Assembly (NCBI GenBank): GCA_013390945.1
Contig: JACAUC010000003.1
Location: forward strand, 5,274 to 69,273
From: Candidatus Chloroheliaceae bacterium
GTDB taxonomy: Bacteria > Chloroflexota > Chloroflexia > Chloroheliales > Chloroheliaceae
Length of the DNA stretch: 64,000 nt
Reading direction: 5' to 3'
Shown: positions 1 through 64,000 of the stretch, piece by piece
How positions within the stretch are numbered: position 1 is the stretch's first letter
How the letters are laid out: each line of letters opens with the position of its first letter
Notes under the pieces: model-generated
What the model was told of the DNA's origin: nothing
Seen by the model: the letters and a program-made list of their open reading frames with translations, nothing else
Databases searched by the model: none
Program-made: the position numbers and the translations under genes

Positions 1-49
1 AAGTACTATAGAAAATAGTTCTAATTGCCTACCGTTGCGGTTAGAACGA

Positions 50-2317
50 CTATTGCTGACCGATTTCCCGTTTGAAGGTACGTAGCATATTGCGTAGTTC
101 GAGATCATTGGGATATTTATCAATGCCCATTTCCAGCAGCAGTAGGGCAAATTTTTGTCGTCCGGTGGCACTATAGGCGTTGGCGAGGGCTTTATAGCCT
201 AATACGGGCATTTGATCAAATTCTTCTAGGCCACCAAAATCGAATAGAGGGTCATACTCGACCACTTTACGAAACTCGTCGGTACTAGCCTGCAAACGTC
301 CAGCATAAGCATAATCAATAGCCTGACGTGCCCTCGCTCCCAGACTGTCCGCGCCTCCGGTAGGTGTACCAAAAAAGTTACGGTCGTTACCTCGCTCGGT
401 TTTCTCGCTACGTGTAGGTGGTTGGGAGAGTGGTGGTCGTTGGGAGAGTGGCTGGGCAGGACGTAGCCGATCTATCGGCGAATTTAAGTCGGGTTTTTGT
501 TTAGGTTCGGCGGCAGTACGATTGGCATGGTTAGACATTCTCGAATTGGGAAGAGGATTTTCTCTTTCCCGCTCCGGTTGGGTGGGCACCCGATTGGTTA
601 GTGGTGCTATGTTAGGAGCAGGTGGTAAAGGTTGGGGTGATTTTACCTCCGGGCGCACCTCTGGTTGCTCGGAAATTGCTTGGTTATCTTCTAACGCAAA
701 GGGTTGTAATTCATCAAAAAAGCCATCTAGTGGGTTGTTATCCGCTACCTGCTCTGGTGGCGTAGGACGGGGCCGGGAGGGGTTTTGGGCCGTGCCGGAT
801 TTTGAGGTGGTGCTAGGTCGCGTGTTCTCAATGGTGCGAGGATTTGGATTTACCCGCTCGCGATAACCTGTCGGGCTAGATGACCTTGAAGTTGGCAGGT
901 TGCGCGATACTGGAGGAGTCGCCGCTTCATCCGGGTGGTTACCCGGTTTGAGAGCGACGAAGAGACGCTTGAGTCCATGTTGGGTGAATCTTACGGCGAT
1001 CATAACCATATCTTCGAGCCACAGTGCGGTATTACGTCCGGTTTCACCTCCTAAGTAGCCTGCTCTTCCCAGACCAAAAAGTATACTGACTAAGATTAGA
1101 AATATAAGGAGTACCACAAAGAAATTTGGCCCACTATTTTGTTTGGCACTGTTGGTAGCAGGCGGAGTAATGCTGTTCTCTCCGCTAATATTAGTAGCAG
1201 TTGGCGCAGGTGCAATCGTAGAGCTATAGGCAGTGCTGATCTGGGCAGCGATAGCTGATTTTGGCTCGTTAAGGTCGAGTCTGGTGCTTTGGAAATTGCC
1301 AAACACTTCGGCGTTAGCACCTTGGGCTGACATCAGTAAATTGCCTTTAGGATAGCCAATATATTGAGCGGTGCTATTAATCGGGCCACCACCAGAGGAC
1401 GGATTTTTGACTGCTTCGGGCAGCTCAAAGGTAAAGTTGAGCATCGTGGCAGCATCATTGGTAAAACCGGCTTGATCGGTGTTCATTACCACTGCAAGGG
1501 CGGTCTGACCGTTGCGAGTAGCACTGGCGACGAGGCATAAACCGGCTCCATCAGTAAAGCCAGGCTTGATACCGTTGGCTCCACTATAGCGTTTTAGGAA
1601 GGTGTTGATATTAACCAGCCCATGACCTGCTACAGTAGCTTGTTGCTGACTGACTATTTTGGCAAGGGTGGGATTATGCAGGGCGTACCAGCCTGTTATT
1701 GCCAGATCAAAGGGACTGGAATAGTGATCCGTCTGGTCAAGACCGTGTGGGTTGGCATAATGGGTATTGCGTAAGCCCAGCGCGGTAGCCTGACTATTCA
1801 TATGGGCGACAAAGCGGTCTACCGGATTACCCTCTCCCGGCAATTTTGATCCGGCGTAGCGGGCGATGGCTTCGGCAGCATCATTACCACTATTAAGCAA
1901 CATTCCATAGAGCAAATCGGAGAAGGTGACCACTTCCCCTGCTCGCAGACCCATACTAGCCTCTCCGATCAAATCCTCTTTGACAACGGTGTAGGTTTCG
2001 TTTAGGTCAGTGCCGAGAGTGTCGAGCGCGGTAAGGGCAGTCATAATTTTGGTAGTGCTTGCCATTGGAGCGCGACGATGGATATTTTTGGCATAGGTAA
2101 TAAGACCAGTGGAGGCATCTACCGCAATAGCCGCCTGTCCGGTGACGTTTGGAGTGGCTGATTGGGCCTGCACGGGTATGACCCAGCAGAATGGGATCAG
2201 CAGCATCATAACCAGTGCTAATAGTAGAGCCGTTAGACCCTGCCATCCAGAGCTTAGTTGAATGGGTGATTTTGCTCTTTTTCGCAGCTTGACCGCGCCT
2301 CTTGCTTTATCTTCCAA
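50..2317 (-). CDS. D-alanyl-D-alanine carboxypeptidase (S11 / PBP5-like) fused to a second TM helix, a ~330-aa Pro/Ser-rich tail and a C-terminal TPR-like module
   Basis: 755-aa ORF with an N-terminal signal anchor. Penicillin-binding motifs occur in order: SxxK (ASTTK), SxN (NSGND), K(T/P)G (KPGFTDG). A second TM follows (FFVVLLIFLILVSILFGLG), then a long P/S/R/N-rich low-complexity region. The last ~100 aa are helical-repeat-like (YKALANAYSATGRQKFALLLLEMGIDKYPNDLELRNML). Confidence 0.75.
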   Translation of the reverse strand: MEDKARGAVKLRKRAKSPIQLSSGWQGLTALLLALVMMLLIPFCWVIPVQAQSATPNVTGQAAIAVDASTGLITYAKNIHRRAPMASTTKIMTALTALDTLGTDLNETYTVVKEDLIGEASMGLRAGEVVTFSDLLYGMLLNSGNDAAEAIARYAGSKLPGEGNPVDRFVAHMNSQATALGLRNTHYANPHGLDQTDHYSSPFDLAITGWYALHNPTLAKIVSQQQATVAGHGLVNINTFLKRYSGANGIKPGFTDGAGLCLVASATRNGQTALAVVMNTDQAGFTNDAATMLNFTFELPEAVKNPSSGGGPINSTAQYIGYPKGNLLMSAQGANAEVFGNFQSTRLDLNEPKSAIAAQISTAYSSTIAPAPTATNISGENSITPPATNSAKQNSGPNFFVVLLIFLILVSILFGLGRAGYLGGETGRNTALWLEDMVMIAVRFTQHGLKRLFVALKPGNHPDEAATPPVSRNLPTSRSSSPTGYRERVNPNPRTIENTRPSTTSKSGTAQNPSRPRPTPPEQVADNNPLDGFFDELQPFALEDNQAISEQPEVRPEVKSPQPLPPAPNIAPLTNRVPTQPERERENPLPNSRMSNHANRTAAEPKQKPDLNSPIDRLRPAQPLSQRPPLSQPPTRSEKTERGNDRNFFGTPTGGADSLGARARQAIDYAYAGRLQASTDEFRKVVEYDPLFDFGGLEEFDQMPVLGYKALANAYSATGRQKFALLLLEMGIDKYPNDLELRNMLRTFKREIGQQ

Positions 2318-2527
2318 TATTGTAGCTTTCTATAGTTTTACCAAGATTGACCGCCTTATGGCATTTCATTCTATCACACGGCTATTTTTATGTAAAGAGG
2401 TTTAGATGCTAGTATTGTATAAATTTGGTCGAATTGACCGAACCGAAATTTAGCGTTAAAGTAAGCAGGAGCGTTTAAGGGTAGGGAGCGGCTTTTGAGT
2501 TAATTGAAGAGGCTGGAATAAAGGTTT

Positions 2528-3424
2528 ATGGCTAAATTTTTAGTGACCGGAGCAAGTGGCACCTTGGGACGGATGGTGTTGCAACGATTGGTAGAACGGC
2601 GCGAAGAGGTACGGGGACTAGTGCGACCGGGCAAATTGGATCTCTTGGCTCAGGAGGTGCGGCGCGAGGTAGAATTGGTGGCGGGAGATTATGACGATGA
2701 GGCTTCTTTACAAGCGGCCCTAGAAGGGGTGGATTATGTGATAACGGCGGTACGGGCCAGCCTTTATGATTCGCCCAAGCAGCATTATGCCTTAGAAGCG
2801 GATGGTAATCGTCGCCTCTTCCGTTTGGCGGCGGCAGCGGGGGTAAGCCACCTAACCTTTATTTCGCTGCTTCACGCTGAGAAATTTCCTGAAATTCATA
2901 TTTTCAATGCCAAACATCAGGCCGAGAATATTTTGAGGGAGAGCGATTTGGATTATACGATCCTCCGTCCGGGGGCATTGATGAGTCGGGCAATGTTGCT
3001 GCGAACGCTCACTGGCTTGAGCAAAGGTTGGTTTACCCCGGTGGAGGGCGAGAATATGCCCCATTCGCCCTTGATGTACGACGATTTGGCCGAGTTCTGT
3101 GTGCGAGCCTACGCTCTACCTGAAGCTTGCAAGCGTACCTTTAATTTAGGTGGCCCAAAAGTGTATCATGGCAGCGATTGGGTGCGGGATTTGGCGGCTA
3201 ACTATGGCTTGCCCTTTAAGCTCCGTCCGCGTGGCAGTAGCTTTTTGGCTAATACCATGATGCGATTGGTTCAGCCTCAGAGCCGTTATGCGACCGCTTA
3301 CATCCACCTCAAGACCACTCAAGACTTTAGTGTTAGCCCGGAGGAGATGGCCCACACTGCTGCCCTCTTTGGAGTTAAGCTGCGTCCAATGGAAGAGTTT
3401 TATCCGCCTATTCCATCGAGTTAA
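2528..3424 (+). CDS. NAD(P)-binding atypical short-chain dehydrogenase / NmrA-like protein
   Basis: 298-aa ORF with an N-terminal Rossmann glycine motif (VTGASGTLGRMV) and the overall length and layout of atypical SDRs. The substrate cannot be inferred. Confidence 0.6.
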   Translation: MAKFLVTGASGTLGRMVLQRLVERREEVRGLVRPGKLDLLAQEVRREVELVAGDYDDEASLQAALEGVDYVITAVRASLYDSPKQHYALEADGNRRLFRLAAAAGVSHLTFISLLHAEKFPEIHIFNAKHQAENILRESDLDYTILRPGALMSRAMLLRTLTGLSKGWFTPVEGENMPHSPLMYDDLAEFCVRAYALPEACKRTFNLGGPKVYHGSDWVRDLAANYGLPFKLRPRGSSFLANTMMRLVQPQSRYATAYIHLKTTQDFSVSPEEMAHTAALFGVKLRPMEEFYPPIPSS

Positions 3425-3875
3425 ATTCTATTCATATTAAGCTAGAAATTTTTTGCTTTAATAGCGTTCTTAAATCTTCCCACTTACTAGGTTCAAGATG
3501 CCCTACTAGATGAAACCTGCTTCACCCGGTTTTACCTCTGTTACTTTCATGCCGGGTGGTATCGGAGTCTTTTAGCCCGGTAGACGATTATATTTAGCAA
3601 ATCCAATTTAATATTAATTGATAAAGAATAAAATCTATTCTAGTAAAATTTTGGTAAAAATAATCAAAACTAGTATTATGATACTGGTGGTACAACTATA
3701 TTTGGTGGAGTTTCGTGGTCTTAATAAAAGGCCGCCTCTCGGTTATTCTCACCAGAGACAAGGTTAAGATTCTGCTAAGTGGTTCTGGAGAGTGGTATAA
3801 TGCGCTAAGTTTAACGAGAATATTAGGTTTTGGTTCTAGGTAAGCTGCCAAAGGAGGGGCAATTCAAGAGGAATT

Positions 3876-4238
3876 ATGGCAGATGCAGATATGAATGCGG
3901 TTAGGCTAACCGCCAAACGGTTTAAAGATCAGCCTCTAACTACGCTGGGCCGTTCCCGGTTGCGCGAACGGATTGTTGAGATTACCGACATAGGTTTGAT
4001 GGTGGAGAGCGAAGATAAATCCGGCCACTGGAAGCCTGCTACCCTCGTGGAATGGTTATGGATTAAAGAGGTGCTGGATTATTATGCCCAGCGCGAGCGC
4101 GAACTTACCAAGGAGAGTCTGAAGGTGCGAGGTCTCAAGGCCCAGCGCAAGGCTCCTTTTATCTTTGCCTTATTGGTAGCCAGTGGCAAATTTATCGAAA
4201 CGGATGACCACCTTACTACCCTCGTCTATCGGGGGTAG
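3876..4238 (+). CDS. hypothetical protein
   Basis: 120-aa ORF preceded by a purine-rich RBS (aaaggagggg ... agagga). A TGgTATAAT extended -10 lies at 3793-3801. No motif recognised. Confidence 0.45.
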   Translation: MADADMNAVRLTAKRFKDQPLTTLGRSRLRERIVEITDIGLMVESEDKSGHWKPATLVEWLWIKEVLDYYAQRERELTKESLKVRGLKAQRKAPFIFALLVASGKFIETDDHLTTLVYRG

Positions 4239-4279
4239 TAGGTAATTAATCTATCGCCAGTCGCAGGAGGTATCTACCG

Positions 4280-6250
4280 ATGTCAACCCGCAAATTATTC
4301 TGGGTGAGGTGGCTTTCGTCCCTGACGATTGCTGGTCTCCTGATAGTAATAGTCTTTAATCTGGCGGATTGGAAAGTCGCTCCCTCCCTTTCCGGCTCAA
4401 AATCTTTGGTTCAATCTAACTCGGTGGAGCTTGGCCCTTGGAATAAATTCGCCTCCCCTAGTGGGTTAGACCGCATAGGCTTAAAGCCGTCGGTTCAATC
4501 TAACCCAGTGGAGCTTGGCTCTTTGAATAAACTCGCCTCTTCTGCCACGTTGGGCCGCTTGCGGACTAATGGGGTGGATCTAACCAAGCCCCTCCCCTCT
4601 TTTAATAGTTGCGGGGCGGGTAGCGCAGTGGGCGATACTTATTTCACCCTTGCCGCCGTTGGCGATTTACTTTTACACTATAATATTATTAATACGGCTG
4701 ACCGCCAAGGTTACGATTATCTCTTTGATAAAGTGCGGCCCTTCTTGCAGGCCGCCAACCTGACTTATGCCAATTTCGAGGGGAGCAGCAATCCTAACGC
4801 GCCCTATTCTGGGGTCTTTCCCCTCTTCAACTATGACCCTAAATTGGCTAAGGCGGCGGCTAAGGCCGGAATTGATCTAGTCTCGACCGCTAATAACCAC
4901 GCGCTGGACACTGGCCCTAGTGGGCTAGATGCCACCCTTGGATCGCTCGCTACCGCAGGTTTGGCTCAGCATGGCACGACCGCCCGTAACGCCAAAAGGC
5001 AAGTCTACCAGCCTTTTGAGCTAAAGCAGAACAATATTATCCTCAAAGGAAGTTTTTTAGCCTACACTTGGGGTACTAATGGTTTGGCTGATCCTTACAA
5101 GCAGGTAAATGAATTGTGGGATGCCAACGGTAGGCTGCGGCAAAGTGTGAAAGATGATCTGGCCCGGGCGCGTCAGGAGACCGAACTGGTAGTAGTGGCG
5201 GCTCATTGGGGTAACGAGTACCAGTTTCTACCGACTAGCCAGCAAATTCAGGGTGCGAAAGAATTGACCGCCGCTGGAGCCGATCTAATCTTGGGAGACC
5301 ATCCTCACACGCTGCAACCTGTAGACTTGATTGAGAGTGAAGGCCGTCAAGCGATGCTTATTTATAGTTTGGGCAATTTTATTGCGGCTCAGGATGCTTA
5401 TCAAGCCCAAAGCTTTACTCAGACTAGCCTGATCCTCTACTTGGGCGTTACCAAACAGGCTGATGGTAAAGTGGCACTCAATGGCTATCGCTACTTGCCC
5501 GTTTTTATTGAAAACAATACCCGGCCTGTACCACTCTTGCTCGGAAGCCACCCTGAAGCCTATCGCCATATTTTACAGCAGATGCGTGATCCACAAGGAA
5601 CAAGAGCAGTCAATCCACTAAACCCTCCCTCAAGTATCGTTTCGATTTGCCCTGAATATACTTTTGCCGAAGCATCGGGCCTTTCTATCCCCGGCGACTT
5701 TGCCCAATATTTTGCTACCTTGGGAACTGGAGATAAATCCTACCAGCTTTCACAATCGTTGGCTCTTATCGGCTTTCCTACCTCAAAGGTGGTGGAAGAG
5801 CTAAGCGGCGATTGCAGCCATCTCACCCGCGTTTTGTATACCGAGCGAGCAAGGCTGGAACTTCAACCCGAAGCCAACTGGCCCTTCCGGGTGGTAGGAA
5901 CTCAGCTTGGCACTAACGTCTATTTTACGAAATACAAACCGCCCTACGCTTCACCTGAGCTAATCCCGCGCAGGCTGAATTTAGCTATCGCCAATCCTCG
6001 GTTCAAAGCCTTCTTTCAAGCCTTCGGAGGCTTGAACCACTTCGGCTATCCGATTAGCGATGAATTGACCGAAATTGATCGGGAGACAGGTAAAACCAAA
6101 ATAGTCCAATATTTTGAACGCAGTCGCTTTGAATATGTTAAAGATGAGCCAGAAAATCCTGACCCGCTCTATCGGGTTCAATTGGGCCTGCTTACCAAAG
6201 AGGCCGATCCGATTAGTAAGCAATGTTTTAACGCAATGGTCAAGAATTAG
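4280..6250 (+). CDS. CapA/PgsA-family metallophosphatase-fold protein with C-terminal LGFP-like repeat modules
   Basis: 656-aa ORF with an N-terminal TM. CapA-type motifs: AVGDLLLH, STANNHALD, AHWGNEY, GDHPHTLQPV, YSLGNF. The C-terminus has two modules of the form G(F/Y)P(I/T)S..E....G....VQYFER.R.EY. The same module occurs in the deacetylase at 46730-48271. Confidence 0.7.
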   Translation: MSTRKLFWVRWLSSLTIAGLLIVIVFNLADWKVAPSLSGSKSLVQSNSVELGPWNKFASPSGLDRIGLKPSVQSNPVELGSLNKLASSATLGRLRTNGVDLTKPLPSFNSCGAGSAVGDTYFTLAAVGDLLLHYNIINTADRQGYDYLFDKVRPFLQAANLTYANFEGSSNPNAPYSGVFPLFNYDPKLAKAAAKAGIDLVSTANNHALDTGPSGLDATLGSLATAGLAQHGTTARNAKRQVYQPFELKQNNIILKGSFLAYTWGTNGLADPYKQVNELWDANGRLRQSVKDDLARARQETELVVVAAHWGNEYQFLPTSQQIQGAKELTAAGADLILGDHPHTLQPVDLIESEGRQAMLIYSLGNFIAAQDAYQAQSFTQTSLILYLGVTKQADGKVALNGYRYLPVFIENNTRPVPLLLGSHPEAYRHILQQMRDPQGTRAVNPLNPPSSIVSICPEYTFAEASGLSIPGDFAQYFATLGTGDKSYQLSQSLALIGFPTSKVVEELSGDCSHLTRVLYTERARLELQPEANWPFRVVGTQLGTNVYFTKYKPPYASPELIPRRLNLAIANPRFKAFFQAFGGLNHFGYPISDELTEIDRETGKTKIVQYFERSRFEYVKDEPENPDPLYRVQLGLLTKEADPISKQCFNAMVKN

Positions 6251-6390
6251 GATTTCAGAAGGGATTAATTCTGTTCAGGACTTCCTGCCTGTGTTATACT
6301 TACTAGGTAAGGCTTTAAGGGGGTATTGTTTGTCTCATCTTCTATAATCTTACGAGCTATGGAAGCTTTAGGGTAAGGGGGAAGAAACCT

Positions 6391-6987
6391 ATGCAACTTG
6401 ATATTCGTGGTAAAAACGTAAAAGTTTCAGAAGAACGTCGTCAACTGATTGAAAAAAAATTAGGCAAGCTGGATCGCTACCTAGATAGCCTTGGCGAGGC
6501 TACCGTCGAATTGGCGGCGGAACATGCCCGTAAGGGGGGGGAAGGTCGGTTAGTAGTTGAAATGACTGTCCGTACTCCCGCTCATGGTTCTCTACTTAGG
6601 GCAGAGGAACGTGATAATGATTTAGGTGTAGCTTTAGATCGGCTTTCCGAGAAGATGCAGCGCCAAATTACCCGTTTTAAAGATCGGATGGTACATCATA
6701 AAGGTCGTCCTCGTGTAAGTGAAGTGGCAGCTCAACTTCAAGAGGCGGCTGAAGCCAAGGAGGTGGAAATTGCTCCTGATGTAGACACAGATGCAGAAGA
6801 GGTACTTCATCTAGTCAAAATCAAGAATTTCCAAGTCACGGCGATGTATGTGGATGAGGCGGTCGAACAGATGGAATTGCTAGGTCATAATTTTTTCATT
6901 TTCCAAGATACTGAAACTGAAAAAATCAGTGTGGCTTACCTTCGTAACGATGGGGGTTATGGCCTTCTCCGGCCAGAGCTTGGCTAG
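6391..6987 (+). CDS. hpf: ribosome hibernation promoting factor, long form
   Basis: 198 aa. The N-terminal RaiA/HPF domain is MQLDIRGKNVKVSEERRQLIEKKLGKLDRYL. The C-terminal dimerisation domain is VKIKNFQVTAMYVDEAVEQMELLGHNFFIFQDTETEKISVAYLRNDGGYGLL. A strong RBS (gggggaag) lies upstream. Confidence 0.9.
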   Translation: MQLDIRGKNVKVSEERRQLIEKKLGKLDRYLDSLGEATVELAAEHARKGGEGRLVVEMTVRTPAHGSLLRAEERDNDLGVALDRLSEKMQRQITRFKDRMVHHKGRPRVSEVAAQLQEAAEAKEVEIAPDVDTDAEEVLHLVKIKNFQVTAMYVDEAVEQMELLGHNFFIFQDTETEKISVAYLRNDGGYGLLRPELG

Positions 6988-7011
6988 ACCTCTGCTTCAG
7001 TCTTGAAATAA

Positions 7012-7050
7012 AAAAGGTGGGGTACCGTTCTGGTAGCCCACCTTTTTTTT
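7012..7050 (+). terminator. rho-independent terminator after hpf
   Basis: GGTGGGGTACC gttct GGTAGCCCACC stem with one mismatch, followed by T8 (7043-7050). Confidence 0.7.
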
Positions 7051-7201
7051 GGTAATTTGTTGCTTACTTCTAATTTAATAGTTTCTTACCTTTTTAGGCA
7101 CTTATTTAGACCTAGATTATGGTAAAATAGAACTGTTATTAAGGGTTTGCCTAAGATATTAGCTTAAAAGTACTCTTTTAAATAAAGACAAAGGATAATT
7201 T

Positions 7202-7609
7202 GTGCCAAACAGTAGCTCTAAGCGTCAACGGAAAAGGCCATTAGGTCAGCGGACCCTACCCCAACGTCCCGATTTACCACCAGTCTCTAATAATAAAGAG
7301 AAAGCAGAAGACCACTCTTTGCCTGGTCTTTTGGGTTGGCTGATTCGCAATCGGCGCCTGTTGGGTTGGATCGAACTAATTGTTGCCATTTTTTTACTTT
7401 GGTTAGCCATTGTGGGATTTTTAGGTGGAACCCTCTTTTTGCCTTTTGCCTTTGGCCTGATAGGGTTGTATTTCTTTTACGCCTATATCCAGCATAACCT
7501 AGGGGTTAACCTTGGCAAAACAGGTACTATCCTGAACTTGGTTTTACTACTTGGGGCGTTGGTCTGTGCCATTTTGAGCGTAGTGAATAAAGAAAATATC
7601 AGCAGTTAA
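7202..7609 (+). CDS. small integral membrane protein, function unknown
   Basis: 135-aa ORF with a GTG start. It has a basic N-terminus and three hydrophobic helices. A TGgTAAAAT extended -10 lies at 7120-7128. Confidence 0.45.
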   Translation: MPNSSSKRQRKRPLGQRTLPQRPDLPPVSNNKEKAEDHSLPGLLGWLIRNRRLLGWIELIVAIFLLWLAIVGFLGGTLFLPFAFGLIGLYFFYAYIQHNLGVNLGKTGTILNLVLLLGALVCAILSVVNKENISS

Positions 7610-7759
7610 ATTAAAAACTCATATTTAGAAAAAGCCGTTATTAGTGAAAGGAAGATTCCAGATTATGGAGACCGCTTGTAAGGTGACCACGCTGGGGTAC
7701 CACTTGGCAGGGTGCGTCGCGTGGACCATAAATAAATTGAAAGGTGAAGGTATCGCCCA

Positions 7760-9040
7760 GTGAGCAAACCAATTTATAGGGTGGCGATGCTGAGCGTTCA
7801 TACCTGTCCACTAGCCGTATTAGGTGGCAAAGAAGCAGGTGGTATGAATGTTTATGTACGCGAATTAAGCCGGGAATTGGGGCGAAGGGGTATTCAGGTA
7901 GATGTCTTCACTCGCGCTCAAAGCTCCATTACACCTTTTACCCATACCCTTAGCGAAAACGCTCGCATTATCCATTTACCTGCCGGGCCACTCAAACCCT
8001 ACAATAAAAAAGATGTTTTTTATCACCTACCCGAATTTGTGCAAAATATTACCAATTTCCAGCATTGCGAAAAGAGACCTTACAACCTGATCCACGCGCA
8101 TTATTGGTTAAGTGGTTGGGCTGGACTCTCCCTCCGCAAAAAGTGGGGTACGCCAGTCGTGCAGATGTTTCATACCATGGCCCACTTCAAAAATGCCACT
8201 CTCCACAGCGAAGCGGAGCGCGAACCAGATTTAAGAATCGAGCGCGAAAGTGAGCTTATGCAGCGAGTGGATCGGATCATTACGGCTACTCCAATGGAGA
8301 AGGCTCAGCTTAATTGGAAATGTAATGTACCCACCGACAAAATCGAAACCATCCCTTGTGGCGTAGATTTGAAATTATTCCGGCCTTGGCCCCAAGCAGA
8401 AGCGAGAGCCAGATTAGGTCTAACGGCCCGGCGGGTGGTTCTGCTGGTAGGTCGGATAGACCCGATTAAAGGGGTGGATGTGCTGATTGAGGCCGCTCGT
8501 CGTCTGATTGTGGAGCGTGGGTGGGGAGCCGAAGATTTTCAGGTTTTGGTGGTAGGCGGAGGTAATACTCCCGGTCAGGATGAAAACCCGGAGGCCCAAA
8601 GGCTCCATGCGCTGGTGGAGGGTCAGGGTTTGAGCCAGCAGATTCGTTTCCTACCCTCCGCCCCGCAACCGCAGATGCCCCTCTTCTATAGCGCGGCTGA
8701 TATTACGGTTATGTCCAGCCATTATGAAAGTTTTGGCATGGCCGCGCTCGAATCCCAAGCCTGCGGGACTCCGGTAGTGGCGAGTCGGGTAGGTGGCTTG
8801 CCCTATGCGGTTCAAGACGGCTGTAGTGGCTTGCTTTTTGGGGATAACGAGGCCGAGGAGTTGAGTGATAAACTTGGTCTGCTCTTTGATAATCCTGCCT
8901 ACCGCCGAACTTTAGGCTTGCAGGCCGTCATGCGGGCGGAGCAGTTTGGTTGGCGAACCATTGCGGATCGCATGTTGGAGGTTTACCAAGACCTGACTGG
9001 TTCACTTGGTCGCGATGCCCTCGTAGGAACTTTGCCCTAA
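7760..9040 (+). CDS. GT4-family glycosyltransferase, MshA-like (retaining GT-B)
   Basis: 426 aa. The N-terminus (RVAMLSVHTCPLAVLGGKEAGGMNVYVRELSRELGRRGIQVDVFTR) closely resembles the MshA / sucrose-phosphate-synthase-like GT4 signature. The C-terminal E-x7-E region is SHYESFGMAALESQACGTPVV. Confidence 0.7.
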   Translation: MSKPIYRVAMLSVHTCPLAVLGGKEAGGMNVYVRELSRELGRRGIQVDVFTRAQSSITPFTHTLSENARIIHLPAGPLKPYNKKDVFYHLPEFVQNITNFQHCEKRPYNLIHAHYWLSGWAGLSLRKKWGTPVVQMFHTMAHFKNATLHSEAEREPDLRIERESELMQRVDRIITATPMEKAQLNWKCNVPTDKIETIPCGVDLKLFRPWPQAEARARLGLTARRVVLLVGRIDPIKGVDVLIEAARRLIVERGWGAEDFQVLVVGGGNTPGQDENPEAQRLHALVEGQGLSQQIRFLPSAPQPQMPLFYSAADITVMSSHYESFGMAALESQACGTPVVASRVGGLPYAVQDGCSGLLFGDNEAEELSDKLGLLFDNPAYRRTLGLQAVMRAEQFGWRTIADRMLEVYQDLTGSLGRDALVGTLP

Positions 9041-9048
9041 ACGTATTA

Positions 9049-9214
9049 TCTCAATAGGTAGGGGTTTATGCGCGTCAAGCTAATTTTACAATTGATGTAA
9101 ATAGCCGGAAATAAATTTCCGGTCTTACCCGGATTCTAAAGCTAATAGCCCCGATTTTGAACCTGTGTTAGCCGCAGGTTGGGTGTATGCAATACGCCCC
9201 TACGCCGTATTATT
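9049..9214. repeat. MITE-like palindromic intergenic element, copy A (long variant)
   Basis: Left end TCTCAATAGGTAGGGGTT. Core hairpin GGGTGTAT-GCA-ATACGCCC at 9181-9199. Right end CCCCTACGCCGTATTATT. The ends and core are shared with the copies at 35405-35492 and 42857-42957. Confidence 0.5.
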
Positions 9215-9356
9215 CCCTAACCGCTGTTTGAAAAAAAGAAGAAGAGCCAATTCTCTTAATCAAGGAACTAGCTCTTCTTTATTTTCCTAACCTCTTACTT
9301 AAAAGCAGTCTGTTAGGTGATGATAGAGTTCTGCTCTATCATCCCTATTACCTTTT

Positions 9357-10367
9357 TTATGAACTACCCCCCCAAGGAGTGGAAGTTGGTAGCGGCGTGG
9401 AAGTTGGCGGAATGGGTGTCGGCGTGTTGGTCGGTGGAACGGGTGTCGCGGTTTTGGTTGATGTCGCCGTGTTGGTCGGTGGTGCTGGTGTTGGCGTATT
9501 GGTCACAGTCGGCGTATTGGTGACGGTCGGTGTGCTGGTTGGCACTGGCGTATTAGTGACCGTCGGCGTTGGTGCTGCCGTCTGAGTAGCCTTCATATTA
9601 GCGGTTGCCGTTGCCTCGTAGATCGCCGTAATGGTAGAGTTGGCATTGGTGGTATTTTGCGCGATGGTAGCGTTAGCATTGGCAGTAGCTTGTACCACTG
9701 TACCAGTAGCATTAGCAGCAACCTGTGTTGCGGTAGCGATAGCATTGTTGGTAGCCTGCGCGATGGCAGTGTTGGTTTGTCGGGCTATCCTTGTTGCGGT
9801 AGTGTTAGCATTGTTGGTAGCCTGCGCGATGGCAGTGTTGGTCCAAGCGGCTATGGTTAGAGGTGCCGGTGTATTAGTGGGTGTGGCCGTATTAGTGGAT
9901 GTGGCCGTATTAGTGGCCGTACCAGTGGATGTAGCCGTACCAGTGGATGTAGCCGTATTAACTGGCGTTTTGGTACTGGTGGACGTATTAGTGGATGTGG
10001 CCGTATTTGGCGCAGTGGGTGCCGCCGTGCCAGTCGGTGGTATGGCGGTCTGGGTTGGAGTATTAGTGGGTATTGGTGCAGGGGTGGGTAATGATCCCGC
10101 TGTACTCCCCAAAGTAGCAGCAGGAGCAGGCGTAAACTGCGTAAACTCTACACCACCTTCGCCTACGCTGTCTTTTGCACCTTTAAACGCACTGTCCACG
10201 CTGTTAGTGGAAAGCACGATTGCTCCAACAACTGCCAACGAGATCAAGGCGAGTAACACGGCATACTCCACTAAACCTTGCCCACTCTCGCCTTTTCTTA
10301 AAGCTCGGATTTTAGGTTTGTCACGACGTTTCAAATTAGTACTCCTTCCGAATAAATCAGATTTCAT
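9357..10367 (-). CDS. flp: Flp-family type IVb pilin with a ~280-aa Thr/Pro/Ala/Asn-rich repetitive C-terminal extension
   Basis: The Flp signature is GQGLVEYAVLLALISLAVVGAIVL, i.e. the G/XXXXEY processing motif plus a hydrophobic helix. The rest is low-complexity (TNTPT, TSTGTA, NTAIAQATNNA repeats). The track ORF extends to 10397. I prefer the MKSDLF start at 10367. It sits immediately upstream of, and divergent from, the cpaB-cpaE-cpaF-tadBC genes. Confidence 0.65.
   Translation of the reverse strand: MKSDLFGRSTNLKRRDKPKIRALRKGESGQGLVEYAVLLALISLAVVGAIVLSTNSVDSAFKGAKDSVGEGGVEFTQFTPAPAATLGSTAGSLPTPAPIPTNTPTQTAIPPTGTAAPTAPNTATSTNTSTSTKTPVNTATSTGTATSTGTATNTATSTNTATPTNTPAPLTIAAWTNTAIAQATNNANTTATRIARQTNTAIAQATNNAIATATQVAANATGTVVQATANANATIAQNTTNANSTITAIYEATATANMKATQTAAPTPTVTNTPVPTSTPTVTNTPTVTNTPTPAPPTNTATSTKTATPVPPTNTPTPIPPTSTPLPTSTPWGGSS
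9741..9842. repeat. perfect 36-bp direct repeat (period 66 bp) inside the flp extension
   Basis: agcattgttggtagcctgcgcgatggcagtgttggt occurs at 9741-9776 and again at 9807-9842. Further degenerate 18-24 bp tandem units lie at 9883-9960. Confidence 0.9.
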
Positions 10368-10759
10368 GACAAGTACGATTAAGATTAGAATAAACAATCG
10401 GACATTTTAGGTTTAGTACTGGTTAGGAGTAAGAGTGCGACATTGGCTTGGAACAAAAGAGAGATTAAAAAAAAACAATACCTGCAATCCGATTAGAAAA
10501 GGCTTCTAACCCTCCCTACTAGCCACTCTACCCAACTATTACAATGTCCCATGTTCTATTTTATAATTATAACATTACGAAGAGCATTACGGAAGTTGTG
10601 AAAAACGTAACAAATAGTACCCCCTGCGAGCCTTTTTGAGGCTAAAGGCTCTGCCAGAAGCGACTTTAACAGTACTTTGGTGTAGGTTTCTTAAGGCGAG
10701 GTACTAGTACCTAATTAGGAAAAGAGTAATAGGGCGACCATTTTCCTATTGCAAAGGTG

Positions 10760-10768
10760 TGTTATAAT
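10760..10768 (+). promoter_or_regulatory. candidate extended -10 promoter (TGtTATAAT) for the cpaB operon
   Basis: ggtgTGtTATAAT lies ~100 nt upstream of the cpaB start. The same GGTGTG-Y-TATAAT pattern occurs at 18584-18592. Confidence 0.35.
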
Positions 10769-10867
10769 TAACATAACGACACGACATAACATGAGAATAA
10801 GCCCCAAAAAGTTGCAGGCTCACGCATTACTCGACGGGTTAGATGATGAAAGGATAGCAGGCGATTT

Positions 10868-12070
10868 ATGAAAGTTGGTAATAATCGGCTTCTACTGGTC
10901 TTTGCCTTGGTAATAGTGGTAGTAGTTGGTCTCGTGGTTTTTGTGCTTCTGAGTGCCAGCGGAAGCAAGAGTCCACGTTCTACTACCGCCGACCTAGGTC
11001 TTGCGCCTAGTAGCTTTCAAACAGTTGGGCCGGGTACGGTTGCCGCGCCAACCTTAGTAGCGGCTACCCCGCCTCCCCAGCAGGTTTCGGTGGTAGTGGC
11101 GGCGCGGGCTTTGGCTGCTGGAACCCAGCTAAGAGCGGATGACCTAGATACCATACTTAAACCCACCTCTGAAGTCAATGAGGCGGATGACATCACTCAA
11201 AAAGAGTTTGCCATCAACCGTATTACCAAGGTGGCCTATAATCCCAACCAGCAAATCAAAAAGTCCGAGCTAATTGAAGGTTCCTTCTCGAACTATATGC
11301 GCCAACTAGTAGCGGATCGGCGGTTGGAACCAGGTAAGAAGGCTTTTGCTTACGTCACCAACGATCTTTCGGCGGTGGCTGGTCTGATTCAGGAGAATGA
11401 CCTAATAGATGTAGTAGCCACTTTTGCCGTGGAGCGCCGCCCAGTGAATGTGACCGTTAACGGTCAAACCACCACCATCCAAATTTCCGGTTTTGAAGTA
11501 ACCACCAAAACCATTCTCCAAAATGTGCGGGTGCTTAAAGTCATTAAGTTCGGTCTAGGGCTTGCCCCGGTGACAGTGCCACGTCCCACCAACACTCCTG
11601 GCCCTGTTGTAGGAGATACCCCTACCCCAGTCGCGGTCGCGCCTCCTCCCGGCACGGCTACGCCGTTGCCGACGGTTCCACCCTTCAAAGAGACTGGAGA
11701 AGGCTTCGATAATTCCATTATCTTGGTCTTAGCCGTAACCGATCAAGAAGCTGAAATTCTAAAATTCACCCGTGAAAGTCGCTTAACGCAGTCGGTGGCC
11801 CAAGTACCCTCGTTGGCTAATGCTGTGGCCGCTCAGTCTCAGACTACGGCCCTTTCGGTGGCCTCTGATACGAGTAAATCGGCCAATTTCGCGGCTTTAA
11901 CCACTGTGCCAATCGTCCATTTCTTGTTACGAGCGCGTCCTCAAGATACCACTAACCCGCAAGACCCGGCGATTACGCTGGATCGCACTAGTGGCGCAAC
12001 CTTCCGGGTGCTGGTACGTGACTATGGACTACCGATTCCAGAAGTGGTTTATGCAACCAACACCCAGTAA
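10868..12070 (+). CDS. cpaB: Flp pilus assembly protein CpaB/RcpC (SAF domain) with a Pro/Thr-rich insertion
   Basis: 400 aa with an N-terminal TM. SAF-like segment: VVVAARALAAGTQLRADDL. Position is at the head of the tad operon. The insertion is PTNTPGPVVGDTPTPVAVAPPPGTATPLPTVPP. Confidence 0.7.
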   Translation: MKVGNNRLLLVFALVIVVVVGLVVFVLLSASGSKSPRSTTADLGLAPSSFQTVGPGTVAAPTLVAATPPPQQVSVVVAARALAAGTQLRADDLDTILKPTSEVNEADDITQKEFAINRITKVAYNPNQQIKKSELIEGSFSNYMRQLVADRRLEPGKKAFAYVTNDLSAVAGLIQENDLIDVVATFAVERRPVNVTVNGQTTTIQISGFEVTTKTILQNVRVLKVIKFGLGLAPVTVPRPTNTPGPVVGDTPTPVAVAPPPGTATPLPTVPPFKETGEGFDNSIILVLAVTDQEAEILKFTRESRLTQSVAQVPSLANAVAAQSQTTALSVASDTSKSANFAALTTVPIVHFLLRARPQDTTNPQDPAITLDRTSGATFRVLVRDYGLPIPEVVYATNTQ

Positions 12071-12436
12071 ACGGTCTCTAGTAGGATTTTGAGATAGAGC
12101 TAAGAGTGCCACGGGTCAAAATAGGTATTCTATTCTCATTTGGCAATCCGCGCCAAGCCTAGGGCATAGCGCGGATTGGCGTTGTACTAATAAAATATAC
12201 CTAAGAGGGTATATAATAAGTTTGTGTTCTAACCCGTTAGGCAACACAATAGTACTATAATTCTATCCGTAGTATCTATTGCAAGCCTCTTCCAAAAATG
12301 TTAGAATTTTGCTAAGGGTCGTGGGTACGGCTAGTTATTACTACGCCCAATCTTGTAACCTTAGATTAAAGATCAAACAGCGTGGTTAAACGTCAGTAGG
12401 AGCGGTAGCCGACATTGCAAATAAGGAAAGCTGAAC

Positions 12437-13744
12437 ATGAGTGATCCGCAGCGGAAAATAAAATTGCTGGTGGTAGACGATATTGTCGAAACCCGCAACA
12501 ACCTCATCAATTTGCTCTACTTCGAAAAAGATATTGAAGTAATTGGCTCGGCTACACGCGGCCAAGAAGGAATTGATCTAGCTAAAAAGCTTCAACCAGA
12601 CATCGTTTTGATGGACATCAATATGCCCGATATGGACGGCATTACCGCGACTGAGCGGATTATGCAGCAGGTTCCGGGTGTATCAGTCATCATGATGAGT
12701 GTACAGGGGGAGCAAGATTACTTGCGCCGGGCCATGCGAGCCGGTGCCCGTGAGTTCTTGGTTAAACCTTTTACCAGTGAAGAGTTGACGAGCGGGATTC
12801 GCCACGTCTACGCCGAGAACCAGAATTTACGTAGGCTCCAGCCAGTGGTTACGGCAGGGCAAGGTACCCCAGCGGCGGATGCCAGCGATGACCACTTAGG
12901 TGAAGTCATTAGCGTCTTCAGTCCCAAAGGTGGTGTAGGGCGGACAACTATCATTACCAATCTGGCGGTAGCCGTGAAACAACACAGCAAAAAGCGGGTA
13001 GCCCTAATGGATGGTAGCCTCTTTTTTGGGGATGTCGGCATTATGCTGGATGTGCGTAATAATAAAACTATGAATGATCTGCAAGGTCGGGTAGATCAAC
13101 TCGATGCCCAATTACTGACCGATGTAATGATGACCCACTCCAGCGAGGTTAAGATTTTATTGGCTCCACCTAAACCGGAACAAGCCGAATTGGTGGTAGC
13201 CGAAGATCTTAAACGGATTATTCAGGAATTGCGCCGTAATTTTGATTATGTCTTTATAGATACATTTCCATCCCTTAAAGAAGAGACTCAGCTTGCTATC
13301 CTAGATGCCAGCGACTATATTCTTACGGTGATGACCCTAGAAATGCCTTCTATTAAGGATGTACGTCTTTTCCTAGAAGTAGCCGAATTACTGGAATATC
13401 CCCGTGACAAAATTGTCTTAATCCTAAATCGAGCCGATAGCAAACATGGTTTACGGGCTGAAAATATCGAGGCTACGATTGGTCATCCTATTACCGCTAC
13501 AATTGTCAGTAGTGGTGCGGCGGTTACCCTCTCGATCAATCGGGGTACTCCGCTGGTGATGGATGCTCCTGATAATCCCTTCTCAAAGGATATTGAAGCC
13601 TTGGCTAAACGGATCATCGCCGGAACCCTTAACCAGAAAGAGTCAGGAAAGAAAGGCAAAGAAGTAGCCGCTGTTGGTGGTGAGCATGGAAAAGGTTCGG
13701 GTAAACCGGGTGGTTTACTAGGTGGTCTCTTCAAAAAAAGGTAA
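12437..13744 (+). CDS. cpaE: response-regulator receiver domain fused to a CpaE/TadZ-type ParA/MinD ATPase
   Basis: The REC domain has canonical residues: LVVDD, LMDINMPDMDG, MSVQ, KPF. It is followed by the deviant Walker A SPKGGVGRTTI and a MinD-like fold. Confidence 0.8.
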   Translation: MSDPQRKIKLLVVDDIVETRNNLINLLYFEKDIEVIGSATRGQEGIDLAKKLQPDIVLMDINMPDMDGITATERIMQQVPGVSVIMMSVQGEQDYLRRAMRAGAREFLVKPFTSEELTSGIRHVYAENQNLRRLQPVVTAGQGTPAADASDDHLGEVISVFSPKGGVGRTTIITNLAVAVKQHSKKRVALMDGSLFFGDVGIMLDVRNNKTMNDLQGRVDQLDAQLLTDVMMTHSSEVKILLAPPKPEQAELVVAEDLKRIIQELRRNFDYVFIDTFPSLKEETQLAILDASDYILTVMTLEMPSIKDVRLFLEVAELLEYPRDKIVLILNRADSKHGLRAENIEATIGHPITATIVSSGAAVTLSINRGTPLVMDAPDNPFSKDIEALAKRIIAGTLNQKESGKKGKEVAAVGGEHGKGSGKPGGLLGGLFKKR

Positions 13745-13807
13745 AATGGTCTCCATTTAATCCGCTCCGCGGGGCAGAACGAATAGTTTTACAAAGGTGG
13801 TGTTAAG

Positions 13808-15307
13808 GTGTCACTCTTAAAACGTATTGGTGGTGAAGGCGATTCGAATCAGGGTAATAGTTCATCCGCTACAAATTCGAACGCTAATAACTCAAGTACC
13901 TCTCAGCCAAAAATAGAAACAAGTTCTAATGGCACTGGAACCGAAGGATCTGTTCGGCTTGGCAATAGCGGTGGTGGCTTGAGTAGCCGCCGAAATGAGA
14001 TTACCGAGGCTCCGGGCAATAAACAGGATAAAATCACCCAAGAACTCAAGGGTCGTATTCAGGAACGTCTGATTGCCGAATTGGAAAAGAAGCGCATACC
14101 TGTCACGGATGATAAGGCGGTACGTAACAATACCGAAGAGATTTTTGCCCAGATCCTTTCCGAAGAGCCTGTTCCTTTGAGCCGTACCGAGAAGCAAACC
14201 CTGCTAGAAGCTATCCTTTCTGAAATTATGGGCTTGGGGCCGATTGACCCCCTCTTGCGCGATGATAGCATCAGTGAAATTATGATTAATGGTCCAAAGC
14301 AGGTTTATATTGAGCGTAAAGGTAAGCTAGTCAAGACCGATGTGGTTTTTCAAAATAACGAACACGTGATGCGAATTGTGGAGCGGATCGTCGCTCCTAT
14401 TGGACGACGTATTGATGAGAGTCAACCCCTCGTAGATGCTCGTCTGCCTGATGGGAGCCGCGTAAATATCGTAATTCCGCCCGTTGCTATCAAAGGACCC
14501 ACCATTACGATCCGCAAGTTTTCCAAAAAACCCTTGCAAATTGAAGACTTGATTCGCTTTGGCAGTATCTCGGCTAGGGCCGCCGACTTCTTGAAAAACT
14601 GCGTGGTGGGTCGTCTCAATATTGTAGTCTCTGGTGGTACTGGTTCGGGTAAAACAACCCTGCTAAACGTACTTTCTAACTTTATTCCAGATGACGAACG
14701 TATCATCACCGTAGAAAACGCCGCCGAACTTCAACTTAACAAAGATCACGTGGTTACCCTAGAATCGCGGTCAGCTAACATTGAAGGTAAAGGCGAAGTC
14801 AGTATTCGCGATTTGGTAATTAACTGCTTGCGTATGCGTCCTGAGCGCATTGTGGTAGGAGAGTGTCGTGGTGGTGAAGCCCTCGAAATGCTTCAGGCTA
14901 TGAATACTGGTCACGATGGTTCACTCACCACTGCCCACGCTAACAGTCCTAAAGATACCATTAGTCGTCTGGAAACGATGTGCCTTATGTCTGGTATGGA
15001 TTTGCCGGTACGGGCTATTCGGGAACAAATTGCGGCAGCAGTGCAACTAATCGTTCAGCAAGAACGTATGAAAGATGGCTCGCGCCGCGTAACCAGTGTT
15101 ACGGAAGTGGACGGAATGGAGGGCGACATCATTAAGATGCAAGAGATCTTCCGTTTTGAGCAGACTGGCACGGATGAGAATGGTAAAGTCATCGGTCAAC
15201 TCCGTCCTACTGGGGTACAGCCGCGCTTCCTTGAAAAATTCGAGACGTTGGGCCTTTACTTGCCTCCCGATACGTTTGGGGCGGGTAATATGATGCGGGC
15301 CTTCTAA
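13808..15307 (+). CDS. cpaF: Tad secretion ATPase CpaF/TadA
   Basis: 499 aa with a GTG start. Walker A is SGGTGSGKTTLLN, Walker B / Asp box is RPERIVVGECRGGEA, and the His box is GHDGSLTTAHAN. Confidence 0.9.
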   Translation: MSLLKRIGGEGDSNQGNSSSATNSNANNSSTSQPKIETSSNGTGTEGSVRLGNSGGGLSSRRNEITEAPGNKQDKITQELKGRIQERLIAELEKKRIPVTDDKAVRNNTEEIFAQILSEEPVPLSRTEKQTLLEAILSEIMGLGPIDPLLRDDSISEIMINGPKQVYIERKGKLVKTDVVFQNNEHVMRIVERIVAPIGRRIDESQPLVDARLPDGSRVNIVIPPVAIKGPTITIRKFSKKPLQIEDLIRFGSISARAADFLKNCVVGRLNIVVSGGTGSGKTTLLNVLSNFIPDDERIITVENAAELQLNKDHVVTLESRSANIEGKGEVSIRDLVINCLRMRPERIVVGECRGGEALEMLQAMNTGHDGSLTTAHANSPKDTISRLETMCLMSGMDLPVRAIREQIAAAVQLIVQQERMKDGSRRVTSVTEVDGMEGDIIKMQEIFRFEQTGTDENGKVIGQLRPTGVQPRFLEKFETLGLYLPPDTFGAGNMMRAF

Positions 15308-15396
15308 AAAATTGACTAAATTGACTATGGAGGGTTAGCGTGGCGAGAATCAACGCTCTAAACGCTAACTAAGCTAGGGCCAGGAGCCAATTTCTT

Positions 15397-16380
15397 ATGC
15401 AACCAATAATACTTATCATAGTAGCGGTGTCTATTGTGGTAGTGCTGGTAGTCGTTCTTTTTATTACCCGCTCTCGTCGTCGCAAAAAAACCAATGTTAC
15501 CGACCGCCTGACCGATTATGCAGGCGGCAGCACTCGTGCCGGGGAAACTACCGCCGTCACTAAATCCTCTAACGCCCGCGAGGAGGTGGCAGCACGAATT
15601 GATAAAGCCTTGAAAGGTAAGGGCTTTGCCAACGAAATTTCGCGTAAATTGGCCCGGGCGGATTTGCGCTTGACCGTGAGTGAGTTTATTGGCCTTAAGG
15701 TGCTAAGTATGGGGGCGGCTTTTGCCATTGGCTCGTTTCTTGGGCGCGGCTTTGGTTCGTTCGCTTTGGTAGTGGGCTTGCTCTTAGGCATTCTTGGCCT
15801 TTATATTCCTGATATTATGGTTGGTCGAAAGGGTAATAAACGGATCAAGACTTTCAATAGTCAATTGGGCGATACTATTATGCTTTGTGCCAACTCGTTG
15901 CGCTCTGGTTATAGCCTTTTGCAATCGCTGGAATTGATTTCTAAAGAAGCTCCTGTGCCAATGTGCGATGAGTTCCAGCGCGTTATTCGCGAAGTTAGCC
16001 TTGGCTTAGCCACCCGCGAGGCACTCAGCAATATGTTACGCCGTGTACCCAGCGATGACCTTGATCTTCTGATTACCGCGATCAATATCCAAAGCGAAGT
16101 AGGTGGTAATCTGGCAACTATTCTGGATAAGATTGGGCATACTATCCGTGAGCGGGTTCGCATCAAAGGTGAAATTAAGGTGCTGACGGCCCAACAACAA
16201 TATGCGGGCTACATCATTTCGGGTCTGCCTCTCGCCCTTTGTGGGGTGCTAATGTTAATCAGTCCCCAATATGTAACCAAAATGTTTCCTTGGCCGTATA
16301 CCTGTATGCCGATCTGTGGTCTTATTTTGATTGCAAGTGGTTTCATGGCGATCATGAAAATTGTTCAAATTGATATTTAA
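15397..16380 (+). CDS. tadB: Tad pilus platform protein TadB (T2SS F family)
   Basis: 327 aa with an N-terminal TM, a cytoplasmic T2SSF domain and C-terminal TMs. It directly follows cpaF. Confidence 0.8.
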   Translation: MQPIILIIVAVSIVVVLVVVLFITRSRRRKKTNVTDRLTDYAGGSTRAGETTAVTKSSNAREEVAARIDKALKGKGFANEISRKLARADLRLTVSEFIGLKVLSMGAAFAIGSFLGRGFGSFALVVGLLLGILGLYIPDIMVGRKGNKRIKTFNSQLGDTIMLCANSLRSGYSLLQSLELISKEAPVPMCDEFQRVIREVSLGLATREALSNMLRRVPSDDLDLLITAINIQSEVGGNLATILDKIGHTIRERVRIKGEIKVLTAQQQYAGYIISGLPLALCGVLMLISPQYVTKMFPWPYTCMPICGLILIASGFMAIMKIVQIDI

Positions 16381-16435
16381 CCTCTTAGGAGTTAAATATC
16401 AATAAATTGTCTAGAATTTCTTTAGGAGGTCTTAT

Positions 16436-17371
16436 ATGTCTCAAAATGTAGTCTATATGATACTAGTAGCCCTGCTGGTAGTTGGGTTAGGTGCTGTGGG
16501 CTATGGCTTTATCAAGAACCGCCGTCGAATGAGACCCGACTTGCTTGAGAAACGCTTGGCCGAATATATAGATGCTCCGGTTTCCTTAGAAAAACTGGAA
16601 CTAGATCAGCCCTTCTCTGAGCGCGTGTTGAAGCCCATCTTCAACCGTTTTGCGGGGGCGGGCAATGCTATGACACCCGCCAAAACGGTTGAACGGCTTC
16701 GCCGCAATTTATCTATTGCGGGTAATCCCAATGGGTTGCAGCCTGCCGACTTCATGGGCTTGCGGATGGTAGCAATGTTGGTGCTGGGTGGTATTGTCCT
16801 CTTTTTGGCTTTTTTGGCAAAAATGTCTTTTGTCATGGTGATTATGGCCGGGGTGGTCTTTGCCCTAATTGGCTATATGCTACCGATTTATTGGCTGGAT
16901 GGCAAAATGAAGGCTCGGCGTAAACTAATCCAGCGAGCTTTACCAGATGCCATAGACCTCCTGACGATTAGCGTAGAAGCAGGTCTTGGTTTTGATCAGG
17001 CTCTCCAGCGCGTAACCGAGAAGTGGGAGACTGAACTGGGCAAAGAATTTAAACGGGTGCTAAGCGAAAGTCGCGTAGGTAAACCCAAACGCGAGGCTTT
17101 GCGCGAGATGTCTAATCGCTGTGATGTGCAGGATTTGAATATCTTTGTCGCTTCTATCATTCAAGCCGAACAATTGGGTGTTAGCATCGGTAAGGTTCTT
17201 AGCATACAGTCTGACCAAATGCGGGTACGCCGTCGCCAACTGGCTGAAGAGATGGCCCATAAAGCACCGATCAAGATGATCTTTCCAATGGTCTTCTTGA
17301 TCTTCCCTTCGGTCTATATCGTAATTCTTGGACCGGCTGTACCGACTATCGCACCGGCTCTTGGCTTCTAG
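16436..17371 (+). CDS. tadC: Tad pilus platform protein TadC (T2SS F family)
   Basis: 311 aa with the same architecture as TadB (PDAIDLLTISVEAGLGFDQAL). It is the second F-family paralogue, as is usual in tad loci. Confidence 0.8.
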   Translation: MSQNVVYMILVALLVVGLGAVGYGFIKNRRRMRPDLLEKRLAEYIDAPVSLEKLELDQPFSERVLKPIFNRFAGAGNAMTPAKTVERLRRNLSIAGNPNGLQPADFMGLRMVAMLVLGGIVLFLAFLAKMSFVMVIMAGVVFALIGYMLPIYWLDGKMKARRKLIQRALPDAIDLLTISVEAGLGFDQALQRVTEKWETELGKEFKRVLSESRVGKPKREALREMSNRCDVQDLNIFVASIIQAEQLGVSIGKVLSIQSDQMRVRRRQLAEEMAHKAPIKMIFPMVFLIFPSVYIVILGPAVPTIAPALGF

Positions 17372-17400
17372 CCTTAGTTGGTTAGAGTTAGAAAGAAATT

Positions 17401-17790
17401 ATGCGAGTTGTAGATAAAGCCCGTGGTCAGACCTTAATGACACACGGGCGTATTGCTGATACGTTCTGGGCGCGAGGGGTGGGCTTGCTCAACCGTAAGA
17501 GTTTGGGCGAGGGCGAGGGTTTGATAATCATTCCTAACAATAGCGTCCATTGTTTCTTTATGCGTTTTACGATTGATGTGGTCTTTGTCTCTAAAGAACA
17601 GCGCATTGTCTATCTCTATCCCCGCATGAAACCTTGGCGAGTAAGCAAAATTGTGGGTAAAGCTCACTATGTAATTGAATTACCGGAGGGAACAGTGGAG
17701 CGAGCCGGGGCCAAAATCGGAGATGTGGTGGAATGGCAGGATGAGACTAGCTACCAGCCACTTGACCCTTTCAAAAAACCATCTAAGTAA
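17401..17790 (+). CDS. DUF192 family protein
   Basis: 129 aa. The pattern GLLNRKSLGEGEGLIIIPNNSVHCFFMRFTIDVVFV ... HYVIELPEGT is typical of DUF192 (COG1430), which is frequently tad-associated. Confidence 0.65.
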   Translation: MRVVDKARGQTLMTHGRIADTFWARGVGLLNRKSLGEGEGLIIIPNNSVHCFFMRFTIDVVFVSKEQRIVYLYPRMKPWRVSKIVGKAHYVIELPEGTVERAGAKIGDVVEWQDETSYQPLDPFKKPSK

Positions 17791-17799
17791 AAGCCACTT

Positions 17800-18525
17800 A
17801 TGAATCTCAGGCTTTTGTCTGGTCTGCTAGATTTTTTCTATCCACCGCGTTGCCTAGTCTGCAACAAAATAGGGGCACAGGTTCATCCGGCTTGCCGGGC
17901 CGAATTACCTTTTATCCTTGCCCCTTTCTGTAGCTACTGCGGTTTGCCTCTACCAACGGCTGCTTCGATTTGTGATAGTAGTTTGTGCTTGCGCTCCCCG
18001 GAGGAACGTAGCCTTGATCGGGTTTGTTCGGTTTTCCGGCATAGTCAGGGCGCACGTCAAAGTGTTCTACGCTTGAAATATAAGGGTGTTTCTAGCCTGA
18101 CCGATTGGTTGGTGAGCGAATTGGCTGGAGCCGTCCGACGCAATAAATTAGAGGTAGCGGATGGGGTGCTGGCGGTGCCGTTACATTCGCGCCGCTTACG
18201 TGAGCGAGGCTATAACCAAGCGGGGTTATTGGCGGTGGGTCTTTCGCATTACCTGAACCTTACCTCTTATGAAGGGTTGTTAGTACGTAGTCGGGAAACG
18301 CGCTCCCAAGTGGGCCTTGATGGTTCTAGCCGGACAAAAAATATGCGTGGAGCCTTTACTTGGCAGGGCAAACCACTGGAAGGTCAGACTTTGCTTTTGA
18401 TTGATGATGTCTGCACTACTGGGGCTACTCTTTCGGAATGTGCCGGGGTTCTCAAGTTAGCCGGGGCTAGTCGAGTTTGGGGAGTGACTGTAACCCGCGA
18501 ACTGCGCCACGAATCACAATATTAA
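17800..18525 (+). CDS. comF: ComF-family phosphoribosyltransferase-like protein
   Basis: N-terminal Cys pairs (PPRCLVCNK ... CSYCG) plus the PRT motif LLLIDDVCTTGATL. Confidence 0.8.
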   Translation: MNLRLLSGLLDFFYPPRCLVCNKIGAQVHPACRAELPFILAPFCSYCGLPLPTAASICDSSLCLRSPEERSLDRVCSVFRHSQGARQSVLRLKYKGVSSLTDWLVSELAGAVRRNKLEVADGVLAVPLHSRRLRERGYNQAGLLAVGLSHYLNLTSYEGLLVRSRETRSQVGLDGSSRTKNMRGAFTWQGKPLEGQTLLLIDDVCTTGATLSECAGVLKLAGASRVWGVTVTRELRHESQY

Positions 18526-18828
18526 ATTTTTATTAGAATAGACCATATAGCCCTTTTGGGCAGTAGTAACTCTTGCAGCGGTGTGCTATAATGATCTCAG
18601 CGTGAAGAACTTGTGAATATCCATTCAAACTCTTGATGAGTTTAGATGCTAAAGCACTGGTTACCTATCCCAATCTGTTCTGGGGATAATACGTGAGTGT
18701 GGTTAATCTTATTTTAGTGGACATGCCGACAATGAAGACGGTGTGACGATTAGCGTCGTAAGGTCTTCTTTACAGCGTCATGTAAAGCTGAGACCAGCGG
18801 CAATCCAGCAAAGGAGCTGACACGACTT

Positions 18829-19107
18829 ATGGCAATGACTCTCAATCTGCGGGCCGACCGTGAACTCTGGAAATATATCTTTGTACATTATCCTTTCTCT
18901 AGTTCTTTACATTTGTCGGTACTTCCTGATTATAATCATGTTTGGGCCGAACAGTTGTATCGGGAGGATCCCGAACTCCACCCTGAGCTTTTAACACCAC
19001 GCCACCAGCGCATTATTAAGGCAGTGGCACGGCAGGGACGAGTGATGGGTGTTCAGATTAAACAGCCAAGTGCTGTAAAGGAGTGTGAACTAGCCGTGAG
19101 TAGATAG
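18829..19107 (+). CDS. hypothetical protein
   Basis: 92-aa ORF with an aaaggag RBS. It is preceded by a ~240-nt structured leader and followed by a hairpin terminator. Confidence 0.4.
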   Translation: MAMTLNLRADRELWKYIFVHYPFSSSLHLSVLPDYNHVWAEQLYREDPELHPELLTPRHQRIIKAVARQGRVMGVQIKQPSAVKECELAVSR

Positions 19108-19161
19108 TACATCTTCTTGTTACGTCTACTTCTTGCCTTAGCAATTAAATATAATTATATT

Positions 19162-19195
19162 AGAGGCAAACCAAGGGCGGTTTGCCTCTTCTGAT
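19162..19195 (+). terminator. candidate intrinsic terminator
   Basis: AGAGGCAAACC aagggc GGTTTGCCTCT stem (11 bp), followed by a T-rich tract. Confidence 0.5.
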
Positions 19196-19334
19196 TCCTC
19201 CTATTTTTTTTCAATAATGCTGGTAGGGGGCAGATTCAATCTACCCCAACCGACTGAGGAGTAGTAGCAAGAAATGGTGAAGGAGCGTATAATGGTTCAA
19301 GTTAAATTCAGCTAAATCTTTTCGTTTTGATCTT

Positions 19335-20990
19335 TTGATAAGGATAAAAGCCATGCAACAGGAGTTACTGTTAGGCGATTTGACCCGGCAAGGACTGTTA
19401 ATTTATCCTTCCCGTACTGCCCTGCTCTGGCGTGACCAAGAGCTAACCTATTTAGGACTTAATAGTTCAATTGATACAGTAGCGGCTGGTTTACGTCAAT
19501 TGGGAGTGCAACGTGGTGATAGGGTGGCTCTCTATCTTCACAACTTGCCCCAGTTCATTCAAACTTTTTATGCGCTGGCCCGATTGGGTGCTATTGCCGT
19601 ACCTATTAACCTTCACTGGAAGGGACGCGACTTACACTATTTACTCTCCAACGTGGATGTGAGCGGTGTAGTTACTATTACCCCGCTGTGGCCGCGCCTT
19701 AAAGAGATTCGTCCAGCCCTTCCCAACCTAAAATGGGTAGTGGCAATCAATGCCCGCGACCCTCAACCAGACGATACAATTAGCTGGGAAGAGCTAACGG
19801 GTGATTTGTTGTCCGACTCGGTCTATGTGCGTGGCCTAGAAGGGCTTGACCCGGTGGTGATTGCTTATAGTGCCGGGATGGATGGGCCACCTAAACCCGC
19901 CATGCTTAGCCATTTCAATCTGTTGGCAAATTGTGAGCAAATCGAAGATATGGAGCAGGCTCAGTTATATCCCGCGCTGGTGAAAGACTACCGCACGGGC
20001 TTAGAAGGTGCCTTGACCCATTTCGAGGTGGCCTTGTTAACCTCGCCTCTTTCTGACTTATTTAGTCTGAATATTGGCTTGAACCTGACTATGAAATTGG
20101 GCGGTACTGCCGTGCTAATGGAGCGCTTTGATCCTGATACCGCTCTGAACTTGATCGAACTGCACAAATGTACGCTGCTCTTTGGCTCGCCCCGTATCTT
20201 TGCCGAACTGGTGGCTTCACCGCGCTTTGGCAAGGTGGATCTGAGTAGCCTCAAATATGGTTTTTCCTATGGAGGCTCTCTTCCGGCCTATATTAGCCAA
20301 GCTTTTTACCGGCGTACTGGTAAGCCGCTTTTTGCCGCTTATGGTGCGGTGGAAGCGTCACCTGTAATTACTTGTACTGCGGCAGGACCTTTAACTACGC
20401 CCGACCCTGCCAGTCGCTCAGTCAACCAGAATGTGGGCTATCCGCTCGGAATAGTCCAAGCGATGGTAGTTGATCGGCAAGGCAATAATCTAGTCTCTGG
20501 TCAGACCGGACAATTAGTGGTGCAGGGACCTAACATTGCTTTGGGCTATTATGATCCAGCTAGTCCAGAACAGCCCCTTCCGGTGGGCAAAGAAGGCTGG
20601 TTTATCACCGGGGATATGGCCCAAGTCGAGACCGACGGTAACATACTCCTTGTGGATCGCAAAGAGGATGTCTTATCGGCCCAAGGCCGCACGGTCTTTC
20701 CGTACCAAATTGAGCAGGCATTACTACTTCATTCGGGGGTAAAAGAAGCCGCCGCCTTAGCAGTGCAGGATCGTTATGGCAGCCATATGGTAGCTTTTAT
20801 TATCCCAACTGCGTCGCCCTCAAATCAAATGGAGGCCGATTTGCTGCTTCATTGTCGCCAGCAGTTGCCCGCTCCGGTCTGTCCCCAACGTATCTATATT
20901 TACAACGATGCACCAGAATTGCCGCGCCTGCCCGATGGCCGAATCTGGCGCAGACCGCTCCGTAAGATTGCTAGTCAAAAGTTAGAATAG
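19335..20990 (+). CDS. AMP-dependent synthetase/ligase (acyl-CoA synthetase-like, ANL superfamily)
   Basis: 551 aa with ANL layout. The AMP-binding P-loop is degenerate (IAYSAGMDGPPKPAMLSH). Other elements: YGAVEA, a GWFITGDMA hinge and a C-terminal subdomain. The track start is TTG at 19335; an ATG at 19353 is the alternative. Confidence 0.7.
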   Translation: MIRIKAMQQELLLGDLTRQGLLIYPSRTALLWRDQELTYLGLNSSIDTVAAGLRQLGVQRGDRVALYLHNLPQFIQTFYALARLGAIAVPINLHWKGRDLHYLLSNVDVSGVVTITPLWPRLKEIRPALPNLKWVVAINARDPQPDDTISWEELTGDLLSDSVYVRGLEGLDPVVIAYSAGMDGPPKPAMLSHFNLLANCEQIEDMEQAQLYPALVKDYRTGLEGALTHFEVALLTSPLSDLFSLNIGLNLTMKLGGTAVLMERFDPDTALNLIELHKCTLLFGSPRIFAELVASPRFGKVDLSSLKYGFSYGGSLPAYISQAFYRRTGKPLFAAYGAVEASPVITCTAAGPLTTPDPASRSVNQNVGYPLGIVQAMVVDRQGNNLVSGQTGQLVVQGPNIALGYYDPASPEQPLPVGKEGWFITGDMAQVETDGNILLVDRKEDVLSAQGRTVFPYQIEQALLLHSGVKEAAALAVQDRYGSHMVAFIIPTASPSNQMEADLLLHCRQQLPAPVCPQRIYIYNDAPELPRLPDGRIWRRPLRKIASQKLE

Positions 20991-21067
20991 TTCGCAAAAA
21001 GTAAGTAGGAAACTACTTGGTCAGTTGACCTGTTAAAATGAAAAGTTAGAATAAGGAGTTTAACTAG

Positions 21068-21607
21068 ATGACACCCTACGGTGCCCCACTTCATCCTATC
21101 TTAATCCATTTTCCCATTGTGCTGTTGATTACAGCCGTGGTACTTGGTTTCGTAGCCAGTTTACCAAAATTGCACCAGTTTCGGATAATCGAGCTTGTTT
21201 TATTGTGTATCGGCGGCATTGCGGCCATCATCGCCAAAGAAGCAGGTGAGCAGAGTGAACATGCGTTCAGGGAGGCCATTCATCGTTCATCCACTTCTGC
21301 CGATGTCTTTAATACTCACTCTAAGCTTGCCACTGGCGTGATCTTAGTCTTTGGCCTGATTACCTTGCTTCGGCTAGGCACTTGGGCTTGGCAAGTTTGG
21401 AAGCAACGCCAAGAACTGCTCTCCAAAAAAAGCCAGCCCCTTCAACTTTTGGCAGGGGTAATTCTTCACTCCCAGACCGTACCGCTCGTGATACTGATCA
21501 TTTATCTATTGGGTGGTTTGGTGGGTGTTGGTTTGCTTACAGCGACTGGTTACTATGGCGGTGAACTGGTTTATACCTACGGTGTGGGTATTAGTGCTAA
21601 ACCTTAA
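21068..21607 (+). CDS. DUF2231-like membrane protein
   Basis: 179 aa with the LHPILIHFPIVLL motif and four TM helices. Confidence 0.55.
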   Translation: MTPYGAPLHPILIHFPIVLLITAVVLGFVASLPKLHQFRIIELVLLCIGGIAAIIAKEAGEQSEHAFREAIHRSSTSADVFNTHSKLATGVILVFGLITLLRLGTWAWQVWKQRQELLSKKSQPLQLLAGVILHSQTVPLVILIIYLLGGLVGVGLLTATGYYGGELVYTYGVGISAKP

Positions 21608-21709
21608 ATAAGATGCAATGTCGGGATTGGAAATCCCTCCTACAGGTGGGAAGGTTTTAGCCAAAAGAGGCTGGTTGATTTCAACAGATCAACCAGCCTC
21701 TTTGCTAAA

Positions 21710-23518
21710 TTACATCATAATTTGGGGTAGCACTTTTAAAACCATTTGAGGTGTTACCTCAGATAGGTTGTTACTACGTGTTTCACGCACCGCAGCATTG
21801 CGGAGCTTGTCCGAGGCCGATATACGCGCCACCCAAGGTACTTTTTCGATTAGCTGGTCAAAAACCGCTTTGGCATCGGCACTCCAAGGGAAACCGGAAA
21901 CCTCGTCTAAGTCTGCTGAAGGTTTGGCGGTTGGGGTAGTGGCTGCCGGAGGGCCACCCGCTTGGGAAGCTACCGACTCAGACCTTCCAGCCGCCGTACC
22001 GCGCCGTTCTCTGGGCAACACATCAAAGAGAACATCGAATAGAGCATTGGTAATAGTCTGCATCAGATAGACCGCTCCACGATAGCCCATATAGGGCGTA
22101 CCCACTGAGCGAGTGATAAGCGGAATCGGCAGCGAAGCAGGCAGGAATTTGGCGGGGATATTAGCTTCCGCGATGTAAATCCGCTCGTTCATACTCCCCA
22201 TTACAAAAGTAGGGCGTTCCTTTGCTAGGTGATTGCGTAGCATATAGTTATTGGTGTCGTTAGAACGTTGGCGACTGATAACGGTGCCAACTGCCAGACC
22301 TAGTTCTTCACCTAAAAATTGTTTTAAGCCCTGAGCATAGCTTTCATTGGCAATAATCGCCACTTTGCAGGTACTATAGAAATCTTGGGGAGCGCCTAGC
22401 CAAATGTCCCAGAGGGGTAGCAAGGTCTCCTTTTTCTCTTTCTTGACGAAAGCTTTGGCCTGCTCCTCTGTACCCATCAAACGGCCAAGCTCCAAAATAA
22501 ATTTAGTGGTTCCCTGCATACCAAACGGGGCAAAGAGGTAGGGTTTACCAAGTTCTTTCGCTAGTGTTTCGCCAAACTCGCGGTACATTACCACATTGAC
22601 CGCACTTTCGTCTAGGCGATCCATGTCAGCGTAAGCTGCCTCAAAGGGGAAGACAAAATGTAGCTCACCACCGGCACCCCGCACCAACCGCTTGAGTTCG
22701 TGTAGGTCGGCGTAACTGTTGAAACAGGAGTAGCTAGGGCCAATAATATTGATGGTAGTGGGTGATTTAACCGAAACTTCTTTTTGGCCTTCTGGCCGTT
22801 TCTTGCGCTCTTGATAGAGCCAAAGTAAAGCGGCATCTCGGCCCTGCCATTCGTCTTCTTCAAAGGCATGGCTGGTGAAGTAAAGTGCGTCGGGATGCTT
22901 GTGCTGAAGGCTCCTCACATGGTCGGCCCCAATCAATTCGCTTTCTTGGCTACTGACCACAATCAATTGCTTCTTGTGGCCTTTGGCGGCTTCACGGGCT
23001 TTAATGCGGCGTACTGCGTCTAATACTTTACGGGTAGTGCCATCAAGGGTTACTTCGATTTCGGTAATATTGCTGCTGGCAAGGTTTTCCAGTTCGGGTA
23101 ACGCATCGGTGTAGTTGATAGTAGCGGTGGCAGGCAGGCTATAACAGCCCACTGGGGCATCTACTATCATCTCTACGTCTTTGATACAGGTTAGGGCAAA
23201 AACCGCGCCCCAGTAGCCATTAGAGACGGGTGTATCGAGCGGGATATTGGGAGCTTTGAGACCTTCTTCGCCAAAGACATTCTCCGCCATTCGCCGAATG
23301 CGTTCGCGTTCGCTGGTTTCGCCATCTAGCTTTGCCACATTCCTTCTGCGGGTAAAACCATTTTGGATACTTGATTCAAAGCCGATTTCATCATCCAGTC
23401 CACTACTGGCTCTCTTTGATCTTTGATTACTTGGGGTTGCCAATTTTGGTGGTAGGCTTCCGAAATCCTCGTCGGCCAAAGGGTCAAAATCGGTGCTAAA
23501 CGTGTCACTTTTAGGCAT
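21710..23518 (-). CDS. bchZ: chlorophyllide a reductase subunit Z, with a ~105-aa N-terminal extension
   Basis: BchZ core: NGYWGAVFALTCIKDVEMIVDAPVGCYSLP. C-terminal PCP-reductase-type domain: FPWSADAKAVFDQLIEKVPWVARISASDKLRNAAV. It follows bchX-bchY. I place the start at the MPKSDTF ATG (23518). The track ORF runs to 23623 through the bchY stop. Confidence 0.85.
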   Translation of the reverse strand: MPKSDTFSTDFDPLADEDFGSLPPKLATPSNQRSKRASSGLDDEIGFESSIQNGFTRRRNVAKLDGETSERERIRRMAENVFGEEGLKAPNIPLDTPVSNGYWGAVFALTCIKDVEMIVDAPVGCYSLPATATINYTDALPELENLASSNITEIEVTLDGTTRKVLDAVRRIKAREAAKGHKKQLIVVSSQESELIGADHVRSLQHKHPDALYFTSHAFEEDEWQGRDAALLWLYQERKKRPEGQKEVSVKSPTTINIIGPSYSCFNSYADLHELKRLVRGAGGELHFVFPFEAAYADMDRLDESAVNVVMYREFGETLAKELGKPYLFAPFGMQGTTKFILELGRLMGTEEQAKAFVKKEKKETLLPLWDIWLGAPQDFYSTCKVAIIANESYAQGLKQFLGEELGLAVGTVISRQRSNDTNNYMLRNHLAKERPTFVMGSMNERIYIAEANIPAKFLPASLPIPLITRSVGTPYMGYRGAVYLMQTITNALFDVLFDVLPRERRGTAAGRSESVASQAGGPPAATTPTAKPSADLDEVSGFPWSADAKAVFDQLIEKVPWVARISASDKLRNAAVRETRSNNLSEVTPQMVLKVLPQIMM

Positions 23519-23619
23519 GAGTGAGAGTTGCCTTTCTTTTGTCGGGTGTTGGGTGTTAGGTGTCGGGTGTCGGGAATTATCCAGCACCTGATACCCGATA
23601 CCCCACCCCTGATACCTAA

Positions 23620-24966
23620 TCAAATTCCTACTTTTAAGGGTTCACGTACATGGTCATCGTCATCTACATCGGCAAAGAAGTCGCGCATATTCCGGTAAGT
23701 GTTGAGTTGGCTCAAAATTAGCTTCATTTGGTCTACCAGAGGACGCACACCTGCGGCCAGCAGAATTGGTCGGCCAGCTACAATATTAGTGTAGTAGACT
23801 GCTGGGATACCGCGCCGTTTAGCTACCGCTTCTATATTGCTGGAACCGACTACAAGGTCGGGAGCCATTTCGTCTAGGGCTTCAAGGTCATCTTCATGGC
23901 GCTTGCGGAAGAGTAGCGGAATATTCCGTCTCCGTAGCCAAGCTGCATCATCTTTAGTCCCCGGCCCCTCCTTAATGCTAGTGGAGACATAACAGACTTT
24001 GGCCCCAGCCTCGTGCATCAGACGGGCGAAGAGTAATTCGCTACCCTCATAACCCGCAATCATAATCTTGACTCCATCGAGCCGATTCTGGTCTAATTCA
24101 TCGGCTACCTTTTGAGCCTCCTCATCGGCGATAGCCTCGATTTCAGGGTTGGGCAATTGCATCAATAGTCCCAAGTTCTTTAACCAACTATAGGTGCCTT
24201 CTGCGCCTACCGGGGCACTGTAGAGTGGCTGCACACCAAATGAGTTTAATTCTTTGACAGTGCGGTCGTAGAAGGGGTGGAGCATTGCTGCCACTTTTGC
24301 TTTAGGCGCGTCATAGTAGGCCGAAATATCCTTATGGGGCAGGGCAGTGCGTAACCGCACTCCCATTCGAGAAACGGCGACACCTAATTGCACCGGGTCA
24401 GTTGGAAAGACTTCGCCAATGACCGCGAGACCATCTAGTTGTCCGTCGCTGGTCTTGCCCTCTGCCGCCATATTTTCGCCGACCCGCTTGATAATTTGGC
24501 TGATTGCTACATCTTTGGCCTCGGCGTGGGTGGGTACGCCATAAGCGGGAACTCGCATCGGTATAATTTCGGTGCGCCCTAACTTCCTAGGCAAAAGCTC
24601 AAGGTGGAGGCCGCTGGTCTCCGGGGTGCAGAGCGACATAACCGCAATCATCTGCGGGTTTTCGTGTTCCACCACCTCTTTGATTATGCCAATTACCTTA
24701 TCCGTCAGGTCGGTCTCCACCAGTTCGCGGGTGGTCAGTGAAGGTGAGACAATCGGTTTGTTGGAAGCATAGAAGTGGGAGACAAAATCTAGCCCGTAGA
24801 GGCAACCTACCGCTCCTACCAATACCGGCACCAAGCCCTCAATACGCATGGTTACTCGCAGCGAGCCAAAAGCTGGACACATGGTGGCACTGTGCATACT
24901 ACATTCGCTGCTCTCTTTAGGGGTTAGGTTAATGCTGCGCCCACTCTTTAATTCTTCGCTAGGCAT
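23620..24966 (-). CDS. bchY: chlorophyllide a reductase subunit Y
   Basis: MHSATMCPAFGSLRVTMRIEG ... VPAYGVPTHAEAKDV matches the BchY signature. The ATG at 24966 overlaps the bchX stop by 8 nt (ctATGcctag), consistent with translational coupling. Confidence 0.85.
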   Translation of the reverse strand: MPSEELKSGRSINLTPKESSECSMHSATMCPAFGSLRVTMRIEGLVPVLVGAVGCLYGLDFVSHFYASNKPIVSPSLTTRELVETDLTDKVIGIIKEVVEHENPQMIAVMSLCTPETSGLHLELLPRKLGRTEIIPMRVPAYGVPTHAEAKDVAISQIIKRVGENMAAEGKTSDGQLDGLAVIGEVFPTDPVQLGVAVSRMGVRLRTALPHKDISAYYDAPKAKVAAMLHPFYDRTVKELNSFGVQPLYSAPVGAEGTYSWLKNLGLLMQLPNPEIEAIADEEAQKVADELDQNRLDGVKIMIAGYEGSELLFARLMHEAGAKVCYVSTSIKEGPGTKDDAAWLRRRNIPLLFRKRHEDDLEALDEMAPDLVVGSSNIEAVAKRRGIPAVYYTNIVAGRPILLAAGVRPLVDQMKLILSQLNTYRNMRDFFADVDDDDHVREPLKVGI

Positions 24967-25837
24967 AGACCAGTTCCTCCGTGCTACGCCTGCTCCTAAG
25001 TTCATCCGGCGTGGCGCGGCGTAACCGTCCCCGCGTCTTCTGCTGGAACATGCGGTAAAATTCCTCAAAATCGAGTGGATTCGGGATGACGGATTCGGTT
25101 TGATCCATATTAGCAATAAACTTATCCATTGCCTCCCGCATTTCGGGAATTTCCATTACTTCAAAGGCATCTTTCATCATTACCGCCTCTGGTACAAATG
25201 GCATATTGGCTAGGATCGGAATACCGGTTTGGGCGGTGTAAGACTTAGCTACGCCCGTACCATCATCTTTATTGAGGATTAGGCCCAAGACGCGGCTTTC
25301 GCTTCCCTCCTCGGCGTAGTGCGCTACGGCCCGGCTAACATTGTTTGCCACGTAAAGCGATTGTTGGTCATTACCGGCCACAATCACAATCTCACGGGCG
25401 ATGGAACGGGCAAAGCTCATTCCAAAGCCACCACAAACCACGTCGCCTAAGAAGTCCAGCAGTACCACATCAAAGTCCCAGCTAAAGAGTCCCAGCTTTG
25501 AGAGGGTGTCAAAGCCGAGGACGATACCCTTACCGCCACAGCCCCGTCCGGTCTCCGGCCCGCCTAACTCCGCCGCGTAGACTCCGTTGCGTTCAAAGAT
25601 CACATCGCTGGCCGTTAGGTTTTCATCCTCACCATTTTCGTGGAATTCGCGCCAGACTTCTAGGATAGTAGGCAGTAAGACTCCCTTAAAGAGGGTTGCA
25701 GTCGAGTCGTGTTTGGGGTCACAACCAATTTGCAAGACACGTTTGCCTTGCTGAACTAGCCGGACACTTAGGCAACTGCTCAAGAAACTCTTGCCACTAC
25801 CACCCTTGCCGTAGATGGCAATTACTCTCTGGCCCAT
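24959..25837 (-). CDS. bchX: chlorophyllide a reductase iron protein
   Basis: IAIYGKGGSGKSF, GGPETGRGCGGKGI, VLLDFLGDVVCGGFG, NDQQSLYVANNV and NKDDGTG are BchX-type blocks, not BchL or NifH. The next two genes are BchY and BchZ. Confidence 0.9.
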   Translation of the reverse strand: MGQRVIAIYGKGGSGKSFLSSCLSVRLVQQGKRVLQIGCDPKHDSTATLFKGVLLPTILEVWREFHENGEDENLTASDVIFERNGVYAAELGGPETGRGCGGKGIVLGFDTLSKLGLFSWDFDVVLLDFLGDVVCGGFGMSFARSIAREIVIVAGNDQQSLYVANNVSRAVAHYAEEGSESRVLGLILNKDDGTGVAKSYTAQTGIPILANMPFVPEAVMMKDAFEVMEIPEMREAMDKFIANMDQTESVIPNPLDFEEFYRMFQQKTRGRLRRATPDELRSRRSTEELVYA

Positions 25838-26507
25838 AGACCTAGTTACCTTTCTATATCTTCTATATCTATATCTATATTGTCATACGTTATTGAAAGC
25901 ATAAGTTTTAGGTGTATCAAAGCTGTAGGGTTGTGGCAAAAGGAGACTGCAACCTAAGTGGTGGCATAGAAAATACCATCTACCATATTTTGAAGAGTTA
26001 TTGCACTTTACAACAGCCCTAACCAATGCCGTCAGAAACCACCTTGGATTCTGTTACCAAGTAGGTATAGTAGAACCTAGGGGCATCTATTTTCTGGCAT
26101 TTCTGACAAATGAACAAACGGTCTTTGCTCTTATAAGGAAAGGTAACATAGGGGTTAGGGGTGGTAAGTATTAAATGCTACAAAAATTTTGCCATTATGG
26201 AAATGGCTTTGGGCTAATTCCACATTCTTAAATTAATATTTATTCATACTGGTTAGACCAAAACCAGCCAGATTGCGGTCTTGGAGCCTTAAGAGCTTTG
26301 AAAAGGTTCTGAATTTAATAAAAATACCTACCAATAGTCCTGATTAATCGCCTTTGGCGTAGGCTATAAGCCTTGAAACGGCACTGTGTTTGGTAGGCTT
26401 GGGAGTTAAAACCAAACTCTTTAATTAAAATTTATATATGGCATTTAGCTCCTAAGCACCTAAGCTGTGGCGATTATGAATTTTTAATAAAGGTTGCTTT
26501 GCGCCTC

Positions 26508-26535
26508 TTGACATTTATGAAAAGTCTGTTATCAT
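26508..26535 (+). promoter_or_regulatory. candidate sigma-70 promoter (TTGACA-N16-TGtTATCAT)
   Basis: TTGACA at 26508-26513 and an extended -10 TGtTATCAT ending at 26535. It lies ~470 nt upstream of the next ORF (27010), inside the long AT-rich spacer. Confidence 0.4.
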
Positions 26536-27009
26536 TGTAAATATAAGGGTTGTGTTATGTGAAATTAGTCAAACATTCAAGTTAAAGCCGTTCGCTATAA
26601 CATATCGGGTTTGTTACAGTTCTTCTCTTCTATAGATGAGCCTTAGTTGTATTTAGCCTAAAATGATATTAATTATCTTTTAGTCTTAACTCAAGGAACA
26701 ATCTATTATAGTTAGAAGAATTGCATTGAGATTCTAAAAGGCTTTTAATTGAGATTTATCTTTCAATATTAAATCCTTTAAGTAATTTCGCTCTGCTATA
26801 TGTTCAGAAAGATTAAATTCTCCTTATTCGAGTTTTCCTATCCATTATTTATTGGGGCTATAGTTTTTATTACTTCCATTTTTATTTTGTGGAAGGTTTG
26901 TTTATTATTATATTTGGGTCAAGTATGTTAGCTTTAAAGTGTAACCTGTTAGTTGTTTCTCTGTAGAGAGAACCATAAGGACCCTAGTATTTAAGAAGGT
27001 TGGTGCTAT

Positions 27010-28500
27010 ATGCAAAACCGTGAACTTGATAGATCCTTACTCAAGGCACTTTCCCTTGGGCCTGTGCCAAAGTTACAACCGCGAACTGTCTCGCTTCACT
27101 TTTCCGAGCGGAAGCTCTTATTGGTAGTTACTGATTTACTATTGGTCAATTTCGCACTATTAGTATCTTTTTTACTTCAGCCAGATCACAACTTCGTGGC
27201 AGATGATTTGCTGGATGATTTAGGGTTTAGGCTTCCTTGGTTCGTACTTCTCACCACTCTCTGGTTAATTAGCGGTATGCTTTTTAATCTTTACGATCTG
27301 AAACATGCGTCCAATTTATATTCTTCGGTAAAGGCTAGTTCGTTATCGGTAGTGATGACTTTAACGGTCTATATGGCGGTCTCCTTTATTATTTTGGCAA
27401 CGCCTAGCAATCTATTTGAAGCGTCTCTCTTCTTGGGGTTAACCCTAATAGGCGTTGTTTCGTGGCGCACATTCTACTCAAAGGTTTTGGCCCATCCCTC
27501 CTTCCAATCCAGAGTACTAGTAGTTGGGGCAGGCAAAGCTGGAAGCGAGTTAGCGAGTCTCTTTGCAGGCAAGGATAATGTACAGGGTAGCCCGATAGGG
27601 TACCAACTCTTAGGTTTTGTGGATAACGACAAGAGCAAGCAAGATGCTGTAATAGAGGGTGCTAAGGTCTTAGGAACCAACCTAGACTTGATTAGCCTAG
27701 TAGAAAGTTTGATACCTGACGAAATCATAGTAGCCATCACTAACAAGGAGACCATCGAACCAGAATTATTCGACGCTTTTATGCGTTGCCATGAGCTAGG
27801 TATTCGGCTTACTACCATGCCAGAGGTATTCGAGCGCATCACTGGACAGATCGCGATAGCTCATACCAAAGGTTTTATGGGTACTATTATACCTCTAACC
27901 TACCACCCGATGCAGCGTCTCTACCTAATACTCCATCGCGGGGTTGATCTTCTGGTTAGCTTGATCGGTTGCCTTCTTTTAGTAACAATTATACCTTTTA
28001 TCTGGGCCTCTAATCGCCTCTGGTCTCCTGGGCCTCTTTTCTACAAGCAGGAGCGCGTGGGCAAGAGTGGCAAGCATTTCTCAATCGTTAAGTTCCGCTC
28101 GATGAGAGTGGATGCCGAGAAGTTTGGTGCAGTATGGGCCACCGAAAAAGATCCCCGTATTACCAAAGTAGGCAACTTTCTGCGAAAGACCCGCTTAGAT
28201 GAGATTCCACAATTCTGGAATGTCTTGAAGGGGGAAATGAGCTTGATCGGCCCCCGACCAGAGCGTCCGCAGTTTGTTATGCAATTAGAGAAGAAGGTTC
28301 CTTTCTATCGCTTACGCCACGCCGTTAAACCCGGACTAACCGGTTGGGCGCAGGTTGAATATCGCTATACCTCTTGTATCGAAGACTCCTCGACCAAGTT
28401 GCAGTATGATCTCTACTATATCAAGCATCAGAGTCTCTTCTTGGATCTTAAGATCGTCTTCAGAACTATAAATGTGATACTTGGACTCAAAGGACGCTAA
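27010..28500 (+). CDS. polyprenyl-phosphate glycosyl-1-phosphate transferase (WbaP/EpsB-type bacterial sugar transferase)
   Basis: 496 aa with N-terminal TMs and a central Rossmann-like domain. The C-terminal catalytic block is LFYKQERVGKSGKHFSIVKFRSM ... DPRITKVGNFLRKTRLDEIPQFWNVLKGEMSLIGPRPERP. Confidence 0.9.
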   Translation: MQNRELDRSLLKALSLGPVPKLQPRTVSLHFSERKLLLVVTDLLLVNFALLVSFLLQPDHNFVADDLLDDLGFRLPWFVLLTTLWLISGMLFNLYDLKHASNLYSSVKASSLSVVMTLTVYMAVSFIILATPSNLFEASLFLGLTLIGVVSWRTFYSKVLAHPSFQSRVLVVGAGKAGSELASLFAGKDNVQGSPIGYQLLGFVDNDKSKQDAVIEGAKVLGTNLDLISLVESLIPDEIIVAITNKETIEPELFDAFMRCHELGIRLTTMPEVFERITGQIAIAHTKGFMGTIIPLTYHPMQRLYLILHRGVDLLVSLIGCLLLVTIIPFIWASNRLWSPGPLFYKQERVGKSGKHFSIVKFRSMRVDAEKFGAVWATEKDPRITKVGNFLRKTRLDEIPQFWNVLKGEMSLIGPRPERPQFVMQLEKKVPFYRLRHAVKPGLTGWAQVEYRYTSCIEDSSTKLQYDLYYIKHQSLFLDLKIVFRTINVILGLKGR

Positions 28501-28644
28501 TCTAAAGTTAAGTTAGTTCTTAGCTCTAAAGCTAGAAAACCTCGATGGCTAAAGGTCAGAGAGGTTTTTTGGTTTTATAGAATCCTCGCATCAGGATTAA
28601 AAATCCCTCGTGCAGGGAAAGATAAAAACTCTTCAAAAAACCTC

Positions 28645-28673
28645 TTGACAGCCCTACGTAACTATGCTATAAC
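28645..28673 (+). promoter_or_regulatory. sigma-70 type promoter (TTGACA-N17-TATAAC with TGc extension)
   Basis: TTGACA at 28645-28650, a 17-nt spacer and TGcTATAAC ending at 28673. It lies ~30 nt upstream of the MerR start. Confidence 0.55.
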
Positions 28674-28702
28674 AGTAGTGCGTAGTAGTGTTAAGAAGGG
28701 AG

Positions 28703-29392
28703 ATGGTGGTGGAGCGAATAAATTACAGTTTGAAAGAGTTGTGCCGCGCCTCCGGTGTAACCGAACGGACGGTACGCTATTATATAACTGAAGGCTTGTT
28801 GCCTCCCCCCAACGGAACTGGCCCTTTCAGTCGCTATGGTTACGAACATTGGTTGCGTCTAAAGTTTATCCTTCGCCTTAAAGAAGAATATTTGCCGCTA
28901 AACGAAATTAAAAGTTTGCTGGTAGATAAATCGGTAGCAGAACTGGAGACTCTGGCGCAAAGGAGTGGCCTCTTTGGTGAAATTTCAGCCGTTGGAGGTA
29001 AGGTTGGTAGCAAGGATGCACCCGAAAATGACGAAACTTTTCTCAATTTGTTGCGCTCCCAAACCTCGGCAGAGGCCCGCTTATTGCGCCAACAAATGAC
29101 CCCTTATACCACTGAATCTGGTGATTTACTGGAGGAAGGGGCAGAGGAAACGGATGACCTACAGACCGCACCCAAGAAAAAAGAGTATTCTAAAGCACCG
29201 TTCCTACGGGAAGAAGTTAGCCAAGTGACTTCTACTGCCCCACCTGAGCCGCTTCAGCCAATTAGCCAGAATTGGGAACGAATTATAGTGGCACCCGGAA
29301 TAGAATTACACGTTGAGAGCCATATCGCCAACCAGCACCGCCCTGCTCTCAATCTCCTGTTGAGAGAAATCCACCGCTTGCTAGGTAAATAA
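28703..29392 (+). CDS. MerR-family transcriptional regulator with a long acidic / low-complexity C-terminal region
   Basis: The MerR HTH is YSLKELCRASGVTERTVRYYITEGLLPPP. The preferred start is the ATG at 28703, after the aagaagggag RBS. The track ORF starts at 28688. Confidence 0.8.
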   Translation: MVVERINYSLKELCRASGVTERTVRYYITEGLLPPPNGTGPFSRYGYEHWLRLKFILRLKEEYLPLNEIKSLLVDKSVAELETLAQRSGLFGEISAVGGKVGSKDAPENDETFLNLLRSQTSAEARLLRQQMTPYTTESGDLLEEGAEETDDLQTAPKKKEYSKAPFLREEVSQVTSTAPPEPLQPISQNWERIIVAPGIELHVESHIANQHRPALNLLLREIHRLLGK

Positions 29393-29494
29393 TTACGGCA
29401 GGCGAAGGTTTTATCCAAACCTCTTCTAAAAGTTCAGACTTGTTTAGACAATTCGTGATTAGTTGATTCTAACCTCACGAAGAAAGGTTTTGCT

Positions 29495-32400
29495 ATGCCA
29501 AAATTAAAGATTGACGTAAGTGATTATAACTTGGCATCCAGTTATGCTCACCAAACTTGGGTAGGGAGTGCTTTTGCTTTTGTGGCTCCGACCTCAATTG
29601 AGGGTACCCTTCAGGCCGGGTTAGCTAATTTTTACGGTTTGCCAACGGTGGCCCTGCGCCGTACCCTACCCCTCTTGCCCGAAGCGCAAGCTCTTCCCGG
29701 TTTCCAACTTCAGGCTACTAATCGCCCACTTAAACCCATCCCGGTCTTGCTCACCGATAAGGAGATTTATCGGGCAGGAGAAGATAACGTCCGTCTTTTG
29801 GTAGTCTCACCCGGCTGGCTCTTTCCCGATAAGGTTGAGGGTAGTACCGCTCGCTTGGTAGTAGAGAATAATGGCAGCACCTATCGCACCCAAGCGGTCA
29901 AGCTGAACGAAGGGGGTTTGACCCTAGTAGAACTAGGTAAATTGCCAGAGGGTGGCTACCGCATCTATTGGGACAACGAGGAGCTTACCGATCATCAGGG
30001 CAACAAAGCCGAATGTCACTTTAGCAGCGTAACCTACGTACTCTCTCCTCTTCAGGCTACTCTGTTGGCCCACCAACTCCGCGAGCGACAACTGAGTTGC
30101 CGCCTTAAAGTTGAGCGGTTTAATGAGCCTCTGAGCGAACAGATTCAAGTGGAGTTGTGGAGCGGTACGCAAAGACTGGGTCAACAGCGTCTTAAACCAG
30201 AGACACCGGGAATTTTTAATACCACGTTCAAGGTAAAATCTGCTGCTACCGAACGTTTGGAACTACGGGTGAGCTATCTCGATCAATTGGCGACGGTGGT
30301 TATTCCGGGTTCGCGCAAGGCTGAGCGAGATGAAACCCTGCTCTCAGGGTTGGGTCGGGAGGTTAAGGTCAGTCTGATGCCCGGCGCAGGAACTCGTGAA
30401 GTGCGCGGCTTATATCTGAACGATGCTACTCTGGTCAAGAATACCCCGGTCACGCTGACCGATCCGGCCCCCGATAATCGTCGGGCGCGATTGCGTTGGC
30501 AGGTAGCTGCTCAAGCGGCCCGTCTCTTGATCTTGGATCTGCGCGGAGCGGTAGTCGAAAGCAAGGATTTGGGTGAGATAGCGGCGGGACAAGAGATTGA
30601 GGTTGAAGTGGCTGCACCGGGTGGCTTCTTGGCAGTAGGCGGTTGGCTAGGCGACCGGGCTTGGGAGGGTTGGGCTGTTCTATTGGCCCCCTCTACCTCC
30701 AAGTTGGAAGTGAAAGCTCCGGTTACGGCTCGGCCCGGTCAAAAAATAGAACTGAATTTGAGTGCCAATAGCCCCGCCTCGATCTACTTGTTGGTACGCG
30801 ATAGCCGCTTGACCGGGTCTGGCCCACAAGAACGGCTGGCGGCCTCGCTCAAGGGGGGGTTAGAAGGTGCAAGCGATTGGGGCAATCTGGGCTATCTCAC
30901 CCAAACGCTGGACAATCACCCGGACTGGCCTAAAGGTTTTGATCGCTATCGGGATAGCTATGGCGGTGCGGTGGTTTATTCTGCTATGCCGGTTCCCATG
31001 ATGCCTCAAACTATGCCTGCTCGTCCAGGTGGTGGGTTGCTTAAAAGGATGGGTCCCGCCGATATGCTTTCTAATGTGGCAGATGCCGCTGGTGCGGTAA
31101 TGAAATCCGGCCCAATGAAGATGAAGAGAGAGCTAGAAAGTGCTATTGTTGAGGATTTGTTACTGGAACCTTCTGAACCTGAAGCCGCCGGGCCTGCCCC
31201 TCGCAAAGATTTTGCCGATGTAGCCTATTGTGCCGTGATTCAGACTGACGCACAAGGAGAGGCCACTGTTGCGTTCCAATTGCCAGAGGCGATTACCTCC
31301 TACAGCATTGAGGCATTTGCCTTGAGCCGAGATGGAGCCGAATGGTCTACCACTCGCGAAAGCTTGGAGGTCTCTCAACCACTTTGGGCCGAGTTCAAGT
31401 TACCCGCTTTTGTCTATCCCGGCGACCGAAGTCCGGCAACATTGGAAGTAGGTTGCAAGGGAGAGCAGTTCCGGTTGCGGCTATGGTGCGATGGGGTAGC
31501 CGTACCCTTCACCCTTTCGGGGGCAAATCAGACCGCGCCCGATACCTTTACCGGACACCGCGCCAAAATAACTTTTGAAGCCTACCCCGGTCTGTGGCGA
31601 GCAGAATTGGAAGATTTAGTAACCCACGAAAAGGATCTTACCGAACGCACGGTTGAGGCTATCGGTCAATTTAAGGCTTTGGCCCGTCGTTTCCAACTGC
31701 TCTTGACCGGGGAGACCCTTTCCCTAAGTGTGACGGGGGCTTTGCAAATGCGCCTCTTGCCGTCGCTAGATAAGCCCTTTAACGTGCTGTGTGATGCTAC
31801 TACCAACTACGACCATCGCTGCTGTGAACAGACCGCCGCCAAACTAATTGCGGCTGTCGCCGCTTTAATGGCCGGAGGTGACCAACACAAGTTGCGCGAC
31901 GTGATCGTGGCCGGAGCAGAGCGGGAGAAGCTGATGCACTTGCCCGGACGTGGCTTTATGATGTATCCGCCTCAAGAATCGGGTGGCAATACTTCCCCCA
32001 ACGATTATTGGGGTAAACGGGCGGCTGAGCATTTAAGTAGCGTAGCCTTAATTGGTCAACCGCTCTTTGCTGATGGAGCCACTTCCTACGATCCGACCAT
32101 TGTTCAGGCTTTGCGCCAGGTAGTCGAAATGGGACTGGATGCTGCTAAAGCCTACCGAATAGAAATGCAACCCTCCAAAATTGAAAACGGGCGGGATGCT
32201 TACCGAGCCGTTGCCCGACAAGCTGCTTCCAAGAGCGACGCGCTAATCTATGCCCAACGCACCTTAAAGAGTTTTGCCGATAATAAAACCCCCGCCCCCG
32301 GTGGGGCAGTCTTGGCCCGTGAGGAGCAGGCATATTGCGCCGCCGCATTACTGACCGGAGGCGATCAGACCAACCTAGGGTTGGCAATTGAGGCCACTAA

Positions 32401-33016
32401 CCGTTTGGCGAGTAGTTTGGATGGCGAAGGTCGCCTCTACTCAACCGTAGATTCGGTGGCTCTTATTAGCCTGATGGCGGCTTTACGGGTGGCTGGAATC
32501 GGGGTTGGCGGAAAGGGTAGTTCGCTAGTGCGGTTGGATGGTCAGGAAATGCCGCTTACGCAGGCACTGGAAGTAGCAGGCGCAGGGCAAACCTCCGAGA
32601 TCACCGTCTTGGAGGGTGTTGCTCTGGTAGAGCTAACCAGCGAGATAAGCGAGGATTGGAATACCTTCAGGGCAGAGTTACCAGTGGCAATCCAATTAGC
32701 CCGACCGGGCAAACTAAATCTACGTCCGCTCCGGGTAGGCGATACGTTGGAACTAGTGGTAAAACTGGAGCAATACGAGCCGGGACTACTGGCACAGGTC
32801 TGCCTACCTTCCGCACTTTCTAGGATTGAAGGCGGTGGTGAGGTCAAAAAGTTTTCGGTAGACTTTTCTGGTCGCACCGAAGTACGACTACCGCTTCGGG
32901 CTACCGGACATACCTTAGCAGGTGGTGAGCATTGGGCCATCCTAGTGCGTAACATGTTCAAAGAAGAGCAGGCAGGTAATCCCGGCCTGCAACTAATCCG
33001 GGTTAGTGCCGATTAA
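29495..33016 (+). CDS. alpha-2-macroglobulin-family (thioester-containing-protein-like) large protein, no signal peptide
   Basis: 1173 aa. A Met/Pro-rich flexible segment could be a bait region (AMPVPMMPQTMPARPGGG ... EPSEPEAAGPAP). The A2M-domain consensus is RKDFADVAYCAVIQTDAQGEATVAFQLPEAITSYSIEAFALSRDG. CCEQ occupies the position of the CxEQ thioester (31820-31831). A helical TED-like region and a C-terminal beta domain follow. The N-terminus (MPKLKIDVSDYNL) is not hydrophobic. Confidence 0.65.
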   Translation: MPKLKIDVSDYNLASSYAHQTWVGSAFAFVAPTSIEGTLQAGLANFYGLPTVALRRTLPLLPEAQALPGFQLQATNRPLKPIPVLLTDKEIYRAGEDNVRLLVVSPGWLFPDKVEGSTARLVVENNGSTYRTQAVKLNEGGLTLVELGKLPEGGYRIYWDNEELTDHQGNKAECHFSSVTYVLSPLQATLLAHQLRERQLSCRLKVERFNEPLSEQIQVELWSGTQRLGQQRLKPETPGIFNTTFKVKSAATERLELRVSYLDQLATVVIPGSRKAERDETLLSGLGREVKVSLMPGAGTREVRGLYLNDATLVKNTPVTLTDPAPDNRRARLRWQVAAQAARLLILDLRGAVVESKDLGEIAAGQEIEVEVAAPGGFLAVGGWLGDRAWEGWAVLLAPSTSKLEVKAPVTARPGQKIELNLSANSPASIYLLVRDSRLTGSGPQERLAASLKGGLEGASDWGNLGYLTQTLDNHPDWPKGFDRYRDSYGGAVVYSAMPVPMMPQTMPARPGGGLLKRMGPADMLSNVADAAGAVMKSGPMKMKRELESAIVEDLLLEPSEPEAAGPAPRKDFADVAYCAVIQTDAQGEATVAFQLPEAITSYSIEAFALSRDGAEWSTTRESLEVSQPLWAEFKLPAFVYPGDRSPATLEVGCKGEQFRLRLWCDGVAVPFTLSGANQTAPDTFTGHRAKITFEAYPGLWRAELEDLVTHEKDLTERTVEAIGQFKALARRFQLLLTGETLSLSVTGALQMRLLPSLDKPFNVLCDATTNYDHRCCEQTAAKLIAAVAALMAGGDQHKLRDVIVAGAEREKLMHLPGRGFMMYPPQESGGNTSPNDYWGKRAAEHLSSVALIGQPLFADGATSYDPTIVQALRQVVEMGLDAAKAYRIEMQPSKIENGRDAYRAVARQAASKSDALIYAQRTLKSFADNKTPAPGGAVLAREEQAYCAAALLTGGDQTNLGLAIEATNRLASSLDGEGRLYSTVDSVALISLMAALRVAGIGVGGKGSSLVRLDGQEMPLTQALEVAGAGQTSEITVLEGVALVELTSEISEDWNTFRAELPVAIQLARPGKLNLRPLRVGDTLELVVKLEQYEPGLLAQVCLPSALSRIEGGGEVKKFSVDFSGRTEVRLPLRATGHTLAGGEHWAILVRNMFKEEQAGNPGLQLIRVSAD

Positions 33017-33030
33017 CTCCTCGTGTGGGA

Positions 33031-33066
33031 GGGCGTTGAGTGGCAGAAAAATTGCCTTCAACGCCC
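33031..33066 (+). terminator. candidate terminator hairpin after the A2M-like gene
   Basis: GGGCGTTGA ... TCAACGCCC outer stem plus a GGCA/TGCC inner stem, giving ~14 bp with one bulge. There is no clear U-tract. Confidence 0.4.
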
Positions 33067-33264
33067 CCTCAAATCACAAAATAGGACAAAGTAGAAGTAG
33101 CGAAAAACAAACTATGGGCTTATAATAGGAGGATGGATACAAAGCAAAGAAAGATAACGAACCGAATAGACCGCAGCGTGGCACTACTTTCTTCAAATAA
33201 ATTGACCTAACAAAGTGGAATCGGTAAAGCAAATAGTCAGGCAAAAAGGTTAAACTAGTTCGGT

Positions 33265-33588
33265 TTGGGTGGAGAAGAGATGAATATGAAACATATGAGT
33301 GAAGCCGAGGCACTTGCATTATTGGAGGCTTGCAAGCCGCTAATCACACAAATGACCCACTATGGGGTAAATTTTTGGATTGACGAGGCGGCACGTAGTG
33401 TACTAGAAGGATTTGAGCAAGTGCGACAGGCAGGTTACACTTACCTAGAATTACAGCAGATGGCTTATCGGGCCGGGCTAATGTTCGGTGATTTAGGTAT
33501 ATTAAGTTGGGCCTATCGTTGGCGGGTAGCTAATGGCAATGTGAATTATAATATAGCTAATAATGATAAACAACACTATACTCAATAG
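33265..33588 (+). CDS. hypothetical protein
   Basis: 107-aa ORF. No motif recognised. Confidence 0.35.
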   Translation: MGGEEMNMKHMSEAEALALLEACKPLITQMTHYGVNFWIDEAARSVLEGFEQVRQAGYTYLELQQMAYRAGLMFGDLGILSWAYRWRVANGNVNYNIANNDKQHYTQ

Positions 33589-33633
33589 TAGGCAACTTAC
33601 CCAAAATTGAAGATCGCGCAAGGGGAGCATCTA

Positions 33634-34554
33634 ATGTCTGTGCTTGTCTTTGGTAGCCTCAATATGGATCTGGTGGTGCTTACACCACGCTCTCCTTTAG
33701 CTGGAGAAACTCTTATTGGGCATACCTTTTTCACTACCCCTGGTGGCAAAGGTGCTAATCAAGCGGTAGCTGCCGCCCGATTAGGTGCTTCTACCGCTAT
33801 GGTAGGCCGTGTAGGTGCGGATCTTTTTGGTAGCACTCTTCTCCAACAACTGAGTATTACGGGTGTAAAGGTGGAGGGGGTCATTACAGATAGTGAGCAA
33901 CTTTCCGGGGTGGCACTCATTACGCTGGATGATATGGCCCAAAATCGGATTATAGTAGTACCCGGTGCTAATGGTGCAATCGGTTCCGAAGATTTGACCA
34001 GACTATCTTCGCTATTAACCGAGTCAACCGTTCTGCTTCTCCAGCTTGAAATCCCCCTTGAAGTGGTGACGGCGGCGGCCCAACTTGCTGTTAGGCAAGG
34101 TCTCAAAGTAATCTTAGACCCGGCTCCGGCGTTGCCTTTGCCGCCGGAATTGTACCAAGCCACCACCATTCTTACACCCAACGAGACCGAGGCTGCCGTG
34201 TTGGTAGGCTTTCCCCTTTCCAGTGATGAGGCCATCATTGCGGCGGCAAAGGAATTGCATCAGCGTGGAGCAGGTACAGTTATTATTAAGCTGGGCAGTC
34301 GGGGGATCTATTGGACCGATGGCTTAAAAAGGGAGTTCCGCTCAGCCCTCCCGGTCAGAGCTATAGATACTGTTGGAGCCGGAGATGCCTTCAATGGAGC
34401 GTTGGCTGTAGCCCTAGCTGAAGGCAAGGATTTGAATGAAGCACTCAATTGGGGGTTGGTTGCTGGCTCCCTTGCCACCACCAAAACGGGCGCACAAGCC
34501 GCTATGCCAGAGCGGGAAGCACTCTATTTGGCGTTGACAAGCTTGAAAAATTAG
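33634..34554 (+). CDS. rbsK: ribokinase
   Basis: LVFGSLNMDLVV, PGGKGANQAVAAARLGA, TPNETEA and DTVGAGDAFNGALAVAL (PfkB signatures). The ATG at 33634 follows a caagggga RBS. The track ORF starts at TTG 33607. Confidence 0.85.
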   Translation: MSVLVFGSLNMDLVVLTPRSPLAGETLIGHTFFTTPGGKGANQAVAAARLGASTAMVGRVGADLFGSTLLQQLSITGVKVEGVITDSEQLSGVALITLDDMAQNRIIVVPGANGAIGSEDLTRLSSLLTESTVLLLQLEIPLEVVTAAAQLAVRQGLKVILDPAPALPLPPELYQATTILTPNETEAAVLVGFPLSSDEAIIAAAKELHQRGAGTVIIKLGSRGIYWTDGLKREFRSALPVRAIDTVGAGDAFNGALAVALAEGKDLNEALNWGLVAGSLATTKTGAQAAMPEREALYLALTSLKN

Positions 34555-34565
34555 ACTACTTAACC

Positions 34566-35303
34566 TCAATTCGGTTGGGCCAATAGAATTAGTTGGCTTC
34601 CAGAGTTAAAAAAGTCATTAAAATAAAAAAGACGATAAAGTATCGCAAAGATGAGTTTCTTGGAAAGGGTATAGTCACCCCCCGAAAAGGAATCATAGAC
34701 CTTTTCTGCGGAGATATTGTTAATCAAGTTCTTGTAAAGTGAGTGTACAGGGAAGCCCCAGCGTCTAAGCTGATGTACCGTAAAGTTGTGGTTTCCAAGA
34801 GTTGCTACAAGCTCTGAACCTTGGAAATGACGGTAATGACCTACCATTTTGTCTATCGGGCGTACTTCGCCGGTAGGTACAGTGATGAGTAGGTACTTTT
34901 TAGTCATTTTAGTCAGATTTTCTACCGCTGACTGCCAATCATTAATATGCTCCAGAACTTCCGAGCAGGTTACTAGATCAAACTGCCGTCCCTGCGGCCA
35001 AGTTTCACACTCTAGGTTTAGCTCCATAAATTGACAATGTGGCATTTGCTCTCGATTAGTAGCGATTACCTTATCGGACAGATCACAACCATAACCCGCG
35101 ATATTATGGTGCTTAACGATCTCTTGAAGAAGGTAGGGTTGGGCGCAACCTACATCTAGGCAATCCTTAATCTCCAATTTGGAGATCATTTGGGCCAAAA
35201 GCCTCCGACGATGTCGGGGTGCAGGGCTATAACGATGTAGGCTATCCCAGCTAGTTGTAATATTTTTATAATCGAGTTCTGTTAGAGTTTCTCTACTTTT
35301 CAT
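34566..35303 (-). CDS. class I SAM-dependent methyltransferase
   Basis: Motif I is CLDVGCAQPYL; post-I/II is DLVTCSEVLEHI. 245 aa. Confidence 0.7.
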   Translation of the reverse strand: MKSRETLTELDYKNITTSWDSLHRYSPAPRHRRRLLAQMISKLEIKDCLDVGCAQPYLLQEIVKHHNIAGYGCDLSDKVIATNREQMPHCQFMELNLECETWPQGRQFDLVTCSEVLEHINDWQSAVENLTKMTKKYLLITVPTGEVRPIDKMVGHYRHFQGSELVATLGNHNFTVHQLRRWGFPVHSLYKNLINNISAEKVYDSFSGGDYTLSKKLIFAILYRLFYFNDFFNSGSQLILLAQPN

Positions 35304-35404
35304 TATATAGCTAAACTGCTCCTTCTAAAATAGAGGTAAAAGGTTGATTTTATACCTGTGTTCTTCACCGCTTGTAAATCTCTCCCGAAAGCTTTAGTTA
35401 TCTT

Positions 35405-35492
35405 CTCAATAAGTAGGGGTTTATTGAATAAACCCTCCGTAGGTCAGCCTCACATTGGGCGTATGCAATACGCCCTACCCCGAATTATTGAG
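35405..35492. repeat. MITE-like palindromic intergenic element, copy B
   Basis: CTCAATAAGTAGGGGTT ... core hairpin GGGCGTAT-GCA-ATACGCCC (35457-35475) ... CTACCCCGAATTATTGAG. The termini are inverted repeats of each other. Confidence 0.55.
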
Positions 35493-35795
35493 GTGATACA
35501 GCTTTAGTTGGGGTCTGCTAATTACACCCCTAGCTCAATTTCAAACCTGCGTCATTTGGTGACACCTAAAGCACGAAGCCTTTGATAGGTGATATAATAA
35601 GGATTATACACGATATGACAATAGTGCGCTTGACCAAACTGCTCATTTTACAACGTCTACGCTAGGGTGTATTATATAGGGCAATTCCGAGCAAATCTGA
35701 GCGGTTACAAGGCTTATTACAATTCCAATTTCGTCTGAGCTTGGAGATTTACAAGGGGTGAATAAGAACCACCAAACCTGCAAACTTACCACCTT

Positions 35796-38159
35796 ATGAG
35801 GAAAATGCTGAGAATAAAAACCAAATTTCTGCAATTTGAGACTAATACCCTCAAGGTTTTTCAAACTAGTCGAAAAATATTTTATAGCTGTAGCCTGATA
35901 GCTTTCTTAATAGCGGTGTTGCTTTTTCAATCATGGTACACTCTTTTTCCCGCCCATACTTTTCCGGTCACCCTTAAAATGGCGGCGACCGATTTGCAAT
36001 ATGTTCGAGTTTATTGGGATGATCCTGCCCTCTATCCTAAAGCTTATGAAAAAATTACGGTTAATGCCAGCAGAGAACCCTCCCCTTGGCAAGTAAAAAT
36101 AGAGGCATTGGCTGAAAAGAATCCCCTCTCTGTCTCTACAGAGGTCTGGATTCTGGATCTATCTACCCCCCAACAAAAGGTAGACTGGTCAAAAGCCGAG
36201 ATGATTGGTGTACCTTGGGAATTACGTGACCAGAGTGATGCACCACAGGGTAAGGTAGCACTGGCCTATAATAATGGCCCTCAAACTTTAAAAGCTTCTC
36301 TTCAGGGCGAAGATTTAACCCTCAAGTTAAAAGCCCATCACTGGAGCGGTAAAGTGCGGGTTACGGTTAACAATCATGTTCAAGAACTGGATTTGTATAG
36401 GCCAGTGGAAAAGAGTGAAACCGTTACTTTAACTTTTTCCACTGTTGTATCTAAGCCGGGCGATGGAAGCCTCCAAGATTATACCCTCAATGTAACCCAA
36501 TCCGCTTGGTCAAAGTTGCGGTTTGTACCAGAGGGCCAAGGTTCTTTCCAGCTTGAAAGTTTGGAGGCTAAGGGTCAAAAGAGCAAGCTCAATTCTGCGG
36601 GTAATGAAGCAACTTTACCCTTTAATCTGAAAAATAAGTTTAATTTTGCTGTAGTTGCCACTTTCATTGGTTTTTTCTGGATGTTGCTCCTCTTTATTAG
36701 CGTGGTACACCTTTGGCTGGGTCAGTTTCACAAGCGTTTTAGTGTATGGTCTTATATGTTTGGAATGGCCCCAGTTATCGGAGCTTTCTGGACGTTGGTC
36801 TTCTACCCGGCTACCATGAGTCCTGATTCACTATCACAATGGGGCCAAGCGATGACCAATAGGTACAACGACTGGCATCCTATTGGAATGACCCTGTTAA
36901 TACGGGGCGTAATGATTTTAGTTCCAAATTTTTCATCCAATGCTCAGGCAGCTCTTTTTAGTTTTCTACAAGGCACTTTGTTTTGGTTAGCCATTTTTTA
37001 TACTATCCATAATTTTATAAAAGCACCCAAGTTAAAATTTTTCTTGCTAATAGGCATAATTTTCTATTATCCTCTTTGGGTATATAGTGTAACTATCTGG
37101 AAAGATGTTTGGGCGGCTACATGGCTTCTTCTGTTTACAGTGGAATTATATAAATTTTTGTATCAAGACCGAAAAGGATATTGGTTACATTTTATTACCA
37201 CTACCTTATTTTGCACCTTTGCCATTCTTACCCGGCACAATATTCTGATAACAGCATTAATAATAGCTCTAATATTTAGCGGGTTATTATTTTTCAAACT
37301 TGGCAAGCGCGAATGGCTAAAAATAAGTGGTCTATTGATGGCAATAGTTATTATTAGTATTACCATTACAGAATTGACTTACGTGTTGGTCAATACTGAG
37401 CATATTAACACTACCAATATGTATTTAAATTTTGATGTCATTGGTACGCTCTATTTCACTGGGGAAAAAGCAGAAAACTTACAAAACTTGGCAATTTACC
37501 AAGAGTTTGGCCCAACTAATCTGGATAGAGCAATTAATGGTTACAGTTGCGAGGTGGATTTGAGTTACATTGACTTTGGGGCGAACGCACCGTTTCCTGT
37601 AGAAAGGATCGTCAAGTATGAAGGTAGCCTTAAAGATCTGACTTATCTAGTAACTACTTATCCACTTCCTTTCCTAGAACATAGGATGTGTACAATTAGT
37701 GGTTTGTTTCAGGTTTCAAAAGTTACTTTACCCCAATTTCTCTTTATTATGAACAATCCTTATGGCCTTTCTTCTTCCAGCAAATTGCCCCAAGTCTGGT
37801 CATATGTTAAACGATTTTTGGCATCCAACTTCACACCAAATAGCTGGTTTACCATTCCGTATAAACATGGATTATTATTTCTTTTAGCTATAGTAGCTGC
37901 TATTATACTTTATAAAAAAGTTAAACAAATAGATCGCATGTTGCCTACATTTTTCTTATTAACGGTCGGAATAGCCTATCTTCTACCTTACCTTATTGTA
38001 ACAGGCTCCGATTGGCGGTATCTTTTGTTTTCGCATATCTGCTGGTTGCTCAGCTTGATCGTATCAATTCAGCAATTTTTTGTCCGGCCTGCGGTTGGTT
38101 CTCAGGTTGACAAGGTAGAAGCTACCCCAAAAGAAGAGCCGAGGATAGTCAAAGTTTAA
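35796..38159 (+). CDS. large polytopic membrane protein, possible GT-C-like glycosyltransferase or glycan polymerase
   Basis: 787 aa with one N-terminal TM, a ~260-aa extracytoplasmic domain and then ~12 or more hydrophobic helices. The gene is visibly AT-rich. It is embedded among sugar-modification genes. The function is inferred from context only. Confidence 0.45.
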   Translation: MRKMLRIKTKFLQFETNTLKVFQTSRKIFYSCSLIAFLIAVLLFQSWYTLFPAHTFPVTLKMAATDLQYVRVYWDDPALYPKAYEKITVNASREPSPWQVKIEALAEKNPLSVSTEVWILDLSTPQQKVDWSKAEMIGVPWELRDQSDAPQGKVALAYNNGPQTLKASLQGEDLTLKLKAHHWSGKVRVTVNNHVQELDLYRPVEKSETVTLTFSTVVSKPGDGSLQDYTLNVTQSAWSKLRFVPEGQGSFQLESLEAKGQKSKLNSAGNEATLPFNLKNKFNFAVVATFIGFFWMLLLFISVVHLWLGQFHKRFSVWSYMFGMAPVIGAFWTLVFYPATMSPDSLSQWGQAMTNRYNDWHPIGMTLLIRGVMILVPNFSSNAQAALFSFLQGTLFWLAIFYTIHNFIKAPKLKFFLLIGIIFYYPLWVYSVTIWKDVWAATWLLLFTVELYKFLYQDRKGYWLHFITTTLFCTFAILTRHNILITALIIALIFSGLLFFKLGKREWLKISGLLMAIVIISITITELTYVLVNTEHINTTNMYLNFDVIGTLYFTGEKAENLQNLAIYQEFGPTNLDRAINGYSCEVDLSYIDFGANAPFPVERIVKYEGSLKDLTYLVTTYPLPFLEHRMCTISGLFQVSKVTLPQFLFIMNNPYGLSSSSKLPQVWSYVKRFLASNFTPNSWFTIPYKHGLLFLLAIVAAIILYKKVKQIDRMLPTFFLLTVGIAYLLPYLIVTGSDWRYLLFSHICWLLSLIVSIQQFFVRPAVGSQVDKVEATPKEEPRIVKV

Positions 38160-38186
38160 AGAATTTAAAGAAAAAGGAAATTTTAA

Positions 38187-39152
38187 ATGGTATCTTATTT
38201 TGTATGTGGAGGAGCAGGCTTTATTGGTAGCCATCTGGTAAAGTCTCTCTTGGATGAACCAGACGCTACTATAACGATTTTTGATAATTTTTCATCTGGT
38301 CAAATGTGGCACTTAGGTGAAGCCGCCAATGATCGGCGAGTCCGAATTGTGCGCGGTGACATCAAAGAGTTGAAGCTCTTAACAGAAGCAATGCAAGGAC
38401 ACCAGCATGTATATCATTTTGCCTCTAACCCGGATATTGCTAAAGCAACTACTCAGCCAGATATTGATTTCTGGGAGGGTACTTACTTAACTCAAAATAT
38501 TTTGGAGGCTATGCGTCTGAACAGCGTGAAACGCTTAACCTATGCCTCTGGTAGCGGTATTTATGGCGATACTGGTGAAATTCCGGTCTCTGAGGAATAT
38601 TCTCCAAAGCTGCCGATTTCAACTTATGGGGCAAGTAAATTAGCTTGCGAAGCCTTAATTTGTTCTTACAGCTATATGTTTGAGATAGATGCTAGGGCTT
38701 TTCGCTTTGCTAATGTGATTGGTTCCCACCAAACTCATGGTGTAACTTATGATTTTGTGTTACGCTTGATGGCAGATCCCTCCAAACTGACGATTTTGGG
38801 CGACGGTCAGCAGAGCAAATCTTATGTTCATGTGGAAGATGTAATTCGGGCTTTACGCCATATTGCTAAGGAAGATTGGCATGGTTTTGATTACTTTAAT
38901 GTTGCGACAGAAGATTATATAACTGTGCGCGAGATTGCTGATCTAGTCGTACAGCACCTAAATCTATCGGGGGTAGAATATCAATTTGCCGGAGGTAATC
39001 GTGGCTGGAAAGGTGATGTACCGATAGTACGTTTTGATACTACCAAGATACGCTCGCACGGCTGGCGCAATTTTCTTACCACAAGAGAAGCTCTGGAAGA
39101 CGCAATTGCTTCTATGATAGTGGATGTTAAAGAAGGAAAGATTAGTCGTTAA
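38187..39152 (+). CDS. NAD-dependent nucleotide-sugar epimerase/dehydratase (extended SDR)
   Basis: GGAGFIGSHL glycine motif, YGASKLACE catalytic YxxxK, 321 aa. Confidence 0.85.
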   Translation: MVSYFVCGGAGFIGSHLVKSLLDEPDATITIFDNFSSGQMWHLGEAANDRRVRIVRGDIKELKLLTEAMQGHQHVYHFASNPDIAKATTQPDIDFWEGTYLTQNILEAMRLNSVKRLTYASGSGIYGDTGEIPVSEEYSPKLPISTYGASKLACEALICSYSYMFEIDARAFRFANVIGSHQTHGVTYDFVLRLMADPSKLTILGDGQQSKSYVHVEDVIRALRHIAKEDWHGFDYFNVATEDYITVREIADLVVQHLNLSGVEYQFAGGNRGWKGDVPIVRFDTTKIRSHGWRNFLTTREALEDAIASMIVDVKEGKISR

Positions 39153-39227
39153 CACAGGTTTGGCACTTAGTATCGGCTTTGTTAATCAAACCAGCTATAA
39201 TATCAAATAGATGTAGATAAGGAATTT

Positions 39228-40007
39228 ATGGAGATTGAGAAATTACTTCATTCTTTGATACCAACCGAATTTCAAGTTCCAGCTAATCCGGTTCATCGGA
39301 CGCTCACAAAAATTGGCTATTTTCGTTTACGCACGTGGTTAGCTTCGCGGGGCGAAAGAGTACCCAATGCAAACCTCTACCAGCCACTTTACTCGCCTTG
39401 GGAGGGAGAGCCTGCCTTTGAAATGCTTTATCGTCAGACCCAAAACCTTACTCTAGTGAGTCGGGATCGCTGCTATCTTCTCTGGAAAACCCTGCAGCAG
39501 TCCTTAAATTTAGCGGGCGATTTTGTAGAGTGCGGTGTCTTTCGAGGTGGTACGGCTTTGTTGGAAGCCCGAACCTTACAGGGTCAAATGTCCAAGCGTA
39601 AATTACACCTTTTTGATAGCTTTGCCGGAATGCCTGAAACTACTGACGGGGTGGACTCTTTTGAGGCGGGCGATTTTTCCAGAACTTCGGCTGAAGCCGT
39701 AGCCCGTTTGCTCAAGCCTTATAGTTTTGTTGAAATGCACGTTGGTTTTATACCGGATACTTTCCAAGGCTTAGAGCTTGAGCATATCGCTTGGGTACAT
39801 ATAGATGTAGATTTGTATCAGAGTGTTCAAGAGTGTATCAGTTATTTTTATGCTCGGTTGGTGCCTGGTGGTTTTATGATTTTTGATGATTATGGCTTTC
39901 CAAGTTGCCCCGGTGCTAGACGTGCGGTTGATGAGGCGTTTGCCAAATTGCCGGAGGTACCTATTTGCCTCCCAACCGGACAATGTCTTGTGGTTAAATT
40001 AAGGTAA
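39228..40007 (+). CDS. TylF/MycF-type SAM-dependent O-methyltransferase
   Basis: The GDFVECGVFRGGTALL and HIDVDLYQSVQECI motifs are characteristic of the macrocin-O-methyltransferase (TylF) family. Confidence 0.65.
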   Translation: MEIEKLLHSLIPTEFQVPANPVHRTLTKIGYFRLRTWLASRGERVPNANLYQPLYSPWEGEPAFEMLYRQTQNLTLVSRDRCYLLWKTLQQSLNLAGDFVECGVFRGGTALLEARTLQGQMSKRKLHLFDSFAGMPETTDGVDSFEAGDFSRTSAEAVARLLKPYSFVEMHVGFIPDTFQGLELEHIAWVHIDVDLYQSVQECISYFYARLVPGGFMIFDDYGFPSCPGARRAVDEAFAKLPEVPICLPTGQCLVVKLR

Positions 40008-40027
40008 GTTTAGTTAGTAGGTGATTT

Positions 40028-41224
40028 ATGCAGACCGAATCAAGCATTTTAGAAGCTGCCAAGCAATCAAACTCAACAACCCAACGCTTTGTTTCTATTG
40101 TGGTGCCTTGTCTTAATGAGGAGATGGTAATCGGTGAATTTGTAGATTGGTGCTTTGAAGGCTTGAAGGCCGCTAACGTGGCAGGTGAAGTGCTAATTAT
40201 AGATAGTTCCACCGATAAATCACCTGAAATCGCCGAGGCCCATGGAGCGCGTGTCTTGCGAGTGCCTAAACGTGGTTTGGGTCACGCCTACCTAGATGCT
40301 TTACCCCATATTCGGGGCAATTATGTGATTATGGGCGATGCCGACCTCACTTACGACTTCCGCAAAATTGCAGATTTTGTGGCTAAGCTCGATGAAGGTT
40401 ATGAATTTGTTATGGGTACGCGCCTAAAGGGTTATATTGAACCGGGTGCTATGCCTCCACTTCACCGTTATTTTGGCACACCACTTACCACTATAATTCT
40501 AAACACTATTTATCATTCAAAATATAGTGATATTCACTGCGGTATGCGGGCTATGACTCTAAATGCGCTTAAACGCATTGATCTGCAATCTACTTCTTGG
40601 GAATATGCCTCGGAGATGGTACTCAAATCTTCCTTACTGAGGTTGAAGACTACTGAAATCCCGATTAACTTCTATAAAGATCGTGAGGGTCGTCAGAGCC
40701 ATCATAAGCGCAGTGGTTGGTTTTCACCTTGGTTAGCCGGGTGGATTAATCTCAAGGTGATGTTTTTATTTGCCCCAGACTTCTTTCTATTTTGGCCTAG
40801 CATTGTTATGTTGGTGTTGGGTTTGGTGGTAGTATTAGGTGTGTCTCAAGGCCAGGTTACGATTGGGCAATTAAGTTTTAATCTACACTGGATGCTTTTT
40901 GGTATGACCCTTTCCACACTAGGCTATTCGGCTCTCCATTTGGCCCTTTTAGCTAGGGCTTATCACAATTTCAGGCCGAAGGCTACCGCCCGGATTACAC
41001 GTTTCTGGACCTATAATCGGGGTATGCTGGGTGGTGGTTTGGTGATGTTTATAGGCTTTCTACTCGATTTAACTTTAATGTTTGAGTGGATCGGTAATGG
41101 ATTACGCCTGACCCAAATCTCTTATATAGGTGTGCTTGGACTTTTGCTACTTATTTTAGGCTTTCAAACTATCACCCATACGCTTATTTTACAAATGATC
41201 TTGCACTATCAGCGCAGATCTTAA
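40028..41224 (+). CDS. GT2-family glycosyltransferase with a C-terminal multi-TM domain (polyprenyl-phosphate sugar synthase-like)
   Basis: VSIVVPCLNEE, IIDSSTD, a MGDADLTYD (DxD) motif, and four C-terminal TM helices. Confidence 0.8.
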   Translation: MQTESSILEAAKQSNSTTQRFVSIVVPCLNEEMVIGEFVDWCFEGLKAANVAGEVLIIDSSTDKSPEIAEAHGARVLRVPKRGLGHAYLDALPHIRGNYVIMGDADLTYDFRKIADFVAKLDEGYEFVMGTRLKGYIEPGAMPPLHRYFGTPLTTIILNTIYHSKYSDIHCGMRAMTLNALKRIDLQSTSWEYASEMVLKSSLLRLKTTEIPINFYKDREGRQSHHKRSGWFSPWLAGWINLKVMFLFAPDFFLFWPSIVMLVLGLVVVLGVSQGQVTIGQLSFNLHWMLFGMTLSTLGYSALHLALLARAYHNFRPKATARITRFWTYNRGMLGGGLVMFIGFLLDLTLMFEWIGNGLRLTQISYIGVLGLLLLILGFQTITHTLILQMILHYQRRS

Positions 41225-41244
41225 GATTTAAACTAGGGAAACTT

Positions 41245-41853
41245 ATGCGTCAGGAAGCATTTGGTCAGAAAAAGCTGACTTTTGTAGACCGTTTTGGAGT
41301 TTATCTTTCACAAGAGCCTATTTTTAAGGTAGTGCGGTCTTACCAACACCCAAGCCTCTTAGATATTGGCTGTGGTTATCAAGCCCATCTGCTTCAAAAT
41401 TTGCGACCCTTAATCGAACAAGGAGTCGGTGTGGATGTACAGATCAATCCCTCTGCCAGAACCATCCCAAATTTAAGCTTTTATGAGCAACCCATTGAAC
41501 AGGCTTTTGACCAGTTGAAGGGTCAAGCTTTTGATATTGTAATGATGGTGTCGGTGTTGGAACATCTGGTTGAGCCACTCGATGTGTTGAGAGCATGTTA
41601 TGGCTTGTTAAAGCCGGGAGGCACTTTAATTTTGAATGTTCCAAACTGGCGTGGCAAATTTTTCCTTGAATTATCGGCTTTCAAATTAGGTTTGAGTCCT
41701 GCCTATGAAATGGATGATCATAAAATGTACTATGATAAACGTGATCTATGGCCTTTGCTGGTACGCGCAGGCTTCAAACCTAGTCTTATCCACTTGAAAT
41801 ATCATAAATTTAGCCTGAATTTATTTGCTACTGCCCAAAAGGGCAAGAAGTAG
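41245..41853 (+). CDS. class I SAM-dependent methyltransferase
   Basis: LLDIGCGYQAHLL motif I, MVSVLEHL, LKPGGTLILNVPN. Confidence 0.75.
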   Translation: MRQEAFGQKKLTFVDRFGVYLSQEPIFKVVRSYQHPSLLDIGCGYQAHLLQNLRPLIEQGVGVDVQINPSARTIPNLSFYEQPIEQAFDQLKGQAFDIVMMVSVLEHLVEPLDVLRACYGLLKPGGTLILNVPNWRGKFFLELSAFKLGLSPAYEMDDHKMYYDKRDLWPLLVRAGFKPSLIHLKYHKFSLNLFATAQKGKK

Positions 41854-42820
41854 ATTCGTTTTGCCAACATCTGAAACCAATTTAGCTGAACCCACTGCAC
41901 GTCGGTTTGGTCTTCAGCCTTATCTGCCCTTGATGGCCCTAACTACTATTATATGGGGCGCGGCTTTTCCAATTACTAAGCCGGGCCTAGCCGATATGCC
42001 TCCGGCTACTTTTGCCTTTTTGCGCTTTGTAATTACCCTAATAATTTTGTTGCCACCGCTCTTTATCTTGCGCGGAGGTTGGCATATTTCCCGGCGCGAT
42101 TGGGGACGGGTGGCTTTGGCGGGTTTAATGGGCTTTGCCCTGATCCAGTTGGGTCAAAATTGGGGCTTGATCCTTAGCCTTGCCAGCGATATTTCTGTTT
42201 TAGCGGCGACCGAGCCGATTTCAATAACTCTGTTGGCGGCGTTTCTGCTGGGCGAGAAGCCTAACCGGGCAGTTTGGTTGGGTTTGCTAGTCAGCTTAGC
42301 TGGAGTTTTGCTGGTCATTGGAATCAACCCCCTAGATTTATTTAGCGCAGGCGGAGGCGCGAAAGGGGATAGTGGTAGTCGGATTTTGGGCGATTTAATC
42401 TTTCTCTTTGGCACTTTGGGTTGGGCTGCTTATAATGTAATAACCCGTAGCCTCTCCCGCCGCTATAATGGGTTGGAGATGTTGACTGGGGCACTCATCT
42501 TCGGGTTGCTCGGTTTGGCTCCCTTTAGCCTGCTTGAACTAACTGTAATGGCTCAGCCGATACGTTGGAGTGGAGCGGTAGTGATAGGTTTGGTCTATTC
42601 GGCTTTGTTGGTCACGATTTTTGGTTTTTTGGCTTTGTCATGGTCACTCAAACGGGTTCCGGCGGCAAAAGTGGCCCTGCTCTTTTATCTTCAGCCGCTT
42701 TCTGGGGTATTGGTGGCGTGGCTAGGTGGTGAACAATTGTCGTGGAATTTTGGGGTAGGCGCACTTCTGATCTTAGCCGGGGTCTATCTGGCCGAACAAC
42801 TCGGTCAGATAGAGGGCTAA
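41825..42820 (+). CDS. EamA/DMT-superfamily transporter
   Basis: Ten predicted TMs arranged as two EamA repeats. The track start overlaps the upstream gene by 29 nt. The ATG at 41933 (MALTTIIWGAAFPITK) is a plausible true start. Confidence 0.75.
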   Translation: MLLPKRARSRFVLPTSETNLAEPTARRFGLQPYLPLMALTTIIWGAAFPITKPGLADMPPATFAFLRFVITLIILLPPLFILRGGWHISRRDWGRVALAGLMGFALIQLGQNWGLILSLASDISVLAATEPISITLLAAFLLGEKPNRAVWLGLLVSLAGVLLVIGINPLDLFSAGGGAKGDSGSRILGDLIFLFGTLGWAAYNVITRSLSRRYNGLEMLTGALIFGLLGLAPFSLLELTVMAQPIRWSGAVVIGLVYSALLVTIFGFLALSWSLKRVPAAKVALLFYLQPLSGVLVAWLGGEQLSWNFGVGALLILAGVYLAEQLGQIEG

Positions 42821-42856
42821 TCTGCTCTATTTTGGAGGGCTACCTATTTTGCATCA

Positions 42857-42957
42857 TCTTAATAGGTAGGGGTTGTAGGCTGGCCTATTGAAACCAGTTT
42901 ACATAAACCCGCCCACTTTGGGCGTATGCAATACACCCCTACCCAGATTCTTGAGAT
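42857..42957. repeat. MITE-like palindromic intergenic element, copy C
   Basis: ATCTTAATAGGTAGGGGTT ... core GGGCGTAT-GCA-ATACACCC (42920-42938) ... CTACCCAGATTCTTGAGAT. It has the same orientation as copy B. Confidence 0.55.
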
Positions 42958-42963
42958 GATACT

Positions 42964-44457
42964 CTATTTTAAGCCGTACACCGCCACCCAGTGTTCATAT
43001 AACCTTGCAACCCTAAATCCTGTTACTATCAGATGACCCTCGGCCACAGCCAAGTGTTGAATAGGATATTCCTCCTTACTAGTAACGTCTAATTTATGTA
43101 CGATCTTACCTGTAGTAGCCTGCAAAGCATAAACGTTGTTACCTGCTGCAATAAACAGTAAATCATTGGTTAGGGCAGCAGAACTGAGAGCTTCAAGTGG
43201 TTGTTGCCAGAGTACTTTGCCTGTGGCTAAGTCTAGGCTGTAGACCATGTTGGTATTATTGAAAGTAGAAACAAATACCTGTGTACCGTTGGTGGCTAGA
43301 AGTCTACCTGAACCAGCGTTATCAGGGGTTTTGCTCCATTTGAGATTACCTGTCGAAGCGTCATAAGCATAAAATTCAGACTTCCGAGCGGAAACTATCA
43401 CTGTTCCATTAGCTGCCATTATGTCCCGTCCCAAAGAATCAGAGTAGGGTAAATCTTTGTGCCAGACCTCCCGCCCACTATTCAGGTCATAAGCTATTGC
43501 TGTTGGTGTATTGAGGATTGCTAGATTACCTGCTACCACCCAATCTTCCCAATCTCCTGCCAAGCCTCCATTGGCAGATCTTGAGTCAGTAGGTGTAGTT
43601 TTACCTAGTTCTTTGACCGACCATTTAACCTGACCGTTTTGAGCATTAAAAGCATAACCCACAAGGTCCTTCTTTTCCTCACTAAAAGTGCTGGTCAGTA
43701 CCAAATTATTAGCCTGAACTATCTGGCTTACCGAGTTATTGTCTGACCCTTGATGTGGTACACACGAAACTAAGCTACCACTTAGCAGGTCATAAGAAGT
43801 TAAACACCGACCTTTATCCTGTTTGGTATAAAGGAAAAGCAGTCCACTGCTGAGAATAGCAAAGGGTTCCAAATACTCAGACGCGATGTAGGTGGAGAAG
43901 GGTTCCGAATTAGACCCGACATAGGTGGCTGCTGGTTCGCCCGTGTTAATTTCATAACTTTGCAATTGCCCATTTGAATTACTTGATATTACAAACCCAT
44001 TCCACACGAGTGTGTAAGTTGACGGCGTACCCATTATCCACTTTTTAGCCAGTGAACTGACGTTAGCTGCCGTAAGCACCTTCTCATTGGGGTTGTAGTT
44101 AGTGTTACTAGCATCGTGGTTTACGTTCCACCAATCGGATAGGCTAGAGAACGAATTACCACCAATCGGTTGCGCGGTTGAAGCTGGAGCAGTGGCGATA
44201 GGTCGTATTGGAGTAACGGTGGCAACTTGGGTTGGGGGAATTGGAGTAGCCTTAGAGGTGTTGGGGGCTTGGGTAGGTAAGATTGAAGTAACTGTAGAAG
44301 TGTTAGGGGCTTGGGTAGTTGCTACAGCAGTAGTTATTACTGCTAACGGGGTTATAGTTGGCACAGAATTGGACTGTTCGCTGCCACACGCCGCTAGGAG
44401 CAAGCCTAGCATTGTGAAAACCATTAGCAGGTGTGGTACACGTTTAGGGTTCACCAT
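42964..44457 (-). CDS. PQQ-like (BamB-type) beta-propeller lipoprotein, paralogue 1
   Basis: Lipobox LLLAAC, a Thr/Pro-rich linker, then repeated G.(V/L)(K/L)W(S/Q) blade motifs (GQVKWSV, GREVWHK, GNLKWSK, GKVLWQQ). 497 aa. Confidence 0.65.
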   Translation of the reverse strand: MVNPKRVPHLLMVFTMLGLLLAACGSEQSNSVPTITPLAVITTAVATTQAPNTSTVTSILPTQAPNTSKATPIPPTQVATVTPIRPIATAPASTAQPIGGNSFSSLSDWWNVNHDASNTNYNPNEKVLTAANVSSLAKKWIMGTPSTYTLVWNGFVISSNSNGQLQSYEINTGEPAATYVGSNSEPFSTYIASEYLEPFAILSSGLLFLYTKQDKGRCLTSYDLLSGSLVSCVPHQGSDNNSVSQIVQANNLVLTSTFSEEKKDLVGYAFNAQNGQVKWSVKELGKTTPTDSRSANGGLAGDWEDWVVAGNLAILNTPTAIAYDLNSGREVWHKDLPYSDSLGRDIMAANGTVIVSARKSEFYAYDASTGNLKWSKTPDNAGSGRLLATNGTQVFVSTFNNTNMVYSLDLATGKVLWQQPLEALSSAALTNDLLFIAAGNNVYALQATTGKIVHKLDVTSKEEYPIQHLAVAEGHLIVTGFRVARLYEHWVAVYGLK

Positions 44458-44565
44458 TGGTGTAGGCTATCCTTCCTGTTTTAGGGTTGACTTGTGATTC
44501 CAACATTCTATCTGACCGAACAATACTGTCAGATAGCGAAAATAGATTAGAAACGTGCGGCTACA

Positions 44566-46062
44566 CTATTTTAGGCCGTACACAAATGTCCGGTATTGAT
44601 CGCCACTCTTTCCTGTTACTATTAGATGACCTTCGGCCACAGCCAAGTGGCTAATATAATCTCCTACTTCTGTGAGGTCTAATTTATATAAGAGCTTACC
44701 AGTGGTAGCCTGTAAAGCAGAAGCGGTGTTGCCTGCTCCGATAAACAATAAATCATTGGTTAGAACCGCACTGGAAGCTTCACGTGCAAGTGGTTGTTGC
44801 CATAGTAATTTGCCAGTGGCTAAGTCTAGGCTGTAGGCTGTTTCTGAACTGCTAAGTAAACGTGCGTCAGTTTTACTGTAGGTTTCATTGTGGGTGGAGA
44901 CGAATACCTGTGTACCGTTGCTGGCTAGAAGTCTACCTGGACCAGCGTTATCAAGGGTTTTGCTCCATTTGAGATTGCCATTCGTAGCATCATAAGCCGT
45001 AAATGGAAGATTATCCACTCCACCACCCCTCTCGTAAGCTACCAATGTGCCATTAGCTGCCAGTATTTCCCGCCCAATACCAGTGAGTAACTTTTTGCGC
45101 CAGATCTCCCGCCCACTATTCAAATCGTAAGCTACTGCTTCTGATGACTTGAGAATTGCCAAATTACCTGCCACTAACCAGTCTCCTCCGTAGCCTCCAA
45201 AGGGAATATCGCCACTCGCTTTGACTGACCATTTAACTTGACCGTTTTGAGCGTTAAAAGCATAAGCCACTGGGTCTTTCTGTTCCTTATTGAAAGTGCT
45301 TGCCAGTACCAAATTATTAGCCTGAACAATTTGGCTTACCGAGTTGTTGTCTGACCCTTGAGGCGAAACACAGGAGACTTGGTTACCACTCAGCAGGTCA
45401 TACGAAGCTAAACACTTGCCCTTGTCTTGGTTGATATAAACCAAAAGCCGTCCGGTATTGAGAATAGCAAAAGATTCCGCACCCTCAGTCCCAGCGTAGG
45501 TGGCGGCTAGTTTGCCCGTATCAATCTCATAACTCTGAAGCAGACCTTTTGGATTTCTTGAAATGACAAACCCATTCCAGACCAGCGCATAACGTGAGGA
45601 TGTATCTATTGTCCACTTTTTAGTCAGTGAACTGACGTTAGCTGCCGTAAGCACCTTCTCATTGGGGTTGTAGTTAGTGTTACTAGCATCGTGTTTTTCG
45701 TTCCACCAATCGGATAAACTGGAAAAGGAATTACCCCCAAGCGGTTGCGTGGTTGAAGCTAGGGCAGTGGTGGTAGGTAGTATTGGAGTAACGGTGGCGG
45801 GTTGGGTTGGTGGGATTGGAGTAGCCGTAGAAGTGTTGGCAGGTTGGGTTGGTGGGATTGGAGTAGCCGTAGAAGTGTTGGCAGGTTGGGTAGTAGTTAC
45901 GGAGGTGGTTGTCGCTTGAGCAGTGGTTGCCGAGGTAGGTATTGTTGCCCCCGGAGTTGTAGTTGGAACAGCATTGGACTGTTCGCTGCCACACGCCGCT
46001 AGGAGCAAGCCTAGCATTGTGAAAACCATTAGCAGGTGTAGTACACGTTTAGGGTTCACCAT
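44566..46062 (-). CDS. PQQ-like (BamB-type) beta-propeller lipoprotein, paralogue 2
   Basis: Same architecture as paralogue 1. The signal peptide is almost identical (MVNPKRVLHLLMVFTMLGLLLAACGSEQSN), as is the conserved block GGNSFSSLSDWWN.KHDASNTNYNPNEKVLTAANVSSL. 498 aa. Confidence 0.65.
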   Translation of the reverse strand: MVNPKRVLHLLMVFTMLGLLLAACGSEQSNAVPTTTPGATIPTSATTAQATTTSVTTTQPANTSTATPIPPTQPANTSTATPIPPTQPATVTPILPTTTALASTTQPLGGNSFSSLSDWWNEKHDASNTNYNPNEKVLTAANVSSLTKKWTIDTSSRYALVWNGFVISRNPKGLLQSYEIDTGKLAATYAGTEGAESFAILNTGRLLVYINQDKGKCLASYDLLSGNQVSCVSPQGSDNNSVSQIVQANNLVLASTFNKEQKDPVAYAFNAQNGQVKWSVKASGDIPFGGYGGDWLVAGNLAILKSSEAVAYDLNSGREIWRKKLLTGIGREILAANGTLVAYERGGGVDNLPFTAYDATNGNLKWSKTLDNAGPGRLLASNGTQVFVSTHNETYSKTDARLLSSSETAYSLDLATGKLLWQQPLAREASSAVLTNDLLFIGAGNTASALQATTGKLLYKLDLTEVGDYISHLAVAEGHLIVTGKSGDQYRTFVYGLK

Positions 46063-46113
46063 TGGTATAAGCTATCCTTCCTGTTTTAGGGCTAATTTTT
46101 GATTTTAGAAGAG

Positions 46114-46545
46114 TTAATCCTCTCTAGCGTGGGCTAGGCTACTGGCAACCAGTTCACGAATGTGTTGATCTATCAGAGAATAGCGCACCCGTTGTCCTTG
46201 CCGCTCCGCTCGTACAATCTGGGCCGAACGCATTAATCGAAGCTGGTGGCTGATAGCCGACTGGCTAAGCGTTTGTCCAGTCTTCAAGCTATTTAACAGA
46301 GCCACAAGATCGTGAACGCAGAGGTCACGCTCTAGGAGGGCCACCACAATTCGTAGTCGGGTGGAGTCGCCCAATAATTTGAAGAGTTCCGCCATCCGAC
46401 CATAAGCCTGAGCATCGGGTAGGCGTTGGGCAATTTCGGCTAATTCTTGTGGGTCAACCGAATCGCTTAAACAGATTTCGTCCTGAATCTGAATTGCCCC
46501 AATCTCTTCCAGTTCTACCGATTTCTGATTTATTTCTATATCCAT
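46114..46545 (-). CDS. ArsR/SmtB-family metalloregulatory transcriptional repressor
   Basis: ELFKLLGDSTRLRIVVALLERDLCVHDLVALL ... SQSAISHQLRLMRSAQIV ... GQRVRYSL. The preferred start is the MDIEINQ ATG at 46545, after an agaggga RBS. The track ORF extends to 46689. Confidence 0.85.
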   Translation of the reverse strand: MDIEINQKSVELEEIGAIQIQDEICLSDSVDPQELAEIAQRLPDAQAYGRMAELFKLLGDSTRLRIVVALLERDLCVHDLVALLNSLKTGQTLSQSAISHQLRLMRSAQIVRAERQGQRVRYSLIDQHIRELVASSLAHARED

Positions 46546-46729
46546 CTGATTAATCCCTCTTGAACAAAGATATGAATAGATACTCATATCTTTTGCAGGA
46601 ATTATAGAACTGGACTTAGTTTCTGTCAAGTTAACTAACTTGGCAGTATGTGGCAAAAAATCCTTCAATAATTGGAGGTAGGGACACATTTAAGCATGTT
46701 GGATACCTTCAATGTGCCTCTACAAGGTG

Positions 46730-48271
46730 TTATCGTTTTGGTGGTGAAATTGGAGTTTTTGGCATTGGTGCTGGTGCTTTGGTGGGGGTATTGGTTTTAA
46801 CCGGAGCTTTAGTTGGAACTTTAGTGGGCGCGGGCTTCTCTGTACTGCTTGTATCTGCGGTTGGAGTGTTATTGTTTATAGCCGCTTTGGGGGCTGCTAA
46901 TATTTTATTGGCAAAGGTGGTTACTGTATCGTCGCCTGTGATACCTAGGGTTGGCTGGGTAAAGTAGCTGCTGGGTGTCCAGCCATAGCCACCATTAGTA
47001 GTGACCGCCACTTCATAGCCAGCCTCTTGGACCAGTCGCAGAATAGTCGGGCCATATTTACCGTAGGGATAGGAAAAGTCGCGTACCGGATGGCCTAGCA
47101 TCGTCTCCAAATCCAGTTTGCTGCCTTTGATCTCGCCCTCCAAATCCTTTGAACCGCGTAAATCGGGATGGGTGCGGGTGTGGGCTGCTACTTCAAAGCC
47201 ATCGGCATCTATCTGTTGCCATTGGGCAGGTGTTAGTTCAAGGCGTTGGCTAATTACATAGAACGTAGCGGTCATACCCCGCTTTTTGAGTTCCTCGTAA
47301 ACGAACCACATACTACTATGCCCATCGTCAAAGCGCAGGTTAACTGGCTTACTAGGCAGGGCGACCCCATAGCGCAAATAGTCATTAATCTGGAGGGCTG
47401 TGACGGTATTGTAACCGTTTTGTTTAAGCCAGTCGGCAAATTTCACAAAATTTTCAGGTGTTACCGAAAGGCCAAAGCCGAGCGGGTCTTTTTTAATGTC
47501 TACTACCCGCACATAATGGATCATCAGCGAAGGTATTCGTACTGATCGAGGCTGATTTAGATTGGCGAGAGGTACGCGCTCTAGCTCGGCAGAAGTAACT
47601 TGTTCCCCGGCCTGTTTACGCCCAAGTTGACCGATTTGTACGGCATTATTTGTTTTGGCTAAGTCTGGATGATATTCCAGCCGAGCGTATTCAAAATATT
47701 GTACGGTAATTTTTTGGCCTTTGGCATCGGTCTCCTCCATCTCTTCGCTGATGGGCAGACCGAGCGAATCCCGCTCCCCATGGTTGCGCCAAAATTCGAG
47801 GAAGCCAAAATTAAGGCTATGGCTAGTTTCGGGAAAATACCATTGGTTAGGATTGTTGGGGAAGGGGGTGACGGTCTCGAGGTTGCGATTGGCGGTATCC
47901 AATACGCCTAGCGGGAGTTGCTTGACCTCATATTCCGTTCCAGCATAATTCGGGTTAAATTCCAAGACACTACGCTCAAAAAACTGTTGATACTTGCCCT
48001 TAACCGAAATCAATTCGGTAAGGGGCAGCCCGTGTCGTTCCTCTCCGCCCGTGCGGTTGTAGAAACCTAGCACCACACCACCAATACTATGTCCAGTTTG
48101 GTCGAAATAGCGGGGTTGGCCCGGTATTTCGGCGGCGGCTTGAGCCGTTGGAGCCGCGCTAGTGGCTAAAATACTTCCGAAACTAACCAATAGTGCCAAT
48201 CCTAGCAAGGTAAAAGTTTTAGACTGGATTGACGATATATAACTAACCCATCGGTGTTTATTAACGCGCAT
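46730..48271 (-). CDS. secreted polysaccharide deacetylase (NodB homology domain) with N-terminal LGFP-like repeats and a C-terminal Thr/Pro/Lys-rich tail
   Basis: Signal peptide, then two G(L)P(L/I)(T/S).E ... QYFE..R.E(F/Y) modules. NodB motifs are LRFDDGHSS and AAHTRTHPDL. The tail is TPTADTSSTEKPAPTKVPTKAPVKTNTPTKAPAPMPKTP. Confidence 0.8.
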   Translation of the reverse strand: MRVNKHRWVSYISSIQSKTFTLLGLALLVSFGSILATSAAPTAQAAAEIPGQPRYFDQTGHSIGGVVLGFYNRTGGEERHGLPLTELISVKGKYQQFFERSVLEFNPNYAGTEYEVKQLPLGVLDTANRNLETVTPFPNNPNQWYFPETSHSLNFGFLEFWRNHGERDSLGLPISEEMEETDAKGQKITVQYFEYARLEYHPDLAKTNNAVQIGQLGRKQAGEQVTSAELERVPLANLNQPRSVRIPSLMIHYVRVVDIKKDPLGFGLSVTPENFVKFADWLKQNGYNTVTALQINDYLRYGVALPSKPVNLRFDDGHSSMWFVYEELKKRGMTATFYVISQRLELTPAQWQQIDADGFEVAAHTRTHPDLRGSKDLEGEIKGSKLDLETMLGHPVRDFSYPYGKYGPTILRLVQEAGYEVAVTTNGGYGWTPSSYFTQPTLGITGDDTVTTFANKILAAPKAAINNNTPTADTSSTEKPAPTKVPTKAPVKTNTPTKAPAPMPKTPISPPKR

Positions 48272-48511
48272 TAAATATTAGACCTCGAAAGGGTTTTCGC
48301 GGCGATTTGGCTGTTTAAAGGTAATTGGTGATCTGACCTCACGCTACTTGATCTGAGCCAAAACCCACTCCCCATAATAATCGAAATGGCTAAACTTCCA
48401 AGTTAAGGTTTTAGTTTTGAGCTATTAAAAATCCAATCTGATTATAGCATATTGGGGCCGGAATTTGGCAAGTTTTTTAGAGAATAAAGGGTGCTAAACC
48501 TGTTAGGAAAT

Positions 48512-48541
48512 AAAAAACTAAAAGCGGTCCTTGACCGCTTT
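48512..48541 (-). terminator. rho-independent terminator after the ferredoxin gene
   Basis: AAGCGGTC / GACCGCTT 8-bp stem with a 3-nt loop. An A-run on the plus strand (48512-48517) gives a U-tract on the minus-strand transcript. Confidence 0.6.
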
Positions 48542-48583
48542 TTAGCTTAATCTATCTGGTTAACTCTTTCCGCCAAGTTTAGA

Positions 48584-48886
48584 TTAATCGGCGGAACGTT
48601 TCTCCGGGTAGAGTTTATCTATCTGGGTGCGGGCCTCTTCCTTATTTTTGACAGAGAGCCGAGCAATTGAAACAAACGTCTTCCACTTGTCGGGTACTTC
48701 TTCTTCGGCGAAAATAGCGTTTACTGGACATTCCGGCTCGCAGGCTCCACAATCAATGCACTCATCGGGATGAATGTAGAGTACGCGAGCATCCTTGCCA
48801 TCTTCATAAATGCAGTCTACCGGGCAGACGTTGACACAGGACTTATCCTTGACATCTACACACGGTTCGGTAATAACGTAAGCCAT
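48584..48886 (-). CDS. fdxA: 7Fe ferredoxin ([3Fe-4S][4Fe-4S], FdxA type)
   Basis: [26 protein letters not shown] ... [17 protein letters not shown]. The Cx7Cx3CP plus CxxCxxCxxxCP pattern and the ~100-aa length are typical of Azotobacter/mycobacterial-type 7Fe ferredoxins. Confidence 0.85.
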
Positions 48887-49192
48887 TACAGAAACTCCTC
48901 TTTTCTAAAAAGTTTAATTTAATCTATTTTGTCAAAATTCTATTTTTGACACGTGTTACTACTAGGAATGGTCAAACCATTACTGGGGTACGAATAGCAT
49001 CGCTTTGAGATGGTGAGATCATACCACACTTGCAATATAAATGGCAAGCTCTCTTTTAAAACTGATAACTGGTACTAGGAAATTAGAGTATCTTCATCAA
49101 TATCGTTTTTACGCGACTCACCCGAGCCAAGTAGACCACGAAATCTTTTTCGGAAGCTTTTAGTGATGATTTGGTAAATTCAATCTTAATAT

Positions 49193-49259
49193 AATACCTC
49201 GTCAAATCATTTGACGAGGTATTGAATAATAACCGATTAAATTAAACCGGTTATTATTC
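49193..49259 (-). terminator. two tandem perfect hairpins immediately downstream of bchD
   Basis: Hairpin 1 is AATACCTCGTCAAA-tca-TTTGACGAGGTATT (49193-49223, 14 bp). Hairpin 2 is GAATAATAACCG-N12-CGGTTATTATTC (49224-49259, 12 bp). AU-rich sequence follows on the minus strand. Confidence 0.5.
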
Positions 49260-49268
49260 TTGCTTTAT

Positions 49269-51362
49269 TTATCGCAATCCCTCGGCGGCGGTGGTGACGC
49301 TGTGGGTAATAGTTCGGGCATCGGCGCGAGGTAGATAGATGTAGTGACCGCACAACTTACGGGCTAGACTAGCGGCCTCGCCTCGACTAAGGAAGCTAGT
49401 TTGGGTATCTAGCACCACCGTCGAAAGCCCTTCACTAGCCAGCAACGAAGCCAATTGCTCTACTTCTTGGGCCGCTTGCGACTTGCGCTCGTCTTTGGAA
49501 AGTGTGGCAGTTTCATCATTCTCCTGAAGCAAAACATTCCCGCGACCATCGGTAATCAAAATTACCATCGTCTTATTGATTCCTTGCCGCCTAGCACTTT
49601 CACTCATTCGCCAAGCGGTCATCATCGCGGAGGCCAGCGGCGTACCACCACCAGTAGGCAACACGTCCAATGACCGTTTGGCTAACTCTACGCTCTGGCT
49701 AGGAGGCAGCAGCACCTCGGCTTCGCGGCCTCGGAAAGAGATCAAGGCCACTTTATCGCGGTGAACATAAGCCTGCTGTAGCAATTGAGTTACGGCTCCT
49801 TTTGCTTCGCGCATTCGGTTTAAGGCCATCGAACCACTGGCATCCACCACAAAGATAAAGAGTACCCCAGCCTTATCTTTATAGCGTTTGAGCCTCAAGT
49901 CATCGGAACGCACCAGCACTTTAGCACCACTACTCGGCTTCCTTGCTCTGGTTTTAGGGGCAGGAACGGGTATTGGTTTAAACACCGCTTTCCGGCCTTT
50001 TTTACCTTCCAGTTTTCGAATATTTTGGAAGGGAGCCGCCGCTCGCAAAGTATCAATAATAGCAATCCGACCTCGGCCCGGTTTACCCGGCACACTCTGG
50101 ATGTGGCGACCGCGCTTCCAGTTATAGGTTTCGCCTCGGCTGCCCGACTTGGCTCGCTGTTGGCGGGCTTGAACCAACGACAGAATATCAGCTGGTAATT
50201 CGGTCTCTAGGGCTGCCATTATCAAATCATCCACTTGAGGTTCCTGCTCCTCCTGCTGTTCGGGAGGTTCCGGTTCCTCATTCTCTGGTGGAGGCGGTTC
50301 TTCTTCTTCGGGCTCTTCTGGTTCGGGCGGCTCTGGCTCTTCCGGTTCTGGTTCGGGTAAACGGGTAGCGCGTGGCAATAAGACTAAACGCACCGCCGCC
50401 TTCAGATCATCATCGTCTACCTCTATCCGTCCCTCCAAAGCGGCGGAGGCCAAAGCAACCCTAGTGGAGAAGAGATCCACCCGATTGCCCATTACTCCCA
50501 TTCGCAGGGCCGTCTCACTCAAGGCTCTCAACTGCTCGTCCGTGATTGTGACATGGGGCAAGACTTTGCGCCCTTCGACAATCAAGGTGCGTAGCATTTC
50601 GGTTTCCTCTTCGTACACGGCATTCAGGTTGACCGGATCACGATCCCAACTCAGGGCGCGAGTCATAATCTCGGCCCGATCATTTGGCCCTACAGGAGGA
50701 GTGCCAGGTACAATCAGCCCTACCCGGTCAGTCAGTCCATCCCGTACCTCGCCTTCGTCCGGGTTAAAAGTACCGATCAGGATAAACTCGGTGGGATAGT
50801 CGGCACTTAGTCCATCTCGTTCTAAGGCCAACCGACCTCGGCTCAAGGCATCCATCAGATAGTTACCCGGCCCATCATCCAAGAGGTTCATTTCATCGCA
50901 ATAAAGTATACCCCGATTGGCCTCGGCCAACAGACCGCGTTCGGCAATACGCTGTCCCGTTTGCAAAGTAGCTTCGAGGGCCAACCCACCTAACAACCGA
51001 TCTTCGGTTATATTAAGGGGCAGATTGACAAAAGGTGGGGGCGAATTAGTAATGGTAAACTTCTGGGCATGGGAACCTCTATAACTCTTCTTGCAATCGC
51101 TACACCACTTTTCGGGTTGGGCCGGATCACAATGTGATTGGCAACTAGCGATAGATTTGATAGAGGGTAATAGGGCATGAAAACTACGGGCCATAATAGT
51201 TTTAGCCGTACCAGGCCGGGCTGAGATAATCACCCCGCCCAATTTTGGGTCAATTGCCAGTAGCAAAAGCCCCCGTTTTGCCCAAGGGTGTCCTACCACC
51301 GCTGCAAAGGGATAATGCAGATAATCCGCTTGGTGCTTCTCCTGTTTATCTAAAGTTAACAT
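49269..51362 (-). CDS. bchD: magnesium chelatase subunit D
   Basis: N-terminal AAA+-like module (YPFAAVVGHPWAKRGLLLLAIDPKLGGVIISARPGTAKT). Acidic Pro/Glu linker (PEPEPEEPEPPEPEEPEEEEPPPPENEEPEPPEQQEEQEP). C-terminal vWA domain with MIDAS (FVVDASGSM). Confidence 0.9.
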   Translation of the reverse strand: MLTLDKQEKHQADYLHYPFAAVVGHPWAKRGLLLLAIDPKLGGVIISARPGTAKTIMARSFHALLPSIKSIASCQSHCDPAQPEKWCSDCKKSYRGSHAQKFTITNSPPPFVNLPLNITEDRLLGGLALEATLQTGQRIAERGLLAEANRGILYCDEMNLLDDGPGNYLMDALSRGRLALERDGLSADYPTEFILIGTFNPDEGEVRDGLTDRVGLIVPGTPPVGPNDRAEIMTRALSWDRDPVNLNAVYEEETEMLRTLIVEGRKVLPHVTITDEQLRALSETALRMGVMGNRVDLFSTRVALASAALEGRIEVDDDDLKAAVRLVLLPRATRLPEPEPEEPEPPEPEEPEEEEPPPPENEEPEPPEQQEEQEPQVDDLIMAALETELPADILSLVQARQQRAKSGSRGETYNWKRGRHIQSVPGKPGRGRIAIIDTLRAAAPFQNIRKLEGKKGRKAVFKPIPVPAPKTRARKPSSGAKVLVRSDDLRLKRYKDKAGVLFIFVVDASGSMALNRMREAKGAVTQLLQQAYVHRDKVALISFRGREAEVLLPPSQSVELAKRSLDVLPTGGGTPLASAMMTAWRMSESARRQGINKTMVILITDGRGNVLLQENDETATLSKDERKSQAAQEVEQLASLLASEGLSTVVLDTQTSFLSRGEAASLARKLCGHYIYLPRADARTITHSVTTAAEGLR

Positions 51363-51495
51363 GGTCGCCTAGTTAATCCTTTTAATAATACAAACCTAGT
51401 TTGACGCTCCGCTAAAAAAAATGCTATACTTTTTAGGCTTTATAACTCCTGATTATACATACTTGGCAAAGACTAGTCTACAGAGGCGCGTTCAA

Positions 51496-53199
51496 ATGAA
51501 TCAACCTGAATCGGCAGGACCACCACCTGCTCCCAACCTTGAACAGACAACTCCGTCCTCCGCTTCACCCGATGAGCCTAAAACTTCAAAGGCAGCTAAG
51601 AATATGTCGTTGGGGCGCAAGACTGGTCGCGCACTCTTTTGGAATGTCTTCTTTCTACCCCTCAAAGCTGGTTTACAACTCTTCGTGACCCTCGTTATCG
51701 TCAAGACCTTCCCACTAGAAGCTTACGCAGTGTTGGCGGCAGTTACTGCTGTCCTTAGTACATTGGGACTCTATGTAGACTTAGGTATCGAACGGGCCTT
51801 GCCGCGTTTCGTAAGTGAGATTGAGCAGAAACAAGGCCGGGCGGCACTACGTCTCTTTATCACCCGTATTACCCTCATCAAACTGGCCGTGCTAACCGTC
51901 GTAGTCTTGATTATCACCGTAGCCGCCGAACCAATTATCAGTTGGATGGGTAGTTGGGGCGATCAGGGTCACATTTACTTAGCTCTAATTAGCATGTTAT
52001 TGGTATTGGGCGCACTTTATGACATTTGTACCCAAATCCTCTATAGCTTTTTCAAGCAAAAAGTCACTAACCTGCTTGACATTGTAGTAACTGTACTCAA
52101 TCCTCTGCTCACGCTGTTACTGGTTGGCCCTTTGGGGCTACGGGTCTATGGCGTAGTGCTGGCCCTACTTATCACCACCGTTATTAGTGTCGGAATTGCT
52201 GGCTGGCAAGCTTGGCTGGCTTCAAAAGACCTTGAAGTCAAATTAAAAACTCCCAAACCTAACCCAGCCCCTTCCGCGACTGATACCGGAGTGATCCCCC
52301 GTGAAAGCCTGCTCAAGCGCTTCATTCGGTATGCGGCCCTGATGTACTTTTTCAACATCTCAGCTTGGTTCTACGATGCCTCTTTCGCGATGTTGGTCTT
52401 CACCTTCTACCGGGAGATTGTCACAGTGGCCTTGATCCGCTTGATTTACAATTTCATCAAGACCCTATTAAAGAACTTGTTGTCCCCCTTTGTAGGAGTA
52501 CAAACACCTCTCTTTTCCTCCATCCATGCCGAGGGTCACACCCCTAAATTGCACACTGCTTATGCTTCAATCAGCAAACTTCAAATTTTTATTCTAGTGC
52601 CAAGTAGTATTGGTGCGATCATCTTAGCCCGTAACATCCTTGAACTTCTCTTTGCCCGTAAGAGTGCCGATGCGGTGCTACCTGTTACGCTGCTGGAACC
52701 GGCTACTTGGGCCACCATCCTCACTATCATCTTTACCTTTGCCGAAGCCCTTATCAGTCTGCCAATGGTGATACTGATGGTCTACGAACGTTATCGGGCG
52801 GTAATTTTGGCCCGTACCTTACCACTGTTAGCAGGGCCACTGCTGATACTAACTGCCGCCCTACATTGGAATGTGGTGGTTGCCGTAACGATAATGGGTT
52901 TGATGGCAGTTAGTTCACGAGTGATGGCCATGGTCTCATTACAACGGACGCTGGGCCTCTATTACCCGGTTAAATTCCTTCTCAAAGTCTCGAAAGCGGC
53001 CCTAGCCTTTGGTATCCCTTTGCAAATCCTCGTTCTCTTCTTGCCGATCAACTGGCCTATAACCCTAGGCATAGCAGGTACGGGTGTTATAATCTTCTAT
53101 GCGGTTTTTAAAGGGTTGGGCGGTTTTGACCTAGAGGACAAAAACCGCCTACAAACCCTTAAAATGCCTTTACGCAAATATATAATTAAGTGGTTTTAG
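51496..53199 (+). CDS. MOP-superfamily (Wzx/MurJ-like) polysaccharide/lipid flippase
   Basis: ~14 hydrophobic helices with a polysaccharide-biosynthesis-protein-like layout. I prefer the MNQPES ATG at 51496 over the track start at 51421. The 3' end overlaps the bchI 3' end by 4 nt (convergent). Confidence 0.55.
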   Translation: MNQPESAGPPPAPNLEQTTPSSASPDEPKTSKAAKNMSLGRKTGRALFWNVFFLPLKAGLQLFVTLVIVKTFPLEAYAVLAAVTAVLSTLGLYVDLGIERALPRFVSEIEQKQGRAALRLFITRITLIKLAVLTVVVLIITVAAEPIISWMGSWGDQGHIYLALISMLLVLGALYDICTQILYSFFKQKVTNLLDIVVTVLNPLLTLLLVGPLGLRVYGVVLALLITTVISVGIAGWQAWLASKDLEVKLKTPKPNPAPSATDTGVIPRESLLKRFIRYAALMYFFNISAWFYDASFAMLVFTFYREIVTVALIRLIYNFIKTLLKNLLSPFVGVQTPLFSSIHAEGHTPKLHTAYASISKLQIFILVPSSIGAIILARNILELLFARKSADAVLPVTLLEPATWATILTIIFTFAEALISLPMVILMVYERYRAVILARTLPLLAGPLLILTAALHWNVVVAVTIMGLMAVSSRVMAMVSLQRTLGLYYPVKFLLKVSKAALAFGIPLQILVLFLPINWPITLGIAGTGVIIFYAVFKGLGGFDLEDKNRLQTLKMPLRKYIIKWF

Positions 53200-54368
53200 G
53201 CTTTAACGCCTAACACTTTTTCTGCCGCTTGCTCAATCTTGATGCCACTATCGGTATTGTCGAGGGGGTCTTTTCGCAGGCGGTGGCGTAGCGAAAGACC
53301 TACTACATTCCGTACATCCTCCAGCGTGACAATCTTCTTGTGGCTAAGAGCCGCTTGAGCGGTAGCAGCGCGAGCAATGGTCAACTCGCCCCGGTGTCCG
53401 TCCACGCTCAAGGCTAGGCATAATTCGGCAATTTTTAGCAAGACTTCATGGGGCAACGCTACTTGGGGTAGAAGTTTCTGAGCATTTTTGATTTGGCGGC
53501 GCAATTTTTCCTGAGCAGGCTCCCACTCTGCCATAAAATCGGCTGGATTTAGCTCAAAACTCTGGCGACGTTTGACAATCTCCACTCGCTGTTCCAGATC
53601 AATAATGGTAATAATGCGAGAGTGTAGACCAAAGCGATCCAACAATTGCGGACGCAAATCGCCTTCCTCAGGATTGCCACTACCCACCAACACGAACCGG
53701 GCTGGGTGGCGCACACTAATACCTTCGCGTTCTACCGTATTTACCCCACCAGCCGCCACGTCCAGCAATACGTCCACAAGGTGATCTTCTAAGAGGTTTA
53801 CCTCATCAATATAGAGGAACCCGCGATTGGAACGGGCCAACAGTCCTGGCTCAAAAGCTTTGATACCTTGATTTAGGGCTTTTTCAATATCAATTGTGCC
53901 GCAAACCCGGTCTTCGGTAGCACCTAGCGGTAAGTCTACCACCGGAACAGGCGCATAATGTCCCGTGAGTTTTTGCCCTTTCGACAGCTTATCCCGGCAA
54001 TCGCGGCAGAGTGCGCCACGCCGCTCGGTATCGGGATCGCAGCCATAGAAGCAGTTTGCTACTACTTTAATGCGTGGCAACAAATCGGCGAGGGCGCGAA
54101 CAATGGTGCTTTTGCCAGTTCCGCGGTGGCCCATAATCATTACCCCCCCAATTTTGGGGTCAATCACATTGAGCAAAAGCGACCGCTTCATCTCTTCCTG
54201 TCCCACGATGGCAGCAAAGGGATAGACATAGTGGGCTTCTACCTCATCTTTGCCCTTTGCCGTAGTTTTTGCTTTCCCTTTGACAGTAGGCGTTTCTTCG
54301 CCATTACCATTTTCCAGCAGCTCGTCCGGTTCGTCTACAGGTATGGTATTTTCTATTAGCTCGGTCAT
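53196..54368 (-). CDS. bchI: magnesium chelatase ATPase subunit I
   Basis: YPFAAIVGQEEMKRSLLLNVIDPKIGGVMIMGHRGTGKST (Walker A), FLYIDEVNLLEDHLVDVLLDVAA (Walker B), SGNPEEGDLRPQLLDRFGL. It has a ~40-aa N-terminal extension. Confidence 0.9.
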   Translation of the reverse strand: MTELIENTIPVDEPDELLENGNGEETPTVKGKAKTTAKGKDEVEAHYVYPFAAIVGQEEMKRSLLLNVIDPKIGGVMIMGHRGTGKSTIVRALADLLPRIKVVANCFYGCDPDTERRGALCRDCRDKLSKGQKLTGHYAPVPVVDLPLGATEDRVCGTIDIEKALNQGIKAFEPGLLARSNRGFLYIDEVNLLEDHLVDVLLDVAAGGVNTVEREGISVRHPARFVLVGSGNPEEGDLRPQLLDRFGLHSRIITIIDLEQRVEIVKRRQSFELNPADFMAEWEPAQEKLRRQIKNAQKLLPQVALPHEVLLKIAELCLALSVDGHRGELTIARAATAQAALSHKKIVTLEDVRNVVGLSLRHRLRKDPLDNTDSGIKIEQAAEKVLGVKA

Positions 54369-54432
54369 TAACTCTATTCTTTCTCTCTATACTAGATTAA
54401 TTCTTGATAAGCCATAACTACAAATTTCCTAA

Positions 54433-55491
54433 TTAGCTTTTTAGCGCATTTTCAAGTCCAAACTCTAATGACTCTGATTTACCATTACTAGAATCATTGG
54501 TAATCATTGTGGTCAAGTTAATAGAAGCGCGGGTTAGGTGTAACTTGAGCAAAGTTGCCACCTGAGCAGGTAATTCAGCCAAGATCAGATGACCACAATG
54601 GGGCATAACAAAATAAGTACAATTAGGCAGTAAGGTGGCAAGGCGTTTACTGCTTTTCTGACTGATTACTTTGTCGTGCGAACCAGCCACTAGGAGTGTG
54701 GGCATTTTGAGTGAGACTACCCATTGAGGTAACTGATCCAATACCTCCCTTGACATAGTAGATTTAGCCATATAAAAGGCGGCATTGGGCGAAGTATCTC
54801 GCAGGCTCAAGAGTCCATACTCAATATCACGACGTGAGGCCGGATTTTTTAGCAGGGTGAGGCGGGCATAGTAGTAGACGGCCCGCCAAGATTTGAGTCG
54901 TCGCAACACTTTGCTAAAAACTGTAGCAAGAGCTTTGGCCCCAAACTGCTCAAAAGCGGCACTATACTTGAAAAGACCATAGTTGAAAAAGGCCACACTA
55001 GCCACCGATTCAGGATAGCGAGCGGCGTAAGCCGTAGCAATTAGCGAACCGACCGAGAAAGAGAGGAGATGGAATTTTTCCAACTGGAGCAATTCGGCTA
55101 GTTTACGGAGGTCGTCAACTAGCGTGGCGATTTCGTAATCCGCTACGATAGGGTCATCGGTGAAGCCATGTCCGCGTAAATCATAATTGATCGTGCGAAA
55201 GCCTGCGATATTGAGAATGTCTACGATGCTGTGCCACCAAAAAGAGGAACAATCCCAGCCATGCAATAGGATCACCGACTCACCCTTGGGTGGGCCTTCA
55301 TCTAGGTAGAAATGGTTGACTCCGTTTATTTTTACGAAGTGGGCCTGCTCCAGTTTGGAAAGGTCTTCCTGCAGGTTGGCTCGACGCTGTGTATTGGTGT
55401 GGGGTAAGGCAATTTCAGCCTGGGCGAGTGTGGCATATTCCAACGCTTTCGCTGTAGGCACCCCTTCACAACCTACCTTCTGCTTCATCAT
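54433..55491 (-). CDS. alpha/beta-fold hydrolase, BchO-like by position
   Basis: HGWDCSSFWW oxyanion region, nucleophile elbow SFSVGS, C-terminal HCGH histidine. It lies directly upstream of bchI. Purple-bacterial bchI-bchD-bchO clusters encode a similar hydrolase, so the BchO label is a context inference. Confidence 0.55.
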   Translation of the reverse strand: MMKQKVGCEGVPTAKALEYATLAQAEIALPHTNTQRRANLQEDLSKLEQAHFVKINGVNHFYLDEGPPKGESVILLHGWDCSSFWWHSIVDILNIAGFRTINYDLRGHGFTDDPIVADYEIATLVDDLRKLAELLQLEKFHLLSFSVGSLIATAYAARYPESVASVAFFNYGLFKYSAAFEQFGAKALATVFSKVLRRLKSWRAVYYYARLTLLKNPASRRDIEYGLLSLRDTSPNAAFYMAKSTMSREVLDQLPQWVVSLKMPTLLVAGSHDKVISQKSSKRLATLLPNCTYFVMPHCGHLILAELPAQVATLLKLHLTRASINLTTMITNDSSNGKSESLEFGLENALKS

Positions 55492-55993
55492 TATTTGCCC
55501 TCTAATTTATACTCTGCTAACTTAATCATATTTTTAGTTTAAGTAAAGACTAGTAAGAAGCGCAGAAAAACAATTACCGCCAAAACGGACATGTTACAAT
55601 TATAACAAGGCCAAAGTGGGGTAGTATGTAGTAATAACTACACCTTAAGGGGGTGGTTGTTACTGCACCGATAGACCAAGCGAGTGAAACTCTGGATAAT
55701 ATTAGTGCAAGGCGGGTTAAACTTAGCCAGAAATGAGGCTGTAGCTAAAACTACCGCTAAAAAAGCGGGGCTTGATATAGAATAGGACTATCGCATAAGA
55801 ACTTTTTCGCTCACTCGGCCTTCTCGTAATCGCTTTATATTCCCCGTGTGAGTAGTTTTAAGATAGTTACTGTGCCTGGCAAAAAACCAGGTAGGTTTTG
55901 CTTTACCTGAAAACTACAGGGAGCCAAATTCCCTGTGGATAAGCCGCACCGATCTTACAAACGACAAAATTTAACTAGAGAGGAGGCTGGCCG

Positions 55994-56671
55994 GTGGCTT
56001 TTCAAAGATTTCGGTTCAACTCAAGACGAAACAAAATTGCCACCAGTGTGCTGGGGCTACCCGAAACCCAGGCAGTTTACTTTAGTGTCTGGCTCGCTGG
56101 CATATTAATTGGTGTCGTATTAATGATTATCCTTGTAGGTTTAATCGGCAATGGTGTGGATACACCACGTACGCAACAAACCGCTAGGGAAAATCAGGGG
56201 GACATCGTAGCACCAATCCAACTAGTCTACCGAGATGCTCAGGGAAATCTAGCTACTGCACAGCAAGCTGGTTTCTCTAATGGCGTGGTAGCCCAAGTAG
56301 ATAGTTGGGAACGAGCAGCCGCGCAGGGTGATAAAGTAGCTCAAGCCGAGCTACAAGCAGCACGTGGTCGCGGACAAGCTAACTTTAATCGGATCTGTAT
56401 TGGTTGTCATTACGGCGCACCCCAAGCATCTTCCAGTGGCCCTTATCTGGGGAACCTTTACCAGACTAAGACCGTCTTCAATGGTAAGCCGCTCAATGAT
56501 GCTAATGTAGTTACTTTTATCTTATTAGGCAGTCAGTCTCACAACTTGGTGGCGGATGGTCAGCATGTGCTGGTCAATGGGAGCGGTGGTTTTATGCCGA
56601 TGCCCTCCGGAATTGCTACACCGCAGCAAGCTGTAGACATAATGCTTTATTTGAAACAACAAACGAGTTAA
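55994..56671 (+). CDS. membrane-anchored monoheme c-type cytochrome (candidate reaction-centre electron donor)
   Basis: 225 aa with a GTG start after a gagaggagg RBS. One TM (VWLAGILIGVVLMIILVGLIG). The CXXCH heme motif CIGCH is at 56396-56410. A distal Met candidate lies in GGFMPMPSG. It ends 30 nt upstream of the pscA-like gene. Confidence 0.75.
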   Translation: MAFQRFRFNSRRNKIATSVLGLPETQAVYFSVWLAGILIGVVLMIILVGLIGNGVDTPRTQQTARENQGDIVAPIQLVYRDAQGNLATAQQAGFSNGVVAQVDSWERAAAQGDKVAQAELQAARGRGQANFNRICIGCHYGAPQASSSGPYLGNLYQTKTVFNGKPLNDANVVTFILLGSQSHNLVADGQHVLVNGSGGFMPMPSGIATPQQAVDIMLYLKQQTS

Positions 56672-56701
56672 TAAACCTTAGGCTAGTAAGGAGCACAAGC
56701 G

Positions 56702-58489
56702 ATGAGCATTACCCTGCAACCGGGCGCCCGTCCGCTCATCAATCGGCCAGCACTAAACAAAGCGGCTGAGCTGCATGTGCCAGGATACCGCTGGTATCAG
56801 CTTTTTGCCTTTCCGCGTACCGAAGATCAGATTTTTGGCGGCCACTTGATTGTGGCCGGTGCAATCGGTTCGATGGTAGCGTTCAACATTGGCAGTGGGC
56901 TTACCTTCCCTGGTAACTATTTTTTCCTTACCATCGAGCCACAGCTTTACAATCTAGGTATTGATACCAAAGAAAAGCTCTTGACCTATACCCTGATCCA
57001 TATCATCTCTAGTCTGGGCTTAATCTTCTTTGGTTGGTGGCACTATCGCAATAAAGTGTTACAGGCTGCCGCCTCAAGCTACGCGAAGGCGTGGGGTGGG
57101 CATTTGGTCTATATCGCTTGGTGGTGCTTCGCCTGGGTGCTGTGGAGTACGTTGGTAATGCAGCGCGGCCCTAAGTTTGGTACAGATGGATGGATATGGG
57201 CCGCAGCAGGAGCGCAAGATTTAACCTTTAATGGTGACGCCCTACTGCTTTGTCTGTCGGTAATATTGCTGGTAACCGGGTTGGTAACTTGGCGCAAGCC
57301 GCCGACCTTTAATCGGCATTTGGAAGATCCAAAAGCGCAACTTCACGTCAATCTGGTGGTCTTTGGCTGGACAGGCATGTTGTTCAGTGCCTTTGCCTGG
57401 TTCACCTTCCCGCGAGGCTCAAACGCCGCCGCAGGCCAGTGGAGCGATGTGGCTCTTAATCTCTACGTGTGGAACCACATTAACTGCAGCTTCCTCTACA
57501 TCATCGGCGGTGTCTTTCACGGCGCTCAGTACCTCTGGGACGTGCGCGAGGATGACTCCAAGAACCCTTGGGTAGTAAGTCGCTGGGTACGCTGGTTCGA
57601 TAGTCAAGACCGTCAGGCCAGTATCACGAGTACAATCTTCCTCTTGGCCTTCTTTACCGGCTTTAGTGCTTGGTCTGTAATGGGTATCAACTCAATGGTG
57701 GATTTTAAGCTCTTTCCCCAAGAGTGGTACATTGACGGTCTGCGGCCTTACGTAATGGAATGGTTGACCCCCGGCCTGCTGCACGTCTGGCCTGGATATA
57801 AAACGAGTGTCAGTGATTGGGTCTTTATACATGCTCTTGTAGCTGGTTTCTTCTTTGTAGGGATACCAGTCACTCGGTCAGTATTTTTCACCAGACGTAG
57901 TCCCTTGTTTGATGCAAAAGGGATCACTAAACGTAGTTTCGATTATCCTTGTCTAGGGCCGGCCTATGGCGGTACCTGCGGTTACAGTATTCAAGATCAA
58001 ATCTGGTTAGCAATGCTATGGGGAATTAAACCGCTCTCGGTTATCGTTTGGTACATGATGGGTGTCTACTTTGGTAGTTTGCAGTTCGCAATTAACCCGA
58101 AAGACCCATCAGGTGATACTAGCTTCCCTGGAAGACCCGGAGCTTTGTTCTTCATCTTCCAAGCTACCAGTAAAATCTGGAATGATGGTCACTTGACGAT
58201 GATACTCTATCTTGGACACCTTGTTTGGCTATTAAGCTTTATGTTCTGGTTTGAGTATCGGGGTAGCCGTCTCGAAGGAGCGTATATCCTCAGTCAGGCA
58301 CTTAAACGTTGGTTCGGTATTAATATGGTGCCTGAACGCTTTGTTATGACGCTGGTAGGTAGCCGTATGTTAGGTACCTTCCTCTACTATGGTGGAGTCT
58401 TCATGTGTGTCTTTACCTATCTCTCGGTAGGTTTCGCTTGGAGGCCAAACATCCTAGCGCCAGTAGTCGCACCATTAGGCGGTCCATAG
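56702..58489 (+). CDS. pscA: type I photosynthetic reaction-centre core protein (PscA/PshA/PsaA-PsaB family), divergent and compact
   Basis: 595 aa and polytopic. The FX [4Fe-4S] loop FDYPCLGPAYGGTC has Cys417 at 57950-57952 and Cys426 at 57977-57979. Compare the family consensus FPC.GP.RGGTC. The penultimate helix ILYLGHLVWLLSFMFWFEYRGSRLEG (His506 at 58217-58219) aligns with PsaA [26 protein letters not shown], which carries the special-pair ligand. RBS is taaggagca. Confidence 0.85.
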   Translation: MSITLQPGARPLINRPALNKAAELHVPGYRWYQLFAFPRTEDQIFGGHLIVAGAIGSMVAFNIGSGLTFPGNYFFLTIEPQLYNLGIDTKEKLLTYTLIHIISSLGLIFFGWWHYRNKVLQAAASSYAKAWGGHLVYIAWWCFAWVLWSTLVMQRGPKFGTDGWIWAAAGAQDLTFNGDALLLCLSVILLVTGLVTWRKPPTFNRHLEDPKAQLHVNLVVFGWTGMLFSAFAWFTFPRGSNAAAGQWSDVALNLYVWNHINCSFLYIIGGVFHGAQYLWDVREDDSKNPWVVSRWVRWFDSQDRQASITSTIFLLAFFTGFSAWSVMGINSMVDFKLFPQEWYIDGLRPYVMEWLTPGLLHVWPGYKTSVSDWVFIHALVAGFFFVGIPVTRSVFFTRRSPLFDAKGITKRSFDYPCLGPAYGGTCGYSIQDQIWLAMLWGIKPLSVIVWYMMGVYFGSLQFAINPKDPSGDTSFPGRPGALFFIFQATSKIWNDGHLTMILYLGHLVWLLSFMFWFEYRGSRLEGAYILSQALKRWFGINMVPERFVMTLVGSRMLGTFLYYGGVFMCVFTYLSVGFAWRPNILAPVVAPLGGP

Positions 58490-58697
58490 CCTTATCTGGT
58501 TTAGGCTTATCGAATGAAGTGGGCAACTCACGGGGTTGCCCACCAATGTCAAAGGTTGTGGTAAGCTAAACTATAAGATCCGTAGTTTCTGGCTCAACGT
58601 TAAAAGCAACAAAGATTTTCGTTTCTATTTCTTAACCAAAGTAAAGAGTTATTTCTTTAAGAAATAAACGATCCATTAGCTAAGGAGGTTCCCACAT

Positions 58698-59819
58698 ATG
58701 CCGCAGTTCCTAGAAGGAAGGGCAGAACAGGGGAGAGGTCAGGCCGATTGGCGCTGCCGATATGATGATGATTGGTGGTTAAATACCCAAGTTCGCGCAC
58801 TTCTTGGTTGCCCTACCGCTGTCCCCAAATTGCCACTCGAAACGGAAGTTGAATTCCGCGCTCGCCCTAAAGGTGACGATATTTCAGAGTGTACCGTCAA
58901 GGTCGAATCATTGGTGGAAGGGGTCAAAAAAACCCTTGAAATTAGTGCTTTAATTACAGACCTAGATGAACATACTCGCGAAAGTAAGGGTTTTGGTCGT
59001 ATTATTGTAGGTGACTTTATTCACCCCTTTGAGTGGCGCGGTACGGTCAAGCGCGAGACTTACGTACCTGATAGCAGTCTTAATCTGACTCGCTCACAAA
59101 CTTACATCGGTGGTCGGCTCTTACACGACGTGACCGCTCGTATCGCGTTGGATACCCCGATTGCCCGTGAAGCTTGGGAGCAGGTTCGCACTGTAACTGC
59201 TCGCAATAGCGATGTTTTGACCAAAACGGTCTTCTTTGGCCCACTCTGGCGCACGGCTGACCTAACCGGGCAGCTTTACGAGGATATTCAGGTGAAGACC
59301 CTCAGTGCCAGTGAAGGGAAAACCTTAAGTCGCGTCAGCTTTATCACCAGCGGTACAGGCCAAGTAGACAGTATTACTTACTGGACACGTCTCTTCCCCA
59401 TTTCGTTGCTCAAAGGACGTGAGGCTTTTGTCAAAGGTAAGTATGTAACCGATGCCAGTAGTATTAGGGTTTCGGTAGATGCCGAACTACCCGGTTTAGT
59501 GGAACGCAAAGATGGACTTCTAAAGGTAATTGACCACCCGCAGATACCCATCCTGCACCATGGCCTCGTTGGTCAGCCCATTCCGCTAGATCTGGATTTC
59601 AAGCTCAACCTAACGACACCCAATGGTTGGCGCATTAAAGAAGCCGATCCAAGTTATCGCAAGAAGATTGGTAAGAATGATTACCTATTCCAAGGCGGTG
59701 CCTATCTCAGTTTCGTCAATACTATCGCGCGTGGCAACTTAGCCCCGTTCGATGTCTGGTTTGATCGCGATGAGGCCGGTGCCTCGCTTAGCCCCAATGC
59801 AGCTATCGCAGTGAAGTAA
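58698..59819 (+). CDS. fmoA: Fenna-Matthews-Olson bacteriochlorophyll a protein
   Basis: 373 aa. Blocks align to Chlorobaculum FmoA: VGDFIHPFEWRG (cf VGDFSHTFSFEG), GGRLLHDVTARIALD (cf QGRQFHDILMKVPLD), VDSITYWTRLFP (cf VDSISRWAELFP), IDHPQIPILHHGLVG (cf LNHPLIPLVHHGMVG), QGGAYLSFV (cf SGGAYARWV). All five His ligands are conserved. RBS is taaggagg. Confidence 0.9.
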   Translation: MPQFLEGRAEQGRGQADWRCRYDDDWWLNTQVRALLGCPTAVPKLPLETEVEFRARPKGDDISECTVKVESLVEGVKKTLEISALITDLDEHTRESKGFGRIIVGDFIHPFEWRGTVKRETYVPDSSLNLTRSQTYIGGRLLHDVTARIALDTPIAREAWEQVRTVTARNSDVLTKTVFFGPLWRTADLTGQLYEDIQVKTLSASEGKTLSRVSFITSGTGQVDSITYWTRLFPISLLKGREAFVKGKYVTDASSIRVSVDAELPGLVERKDGLLKVIDHPQIPILHHGLVGQPIPLDLDFKLNLTTPNGWRIKEADPSYRKKIGKNDYLFQGGAYLSFVNTIARGNLAPFDVWFDRDEAGASLSPNAAIAVK

Positions 59820-60100
59820 CTTATCGGAGACCCGCTTTCAGCCATCAGCTTTTGATAAGTTGATGGCTGGCGGCGGATGGCTGATAGTTTTTTAACAACA
59901 AGCTACATCCAAGCTTATTTAAATGGCTGACTCGGCAAGATCGTTCTTTTGGTCGGCTGATGACCTTCTATCCGTAGGGGCCAACAGTGTAAAGTCGGCA
60001 AGCAAGAGCGGTTGAGGCGCAAGCGGTTGAGTCGGGCAGGCAGGTAAGCGAGCAAGTCAATATAGCTAGTGACAGTGAGTAAGTGAATCCACAAAACAAT

Positions 60101-60134
60101 GTCGGCTCTTTGAGTGAGGGAGCCGGCTTTTTTT
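60101..60134 (+). terminator. orphan rho-independent terminator ~280 nt downstream of fmoA
   Basis: GTCGGCTC-N11-GAGCCGGC stem followed by T7 (60128-60134). No ORF of 60 aa or more ends here. Confidence 0.5.
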
Positions 60135-60205
60135 ATGGGCAGTCTACTTAAATCTAAAACAATTTTGGTTTAGCCTTGGGCTTAGTACCATCTCAGTTAA
60201 TCGAA

Positions 60206-60249
60206 AAGAGGCTCCACCAGAAAGAAATAACTTTCTGGTGGAGCCTCTT
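60206..60249 (-). terminator. perfect 19-bp hairpin terminating the 32-aa minus-strand ORF
   Basis: AAGAGGCTCCACCAGAAAG-aaataa-CTTTCTGGTGGAGCCTCTT. On the minus strand it is followed by UUCGAUU, giving CUCUUUUCG. Confidence 0.55.
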
Positions 60250-60281
60250 GCGCTGTATCACCTCAAAAACCTGATAGACCG

Positions 60282-60380
60282 CTAAGAAGCCGCTACCGTA
60301 TTTAGAGCTAGAAACACTAAGCCAATTACACCAAAACCTAAGGATATTACGCGAGTTAAGTGTTGCTGATTTGTCTTCAT
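60282..60380 (-). CDS. candidate 32-aa single-TM peptide (below the ORF-track length cut-off)
   Basis: My translation is MKTNQQHLTRVISLGFGVIGLVFLALNTVAAS. A gaggt RBS lies 5 nt upstream of the ATG. A strong hairpin lies 30 nt downstream of the stop. Confidence 0.4.
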   Translation of the reverse strand: MKTNQQHLTRVISLGFGVIGLVFLALNTVAAS

Positions 60381-60497
60381 CTTTACCTCAAAATTTCTTG
60401 AAACAGATTGGGTTCCAAAGTTCCATAAAATCAGGTTACATAAATTTTTGGTCTATACAACTAAAACTAGTTAAAATCTATGCGTGTCAAACTACAC

Positions 60498-60535
60498 AAA
60501 AAAAACCAGTCTAAGTAGAATTCTACTTAGACTGG
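60498..60535 (-). terminator. rho-independent terminator after the 93-aa ORF
   Basis: CCAGTCTAAGTAG-aatt-CTACTTAGACTGG perfect 13-bp stem. A plus-strand A8 (60498-60505) gives U8 on the minus-strand transcript. Confidence 0.7.
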
Positions 60536-60556
60536 GAATTTATTTTGGTGGGATAA

Positions 60557-60838
60557 CTAAACGCGCTTTCGTCCTGTTTTGCCACTAAATAGTGCGGCTA
60601 GACCACTGGAGTTGTTGGCTACAATTTGGGTGGCTTTATTTTCGGCACTATTTGACGAAGGCAGTGTTTTGCCTTGCTTGAGGCGACCAATTAGTTTTGG
60701 TTTAGGAGTCAACAGGTCGCTGACAAAGGGATGCGCTCCCCATCTAGGTGCATCGGCGTGGTGCAGCACATAGCCTAAATTGAGGTCTTCATCGTGTATA
60801 CCGGGGGTAGGTTTTTTAGTTTTTGGTGATTCCATCAT
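60557..60838 (-). CDS. hypothetical small basic protein
   Basis: 93-aa ORF bracketed by a clean terminator. No motif recognised (HHADAPRWGAHPFVSD). Confidence 0.45.
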   Translation of the reverse strand: MMESPKTKKPTPGIHDEDLNLGYVLHHADAPRWGAHPFVSDLLTPKPKLIGRLKQGKTLPSSNSAENKATQIVANNSSGLAALFSGKTGRKRV

Positions 60839-60981
60839 TCATCTCTTCTTGTTATGTAAAATTTTGTTAAAATTAAACCAACCTAACAATACCACGAAAT
60901 GCCGCTAAATTCAAGTTTGGAATCAATCAATGGACGGAGCCATATCCCACAAGATTCGCGCTCTTGTAGGAAGCGGCTCAG

Positions 60982-62670
60982 TCAGCCGAATTTTAGAAAG
61001 GGAGCCGGGTCTACCACTTGGTTTTGATAGCGGATCTCATAATGGACATGTGGCCCAGTAGAATAGCCCGTATTGCCAGAAAGGGCAATCACTTCTCCGG
61101 CCTTCACCGTTTGACCTGCTACTACCAATAACCGCGAGTTGTGACCATAGATGGTGATGAAGCCTCCCGGATGGTTAATAAAAACTACTTGACCGTAGCC
61201 CCCACGCCCATCTCCCGCATATTCCACTACTCCACTGGCGGTAGCTTTTACTAGAGTTCCTTGTACTACCCCAATATCAATGCCCGTGTGAAATTCCATA
61301 CCAGACCCTACCTCAATGCTACTACTACTTACCACAGGCTCCTTCAGATTAATACTAGGGGTCGGGGTAAGCTCTGGTGTAGCGGTTGGGGTAACGTCGG
61401 GTAGAACGGTAAGCGTGGTGGTGATGGTGGTCTCTGGCGCAACTGTAGGTGTTGTGGTTGCGGTAAAGGTAGGCGTGGTGGTGGTTAGTGCCGGAAAAGG
61501 AGTCAGGGTAAGGGTTGGGGTGATAGTGGTTAGCATCGGAATACGGTTAATGATGGCAGGAGTGATATTGGTCTGTATTGGGATAGTGGCAGGGCGATTA
61601 CCCGTCAGAGAAGTTGGGGTTGGTGTCGTTGTGTTGGTTGGGCTGCTTGTAACTTGGGCTATTCCAGCGCGGGCGGTAGTCGGGTTATTTCCACCTTTGC
61701 CTTCAGCGACCGTTGTGCCACTATCTTCAGGCTTAGAATTTGTCGTGGTATCGGTAATAATAAGAATAGGACGTGGGCCAAAAGGTGACGTAATCGGGCC
61801 ATGAACCGGCCAGCCTTGCGGTGCGTAGCTAAGAGCGGCTAGTTTTTCGGCGGAAGTTCCCAAAATGGCTGCTACAATGCTAGGTGTTACGCTATTATTG
61901 CTACTAAGATTGCTGTGAGCCACGCCATTAGCAGCCGTCTCTACCCTGCTATAATTCAAGAATGATTCCCGTACCTCATTACCTAGCGTGGAAAGGTCTT
62001 GCGAAAAACTTAGTAGTTGTTCGTTAAAAGTCTTTAGTATTACCTTCTCTTCATTTACGCCACTTAGTGCCAAAGAAGTGCTGGTTGGAGTTGGTGTAGT
62101 AAAATCAGGAGTGAGGGTGGTGATTGGTAACGGAGTGTCGGTTGAGGTGGTAGAGCTAGGAACGGGGCTAGTGACTGGCAACAGGGTGCTGGTTGGAATG
62201 GGTGTTGTAAAATCAGGAGCAGGTAGGTTAAGATTTTTCTCAAGAGTAGCGGCATACTCCTTGAGTTTGTCTACCAAAATGTGCAATTCCAACAAATCTT
62301 GTCGTACAGATTCTAGATCATTTTGATAATGCCCTAGCACCGAATTATCCGGGTTTAACGGGTCTGAACTGGTCTGACCTTTAGCCGCAGCCGTTTGGGC
62401 TAATTTGGCGGACGTTTCCTTTTCTGTGTCCAATAATTTTTGAATACGATCCACTTCTTCCTTTTGCTTGGCGGCAACGCTGATTAGATCACTTCGTTTT
62501 CCAGCCGCAATAGTGGCTTGACGATCACGTTCTTGGCTCTCTTGGTTCCGCTGGGCTTTAAGTACATTTACCTCTTGGCTTAAGCTTTCTCCATCCCAGT
62601 ATAGTGACAGACTAAGCGCAATTGCTGCAAGTAGCAACCCGATTAGCCCAAGTATAATCCATTTTTTCAT
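60982..62670 (-). CDS. M23-family (LytM-type) metallopeptidase with an N-terminal TM, a coiled coil and Thr/Pro-rich linkers
   Basis: The C-terminal LytM domain is HTGIDIGVVQGTLVKATASGVV ... IYGHNSRLLVVAGQTVKAGEVIALSGNTGYSTGPHVHYEI (HxxxD and HxH). The N-terminal region is heptad-rich. Confidence 0.85.
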   Translation of the reverse strand: MKKWIILGLIGLLLAAIALSLSLYWDGESLSQEVNVLKAQRNQESQERDRQATIAAGKRSDLISVAAKQKEEVDRIQKLLDTEKETSAKLAQTAAAKGQTSSDPLNPDNSVLGHYQNDLESVRQDLLELHILVDKLKEYAATLEKNLNLPAPDFTTPIPTSTLLPVTSPVPSSTTSTDTPLPITTLTPDFTTPTPTSTSLALSGVNEEKVILKTFNEQLLSFSQDLSTLGNEVRESFLNYSRVETAANGVAHSNLSSNNSVTPSIVAAILGTSAEKLAALSYAPQGWPVHGPITSPFGPRPILIITDTTTNSKPEDSGTTVAEGKGGNNPTTARAGIAQVTSSPTNTTTPTPTSLTGNRPATIPIQTNITPAIINRIPMLTTITPTLTLTPFPALTTTTPTFTATTTPTVAPETTITTTLTVLPDVTPTATPELTPTPSINLKEPVVSSSSIEVGSGMEFHTGIDIGVVQGTLVKATASGVVEYAGDGRGGYGQVVFINHPGGFITIYGHNSRLLVVAGQTVKAGEVIALSGNTGYSTGPHVHYEIRYQNQVVDPAPFLKFG

Positions 62671-62885
62671 TCATATCCCAACTAGTCTTTTTGAGGGTCT
62701 ACCTATTAATGTTACTGCTTCTATTCTAACAAATTTGGTAAGAGAAGGTGTAAACGGAGACCTAAAATAATGTAAAGATTCTGTAATTGAATTTAAATTC
62801 TTTTTTGGACTTCTCTAAAGGTCAGACCCTAAGATTAAAATTGGGTTAGAGAATTTAAAAGCTGGAAATTGATAAGGAAATGGAC

Positions 62886-62914
62886 TTGACCGAGATAAGT
62901 GAATCCGGTATAAT
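62886..62914 (+). promoter_or_regulatory. sigma-70 type promoter (TTGACC-N17-TATAAT) upstream of rpoB
   Basis: TTGACC at 62886-62891, a 17-nt spacer and TATAAT at 62909-62914. It lies ~195 nt upstream of the rpoB ATG. Confidence 0.55.
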
Positions 62915-63110
62915 ACTAGCCTACCAAAATAATGAATACTGCCTTGAAGAAGGATGCACAGCATAACCCCCTGTAAAACCTAGGGTGGGTACTTGAAACC
63001 AGTTTCTAGATCTTAATTATAAAGATGAACCAAGAAAAATCAGTTTCAAAAGACCCATTTTAAGAGGAGGTAAATGCGTGTGCTTATCACTGTGTGAGGA
63101 GTAATTTTAC

Positions 63111-64000
63111 ATGTCAATTGCTGCCGTGAATCTGGAAACTCTCCCCTCTTATGCTTATCGTGTTTCCGAACAAGAAGACCTGCTCTTGCAGCGTCCTACC
63201 CGGCGTTGGTTTAGTCGAATCCCGACCGTATTAGAGATGCCCAAATTGATTCAAACGCAGGTGGACTCGTTTGAATGGTTTAAGAAGGAGGGCTTGCGAG
63301 AGCTTTTTGACGAGATTTCGCCGATTAGCGATTTTACGGGAAAGAGCATGGAGTTGCATTTCCTAGATTATAAATTTGATAAGCCGCGCTATAGTGATAG
63401 CGAGTGCCGGGATAGGGATGCGACGTTTGCTGCGCCGTTGCGGGTGAATGTGCGTTTAATAATAAAAGAGACGGGAGAGGTAAAGGATAGCGAGATTTTC
63501 ATGGGAGATTTCCCGATTATGAGCGAGAATGGAACGTTCGTAATAAATGGGGCGGAACGAGTGGTGGTGTCGCAGTTAGTGCGTAGTCCGGGTATTTATT
63601 TTATCAAGGATGAAGACCCGGTGAGTGGTCATCCCCTATTTGGGGCGAAACTGATTCCGAATCGGGGGGCGTGGCTGGAGTTTGAGACTAGTAATAAGAA
63701 TATAATCAGTGTGAAGGTAGACCGGAAGCGGAAGATACCAGTGACGGTTTTACTAAGGGCGGTCTTAGCGGTTCTAACGATGGAGGAGCATCCGGGGACG
63801 AAGCCTGGGGAGGTGGGAAGCGATGAGGATATACGGAAGCTCTTTGAGGAGGCGGATGTAAGCTCGCTCAATCCGAATACGAATGTGGGAACTGGCCCTA
63901 ATTCTACCCGTTGGTCAAATAGTCTGACGATTCAGCAGACGATAGATAAAGACCCTACGAAGAATGGGGAAGAAGCGTTGGTGGAGCTTTATAAGCGGCT
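63111..64000 (+). CDS. rpoB: DNA-directed RNA polymerase beta subunit, 5' part (runs off the window)
   Basis: Not in the ORF track because it has no stop in the window. My translation from the ATG at 63111 is [18 protein letters not shown] ... [31 protein letters not shown] ... [39 protein letters not shown]. These are canonical RpoB N-terminal blocks. Confidence 0.95.

Follow-up and report, generated by a model that had tools for sequence, protein, structure and literature searches.

A Chloroflexota chromosome segment very probably native to Candidatus Chloroheliales and carrying long-resident type I reaction centre genes

The stretch of DNA analysed here, 64,000 nucleotides long and referred to as the window, contains one copy of pscA, encoding a PscA-like type I reaction-centre (RCI) core of 595 amino acids (56702–58489, forward strand). 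The protein matches PF00223 at 32.7 bits (cut-off 23.3), and its best solved homologues in a phmmer search of the PDB are all RCI cores, led by Chlorobaculum PscA (6M32, E=6.5e-82) and followed by 7VZR (1.7e-52; also 7VZG), PshA (5V8K, 1.7e-30) and then PsaA/PsaB. Using a Kyte-Doolittle scan, we counted 10 hydrophobic segments at a strict and 12 at a loose threshold; for the PscA orthologue, 11 transmembrane helices have been predicted (PMC10972752). The FX [4Fe-4S] motif, C417-LGPAYGGT-C426 (57950–57979, forward strand), matches CxGPxxGGTC, the pattern expected of RCI cores between transmembrane helices VIII and IX, and the codon of its second cysteine (57977–57979) is TGC in the window and TGA in many relatives. 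PscA is 86–91% identical to its counterparts in other Chloroflexia MAGs and 78% identical to that of Ca. Chlorohelix sp. ELA319, and identity is just 27–30% for the closest homologues outside Chloroheliales. The exact PscA sequence of the window is on record in NCBI, JGI, ENA and Logan.

Two further genes accompany pscA on the same strand. Downstream lies fmoA (58698–59819), encoding the Fenna-Matthews-Olson (FMO) bacteriochlorophyll a protein, which matches PF02327 (BChl_A) at 167 bits (cut-off 25) over profile positions 13–354 of 355 and is 80.4% identical (637 bits) to the ELA319 FmoA taken from the supplement of the published study. A terminator-like hairpin followed by T7 (60101–60127, forward strand; found by consensus scan only) is located ∼280 nt past fmoA and likely marks the end of a putative cytC-pscA-fmoA transcription unit. 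Upstream, a gene for a membrane-anchored monohaem cytochrome c (55994–56671), with a weak PF00034 match, a single transmembrane helix at residues 34–52 and a single CIGCH motif at residue 135, ends with its stop codon 31 nt before pscA. Relatives of this cytochrome are lineage-restricted, with only 12 representatives among 1.84 billion. It is a concrete candidate for the electron donor of the reaction centre, which Tsuji et al. could not identify; their discussion of the matter does not name the pscA-adjacent cytochrome c (PMC10972752), and its occurrence upstream of pscA may constitute a new side result.

Other phototrophy genes are found on the reverse strand. Mg-chelatase subunits I and D are encoded by bchI (53196–54368; TIGR02030, 548 bits) and bchD (49269–51362; TIGR02031, 724 bits), both scoring above cut-off. 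Between bchI and cytC, an alpha/beta hydrolase gene (54433–55491; PF00561), which is syntenic at five related loci, scores 85.7 bits against the bchO model TIGR03056, below its cut-off of 172.55. An FdxA-type ferredoxin (48584–48886; Fer4 domains, NF045480) is 74% identical to the ELA319 FdxA, the counterpart of OZ401_001166; it is orthologous to the ferredoxin that is highly expressed in the published strain and is a PshB-like candidate there. Chlorophyllide a reductase is represented by bchZ-bchY-bchX (21710–25837), assigned by best NCBIfam matches of 498, 390 and 313 bits for BchZ, BchY and BchX, each slightly under the equivalog cut-off.

The remainder of the window holds housekeeping and cell-envelope genes. 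As the sequence-only reading had noticed, rpoB (63111–64000, forward strand; PF04563, PF04561), of which 296 codons of the 5′ part are present before the window ends, follows a divergent M23 peptidase gene (60982–62670, reverse strand; PF01551) and rplJ-rplL are absent there. A separation of rpoB from rplJ-rplL was also seen in all three other Chloroflexota contigs sampled, and an independent assembly (L011) contains the full rpoB (1197 amino acids) followed by rpoC. The tad locus, comprising cpaB, REC-cpaE, cpaF, tadB and tadC (10868–17371, forward strand; RcpC, Response_reg plus AAA_31/ParA, T2SSE and two T2SSF domains), does include the REC-CpaE fusion noted earlier, with an N-terminal Response_reg receiver preceding AAA_31/ParA/CbiA (12437–13744, forward strand); no prepilin peptidase (TadV/CpaA) domain was detected among the ORFs scanned.

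Thr/Pro-rich linkers had likewise been described for several secreted proteins, and we could measure them in each. The combined Thr and Pro fraction in the best 25-residue window reached 0.72 in both the Flp-type pilin (9357–10397, reverse strand; GQGLVEYAVLL motif in the translation) and the M23 peptidase, 0.60 and 0.48 in the second and first PQQ lipoprotein, respectively, 0.56 in CpaB and 0.52 in the polysaccharide deacetylase (46730–48271, reverse strand; PF01522). The mean Thr and Pro fraction over all window proteins is 0.12. These stretches correspond to two linkers in the M23 peptidase (residues 165–200 and 376–438), a ∼280-residue C-terminal extension of the pilin rich in Thr, Pro, Asn and Ala (overall Thr+Pro 0.35), a Pro/Thr/Lys-rich C-terminal tail of the deacetylase (residues 470–513) and, judging from the translations, N-terminal linkers, along with an LLAAC lipobox, in the two tandem paralogous PQQ/beta-propeller lipoproteins (42964–46062, reverse strand; PF13360). 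As a taxonomic marker the trait is a soft hint; it is one of two weaker arguments, the other being composition, which is blind to ancient transfer.

A host resembling Chloroflexota and none of the classical RCI phyla had been suspected, and the housekeeping proteins bear this out. Every named match among the top 120 of the RpoB N-terminus (63111–64000) belongs to Chloroflexota (by best matches), including Roseiflexaceae, Chloroflexales, Thermomicrobiales, Ktedonobacteraceae, Dehalococcoidia and others; Chlorobiota, Acidobacteriota and Heliobacteria are absent from these named matches. The named best matches of CpaF are exclusively Chloroflexota as well, and all ten genome loci carrying PscA relatives are labelled Chloroflexia bacterium or Ca. 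Chlorohelix sp. The accompanying statement that known phototrophic Chloroflexota use type II centres is outdated, since Tsuji et al. (PMC10972752) described Ca. Chloroheliales with RCI, the PscA of which forms a fifth RCI clade. The inference of a type I centre in this Chloroflexota lineage is correct and had been reported before (Tsuji et al., bioRxiv 2020; Nature 2024).

The source genome is most probably Ca. Chloroheliaceae bin L227-5C, the second genome of Tsuji et al., or its lake twin ELA729 (99.4% ANI to L227-5C), as indicated by gene order, accession spacing and identity values. Relative to bchZ (position 0), the window has bchD at gene position +20, pscA at +25 and fmoA at +26, and the accessions of bin L227-5C run from NWJ94278 (bchZ) to NWJ94298 (bchD), NWJ94303 (pscA) and NWJ94304 (fmoA) (PMC10972752), so that their spacing (+20, +5, +1) equals the gene order of the window; the window bchZ matches NWJ94278 of the published table. 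In L227-5C/ELA729, pscA adjoins fmoA as it does here, and the identities of PscA and FmoA to the Chlorohelix genus are those of the window proteins (77.6% for PscA and 80.429%, 637 bits, for FmoA between L227-S17 and L227-5C; PMC10972752). The GC content is 47.3% for the window and 47.7% for the L227-5C MAG. No difference between bin and window was seen in gene order, accession spacing or identity values, the level at which the two were compared.

Another close known system is Ca. Chlorohelix allophototropha L227-S17, the cultured type strain of the order, which shares with the window lineage the Chloroflexota affiliation, a PscA-like RCI with a two-Cys FX motif, FmoA, chlorosome and bacteriochlorophyll genes, and the lack of pufLM; physiological evidence of phototrophic activity exists for this related strain only. 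It represents another genus (PscA ∼78% and FmoA ∼80% identical to the window proteins), and the window is not L227-S17, because pscA (OZ401_000236) and fmoA (OZ401_003705) lie far apart in that strain whereas they are adjacent here. Chlorobaculum tepidum, the PscA of which has been solved with FMO (6M32, 7Z6Q), has in common with the window the homodimeric-type RCI core, the link to an FMO antenna and a nearly identical FX loop (sfdyPCLGPaYGGTCGySIQDQiWlAMLWGIKpLS), but belongs to a different phylum and has a longer PscA (731 compared with 595 amino acids), which aligns well in the C-terminal half only. The FmoA of the lineage is 21–26% identical to known FMO proteins (PMC10972752). Heliobacterial PshA (5V8K) is similar in length (∼600 amino acids) and provides the best full-length matches outside the lineage, at the 27–30% identity mentioned above, although Heliobacteria are Firmicutes and, unlike the window lineage, possess neither FMO nor chlorosomes. 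The known phototrophic Chloroflexales, in contrast, use a type II centre. A type I centre in a phylum otherwise known for type II bears directly on how the photosystem types diverged and spread, which is why its discovery appeared in a prominent place (Nature 2024); this main point is not advanced by the window, most probably itself among the genomes already published.

The pscA/fmoA region had been read as showing no island signature and as not recently acquired, and both statements stood up to analysis of composition, mobility marks and gene neighbourhood. Measured against the other 5-kb windows, with the 64-kb stretch itself as baseline, the 55–60 kb interval does not deviate in GC (z=+0.4) or tetranucleotide distance (z=−0.2), and the codon usage of cytC, pscA and fmoA lies at most 1.3 sd from the window mean (codon-distance z −0.7 to +0.7). 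No tRNA was found in the 64-kb window, no integrase, transposase or IS domain in its ∼46 ORFs (Pfam), and no repeats bracketing the cluster (55,994–59,819). The compositional outliers are located elsewhere, at 28–35 kb (GC 0.52) and 33–42 kb (GC 0.41–0.43).

The latter interval (33000–42000) is a low-GC glycan-synthesis gene cluster with epimerase, TylF, GT2 and methyltransferase domains, the only strong compositional outlier of the window (at the extremes, GC z reaches −2.7 and tetranucleotide L1 z +2.7) and unrelated to the RCI genes.

Gene neighbourhood was compared across related species. In the genomes of eight of ten related species the order cytC-pscA-fmoA is syntenic, and this speaks for a long residence of the cluster; the upstream bchD/bchI flank is common to five of the ten and the downstream M23/rpoB flank to none. 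At three Chlorohelix-like loci (L007, L008 and L019), pscA stands alone, with no flanking cytochrome c or fmoA. The unshared downstream flank and the isolated pscA of the Chlorohelix-like clade therefore indicate that the neighbourhood has been rearranged.

Taken together, these results support a model in which the window is, very probably, native Ca. Chloroheliales (Chloroflexia, Chloroflexota) chromosome with long-resident RCI genes. Composition and codon usage like those of the surroundings, together with synteny across species, indicate that the host context is real and expected, and not the product of mis-assembly or recent transfer. According to this model, the lineage would be phototrophic by means of a homodimeric type I reaction centre whose PscA-like core bears the FX [4Fe-4S] site, with chlorosomes feeding the reaction centre through the FMO protein. 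The reaction centre genes of this genus form a compact cytC-pscA-fmoA unit, putatively an operon, beside bchI, bchD and ferredoxin, with bchXYZ ∼30 kb away, and would have been inherited vertically since the ancestor of the order. Tsuji et al. (PMC10972752) concluded that there was no recent lateral transfer of the RCI genes and mainly vertical inheritance inside Chloroflexia.

The alternative that survives best, although we consider it unlikely, is an ancient lateral acquisition of the RCI and FMO genes by an ancestor of Chloroheliales from another phototroph, since fully ameliorated (genetic displacement). Composition and synteny are blind to a transfer that reached the order's ancestor. This scenario is compatible with the absence of recent acquisition, and Tsuji et al. 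(PMC10972752) leave both genetic displacement and differential loss possible. The variation of pscA context by genus, with cytC and fmoA here and alone in the three Chlorohelix-like loci, would also fit, as would the top HMMER score of PscA, obtained with Chlorobaculum PscA (279 bits). Against it stand the missing compositional trace, the low identity (27–30%) to any RCI outside Chloroheliales, and published bch and chlorosome phylogenies that follow the species tree (PMC10972752).

Recent acquisition of a photosynthesis island by a Chloroflexota chromosome appears highly improbable. Such an island could be suggested by the loose grouping of bchXYZ, fdx, bchD, bchI and cytC-pscA-fmoA within 38 kb, but unrelated genes for housekeeping and cell-envelope functions lie between them, GC, tetranucleotides and codon usage are the same as in the flanks, and tRNA, integrase, IS element and direct repeats are all missing. 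Moreover, the cluster is kept in at least eight species with 86–91% PscA identity and saturated synonymous divergence, and no close donor is known among PscA homologues. That the RCI genes of another phototroph were joined to Chloroflexota housekeeping genes by assembly or binning can be dismissed almost entirely: although the likely source MAG is fragmented (546 contigs), the bchI...pscA-fmoA...M23-rpoB contiguity, extending to rpoC, recurs in assemblies built independently, with differing pipelines and from differing samples (L011 from Logan, L012 from ENA and L013 from NCBI), composition is uniform, and the closed genome of a cultured relative contains the same gene family.

Besides the native, long-resident RCI genes of the window, comparison of pscA among relatives yielded a separate observation, which may be new. 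In at least ten related lineages, the codon of the second FX cysteine ligand is replaced by an in-frame TGA, which is not the case in the window. The TGA lineages (n=10: L001–L006, L009, L010, L019 and L021) make up most of the sampled relatives and fall in both major clades, and TGC was found in seven sequences (the window, L007, L008, P0001, P0002, P0132 and P0134). The relatives' pscA shows a dN/dS of 0.034 downstream and 0.032 upstream of the TGA, and at other places in these loci TGA acts as a genuine stop codon. Because the downstream frame is under equally strong purifying selection, the TGA at this position probably encodes selenocysteine.

Bacterial selenoproteins in which selenocysteine and cysteine are interchangeable as metal ligands include FdhF-type formate dehydrogenase and [NiFeSe] hydrogenase. 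The situation in the relatives is alike in that their UGA aligns with a metal-ligating cysteine of close homologues and a hairpin follows just downstream, the PscA of the window differing from the UGA form in encoding cysteine. This hairpin (GACCA-NNNN-UGGUU) is located 16 nt past the UGA, and the conserved peptide QDQxW largely determines its stem; the loop has a G at the first or second position in all TGA lineages, and in the Cys lineages the stem is weaker and the loop reads AAUC. The loop GGUC and the closing pairs presumably resemble the apex of the E. coli fdhF SECIS. The hairpin showed no compensatory pairs or covariation and no Rfam match, and no tRNA-Sec was found in the related loci, which cover up to 22 kb per genome.

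On these sequence grounds, we regard it as moderately probable that the reaction centre of the lineage is a facultative selenoprotein, with UGA at the second FX ligand being read as selenocysteine in most sampled relatives. The FX [4Fe-4S] cluster of the homodimer would then be ligated by two cysteines and two selenocysteines. As the nearest relatives of the window (L009 and L021, 91% identical) carry TGA, the TGC of the window could represent a selenocysteine-to-cysteine reversion within a selenocysteine-using clade. To our knowledge, no reaction-centre protein is known as a selenoprotein; if true, photosynthetic reaction centres would gain their first selenium-dependent example, a statement that concerns the relatives and not the sequence of the window, and a selenocysteine ligand on FX, if confirmed, would represent a form of cofactor tuning that is new to photosynthesis. 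That both enriched strains of Tsuji et al. are of the cysteine type (PMC10972752) could explain why the TGA form went unnoticed. Gene callers would, if the reading is confirmed, split the reaction centre gene in most wild relatives, and surveys restricted to full-length genes would therefore miss or truncate them.

The reading made from the sequence alone had assigned the window to a Chloroflexota-like host, and searches with RpoB and CpaF agree with this placement. Among the 120 best matches of the RpoB fragment, every named protein derives from Chloroflexota (52-77% identity), including Roseiflexaceae, Chloroflexales, Thermomicrobiales, Ktedonobacteraceae, Dehalococcoidia, Limnocylindria and Dormibacteraceae, and Chlorobiota, Acidobacteriota and Heliobacteria are absent from these named proteins. 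Similarly, the named matches of CpaF are Chloroflexi/Chloroflexia bacteria, Thermomicrobiales and Chloroflexus sp. The rpoB context described earlier was also recovered: the gene, of which the window holds the first 296 codons (from 63,111), lies behind a divergent M23 peptidase gene located downstream of fmoA, without rplJ-rplL. In L011, an independent assembly reaching past the window end, rpoB encodes 1197 aa and is followed by rpoC. As rplJ-rplL are likewise missing before rpoB in 3/3 other Chloroflexota contigs (a Roseiflexaceae MAG, a Ktedonobacteraceae MAG and one further relative), the arrangement fits the phylum.

[quoted passage not shown] (bioRxiv 2020; Nature 2024, PMC10972752), and accession spacing, identity values and gene linkage tie the window to the second of their genomes, 'Ca. 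Chloroheliaceae bin L227-5C'. The L227-5C accessions in Supplementary Data 2 (bchZ NWJ94278, bchD NWJ94298, pscA NWJ94303, fmoA NWJ94304; PMC10972752) are spaced as the genes are ordered in the window, with bchD 20th after bchZ, pscA 5th after bchD, and fmoA next. The window PscA is 78% identical to that of Ca. Chlorohelix sp. ELA319, to be compared with 77.6% published for L227-S17 versus L227-5C, and the ELA319 FmoA printed in the paper's supplement matches the window FmoA at 300/373 positions (80.4%, 637 bits), the published L227-S17/L227-5C figures being 80.429% and 637 bits (PMC10972752). In the type strain L227-S17, pscA (OZ401_000236) and fmoA (OZ401_003705) are far apart (PMC10972752), whereas they are adjacent in the window, which therefore is not the type strain. 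A PscA sequence identical to the window's is recorded in NCBI, JGI, ENA and Logan; a lake MAG carries it as well, which would fit ELA729, a genome with 99.4% ANI to L227-5C (PMC10972752). The initial observation is confirmed and its interpretation supported, and since the organism is already published, the main point is already known.

To what extent the RCI genes are resident in this lineage was evaluated by scanning species-representative genomes with a PscA alignment, which recovered PscA relatives in 10 MAGs, all titled Chloroflexia bacterium or Ca. Chlorohelix sp. The cytC-pscA-fmoA synteny is kept in 8/10 of these MAGs (PscA identity 86-91%), five of which share the upstream flank of bchD, membrane protein, bchI and hydrolase. 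Among the relatives, dS of the RCI genes is saturated (about 1.6-2.2) and dN/dS is about 0.03; the best full-length PscA matches outside the lineage are heliobacterial PshA proteins at only 27-30% identity. This conservation is not perfect stability: the downstream M23-rpoB flank was found in 0/10 related species, and pscA is solitary, without cytC or fmoA neighbours, in the Chlorohelix-like clade (L007, L008, L019).

Consistent with long residence, the absence of a compositional break, tRNA, integrase or IS element at pscA/fmoA, as first noted by eye, held up under analysis. Using sliding 5-kb windows and the 64-kb window itself as baseline, the 55-60 kb region shows a GC of 0.482 (z=+0.4) and a tetranucleotide distance of z=-0.2, and cytC, pscA and fmoA deviate by no more than 1.3 sd from the window's genes in per-gene GC3 and codon-usage distance. 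Searches for mobility marks found neither an integrase nor a transposase domain among the window ORFs, no tRNA in the 64-kb window, and no direct repeats bracketing the RCI genes; direct and inverted repeats at 48-64 kb are short chance matches or reflect bchI/bchD paralogy. Taken together, composition, synteny, saturated dS and the lack of a close outside homologue support the claim that the RCI genes were not recently acquired, and the data are in line with the mainly vertical inheritance already published. That the order's ancestor acquired these genes long ago, an event to which composition tests are blind, we regard as possible although rather unlikely. An assembly chimera is rejected, because the contiguity from bchI to rpoB repeats in independent assemblies.

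The true compositional outliers of the window (overall GC 47.3%) lie elsewhere, namely at 28-35 kb (GC 0.52) and in a glycan cluster at 33-42 kb (GC 0.41-0.43, z about -2.5), the latter being the sole segment that looks compositionally foreign. This low-GC block (33000-42000) encodes an epimerase, TylF-type and other methyltransferases, a GT2 and a 787-aa protein without Pfam match.

All elements of the initial observation were recovered, with cytC, pscA and fmoA on the plus strand at 55,994-59,819. The PscA-like protein passes Pfam PF00223 and, among solved structures, matches RCI cores only (Chlorobaculum PscA 6M32, 6.5e-82; Chloracidobacterium PscA; Heliobacterium PshA); it carries the motif of the [4Fe-4S] cluster FX (C417-x8-C426) and 10-12 hydrophobic segments, and FmoA gives a full-length match to PF02327 (167 bits). 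The shared strand, the short intergenic gaps (31 and 209 nt) and, at 60,101-60,127, a strong hairpin that resembles a terminator and has a T-run suggest that cytC, pscA and fmoA may form a single transcription unit. Excitation would pass from the chlorosome via FMO to a PscA homodimer, from which FX would hand electrons on to either an FA/FB protein or a ferredoxin. At 48,584-48,886, the window encodes a ferredoxin that shares 74% identity with ELA319 FdxA, whose counterpart is highly expressed and was likened to PshB by Tsuji et al. (PMC10972752).

On the donor side, the cytochrome c (55994-56671, plus strand), which ends 31 nt before pscA, combines a single N-terminal membrane helix with a single CIGCH haem site. 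Its family is tiny and lineage-restricted, with 12 representatives at E <=1e-3, three of them below 1e-30, among 1.84 billion, and the gene is syntenic with pscA in 8/10 related species. Tsuji et al. found no clear reaction-centre donor orthologue, and the pscA-adjacent cytochrome c is absent from their Supplementary Note 2 (PMC10972752). We propose this membrane-anchored monohaem cytochrome c as a candidate reaction-centre electron donor in this genus.

Analysis of the relatives revealed an in-frame TGA at the second FX cysteine. The database homologues P0003, P0004 and P0005 stop at residue 424 or 432, just before this ligand, and its codon is TGA in L001-L006, L009, L010, L019/L020 and L021/L022, i.e. 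in at least 10 related Chloroflexia lineages (position 11273 in L001, L003, L004, L009, L010 and L021; 8250 in L002; 9381 in L005; 4957 in L006; 2661 in L019). The codon is TGC in the window (57977-57979), L007 and L008, the full-length database proteins P0001, P0002, P0132 and P0134 have Cys at this position, and both enriched strains of Tsuji et al. are Cys-encoding (PMC10972752). Each TGA-type gene contains a single in-frame stop followed by an intact frame of ~170 codons, and dN/dS is 0.034 downstream versus 0.032 upstream of the TGA.

These features are best accommodated, in our assessment, if the TGA is read as selenocysteine, which we hold to be fairly probable; on this view, the window's TGC appears to have arisen by reversion inside a clade that carries TGA. 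Gene callers split the TGA-type pscA at residue 424, predicting a PscA in two parts (424 + about 157 aa); this is rejected, because in the 12 codons from the TGA to the next ATG the peptide GYSIQDQxWLA is kept via synonymous changes, including Ser TCC/AGC. Genome-wide TGA reassignment is rejected as well, since in the same loci TGA terminates pscA, at the site aligned with the window's TAG, and other long ORFs. ARAGORN returned no tRNA-Sec in 14 loci, the portion of the paper's supplements available to us carries no selA, selB or selD annotation (PMC10972752), and literature searches on selenocysteine together with type I reaction centres, Chloroflexota or Chloroheliales found nothing relevant.

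A putative SECIS element follows the UGA: a hairpin, GACCA-NNNN-UGGUU, is located 16 nt downstream. In TGA lineages its loop is GGUC, GAUU, GUUC or AGUU, with G as its first or second base; the counterpart in Cys lineages combines a weakened stem (GAUCA) with an AAUC loop. An apex of CAGGUCUG is similar to that of the E. coli fdhF SECIS, which we take as a lead only. Across the 10 TGA contexts, the consensus structure from RNAalifold was weak (-6.8 kcal/mol) and contained zero compensatory pairs, and for this reason no proven SECIS is claimed. Rfam matched no SECIS family in the loci of four relatives, nor did a scan of the TGA surroundings at permissive settings, the sole hit being a chance miRNA match.

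The window contains ~46 plausible genes in 64 kb and zero Rfam matches. Cell-envelope and housekeeping genes (S11 D-Ala-D-Ala carboxypeptidase, NmrA, PGA_cap, Hpf, GT4) occupy 0-9 kb, followed by the tad/Flp pilus locus (9.4-17.4 kb), bchZ-bchY-bchX (21.7-25.8 kb, minus strand) and, at 27-42 kb, a sugar transferase, MerR, a 1173-aa A2M-like protein, RbsK and the glycan-synthesis cluster. Two tandem PQQ-propeller lipoproteins, ArsR and a polysaccharide deacetylase (43-48 kb) precede an FdxA-type ferredoxin, bchD, a polysaccharide-synthesis membrane protein, bchI and an alpha/beta hydrolase with weak BchO-like similarity (48.6-55.5 kb). The phototrophy genes (bchZYX, fdxA, bchD, bchI, the BchO-like hydrolase and cytC-pscA-fmoA) are loosely grouped within 38 kb (21710-59819) in this genus; for L227-S17, no photosynthesis gene clusters were reported, and pscA and fmoA are unlinked (PMC10972752). 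The 1.2-kb gap between bchX and the sugar transferase (25838-27009, GC ~0.39) holds no ORF >=100 aa and no Rfam match. The fmoA-M23 intergenic region (59820-60980) contains a 93-codon ORF without family match and several strong stem-loops, among them the one with a T-run (60101-60127), a perfect 19-nt inverted repeat (60206-60249) and a 13-bp palindromic hairpin (60506-60535).

Thr/Pro-rich stretches had been pointed out in six secreted proteins and are evident in each, the T+P fraction of the best 25-residue segment being 0.72 in the Flp pilin and the M23 peptidase, 0.60 in PQQ lipoprotein 2, 0.56 in CpaB, 0.52 in the deacetylase and 0.48 in PQQ lipoprotein 1, versus a mean of 0.12 over all window proteins. 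The REC-CpaE fusion of the tad locus is likewise real, CpaE carrying an N-terminal receiver domain. The 'flp' gene is a 346-codon ORF (9357-10397, minus strand) with a GQGLVEYAVLL prepilin motif at its start and an unusually long, low-complexity C-terminal extension (~280 aa) rich in Thr, Pro, Asn and Ala; classical Flp pilins are far shorter (about 50-80 aa). The PQQ-propeller lipoproteins (42964-46062, minus strand) are tandem paralogues whose signal peptides are nearly identical and whose linkers repeat 'TQPANTSTATPIPP'-type units; the pair is a recent tandem duplication, which exaggerates the deviation in tetranucleotides over 41-48 kb.

Follow-up and report, generated by a model that had tools for sequence, protein, structure and literature searches.

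A cyt c-pscA-fmoA cluster of the published 'Ca. Chloroheliaceae' bin L227-5C and a candidate electron donor for its type I reaction centre

Background

Type I reaction centres (RCI) combined with the FMO antenna are otherwise known only from Chlorobiota and Acidobacteriota. The closest structurally described system is the RC-FMO complex of the green sulfur bacterium Chlorobaculum tepidum (PDB 6M32, 7Z6Q), with PscA, FMO and PscC, i.e. cytochrome cz. In Chloracidobacterium thermophilum, the cytochromes PscX and PscY are monoheme proteins of 189 and 221 residues with transmembrane parts, bound at the periplasmic face (PDB 7VZG, 7VZR; PMC9751088). Heliobacteria have a homodimeric RCI built from PshA (PDB 5V8K), and their donor is a membrane-tethered monoheme cytochrome c553 (PetJ).

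In the Chloroflexota, Tsuji et al. (2024, Nature 627:915; PMC10972752) described Ca. Chlorohelix allophototropha L227-S17 and its sister, 'Ca. Chloroheliaceae bin L227-5C', for which their Supplementary Data 2 lists pscA as NWJ94303.1 and fmoA as NWJ94304.1. No clear RCI donor was found by these authors, the sole candidate (OZ401_003595) being without transcripts. The cytochrome gene, the promoter motif and the sister-species TGA variants described below are not discussed in their paper.

Results

The window, i.e. the whole stretch of 64,000 nucleotides analysed here, is one contig of 'Ca. Chloroheliaceae' strain L227-5C (Chloroflexota, order Chloroheliales), a published metagenome-assembled genome from Boreal Shield Lake 227. 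The products of its cyt c, pscA-like and fmoA genes match NWJ94302.1, NWJ94303.1 and NWJ94304.1, respectively, at 100% identity, and the bchD and bchXYZ accessions follow the same contig order. The same cytochrome, PscA and FmoA proteins recur in runs and MAGs from the ELA lakes and in one enrichment (run SRR12042538). Compared with L227-S17, identity is 77.6% for the PscA-like protein (OZ401_000236) and 80.4% for FmoA (OZ401_003705). The sequence-only reading had correctly judged the organism compatible with the Ca. Chlorohelix type; its proviso that any other lineage would constitute a new occurrence does not apply, because the accessions are those tabulated for L227-5C, a member of the same lineage. 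The finding of a type I reaction centre plus FMO in this window is therefore already known, having been published in 2024. Four by-products of the analysis were absent from the literature searched, namely the candidate donor cytochrome, the predicted promoter motif, the hairpin following pscA, and the in-frame TGA, suggestive of selenocysteine, at the FX site of sister species.

Table 1. Coordinates of the features in the window
Feature	Position	Strand	Basis or remark
bchZ-bchY-bchX, chlorophyllide reductase	21710..25837	-	NWJ94278-80
bchD, Mg-chelatase subunit D	49269..51362	-	TIGR02031, 724.1 bits; NWJ94298.1
bchI, Mg-chelatase ATPase subunit I	53196..54368	-	TIGR02030, 547.7 bits
BchO-like alpha/beta hydrolase	54433..55491	-	divergent from cytochrome gene
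Predicted promoter of the divergent BchO-like/bchI operon	55599..55642	-	perfect palindrome TGTAGTTATTACTACA, 23 nt, TATAAT
Predicted activator-dependent promoter of cyt c-pscA-fmoA	55740..55783	+	TGTAGCTAAAACTAC, 23 nt, TAGAAT
Membrane-anchored monoheme class I cytochrome c, 225 aa, NWJ94302.1	55994..56671	+	candidate RC donor
pscA-like type I reaction-centre core, 595 aa, NWJ94303.1	56702..58489	+	Pfam, PDB match, motifs
FX [4Fe-4S] loop codons, C417 (TGT) to C426 (TGC, 57977-57979)	57950..57979	+	alignment to 6m32_A
Intercistronic GC-rich hairpin, 3' of pscA stop	58519..58543	+	without T-run
fmoA, Fenna-Matthews-Olson BChl a protein, 373 aa, NWJ94304.1	58698..59819	+	Pfam, PDB match
Intrinsic-terminator-like hairpin at operon end	60101..60134	+	11-bp stem + T7

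The three genes had been read as co-oriented and closely spaced, and were recovered at exactly the same coordinates, with intergenic gaps of 30 nt (cyt c/pscA) and 208 nt (pscA/fmoA). The cytochrome gene has a GTG start, each of the three genes is preceded by a Shine-Dalgarno sequence, and no T-run terminator is found inside the cluster until position 60101. Most likely, the genes form one predicted operon, in which transcription would start at the activator-type promoter, run past the structured spacer downstream of pscA and end at the terminator-like hairpin (Table 1). All species have a hairpin downstream of pscA, constant in position but variable in sequence. The GC content of the cluster (0.46-0.50) equals that of the rest of the window.

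The 595-residue protein belongs to the PsaA/PscA/PshA family, as it scores 32.7 bits with Pfam PsaA_PsaB (cut-off 23.3) and, in a PDB sequence search, matches PscA of C. tepidum (6m32_A, E=6.5e-82) and C. thermophilum (E=1.7e-52), heliobacterial PshA (E=1.7e-30) and PSI (about 1e-5). Both cofactor motifs are present: the cysteines of the FX loop C417-LGPAYGGT-C426 align to Cys527/Cys536 of 6m32_A, and the GHLVW motif carries H506. Its family membership suggests that the protein assembles as a homodimer into a type I reaction centre of the Fe-S type, in which each monomer would give Cys417 and Cys426 to a shared FX cluster and its His506 would serve the special pair.

The assignment of the 373-residue protein as a clear FmoA is borne out by a Pfam BChl_A score of 167.1 bits (cut-off 25) and by nearly full-length matches to six FMO structures in the PDB (E about 1e-48). 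All five histidine ligands are present: in an alignment with P. aestuarii FMO, to which the protein is about 32% identical, H109, H143, H280, H287 and H288 correspond to His110, 145, 290, 297 and 298, and conservation extends to the L242 and Y123 positions. As a member of this family, the protein probably binds BChl a via the five conserved histidines, and, sitting on the cytoplasmic side, would relay excitation energy from the chlorosome to the core.

The bchD, bchI and BchO-like genes lie adjacent and divergent, as claimed from the sequence (49269-55491, minus strand), and bchZYX, placed there some 31 kb away, is about 30 kb from the cluster. The hydrolase scores 85.7 bits with TIGR03056, far below the cut-off of 172.6, and hence 'BchO-like' is the right wording. 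Its divergent pairing with the cytochrome gene is conserved in both gene arrangements.

The description of the first gene product as a single-TM monoheme cytochrome c also holds, albeit with a marginal Pfam Cytochrom_C score (22.0 bits, just above the cut-off of 21.3). It has one N-terminal TM helix (about residues 28-54) and one heme motif (C135-IG-C138-H139), with M203, in M203-P204, as axial ligand. In a moderate AF2 model (pLDDT 72), the heme domain resembles class I cytochromes c, with a Foldseek probability of 0.97 and a TM of about 0.6. Within the family, the majority fraction is 0.63-0.72 in the pre-TM and TM segments and 0.38 in the linker, which favours a retained anchor over a cleaved signal peptide.

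In 10 other species-level loci the cytochrome gene is found directly 5' of pscA-fmoA, and in Chlorohelix-type loci and a third lineage directly 5' of fmoA. It evolves faster than the other genes of the cluster, with 30-69% identity versus about 80-90% for FmoA and PscA. The family comprises 32 proteins among 5.8 billion, confined to these organisms, and four full-length representatives among 1.84 billion sequences. In the metatranscriptomes of Tsuji et al. (PMC10972752), the Chlorohelix orthologue MAG319_28_37 (= OZ401_003704, adjoining fmoA), which has no eggNOG annotation in their data, reached log2 expression values relative to dnaK of 3.40 and 2.90, i.e. higher in situ than fmoA (2.81, 2.39), which in turn exceeded pscA (2.40, 1.84). 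Sequence comparison detected no similarity of the cytochrome to PscC, PscX/Y or PetJ, and a donor role thus rests on context, topology and expression. Given its linkage to pscA and fmoA, its high expression and the lack of a clear donor in the published work, we propose the first-gene cytochrome as a strong candidate for the missing RC electron donor, a suggestion not made by Tsuji et al. Anchored by the conserved N-terminal helix at the outer face of the membrane, it would return electrons to the special pair after photo-oxidation.

A motif TGTAG-N6-CTAC, followed by a spacer of 21-23 nt and TAnnAT, is found upstream of both divergent operons (cyt c and bchI) and, in Chlorohelix-type loci, also upstream of the unlinked pscA. 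Class II activator promoters of the NtcA/CRP type, as known for cyanobacterial NtcA, have GTA-N8-TAC and, about 22 nt further downstream, a TAN3T -10 box. The present motif, read as (T)GTA-N8-TAC(A), fits this layout in palindrome, spacer and -10 box, and these elements are predicted to be NtcA/CRP-like activator promoters. Unlike in NtcA systems, the regulon here appears to consist of photosynthesis genes. A CRP-family gene was found near only one locus (L019).

Finally, the codon of the second FX cysteine (C426 column), TGC in the window, is an in-frame TGA in nine of the 13 sister species. A hairpin GACCA-GGUC-UGGUU, arising through synonymous changes, occurs in the TGA-type genes only; it has the 8-mer CAGGTCTG in common with the SECIS of E. 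coli fdhF. The in-frame TGA, the SECIS-like hairpin and the strongly constrained downstream codons together suggest selenocysteine as FX ligand in the TGA-type sister species. The window pscA combines TGC with a degraded hairpin, and its allele looks like a revertant from the TGA type. In the literature searched, no mention was found of selenocysteine in a photosynthetic reaction centre.

Discussion

An undescribed RCI/FMO lineage outside the published Chloroheliales genomes could be suspected from the NCBI source label, which reads just 'Chloroflexota bacterium', and from a scan of GTDB representatives that did not yield the window's own contig. This is refuted by the exact accessions in the published table for L227-5C, and we give it practically no credence; moreover, lake MAG ELA729 has 99.4% ANI to this bin (Tsuji et al. 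2024; PMC10972752), and contigs with identical proteins stem from the runs and MAG set of that study. Recent lateral acquisition of the cluster from Chlorobiota or Acidobacteriota would agree with the otherwise restricted distribution of RCI plus FMO and with the best PDB matches (PscA of C. tepidum, FMO of Chlorobiaceae). It is nevertheless very improbable, considering the low identity of FmoA to P. aestuarii FMO, the identity of only about 30% between L227-S17 PscA and the closest RefSeq RCI, and the placement of PscA as a separate fifth RCI clade (Tsuji et al.; PMC10972752). The GC content of the cluster, the lineage-specific promoter system common to cluster and bchI, and the presence of the cluster in more than 13 species-level relatives also argue against it.

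The cytochrome might instead be a general periplasmic-face carrier (serving, for instance, Fe(II) oxidation, a b6f-like complex or a terminal oxidase) that merely lies near photosynthesis genes. Profile and fold identify it no further than as a class I cytochrome c, it is not homologous to any known RC-bound cytochrome, and ferrous iron was used to enrich the L227 cultures. We regard such a role as unlikely, if worth keeping in mind, since the gene stays adjacent to fmoA or pscA across three gene arrangements despite its fast evolution, shares its promoter motif with the unlinked pscA, is expressed (as the Chlorohelix orthologue) above pscA and fmoA in phototrophically active populations, and has a family not found outside RCI-bearing Chloroheliales in the sequence sets searched. 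As to the in-frame TGA, a real stop (truncated or split gene, pseudogene or assembly error) would fit the gene callers, which terminate the TGA-type protein at 424 residues, and a hairpin that matches no Rfam SECIS model. This seems rather improbable, since the TGA occupies the identical codon in nine species-level loci from several independent data sets and aligns with a metal-ligand cysteine, the 169 codons beyond it have a median dN/dS of 0.035, and the serine two codons downstream is kept while its codon alternates between TCC and AGC among species. In addition, the SECIS-like hairpin is restricted to the TGA-type genes, and the normal final stop of pscA is likewise TGA. Taken together, it is highly probable that the window is the published L227-5C contig, with one predicted operon for RCI, FMO and a first-gene cytochrome that would act as RC donor.

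Comparison with known systems

L227-S17 and the window have the FX site in common, and the FmoA proteins of both lack the two regulatory cysteines (Cys49/Cys353, numbered as in ref. 113 of Tsuji et al.; T49 and A344 in the window). In L227-S17/ELA319, pscA is unlinked from fmoA (tags 000236 versus 003705), whereas in the window it lies between the cytochrome gene and fmoA. The TGA-type genes of the sister species resemble E. coli fdhF in having UGA at a Cys-aligned metal-ligand site followed by a GGUC-loop hairpin, but the loop is 2 nt farther from the UGA and the protein concerned is that of a photosynthetic reaction centre, the window itself having TGC.

Heliobacterial PshA is similar to the window core in size (about 600 residues) and in forming a homodimeric RCI, but the two share only about 27-30% identity, and heliobacteria, unlike the window lineage, have neither FMO nor chlorosomes. 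The tethered PetJ is comparable to the candidate cytochrome, whose proposed role would be analogous to that of PetJ, of PscX/PscY and of PscC in green sulfur bacteria, without detectable homology to them. A homodimeric PscA, as suggested for the window by family membership, is also found in C. thermophilum, where it is larger (858-865 residues versus 595). The PscX and PscY genes (A2183, A2184) are close to fmoA (A2186) and pscB (A2187), following the same neighbourhood logic, with two different cytochromes instead of one; no pscB was found in the cyt c-pscA-fmoA cluster. C. tepidum provides the best PDB relatives of both core and FMO (E about 1e-47 for the latter). Its PscA is longer (731 residues), and its PscC shows no similarity to the single-helix donor candidate, but the two cores agree almost fully in the FX loop (PCLGPxYGGTCG.SIQDQ) and share the GHLVW motif.

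The reaction centre and antenna genes

The last gene of the cluster encodes a clear FmoA, with a score of 167.1 bits against the BChl_A profile (PF02327) over profile positions 13-354 of 355, and with matches to six FMO sequences in the PDB (E ~1e-48). All five histidine ligands are present: H109, H143, H280, H287 and H288 align with His110, 145, 290, 297 and 298 of the P. aestuarii protein (3eoj_A). The backbone-ligand positions are also kept (L232 = Leu242, Y122 = Tyr123 of 3eoj_A); the numbering of the BChl a ligands follows the P. aestuarii structure. The regulatory (redox-quenching) pair Cys49/Cys353 of FMO is absent from the window FmoA, where T49 and A344 take these positions, and the same pair is missing in the FmoA of 'Ca. 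Chlorohelix allophototropha' L227-S17 (PMC10972752, Supplementary Note 2). This is variation within the FMO family and no ground for exclusion.

The 595-residue protein encoded upstream belongs to the PsaA/PscA/PshA family. Its score against PF00223 (PsaA_PsaB) is 32.7 bits (cut-off 23.3), covering the C-terminal third only, and solved structures match over most of its length: PscA of Chlorobaculum tepidum (6m32_A, E=6.5e-82) and of Chloracidobacterium (7vzr_A, 1.7e-52), heliobacterial PshA (5v8k_A, 1.7e-30) and, weakly, PsaA/PsaB of photosystem I (~1e-5). The loop that would bind FX, the inter-subunit [4Fe-4S] cluster, was defined as a C-x8-C loop between the 8th and 9th helices. It is found as FDYP-C417-LGPAYGGT-C426-GYSIQDQ and aligns residue for residue, with C417 and C426 at Cys527 and Cys536 of 6m32_A. 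The special-pair histidine motif G505-H506-LVW aligns with GHLVW of 6m32_A and 7vzr_A, and it is unchanged throughout alignment A2, where three PshA sequences are included. Hydropathy shows ten clear hydrophobic segments and a weaker one near residues 255-277 (the AlphaFold2 model, built on a 6-sequence alignment, has a pLDDT of 39.5); 11 helices are predicted for the L227-S17 orthologue (PMC10972752). The window contains a single pscA-like gene, and a word-indexed homologue search with its product returned eight relatives. Family membership, together with the published physiology of L227-S17, suggests that the protein would form a homodimeric reaction centre with light-driven charge separation to Fe-S clusters. 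Thus the sequence-only reading, which had made its case depend on the five histidines of FmoA and on the FX and GHLVW motifs falling at the cofactor positions, is borne out for both proteins.

Gene cluster, neighbours and source organism

Three co-oriented genes had been proposed, with bchD, bchI and a BchO-like gene next to them in divergent orientation and bchXYZ at a distance. The open reading frames lie exactly where that reading had put them (see table), the neighbouring genes are confirmed, albeit with the BchO-like protein below the NCBIfam cut-off for BchO, and bchZYX is found about 30 kb away. The suspicion of a 'Ca. Chlorohelix'-type organism also proved right. By exact-sequence look-up the three proteins are NWJ94302.1, NWJ94303.1 and NWJ94304.1 (NCBI, 'Chloroflexota bacterium'). 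The accessions tabulated for 'Ca. Chloroheliaceae bin L227-5C' by Tsuji et al. (2024) include NWJ94303.1 as pscA (77.6% identity to L227-S17 OZ401_000236), NWJ94304.1 as fmoA (80.4% identity to OZ401_003705), NWJ94298.1 as bchD and NWJ94278-80 as bchZYX (PMC10972752, Supplementary Data 2). The spacing of the L227-5C accessions agrees with the gene order in the window. The same three proteins recur in a 2024 lake MAG, contigs with identical proteins originate from the enrichment run of Tsuji et al. and from lake metagenomes, and the lake MAG ELA729 has 99.4% ANI to L227-5C. The combination of a type I reaction centre (RCI) and FMO in Chloroflexota is therefore real and was correctly interpreted, but this major discovery has already been published from these very sequences, and finding it again adds nothing. 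Neither the GC content, which is uniform across the cluster, nor the presence of its genes in more than a dozen species-level relatives suggests a recent transfer of the cluster.

Features of the window and of loci of its relatives (L010-L026)
Feature	Position	Strand	Remarks
Tad/Flp-type pilus assembly cluster	10868-17371	+	RcpC/CpaB-like, response-regulator-ParA-type ATPase, T2SSE ATPase, two T2SSF
Weaker composite promoter match	26140-26182	-	TGTAGCATTTAATAC ... TACCTT; ~345 nt upstream of bchX
Large ORF among exopolysaccharide genes	29495-33016	+	
Large ORF among exopolysaccharide genes	35796-38159	+	
592-aa multi-pass membrane protein	51421-53199	+	between bchD and bchI; overlaps bchI 3' end by 4 nt
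Distal promoter, predicted	55599-55642	-	perfect 16-bp palindrome 55627-55642, 23 nt, TATAAT; points at BchO-like/bchI operon
Proximal promoter, predicted	55740-55783	+	palindrome 55740-55754, 23 nt, TAGAAT; points at cytochrome gene
Conserved block in cytochrome 5' UTR	55809-55819		GCTCACTCGGC
Conserved block in cytochrome 5' UTR	55844-55852		CCGTGTGAG
cyt c gene	55994-56671	+	225 aa, GTG start
pscA-like gene	56702-58489	+	595 aa
Window equivalent of TGA codon	57977-57979		TGC
Hairpin after pscA stop	58519-58543	+	without T-run
fmoA	58698-59819	+	373 aa
Small ORF	59923-60015		30 aa
Canonical terminator after fmoA	60101-60134	+	
Small ORF	60282-60380		32-aa TM peptide
Small ORF	60557-60838		93 aa
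In-frame TGA in pscA, L010	11273-11275		
In-frame TGA in pscA, L011	8250-8252		
In-frame TGA in pscA, L012	11273		
In-frame TGA in pscA, L013	11273		
In-frame TGA in pscA, L014	9381		
In-frame TGA in pscA, L015	4957		
In-frame TGA in pscA, L017	11273		
In-frame TGA in pscA, L018	11273		
In-frame TGA in pscA, L023	7993		
Composite before stand-alone pscA, L016	2678		Chlorohelix type
Composite before stand-alone pscA, L019	9776		Chlorohelix type
CRP/FNR-family regulator gene, L019	14311-15426	-	cNMP-binding domain, HTH_Crp, N-terminal extension ~170 aa
cyt c 3' end, pscA remnant and fmoA, L026	1-2016		metagenome contig JGI20218J20341_1035187

Several other features of the window may be mentioned. 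The 592-residue membrane protein scores 28.1 bits against Pfam Polysacc_synt, slightly below the cut-off; its gene has the same position in L010, L014 and L017 and adjoins bchD in L011. Of the two large ORFs amid the exopolysaccharide genes, one (787 aa) has no Pfam match and the other (1173 aa) matches alpha-2-macroglobulin as its sole domain. A cluster for assembly of a Tad/Flp-type pilus is also present. The small ORFs near fmoA were considered as small reaction centre subunits and dismissed, as they are conserved in no other species. An Rfam scan at gathering thresholds and a tRNA scan of the window gave no matches.

An in-frame TGA at an FX ligand in sister species

The gene calls for PscA of many relatives end at 424 residues, because the codon for the second FX ligand is an in-frame TGA. 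At the column of the window's C426, TGA is found in nine out of 13 species-level loci, TGC in the window, L016 and L019, and TGT in L024. In the nine TGA-type loci this is the only stop in the pscA frame. Purifying selection on the 169 codons that follow it is very strong (median dN/dS 0.035, maximum 0.068 in 21 pairs), and the serine codon two codons past the TGA alternates between TCC and AGC. Since TGA also serves as the ordinary final stop of pscA in six of the eight loci examined, the genetic code has not been reassigned.

Sixteen nucleotides past the TGA, all TGA-type genes carry GAC-CAG-(G/A/T)T(C/T)-TGG-TT, which would fold into a hairpin GACCA-GGUC-UGGUU, with pairs that are invariant within this set. 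All Cys-type genes read GAT-CAA-ATC at this site. The two synonymous differences co-vary perfectly with the TGA; in the Cys-type genes the stem is weakened by them and the first G of the loop is lost. The apical 8-mer of the hairpin, CAGGTCTG, also forms the apex of the SECIS in E. coli fdhF, a sequence that was verified against 5,413 genomes. Rfam models gave no match to the putative SECIS hairpin in an E-value scan, no tRNA-Sec was found in the flanks examined, and no Sec or 'sel' terms occur among the listed entries of the expression table of Tsuji et al. (PMC10972752). The literature searched contains no report linking selenocysteine to type I reaction centres.

We consider it likely that the TGA is read as selenocysteine, and that this residue serves as an FX ligand in the PscA of the sister species with TGA. 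The UGA at an FX ligand is the most surprising result of the analysis, and it belongs to these sister species rather than to the window, whose pscA carries TGC and is itself no selenoprotein gene. In a neighbour-joining tree the window and L024 are nested within the TGA clade, and the Cys426 of the window is therefore probably a reversion. If confirmed, this would, within the literature searched, be the first case of a reaction centre that is a selenoprotein, and the two gene types would offer a natural Cys/Sec pair for studying the tuning of FX. It would also imply that such phototrophs are under-reported, with MAG annotations cutting pscA to 424 residues.

Gene arrangements and their history

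Every member of the cytochrome family with examined context falls into one of three arrangements. In arrangement A (the window, L010-L015, L017, L018, L023 and L024) the order is cyt c-pscA-fmoA. In arrangement B, the Chlorohelix type, cyt c is followed by fmoA and pscA lies elsewhere (L021, L022, L025, genes MAG319_28_37/36 of ELA319 and OZ401_003704/3705 of L227-S17), and in arrangement C a cyt c-fmoA pair occurs in L020, which represents a third lineage of greater divergence. The metagenome contig L026 is collinear with the arrangement-A loci and carries, in series, the 3' end of a cytochrome gene, a pscA remnant and an intact fmoA; about codons 408-595 of pscA are left, with frameshifts and several stops. 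This contig resembles an intermediate stage at which pscA is being lost from its place between the cytochrome gene and fmoA. The decayed pscA, a remnant between both arrangements, favours the linked arrangement of the window as the older state.

Predicted promoters and other transcription signals

When the divergent spacer of 502 bp was aligned with its counterparts in three relatives, two conserved palindromes emerged. The motif TGTAG-N6-CTAC has three matches in the 64-kb window, representing two sites, both of them in this spacer, against a mean of 0.4 in shuffled sequences, of which 1 in 100 reached three matches. The stricter composite TGTAG-N6-CTAC-N21-24-TAnn[A/C]T has two matches in the window and no match in any of 100 shuffled sequences. 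The plus-strand composite was found in all 14 species-level loci (L010-L021, L023, L025), with a spacer of 21-23 nt followed by TAnnAT. Two of these loci are L016 and L019, in which it precedes the stand-alone pscA; apart from the motif and the -10 box, the sequences before these two genes have no evident resemblance to the spacers of the cytochrome genes. A generic sigma-70 scan of the window gave no enrichment over shuffles; the signal came from the comparative alignment. Promoters of activators of the NtcA/CRP family have the form GTA-N8-TAC-N22-TAN3T, and the composite of the window has an equal geometry. This argues for one common regulator that would control the cytochrome operon, pscA and bchI. 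The shared promoter geometry is also independent evidence for a link between the cytochrome and the reaction centre. The conserved operator and promoter signature should permit a genome-wide prediction of the photosynthesis regulon of Chloroheliales.

A weaker match to the composite lies upstream of bchX, and bchXYZ may belong to the same predicted regulon. In L019, a gene for a CRP/FNR-family regulator is located 2.5 kb from the stand-alone pscA, and its product is a possible candidate for binding the palindromes. As the regulator sought it was set aside, since no counterpart was found in the window or in the other loci examined.

A strong hairpin follows pscA in every species (the window, L010-L015, L017 and L018), with a conserved position and unrelated sequences; MFE z-scores lie between -3.5 and -7.9, and a T-run is absent from all of these hairpins. 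Together with the canonical terminator after fmoA, this suggests a single operon in which the hairpin would act as an intercistronic stability or attenuation element. In the 5' UTR of the cytochrome gene, the two conserved blocks GCTCACTCGGC and CCGTGTGAG are able to pair, L023 having a seemingly compensatory replacement of G-C by A-T, and may form a leader RNA structure.

A membrane-anchored cytochrome c as candidate electron donor

The first gene of the cluster had been read as encoding a single-TM monoheme cytochrome c, and in its product a positively charged N-terminus, in agreement with the positive-inside rule, is indeed followed by a single, strongly hydrophobic helix at about residues 28-54. 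There is one heme motif, C135-IG-C138-H139; the score against PF00034 (Cytochrom_C) is a marginal 22.0 bits (cut-off 21.3). A Met-Pro pair (M203-P204) lies near the C-terminus and is, like C135, C138 and H139, invariant in 20 homologues. The AlphaFold2 model (pLDDT 72) consists of a long helix and a separate domain, for which Foldseek returned mitochondrial-type cytochromes c and c2 (probability up to 0.97, TM ~0.6, E ~0.08). The family is small, with 32 proteins among 5.8 billion and, in a profile search, four full-length representatives among 1.84 billion, the latter search otherwise yielding only generic heme-motif matches. It evolves fast (30-69% identity, versus ~80% for FmoA and 78-90% for PscA). 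The pre-helix segment and the helix are conserved, as is the heme domain, and the linker alone is free to vary; this is the pattern expected of an anchor that stays in the membrane and touches a partner, rather than of a cleaved signal peptide. Attachment of c-type heme takes place at the outer side of the membrane, and the heme domain would therefore face the side of the special pair.

The gene is not discussed by Tsuji et al., who could recognise no orthologue clearly belonging to a known RCI donor and suggested that 'a novel protein' may serve (PMC10972752, Supplementary Note 2); their sole donor candidate, the PetJ-like OZ401_003595, had no transcripts in situ (PMC10972752). In the metatranscriptome table of that paper, the Chlorohelix orthologue of the window cytochrome has no eggNOG annotation and ranks about 13th in the MAG by expression. 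Its log2 ratios to dnaK there are 3.40 and 2.90, compared with 2.81 and 2.39 for fmoA and 2.40 and 1.84 for pscA (PMC10972752). The cytochrome is thus a candidate for the electron donor that Tsuji et al. could not identify, with OZ401_003704 as the orthologue in L227-S17. As regards new content of the window itself, this is the one substantive hypothesis, next to the regulatory signature.

Taken together, the observations on the relatives and on the window can be combined into a joint reading that we regard as moderately probable. PscA would ancestrally be a selenoprotein in the arrangement-A clade, with FX coordinated by two Cys and two Sec residues, and the TGC of the window and the TGT of L024 would be Sec-to-Cys reversions accompanied by a decaying hairpin. 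The anchored cytochrome would add a fifth family, not homologous to the others, to the donor subunits of type I reaction centres, and both proteins would be under a photosynthesis regulon of the CRP/NtcA type.

Known donors offer a close parallel in architecture. Two monoheme cytochromes that have transmembrane parts, PscX of 189 aa and PscY of 221 aa, are bound to the reaction centre of C. thermophilum (PMC9751088), and their locus tags A2183 and A2184 neighbour fmoA (A2186) and pscB (A2187). The window cytochrome was considered as a homologue of PscC, PscX/PscY or PetJ. This was rejected, as single-sequence and profile searches of the PDB with E-values up to 10 gave no match to any of them, and Foldseek returned generic cytochromes c only. 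The window cytochrome shares with these reaction centre-bound donors a membrane anchor, a monoheme domain directed outwards and linkage to reaction centre genes; in addition, its orthologue is co-expressed with the reaction centre genes and its promoter motif is shared with pscA. It has no detectable sequence homology to any of these proteins. On balance, we favour a function like that of the reaction centre donor cytochromes as the most likely one, without filing the protein as a member of the PscC, PscX/PscY or PetJ families.

Follow-up and report, generated by a model that had tools for sequence, protein, structure and literature searches.

The PscA-like type I reaction centre gene of a Chloroheliales phototroph and a likely selenocysteine codon at the second FX ligand of its relatives

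With reference to the literature, the type I reaction centre (RC) proteins of the Chloroheliales are already known as the CfxRC1 clade, which was described with 'Ca. Chlorohelix allophototropha' by Tsuji et al. 2024 (PMC10972752) and whose ligands were analysed by Gisriel et al. 2021 (PMC8452559); the FX site, the 11 helices and the Lys (Acc) and Met (A0) ligands have all been published for it (PMC10972752, PMC8452559). The RC gene investigated in this study lies in a 64-kb window, by which we mean the whole stretch of DNA that was analysed, and it shares with Ca. Chlorohelix L227-S17 and L227-5C the same FX site, 11 helices and Lys/Met ligands, as well as an association with fmoA and with genes for chlorosomes. 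The gene order differs, however: in the lineage of the window the RC gene lies between the cytochrome c gene and fmoA, whereas in the Chlorohelix lineage those two genes are neighbours and the RC gene is located elsewhere. The best solved relative is PscA of Chlorobaculum tepidum (GsbRC, 6M32; ~33-37% identity), which has in common with the window protein the FX loop, the GHLVW histidine, the LWGIK lysine, RGSRLEG with Arg638, nine antenna histidines and an FMO partner, but carries Ala629 at the A0 position where the window protein has Met. PshA of Heliomicrobium modesticaldum (HbRC, 5V8K) is comparable in length (608 aa), FX cysteine pair and special-pair histidine, but only 26-28% identical, with few additional antenna ligands in common and with Gln458 and Ser545 in place of Lys443 and Met514. 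PsaA/PsaB of PSI belong to the same PF00223 fold family and also display the FX motif, the special-pair histidine and the A0 Met ligand, yet PSI is a heterodimer of two paralogues that matches at an E of only ~1e-5, while no paralogue of the window protein was found; the PSI tryptophan at His+17, which stacks on phylloquinone, is Arg523 in the window protein, as in all homodimeric RCs.

The window ORF is almost certainly the PscA-like core of a homodimeric type I (Fe-S type) RC from a Chloroheliales phototroph of the CfxRC1 clade, and its gene, motifs, homology, topology, copy number and synteny were each demonstrated in this analysis. A sequence-only reading had taken the 595-aa ORF for a type I RC core, and this was borne out by the Pfam family PF00223 (32.7 bits, gathering threshold 23.3, residues 371-559) and by phmmer matches against the PDB to PscA (6m32_A, E 6.5e-82), CabRC PscA (7vzr_A, 1.7e-52) and PshA (5v8k_A, 1.7e-30), with PsaA as the weakest of the solved cores (E ~1e-5). 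No NCBIfam model matches the RC protein or FmoA. An identical protein is already in GenBank (NWJ94303.1/MEI6044865.1), the 'Ca. Chlorohelix allophototropha' protein (WP_341468883.1) is 78% identical to it, and clade members range from 78 to 91%. The RC finding in the window is thus correct but already known, having been published for the clade (PMC10972752, PMC8452559), and is a confirmation rather than a discovery; the new element is a TGA/Cys polymorphism at an FX ligand in the relatives. The clade to which the gene belongs is the fifth known for type I RC proteins; it ties Chloroflexota with chlorosomes to photochemistry of the Fe-S type and is relevant to the spread of the two RC types among bacteria. 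The gene and its neighbours are as follows.

56702..58489, + strand: pscA-like gene for a type I RC core protein (ORF with ATG start, 595 aa, TAG stop)
56688..56693, + strand: Shine-Dalgarno sequence AAGGAG, 8 nt 5' of the ATG of the RC gene, read from the sequence
55994..56671, + strand: membrane-anchored monohaem cytochrome c, 225 aa, with CIGCH (PF00034, E 4e-4), a candidate electron donor
58698..59819, + strand: FmoA (Fenna-Matthews-Olson BChl a protein), 373 aa (PF02327, E 6.6e-49; PDB FMO, E ~1e-48)

A longer RC N-terminus is ruled out because in-frame TAG and TAA codons stand just 5' of the ATG. The cytochrome c gene ends 30 nt 5' of the RC gene, and the order cytochrome c, RC and fmoA is conserved across the clade of the window. 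FMO is a feature of green-sulfur bacteria and Chloracidobacterium. The cytochrome c family is confined to the Chloroheliales group, and no solved relative of it was found; it is a specific candidate for the electron donor, which Tsuji et al. were unable to pinpoint (PMC10972752). The 64-kb window contains no gene for a PscB-like FA/FB protein.

The predicted cofactor ligands were assigned by alignment to the published numbering of PshA (C432, C441, H537, S545, Q458), CabRC (H784) and PscA (K553, A629, R638), and are located as follows.

57938..57979, + strand: FX-binding loop FDYPCLGPAYGGTC, residues 413-426, with the pattern FPCxGPxxGGTC, between helices 8 and 9
58028..58030, + strand: K443 codon, predicted accessory (B)Chl axial ligand, aligned with PscA-Lys553 (LWGIK) and PshA-Gln458, clade-invariant
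58217..58219, + strand: H506 codon, predicted special-pair axial ligand, aligned with PshA H537 and CabRC H784, invariant
58241..58243, + strand: M514 codon, predicted PSI-type A0 ligand at H506+8, matching PshA S545, PscA A629 and the Met of PsaA/B, clade-invariant
58268..58270, + strand: R523 codon at H506+17, equivalent to PscA-Arg638, where PSI-type sequences have W

C417 is encoded by TGT at 57950-57952 and C426 by TGC at 57977-57979, and the two residues align with C527/C536 of Chlorobaculum PscA and exactly with the structurally assigned C432 and C441 of PshA, so the claim that both FX cysteines are present stands for the window copy; for most close relatives it fails, as their second position is TGA. 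The histidine of GHLVW, a motif that begins at residue 505 and places H506 in helix 10, had also been noted as kept, and its alignment with PshA H537 and CabRC H784 is exact. When the A0 ligand and quinone pocket were aligned to PshA, PscA and PSI, as had been proposed, Met was found at the A0 site and Arg at the site of the PSI quinone tryptophan; there is no PSI-type quinone pocket, because R523 occupies the position of that tryptophan. Apart from the TGA forms at the second FX position, C417 and C426 together with H506, K443, M514, R523 and all 13 histidines are invariant in 19 clade sequences.

From these alignments we infer the pigment identities, the homodimer assembly and the flow of electrons. 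The RC would consist of two identical 595-aa subunits, each with 6 antenna and 5 electron-transfer helices, in which electrons would leave a (B)Chl special pair at H506, pass an accessory pigment at K443 and an A0 chlorophyll at M514 and arrive at FX, an inter-subunit [4Fe-4S] cluster to which each subunit presumably contributes C417 and C426. The RC gene may be co-transcribed, or is at least clustered, with those of the novel membrane-anchored cytochrome c, the probable donor, and of FmoA, which would form the antenna link to the chlorosomes.

An in-frame TGA takes the place of the C426 codon in 8 of the 10 species-representative genomes; the total is 15 unique sequences. The TGA form is present in GCA_038245615.1/JBBRSG01, DATAKM01, JBBRBE01, JBBQWM01, JBBQZT01, JBBQGA01, JBBQGP01 and JBBQXW01 and on the IMG 3300045107 contig Ga0484955_0000123. 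Gene callers break these TGA-type genes in two, giving one ORF of 424-432 aa and another of 143-158 aa, and one such fragment stands for the whole clade as its representative in clustering at 50% identity; because of this splitting (~424 and ~157 aa), surveys and annotations under-report or mis-size these RCs. We consider it likely that selenocysteine (Sec), inserted at UGA with the help of an in-gene SECIS, serves as the second FX ligand in most phototrophs of the Chloroheliales, and that Cys426 of the window, like the cysteine of Ca. Chlorohelix, is a secondary Sec-to-Cys replacement accompanied by a decayed SECIS. In the searchable literature on CfxRC1 no mention of TGA at the second FX position was found, and searches combining selenocysteine with Chloroheliales, type I reaction centre or PscA returned nothing relevant in the literature covered, including the supplements of Tsuji et al. 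and a 2026 selenoproteome review.

The Sec reading draws on a structured element that follows the codon. Starting 19 nt and ending 32 nt from the TGA, the TGA-type relatives harbor an invariant hairpin in which GACCA and UGGUU enclose one of the loops GGUC, GAUU, GUUC or AGUU; the apical loop falls at nt 24-27 after UGA and has a G among its first two positions. The hairpin site is the gene-wide minimum of synonymous diversity, and the codons chosen there run counter to the preferences of the gene itself. In E. coli fdhF, too, the SECIS sits directly 3' of an in-frame UGA whose position is Cys in homologues; its loop is at nt 22-25 as against nt 24-27 in the relatives, and its tetraloop GGUC lies within a common octamer, CAGGUCUG. 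Compared with fdhF, however, the hairpin of the relatives has a shorter stem and no evident bulged U, and its SECIS role is putative. Nothing was found around the TGA with Rfam, which is not known to hold a general bacterial SECIS family. The window retains what appears to be a degraded version of this element.

57988..58015, + strand: decayed SECIS-like hairpin, nt 12-39 from the T of TGC, with the upper stem-loop GAUCA-AAUC-UGGUU at 57995-58008

In this version a stem C is replaced by U, which turns a C-G pair into U.G, and the loop AAUC is without G; its consensus-structure energy is +0.3 kcal/mol as against -4.3 to -5.4 in the TGA types.

The same hairpin bears on the possibility that the TGA of the relatives is recoded but not as Sec, either by near-cognate read-through as Trp or Cys or by a lineage-specific reassignment. 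The upper stem is short (5 bp) and conserved without compensatory covariation, and the presence of selA, selB, selC and selD is putative, as such a recoding would allow; yet the TGA position is Cys in all homologues, a classic Cys/Sec pair, and the bacterial SECIS features of the hairpin, with a loop placed near that of fdhF and the octamer in common, argue against it, and we regard this explanation as unlikely. A global reassignment of TGA was rejected, since TGA is the terminal stop in 10 of the 14 TGA-type RC sequences and in a neighbouring gene. As for the Sec machinery, ARAGORN detected no tRNA-Sec in the window and 18 loci, and E. coli SelA and SelB queries gave no tblastn match in the same ~0.4 Mb, which comprises RC-flanking regions only and is uninformative for whole genomes; no sel genes were detected with Pfam among the remaining ORFs of the window either, in 64 kb that is likewise uninformative for the whole genome.

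If the TGA were instead a genuine stop, the relatives would possess a truncated or split RC (424 aa plus a re-initiated ~157 aa) or pseudogenes, and the window would hold the intact form. The splitting of these genes by gene callers, an AUG located 12 codons 3' of the TGA and the putative status of the Sec machinery agree with this, but the pattern of selection points the other way. Purifying selection acts on the downstream frame just as on the upstream one (dN/dS 0.051 3' of the TGA against 0.046 5' of it), and TGA persists in lineages that have diverged almost to saturation at synonymous sites (pS ~0.7). The 11-codon stretch that separates the TGA from the following AUG encodes a conserved peptide, GYSIQDQxWLA, whose serine codon switches family from AGC to TCC, a change that is explained only by selection at the protein level. 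A split protein would moreover lose the FX ligand together with S429, D432 and Q433, which are invariant in all RC clades. A genuine stop is therefore quite improbable in our assessment.

Two further candidates concerned how the Sec and Cys forms came to be distributed. A spread of Sec and Cys by recombination tracts was rejected, as sliding-window identities keep each sequence closest to its own clade, and so was selection of the Cys forms by a selenium-free enrichment medium, as the medium contained selenite-tungstate solution. If the Sec reading is true, two Cys and two Sec would serve as the ligands of FX, which would place selenolate at the low-potential Fe-S cluster in the centre of a photosystem, and this would be, as far as the searchable literature shows, the first selenoprotein reported in a photosynthetic RC. 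The natural Sec/Cys pairs, with Cys in the window and in the cultured strain, would then be available for comparing FX potential, spin state and oxygen sensitivity.

The copy number of the RC gene was investigated at several scales, and the single copy without an adjacent paralogue that had been read from the window was confirmed at each of them. A tblastn search of the RC protein against the whole 64-kb window returned only itself, the next match having E = 2.7. With HMMER, no intermediate paralogue was detected among 1.84 billion 50%-cluster representatives, a search that covers divergent paralogues only for genomes within that library; the Chloroheliales clade formed one cluster, and at E<1e-10 only the own clade, GSB PscA (37% identity), Cab PscA and PshA were recovered. 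A word-indexed search of 5.8 billion proteins disclosed five 90% clusters, all of them orthologues from different contigs and species, and each of the 10 species genomes contains one RC locus as judged by two N-terminal peptide patterns, which a very divergent copy could escape. Tsuji et al. similarly reported a single pscA-like gene after searching the L227-5C MAG and the closed genome of L227-S17 with PF00223 (PMC10972752). The failure to find a second paralogue supports a homodimeric RC. A heterodimer, in which a divergent core paralogue from elsewhere in the genome would pair with this protein as PsaA does with PsaB, could draw on the fact that the window is only 64 kb of a genome and that the peptide patterns would miss a distant paralogue; the orthologue-only results of both large searches, the single locus in every species genome and the single gene of L227-S17 and L227-5C make it very unlikely.

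The topology of the protein was also examined, and the 11 helices that were expected were found as 6 antenna and 5 electron-transfer helices by hydropathy and by DSSP of low-confidence models.

56825..57595, + strand: antenna domain, TM helices 1-6 (~42-69, 91-113, 133-154, 171-201, 214-237, 249-280), from hydropathy, DSSP and alignment
57614..58441, + strand: electron-transfer domain, TM helices 7-11 (~305-333, 368-398, 430-465, 496-519, 556-580), from hydropathy, DSSP and alignment

Ten segments passed the hydropathy threshold, and helix 6 (249-280, with the invariant H259 and H273) was placed by homology and DSSP. Two AlphaFold2 runs, with alignments of 9 and 11 rows, gave low-confidence models (mean pLDDT 40.8 and 47.3) of which only the secondary structure was used, and 11 long helices are present in both. 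Foldseek matched the better model to RC cores and CP43/CP47 with TM-scores <= 0.37, which is supportive at best; the scores to RC cores are low because both models are poor. After the FX loop we counted three TM helices (~430-465, 496-519, 556-580) and two shorter helices, where the sequence-only reading had described two long hydrophobic ones.

The small size of the protein results from short termini and inter-helix loops and not from a missing helix. All of the 170 residues absent relative to green-sulfur PscA fall in termini and loops, and C. tepidum PscA, which is longer by 136-155 aa, displays a 50-aa N-terminal extension, a 28-aa insertion at TM2-3, a 46-aa insertion at TM5-6 and a 17-aa C-terminal tail in addition. 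The observation that the protein is closer in size to PshA holds (595 against 608 aa), but it does not reflect kinship, given E values of 6.5e-82 for PscA and 1.7e-30 for PshA. A heliobacterial-type (PshA-like) minimal RC, as the size of ~600 aa and total indels against PshA of only ~50 aa in each direction might suggest, is extremely improbable, since PscA scores 279 bits against 109 for PshA, Acc is ligated by Lys, which agrees with PscA, and not by the Gln of PshA, fmoA lies directly downstream of the RC gene, and in the published phylogeny CfxRC1 falls in one group with GsbRC and CabRC, to which HbRC is sister.

The N-terminal antenna part had been described as without obvious similarity, but phmmer detects its homology to PscA, with residues 29-118 matching Chlorobaculum PscA 59-168 (E 7e-07) and residues 123-277 matching 198-345 (E 0.008). 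Within it, H48, H100, H114, H134, H206, H259 and H273 align with histidines of green-sulfur-bacterial PscA, and five of these (H48, H100, H114, H259 and H273) are invariant and common to all four homodimeric RC clades.

The new element of this analysis is the lead towards selenocysteine in the inter-subunit [4Fe-4S] cluster (FX) site of relatives; the identity of the reaction centre (RC) core in the window is itself little new. The RC core finding is correct and already known (PMC10972752, PMC8452559). The features concerned are as follows.

56702..58489, + strand: RC core gene (pscA-like), ATG start, 595 aa
57950-57952, + strand: C417 codon, TGT
57977-57979, + strand: C426 codon, TGC
Residues 413-426 of the RC protein: FX loop, FDYPCLGPAYGGTC

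By sequence reading, the ATG is preceded at 8 nt by an AAGGAG ribosome-binding site, and the N-terminus cannot be longer because in-frame stops immediately precede the start region. Among the database proteins, P0016, P0019 and P0021 (619 aa) carry a 23-aa N-terminal extension with the start called upstream, and P0002 (ENA, 607 aa) has an aberrant C-terminus past residue ~575, probably due to a frameshift or assembly error. The sequence-only reading had placed C417 and C426 in FDYPCLGPAYGGTC and H506 in GHLVW, and all of these are present in the ORF. The protein matches Pfam PF00223 above threshold, and its E values against solved RC proteins are listed below.

Chlorobaculum PscA (PDB 6M32): 6.5e-82
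Chloracidobacterium PscA (PDB 7VZR): 1.7e-52
Heliobacterial PshA (PDB 5V8K): 1.7e-30
PSI PsaA/PsaB (various PDB entries): about 1e-5

GenBank NWJ94303.1 and MEI6044865.1 ('Chloroflexota bacterium' MAGs) are identical to it, the exact sequence is present, in one and the same gene neighbourhood, on nine public contigs, and 78% identity was observed with WP_341468883.1 of 'Ca. Chlorohelix allophototropha'. From the NWJ accession series, and from locus L001 being derived from an enrichment metagenome, the window would represent the L227-5C population. The PscA-like protein of strains L227-S17 and L227-5C has already been described as a fifth clade of RCI that possesses an FX site and for which 11 helices are predicted (Tsuji et al. 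2024, PMC10972752). This Chloroheliales clade, 'CfxRC1', has also been compared ligand by ligand with solved RCs (Gisriel et al. 2021, PMC8452559). In every testable respect, the window protein fits a homodimeric type I RC core of the CfxRC1 clade, and the PSI-specific paralogue pair and A1 Trp are both absent.

From its single copy the RC had been suggested to be homodimeric, a reading that a second divergent paralogue would have overturned. No such paralogue was detected by tblastn across the whole 64-kb window (best non-self match E = 2.7), and exhaustive HMMER over 1.84 billion cluster representatives recovered a single cluster for the RC clade, with no cluster between it and the next matches, green-sulfur PscA, Chloracidobacterium PscA and PshA. 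A 5.8-billion-protein search gave five 90% clusters, all orthologues, and one RC locus per genome was found in 10/10 GTDB species genomes, so that a homodimer, already assumed for the clade in the literature, is a supported inference.

For the cofactor ligands, an alignment (A4) of the window protein, clade members, green-sulfur PscA, Chloracidobacterium-type PscA and three PshA sequences was used. Its PshA row reproduces the published C432, C441, H537 and S545, and the phmmer alignment reproduces H784 of the Chloracidobacterium RC (CabRC) and W601, K553 and R638 of PscA; the mapping below is therefore anchored.

C417, C426: predicted FX ligands, equivalent to PshA C432 and C441
H506: predicted special-pair ligand, equivalent to PshA H537 and CabRC H784
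K443: predicted accessory-pigment ligand, equivalent to PscA-Lys553; Gln458 in PshA
M514: predicted ligand of the primary acceptor (A0), as the Met of PsaA/B; Ala629 in PscA, Ser545 in PshA
R523: predicted lipid-phosphate counter-ion, equivalent to PscA-Arg638; a quinone-stacking Trp in PSI-type sequences

Checked by this alignment, as had been proposed, the A0 ligand is PSI-like (M514) and the PSI-type A1 pocket is absent (R523). All 13 histidines, together with K443, M514 and R523, are invariant among 19 unique clade sequences, and nine of the 13 match a His of green-sulfur PscA, which agrees with the pigment-poor antenna resembling that of green-sulfur RCs inferred for CfxRC1 (PMC8452559).

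The expected eleven helices are supported by hydropathy, homology and DSSP on two low-confidence AlphaFold models.

Helices 1-6: about residues 42-69, 91-113, 133-154, 171-201, 214-237, 249-280
Helices 7-11: about residues 305-333, 368-398, 430-465, 496-519, 556-580

Three transmembrane helices follow the FX loop, not the two hydrophobic segments first described, and the N-terminal antenna part, in which no similarity had been seen by eye, does show PscA homology (phmmer E 7e-07 for 29-118 and 0.008 for 123-277). The protein is 170 residues shorter than green-sulfur PscA, lacking the latter's N-terminal 50 residues, 28 residues of the TM2-3 loop, 46 of the TM5-6 loop, the C-terminal 17 and several smaller loop segments. 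As judged from alignment, the compactness is wholly peripheral; since the missing residues are confined to termini and inter-helix loops, the PshA-like length reflects convergence and not kinship.

Many database RC 'homologues' stop after 424-432 aa, precisely at ...FDYPC[LIV]GPAYGGT. On their contigs, the codon equivalent to C426 is TGA, and the conserved frame runs 168-170 residues further to the normal C-terminus. The first FX Cys codon is TGT in all loci compared. At the second position, 15 unique sequences read TGA and five read TGC or TGT. The TGA occurs in 8/10 GTDB species representatives and in all three sublineages, including the Ca. Chlorohelix 90% cluster (P0013; L035/L036). The TGA sites sharing the alignment column of window 57977-57979 are given by locus.

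L007:7273-7275; L009:7273; L012:2661; L014-L018:7273
L019:4957; L022/L023:7273; L024:4273; L028:2426; L035:4279

TGA-type genes have been called as two ORFs of 424-432 aa and 143-158 aa (proteins P0003, P0004, P0005, P0013 and their clusters), and these split calls are an annotation artefact. One of these fragments stands as 50%-identity representative for the entire RC clade, with nothing entered in its precomputed Pfam field.

The region 3' of the TGA is under purifying selection (dN/dS 0.051 downstream vs 0.046 upstream), and the 11 codons that separate the TGA from the next AUG hold the peptide GYSIQDQxWLA despite synonymous changes, including a Ser AGC/TCC family switch. TGA is not reassigned globally, since the same genes use it as their terminal stop in 10/14 TGA-type sequences. 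A hairpin, GACCA-NNNN-UGGUU, is invariant in TGA types at nt 19-32 from the U of UGA, with loops of GGUC, GAUU, GUUC or AGUU; its stem is short and its conservation comes without compensatory covariation. The CAGGUCUG core is shared with the fdhF SECIS in the genome of E. coli K-12, where the GGUC loop occupies nt 22-25. Synonymous diversity in TGA-type genes is lowest gene-wide around the TGA (pS 0.41-0.47; mean 0.70, SD 0.10), and Cys types show no such dip. Gene-wide in both types, GAC makes up 39% of Asp, TTR 29% of Leu and GCA 16% of Ala codons, but all three are fixed in the hairpin of TGA types against the genes' own usage. All Cys types carry GAU-CAA-AUC, by which one G-C pair and the G of the loop are lost. 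The energy of the consensus hairpin ranges from -4.3 to -5.4 kcal/mol where the codon is TGA, and from +0.3 to -2.8 where it is Cys. Bacterial selenoprotein genes are by standard criteria recognised from a Cys/Sec pair and an immediately downstream SECIS with a conserved apical G, which the TGA/Cys pair and the SECIS-like hairpin here resemble. Taken together, it is probable that the second FX ligand of the TGA-type relatives is selenocysteine. A selenocysteine-containing RC was not mentioned in Tsuji et al. and its supplements, in targeted full-text searches, or in a May 2026 prokaryotic selenoproteome review.

A bootstrapped protein tree rooted on an outgroup pairs the window with locus L025, both Cys, at 80% support, within a subclade (84%) and clade (100%) whose remaining members are all TGA. 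This nesting suggests that the window Cys426 most simply arose by secondary replacement of Sec, whichever state is ancestral for the whole order, in which case the following would be a remnant SECIS, as described for other selenoprotein-derived Cys forms.

57988-58015, + strand: SECIS-like hairpin remnant, GAUCA-AAUC-UGGUU, without the loop G, 3' of the TGC codon

No recombination tract accompanies the Sec/Cys switch. The GAU-CAA-AUC codons are common to all five Cys-type sequences, which come from separate lineages; selection for breaking up the SelB site may be the reason, or there may be another cause.

The RC gene is flanked by two genes on the same strand.

55994-56671, + strand: membrane-anchored monohaem cytochrome c gene, 225 aa, ending 30 nt before the RC gene
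58698-59819, + strand: FmoA homologue, 373 aa, PF02327 E 6.6e-49, starting 208 nt past the RC gene

FmoA matches solved FMO proteins at E about 1e-48, and neither it nor the RC protein is matched by any NCBIfam model. The cytochrome combines a membrane helix at its N-terminus with a monohaem cytochrome c domain (CIGCH) at its C-terminus; its family is restricted to this group, with no named relative and no significant solved-structure relative (best E 0.38). PscC and PscX/PscY chains are present in RC entries of the PDB. All loci of the window's clade keep the cyt c / RC / fmoA order. On Chlorohelix-clade contigs (L032:5001-6760, L033:5001-6760), a 185-aa cytochrome orthologue directly adjoins fmoA, and also the same alpha/beta hydrolase as in the window's clade, with the RC gene at a separate locus. 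It follows that the RC gene either entered this pair by insertion or left it by excision. Tsuji et al. (PMC10972752) were unable to identify a clear electron donor of RCI, and the upstream cytochrome is a concrete candidate.

For the window RC, the gene and its motifs, its homology and topology, its copy number and its synteny are direct observations, and from here we infer the electron path. Two subunits would form a C2-symmetric core receiving excitation from chlorosomes through FmoA. Charge separation would proceed from the special pair P (H506) via the accessory pigment (K443) and A0 (M514) to FX (2 x C417 + 2 x C426), and a PscB-like FA/FB protein, encoded elsewhere, would take up the electron, with P+ re-reduced by the upstream cytochrome c. 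In TGA-type relatives, FX is predicted to have two selenolate ligands.

Near the RC gene, bchI-like and bchD-like genes (Mg-chelatase I-like and D-like) were also noticed, together with a BchO-like alpha/beta hydrolase conserved beside the operon and a NifH/NifD/NifK-like trio that is either bchLNB or bchXYZ.

49269-51362, 53196-54368, 54433-55491 and 21710-25837, all - strand: these pigment-synthesis genes
10868-17371, + strand: Tad/Flp-type pilus cluster

The pilus cluster encodes an RcpC/CpaB-like protein, a response-regulator-ParA-like ATPase, a T2SSE ATPase and a pair of T2SSF proteins.
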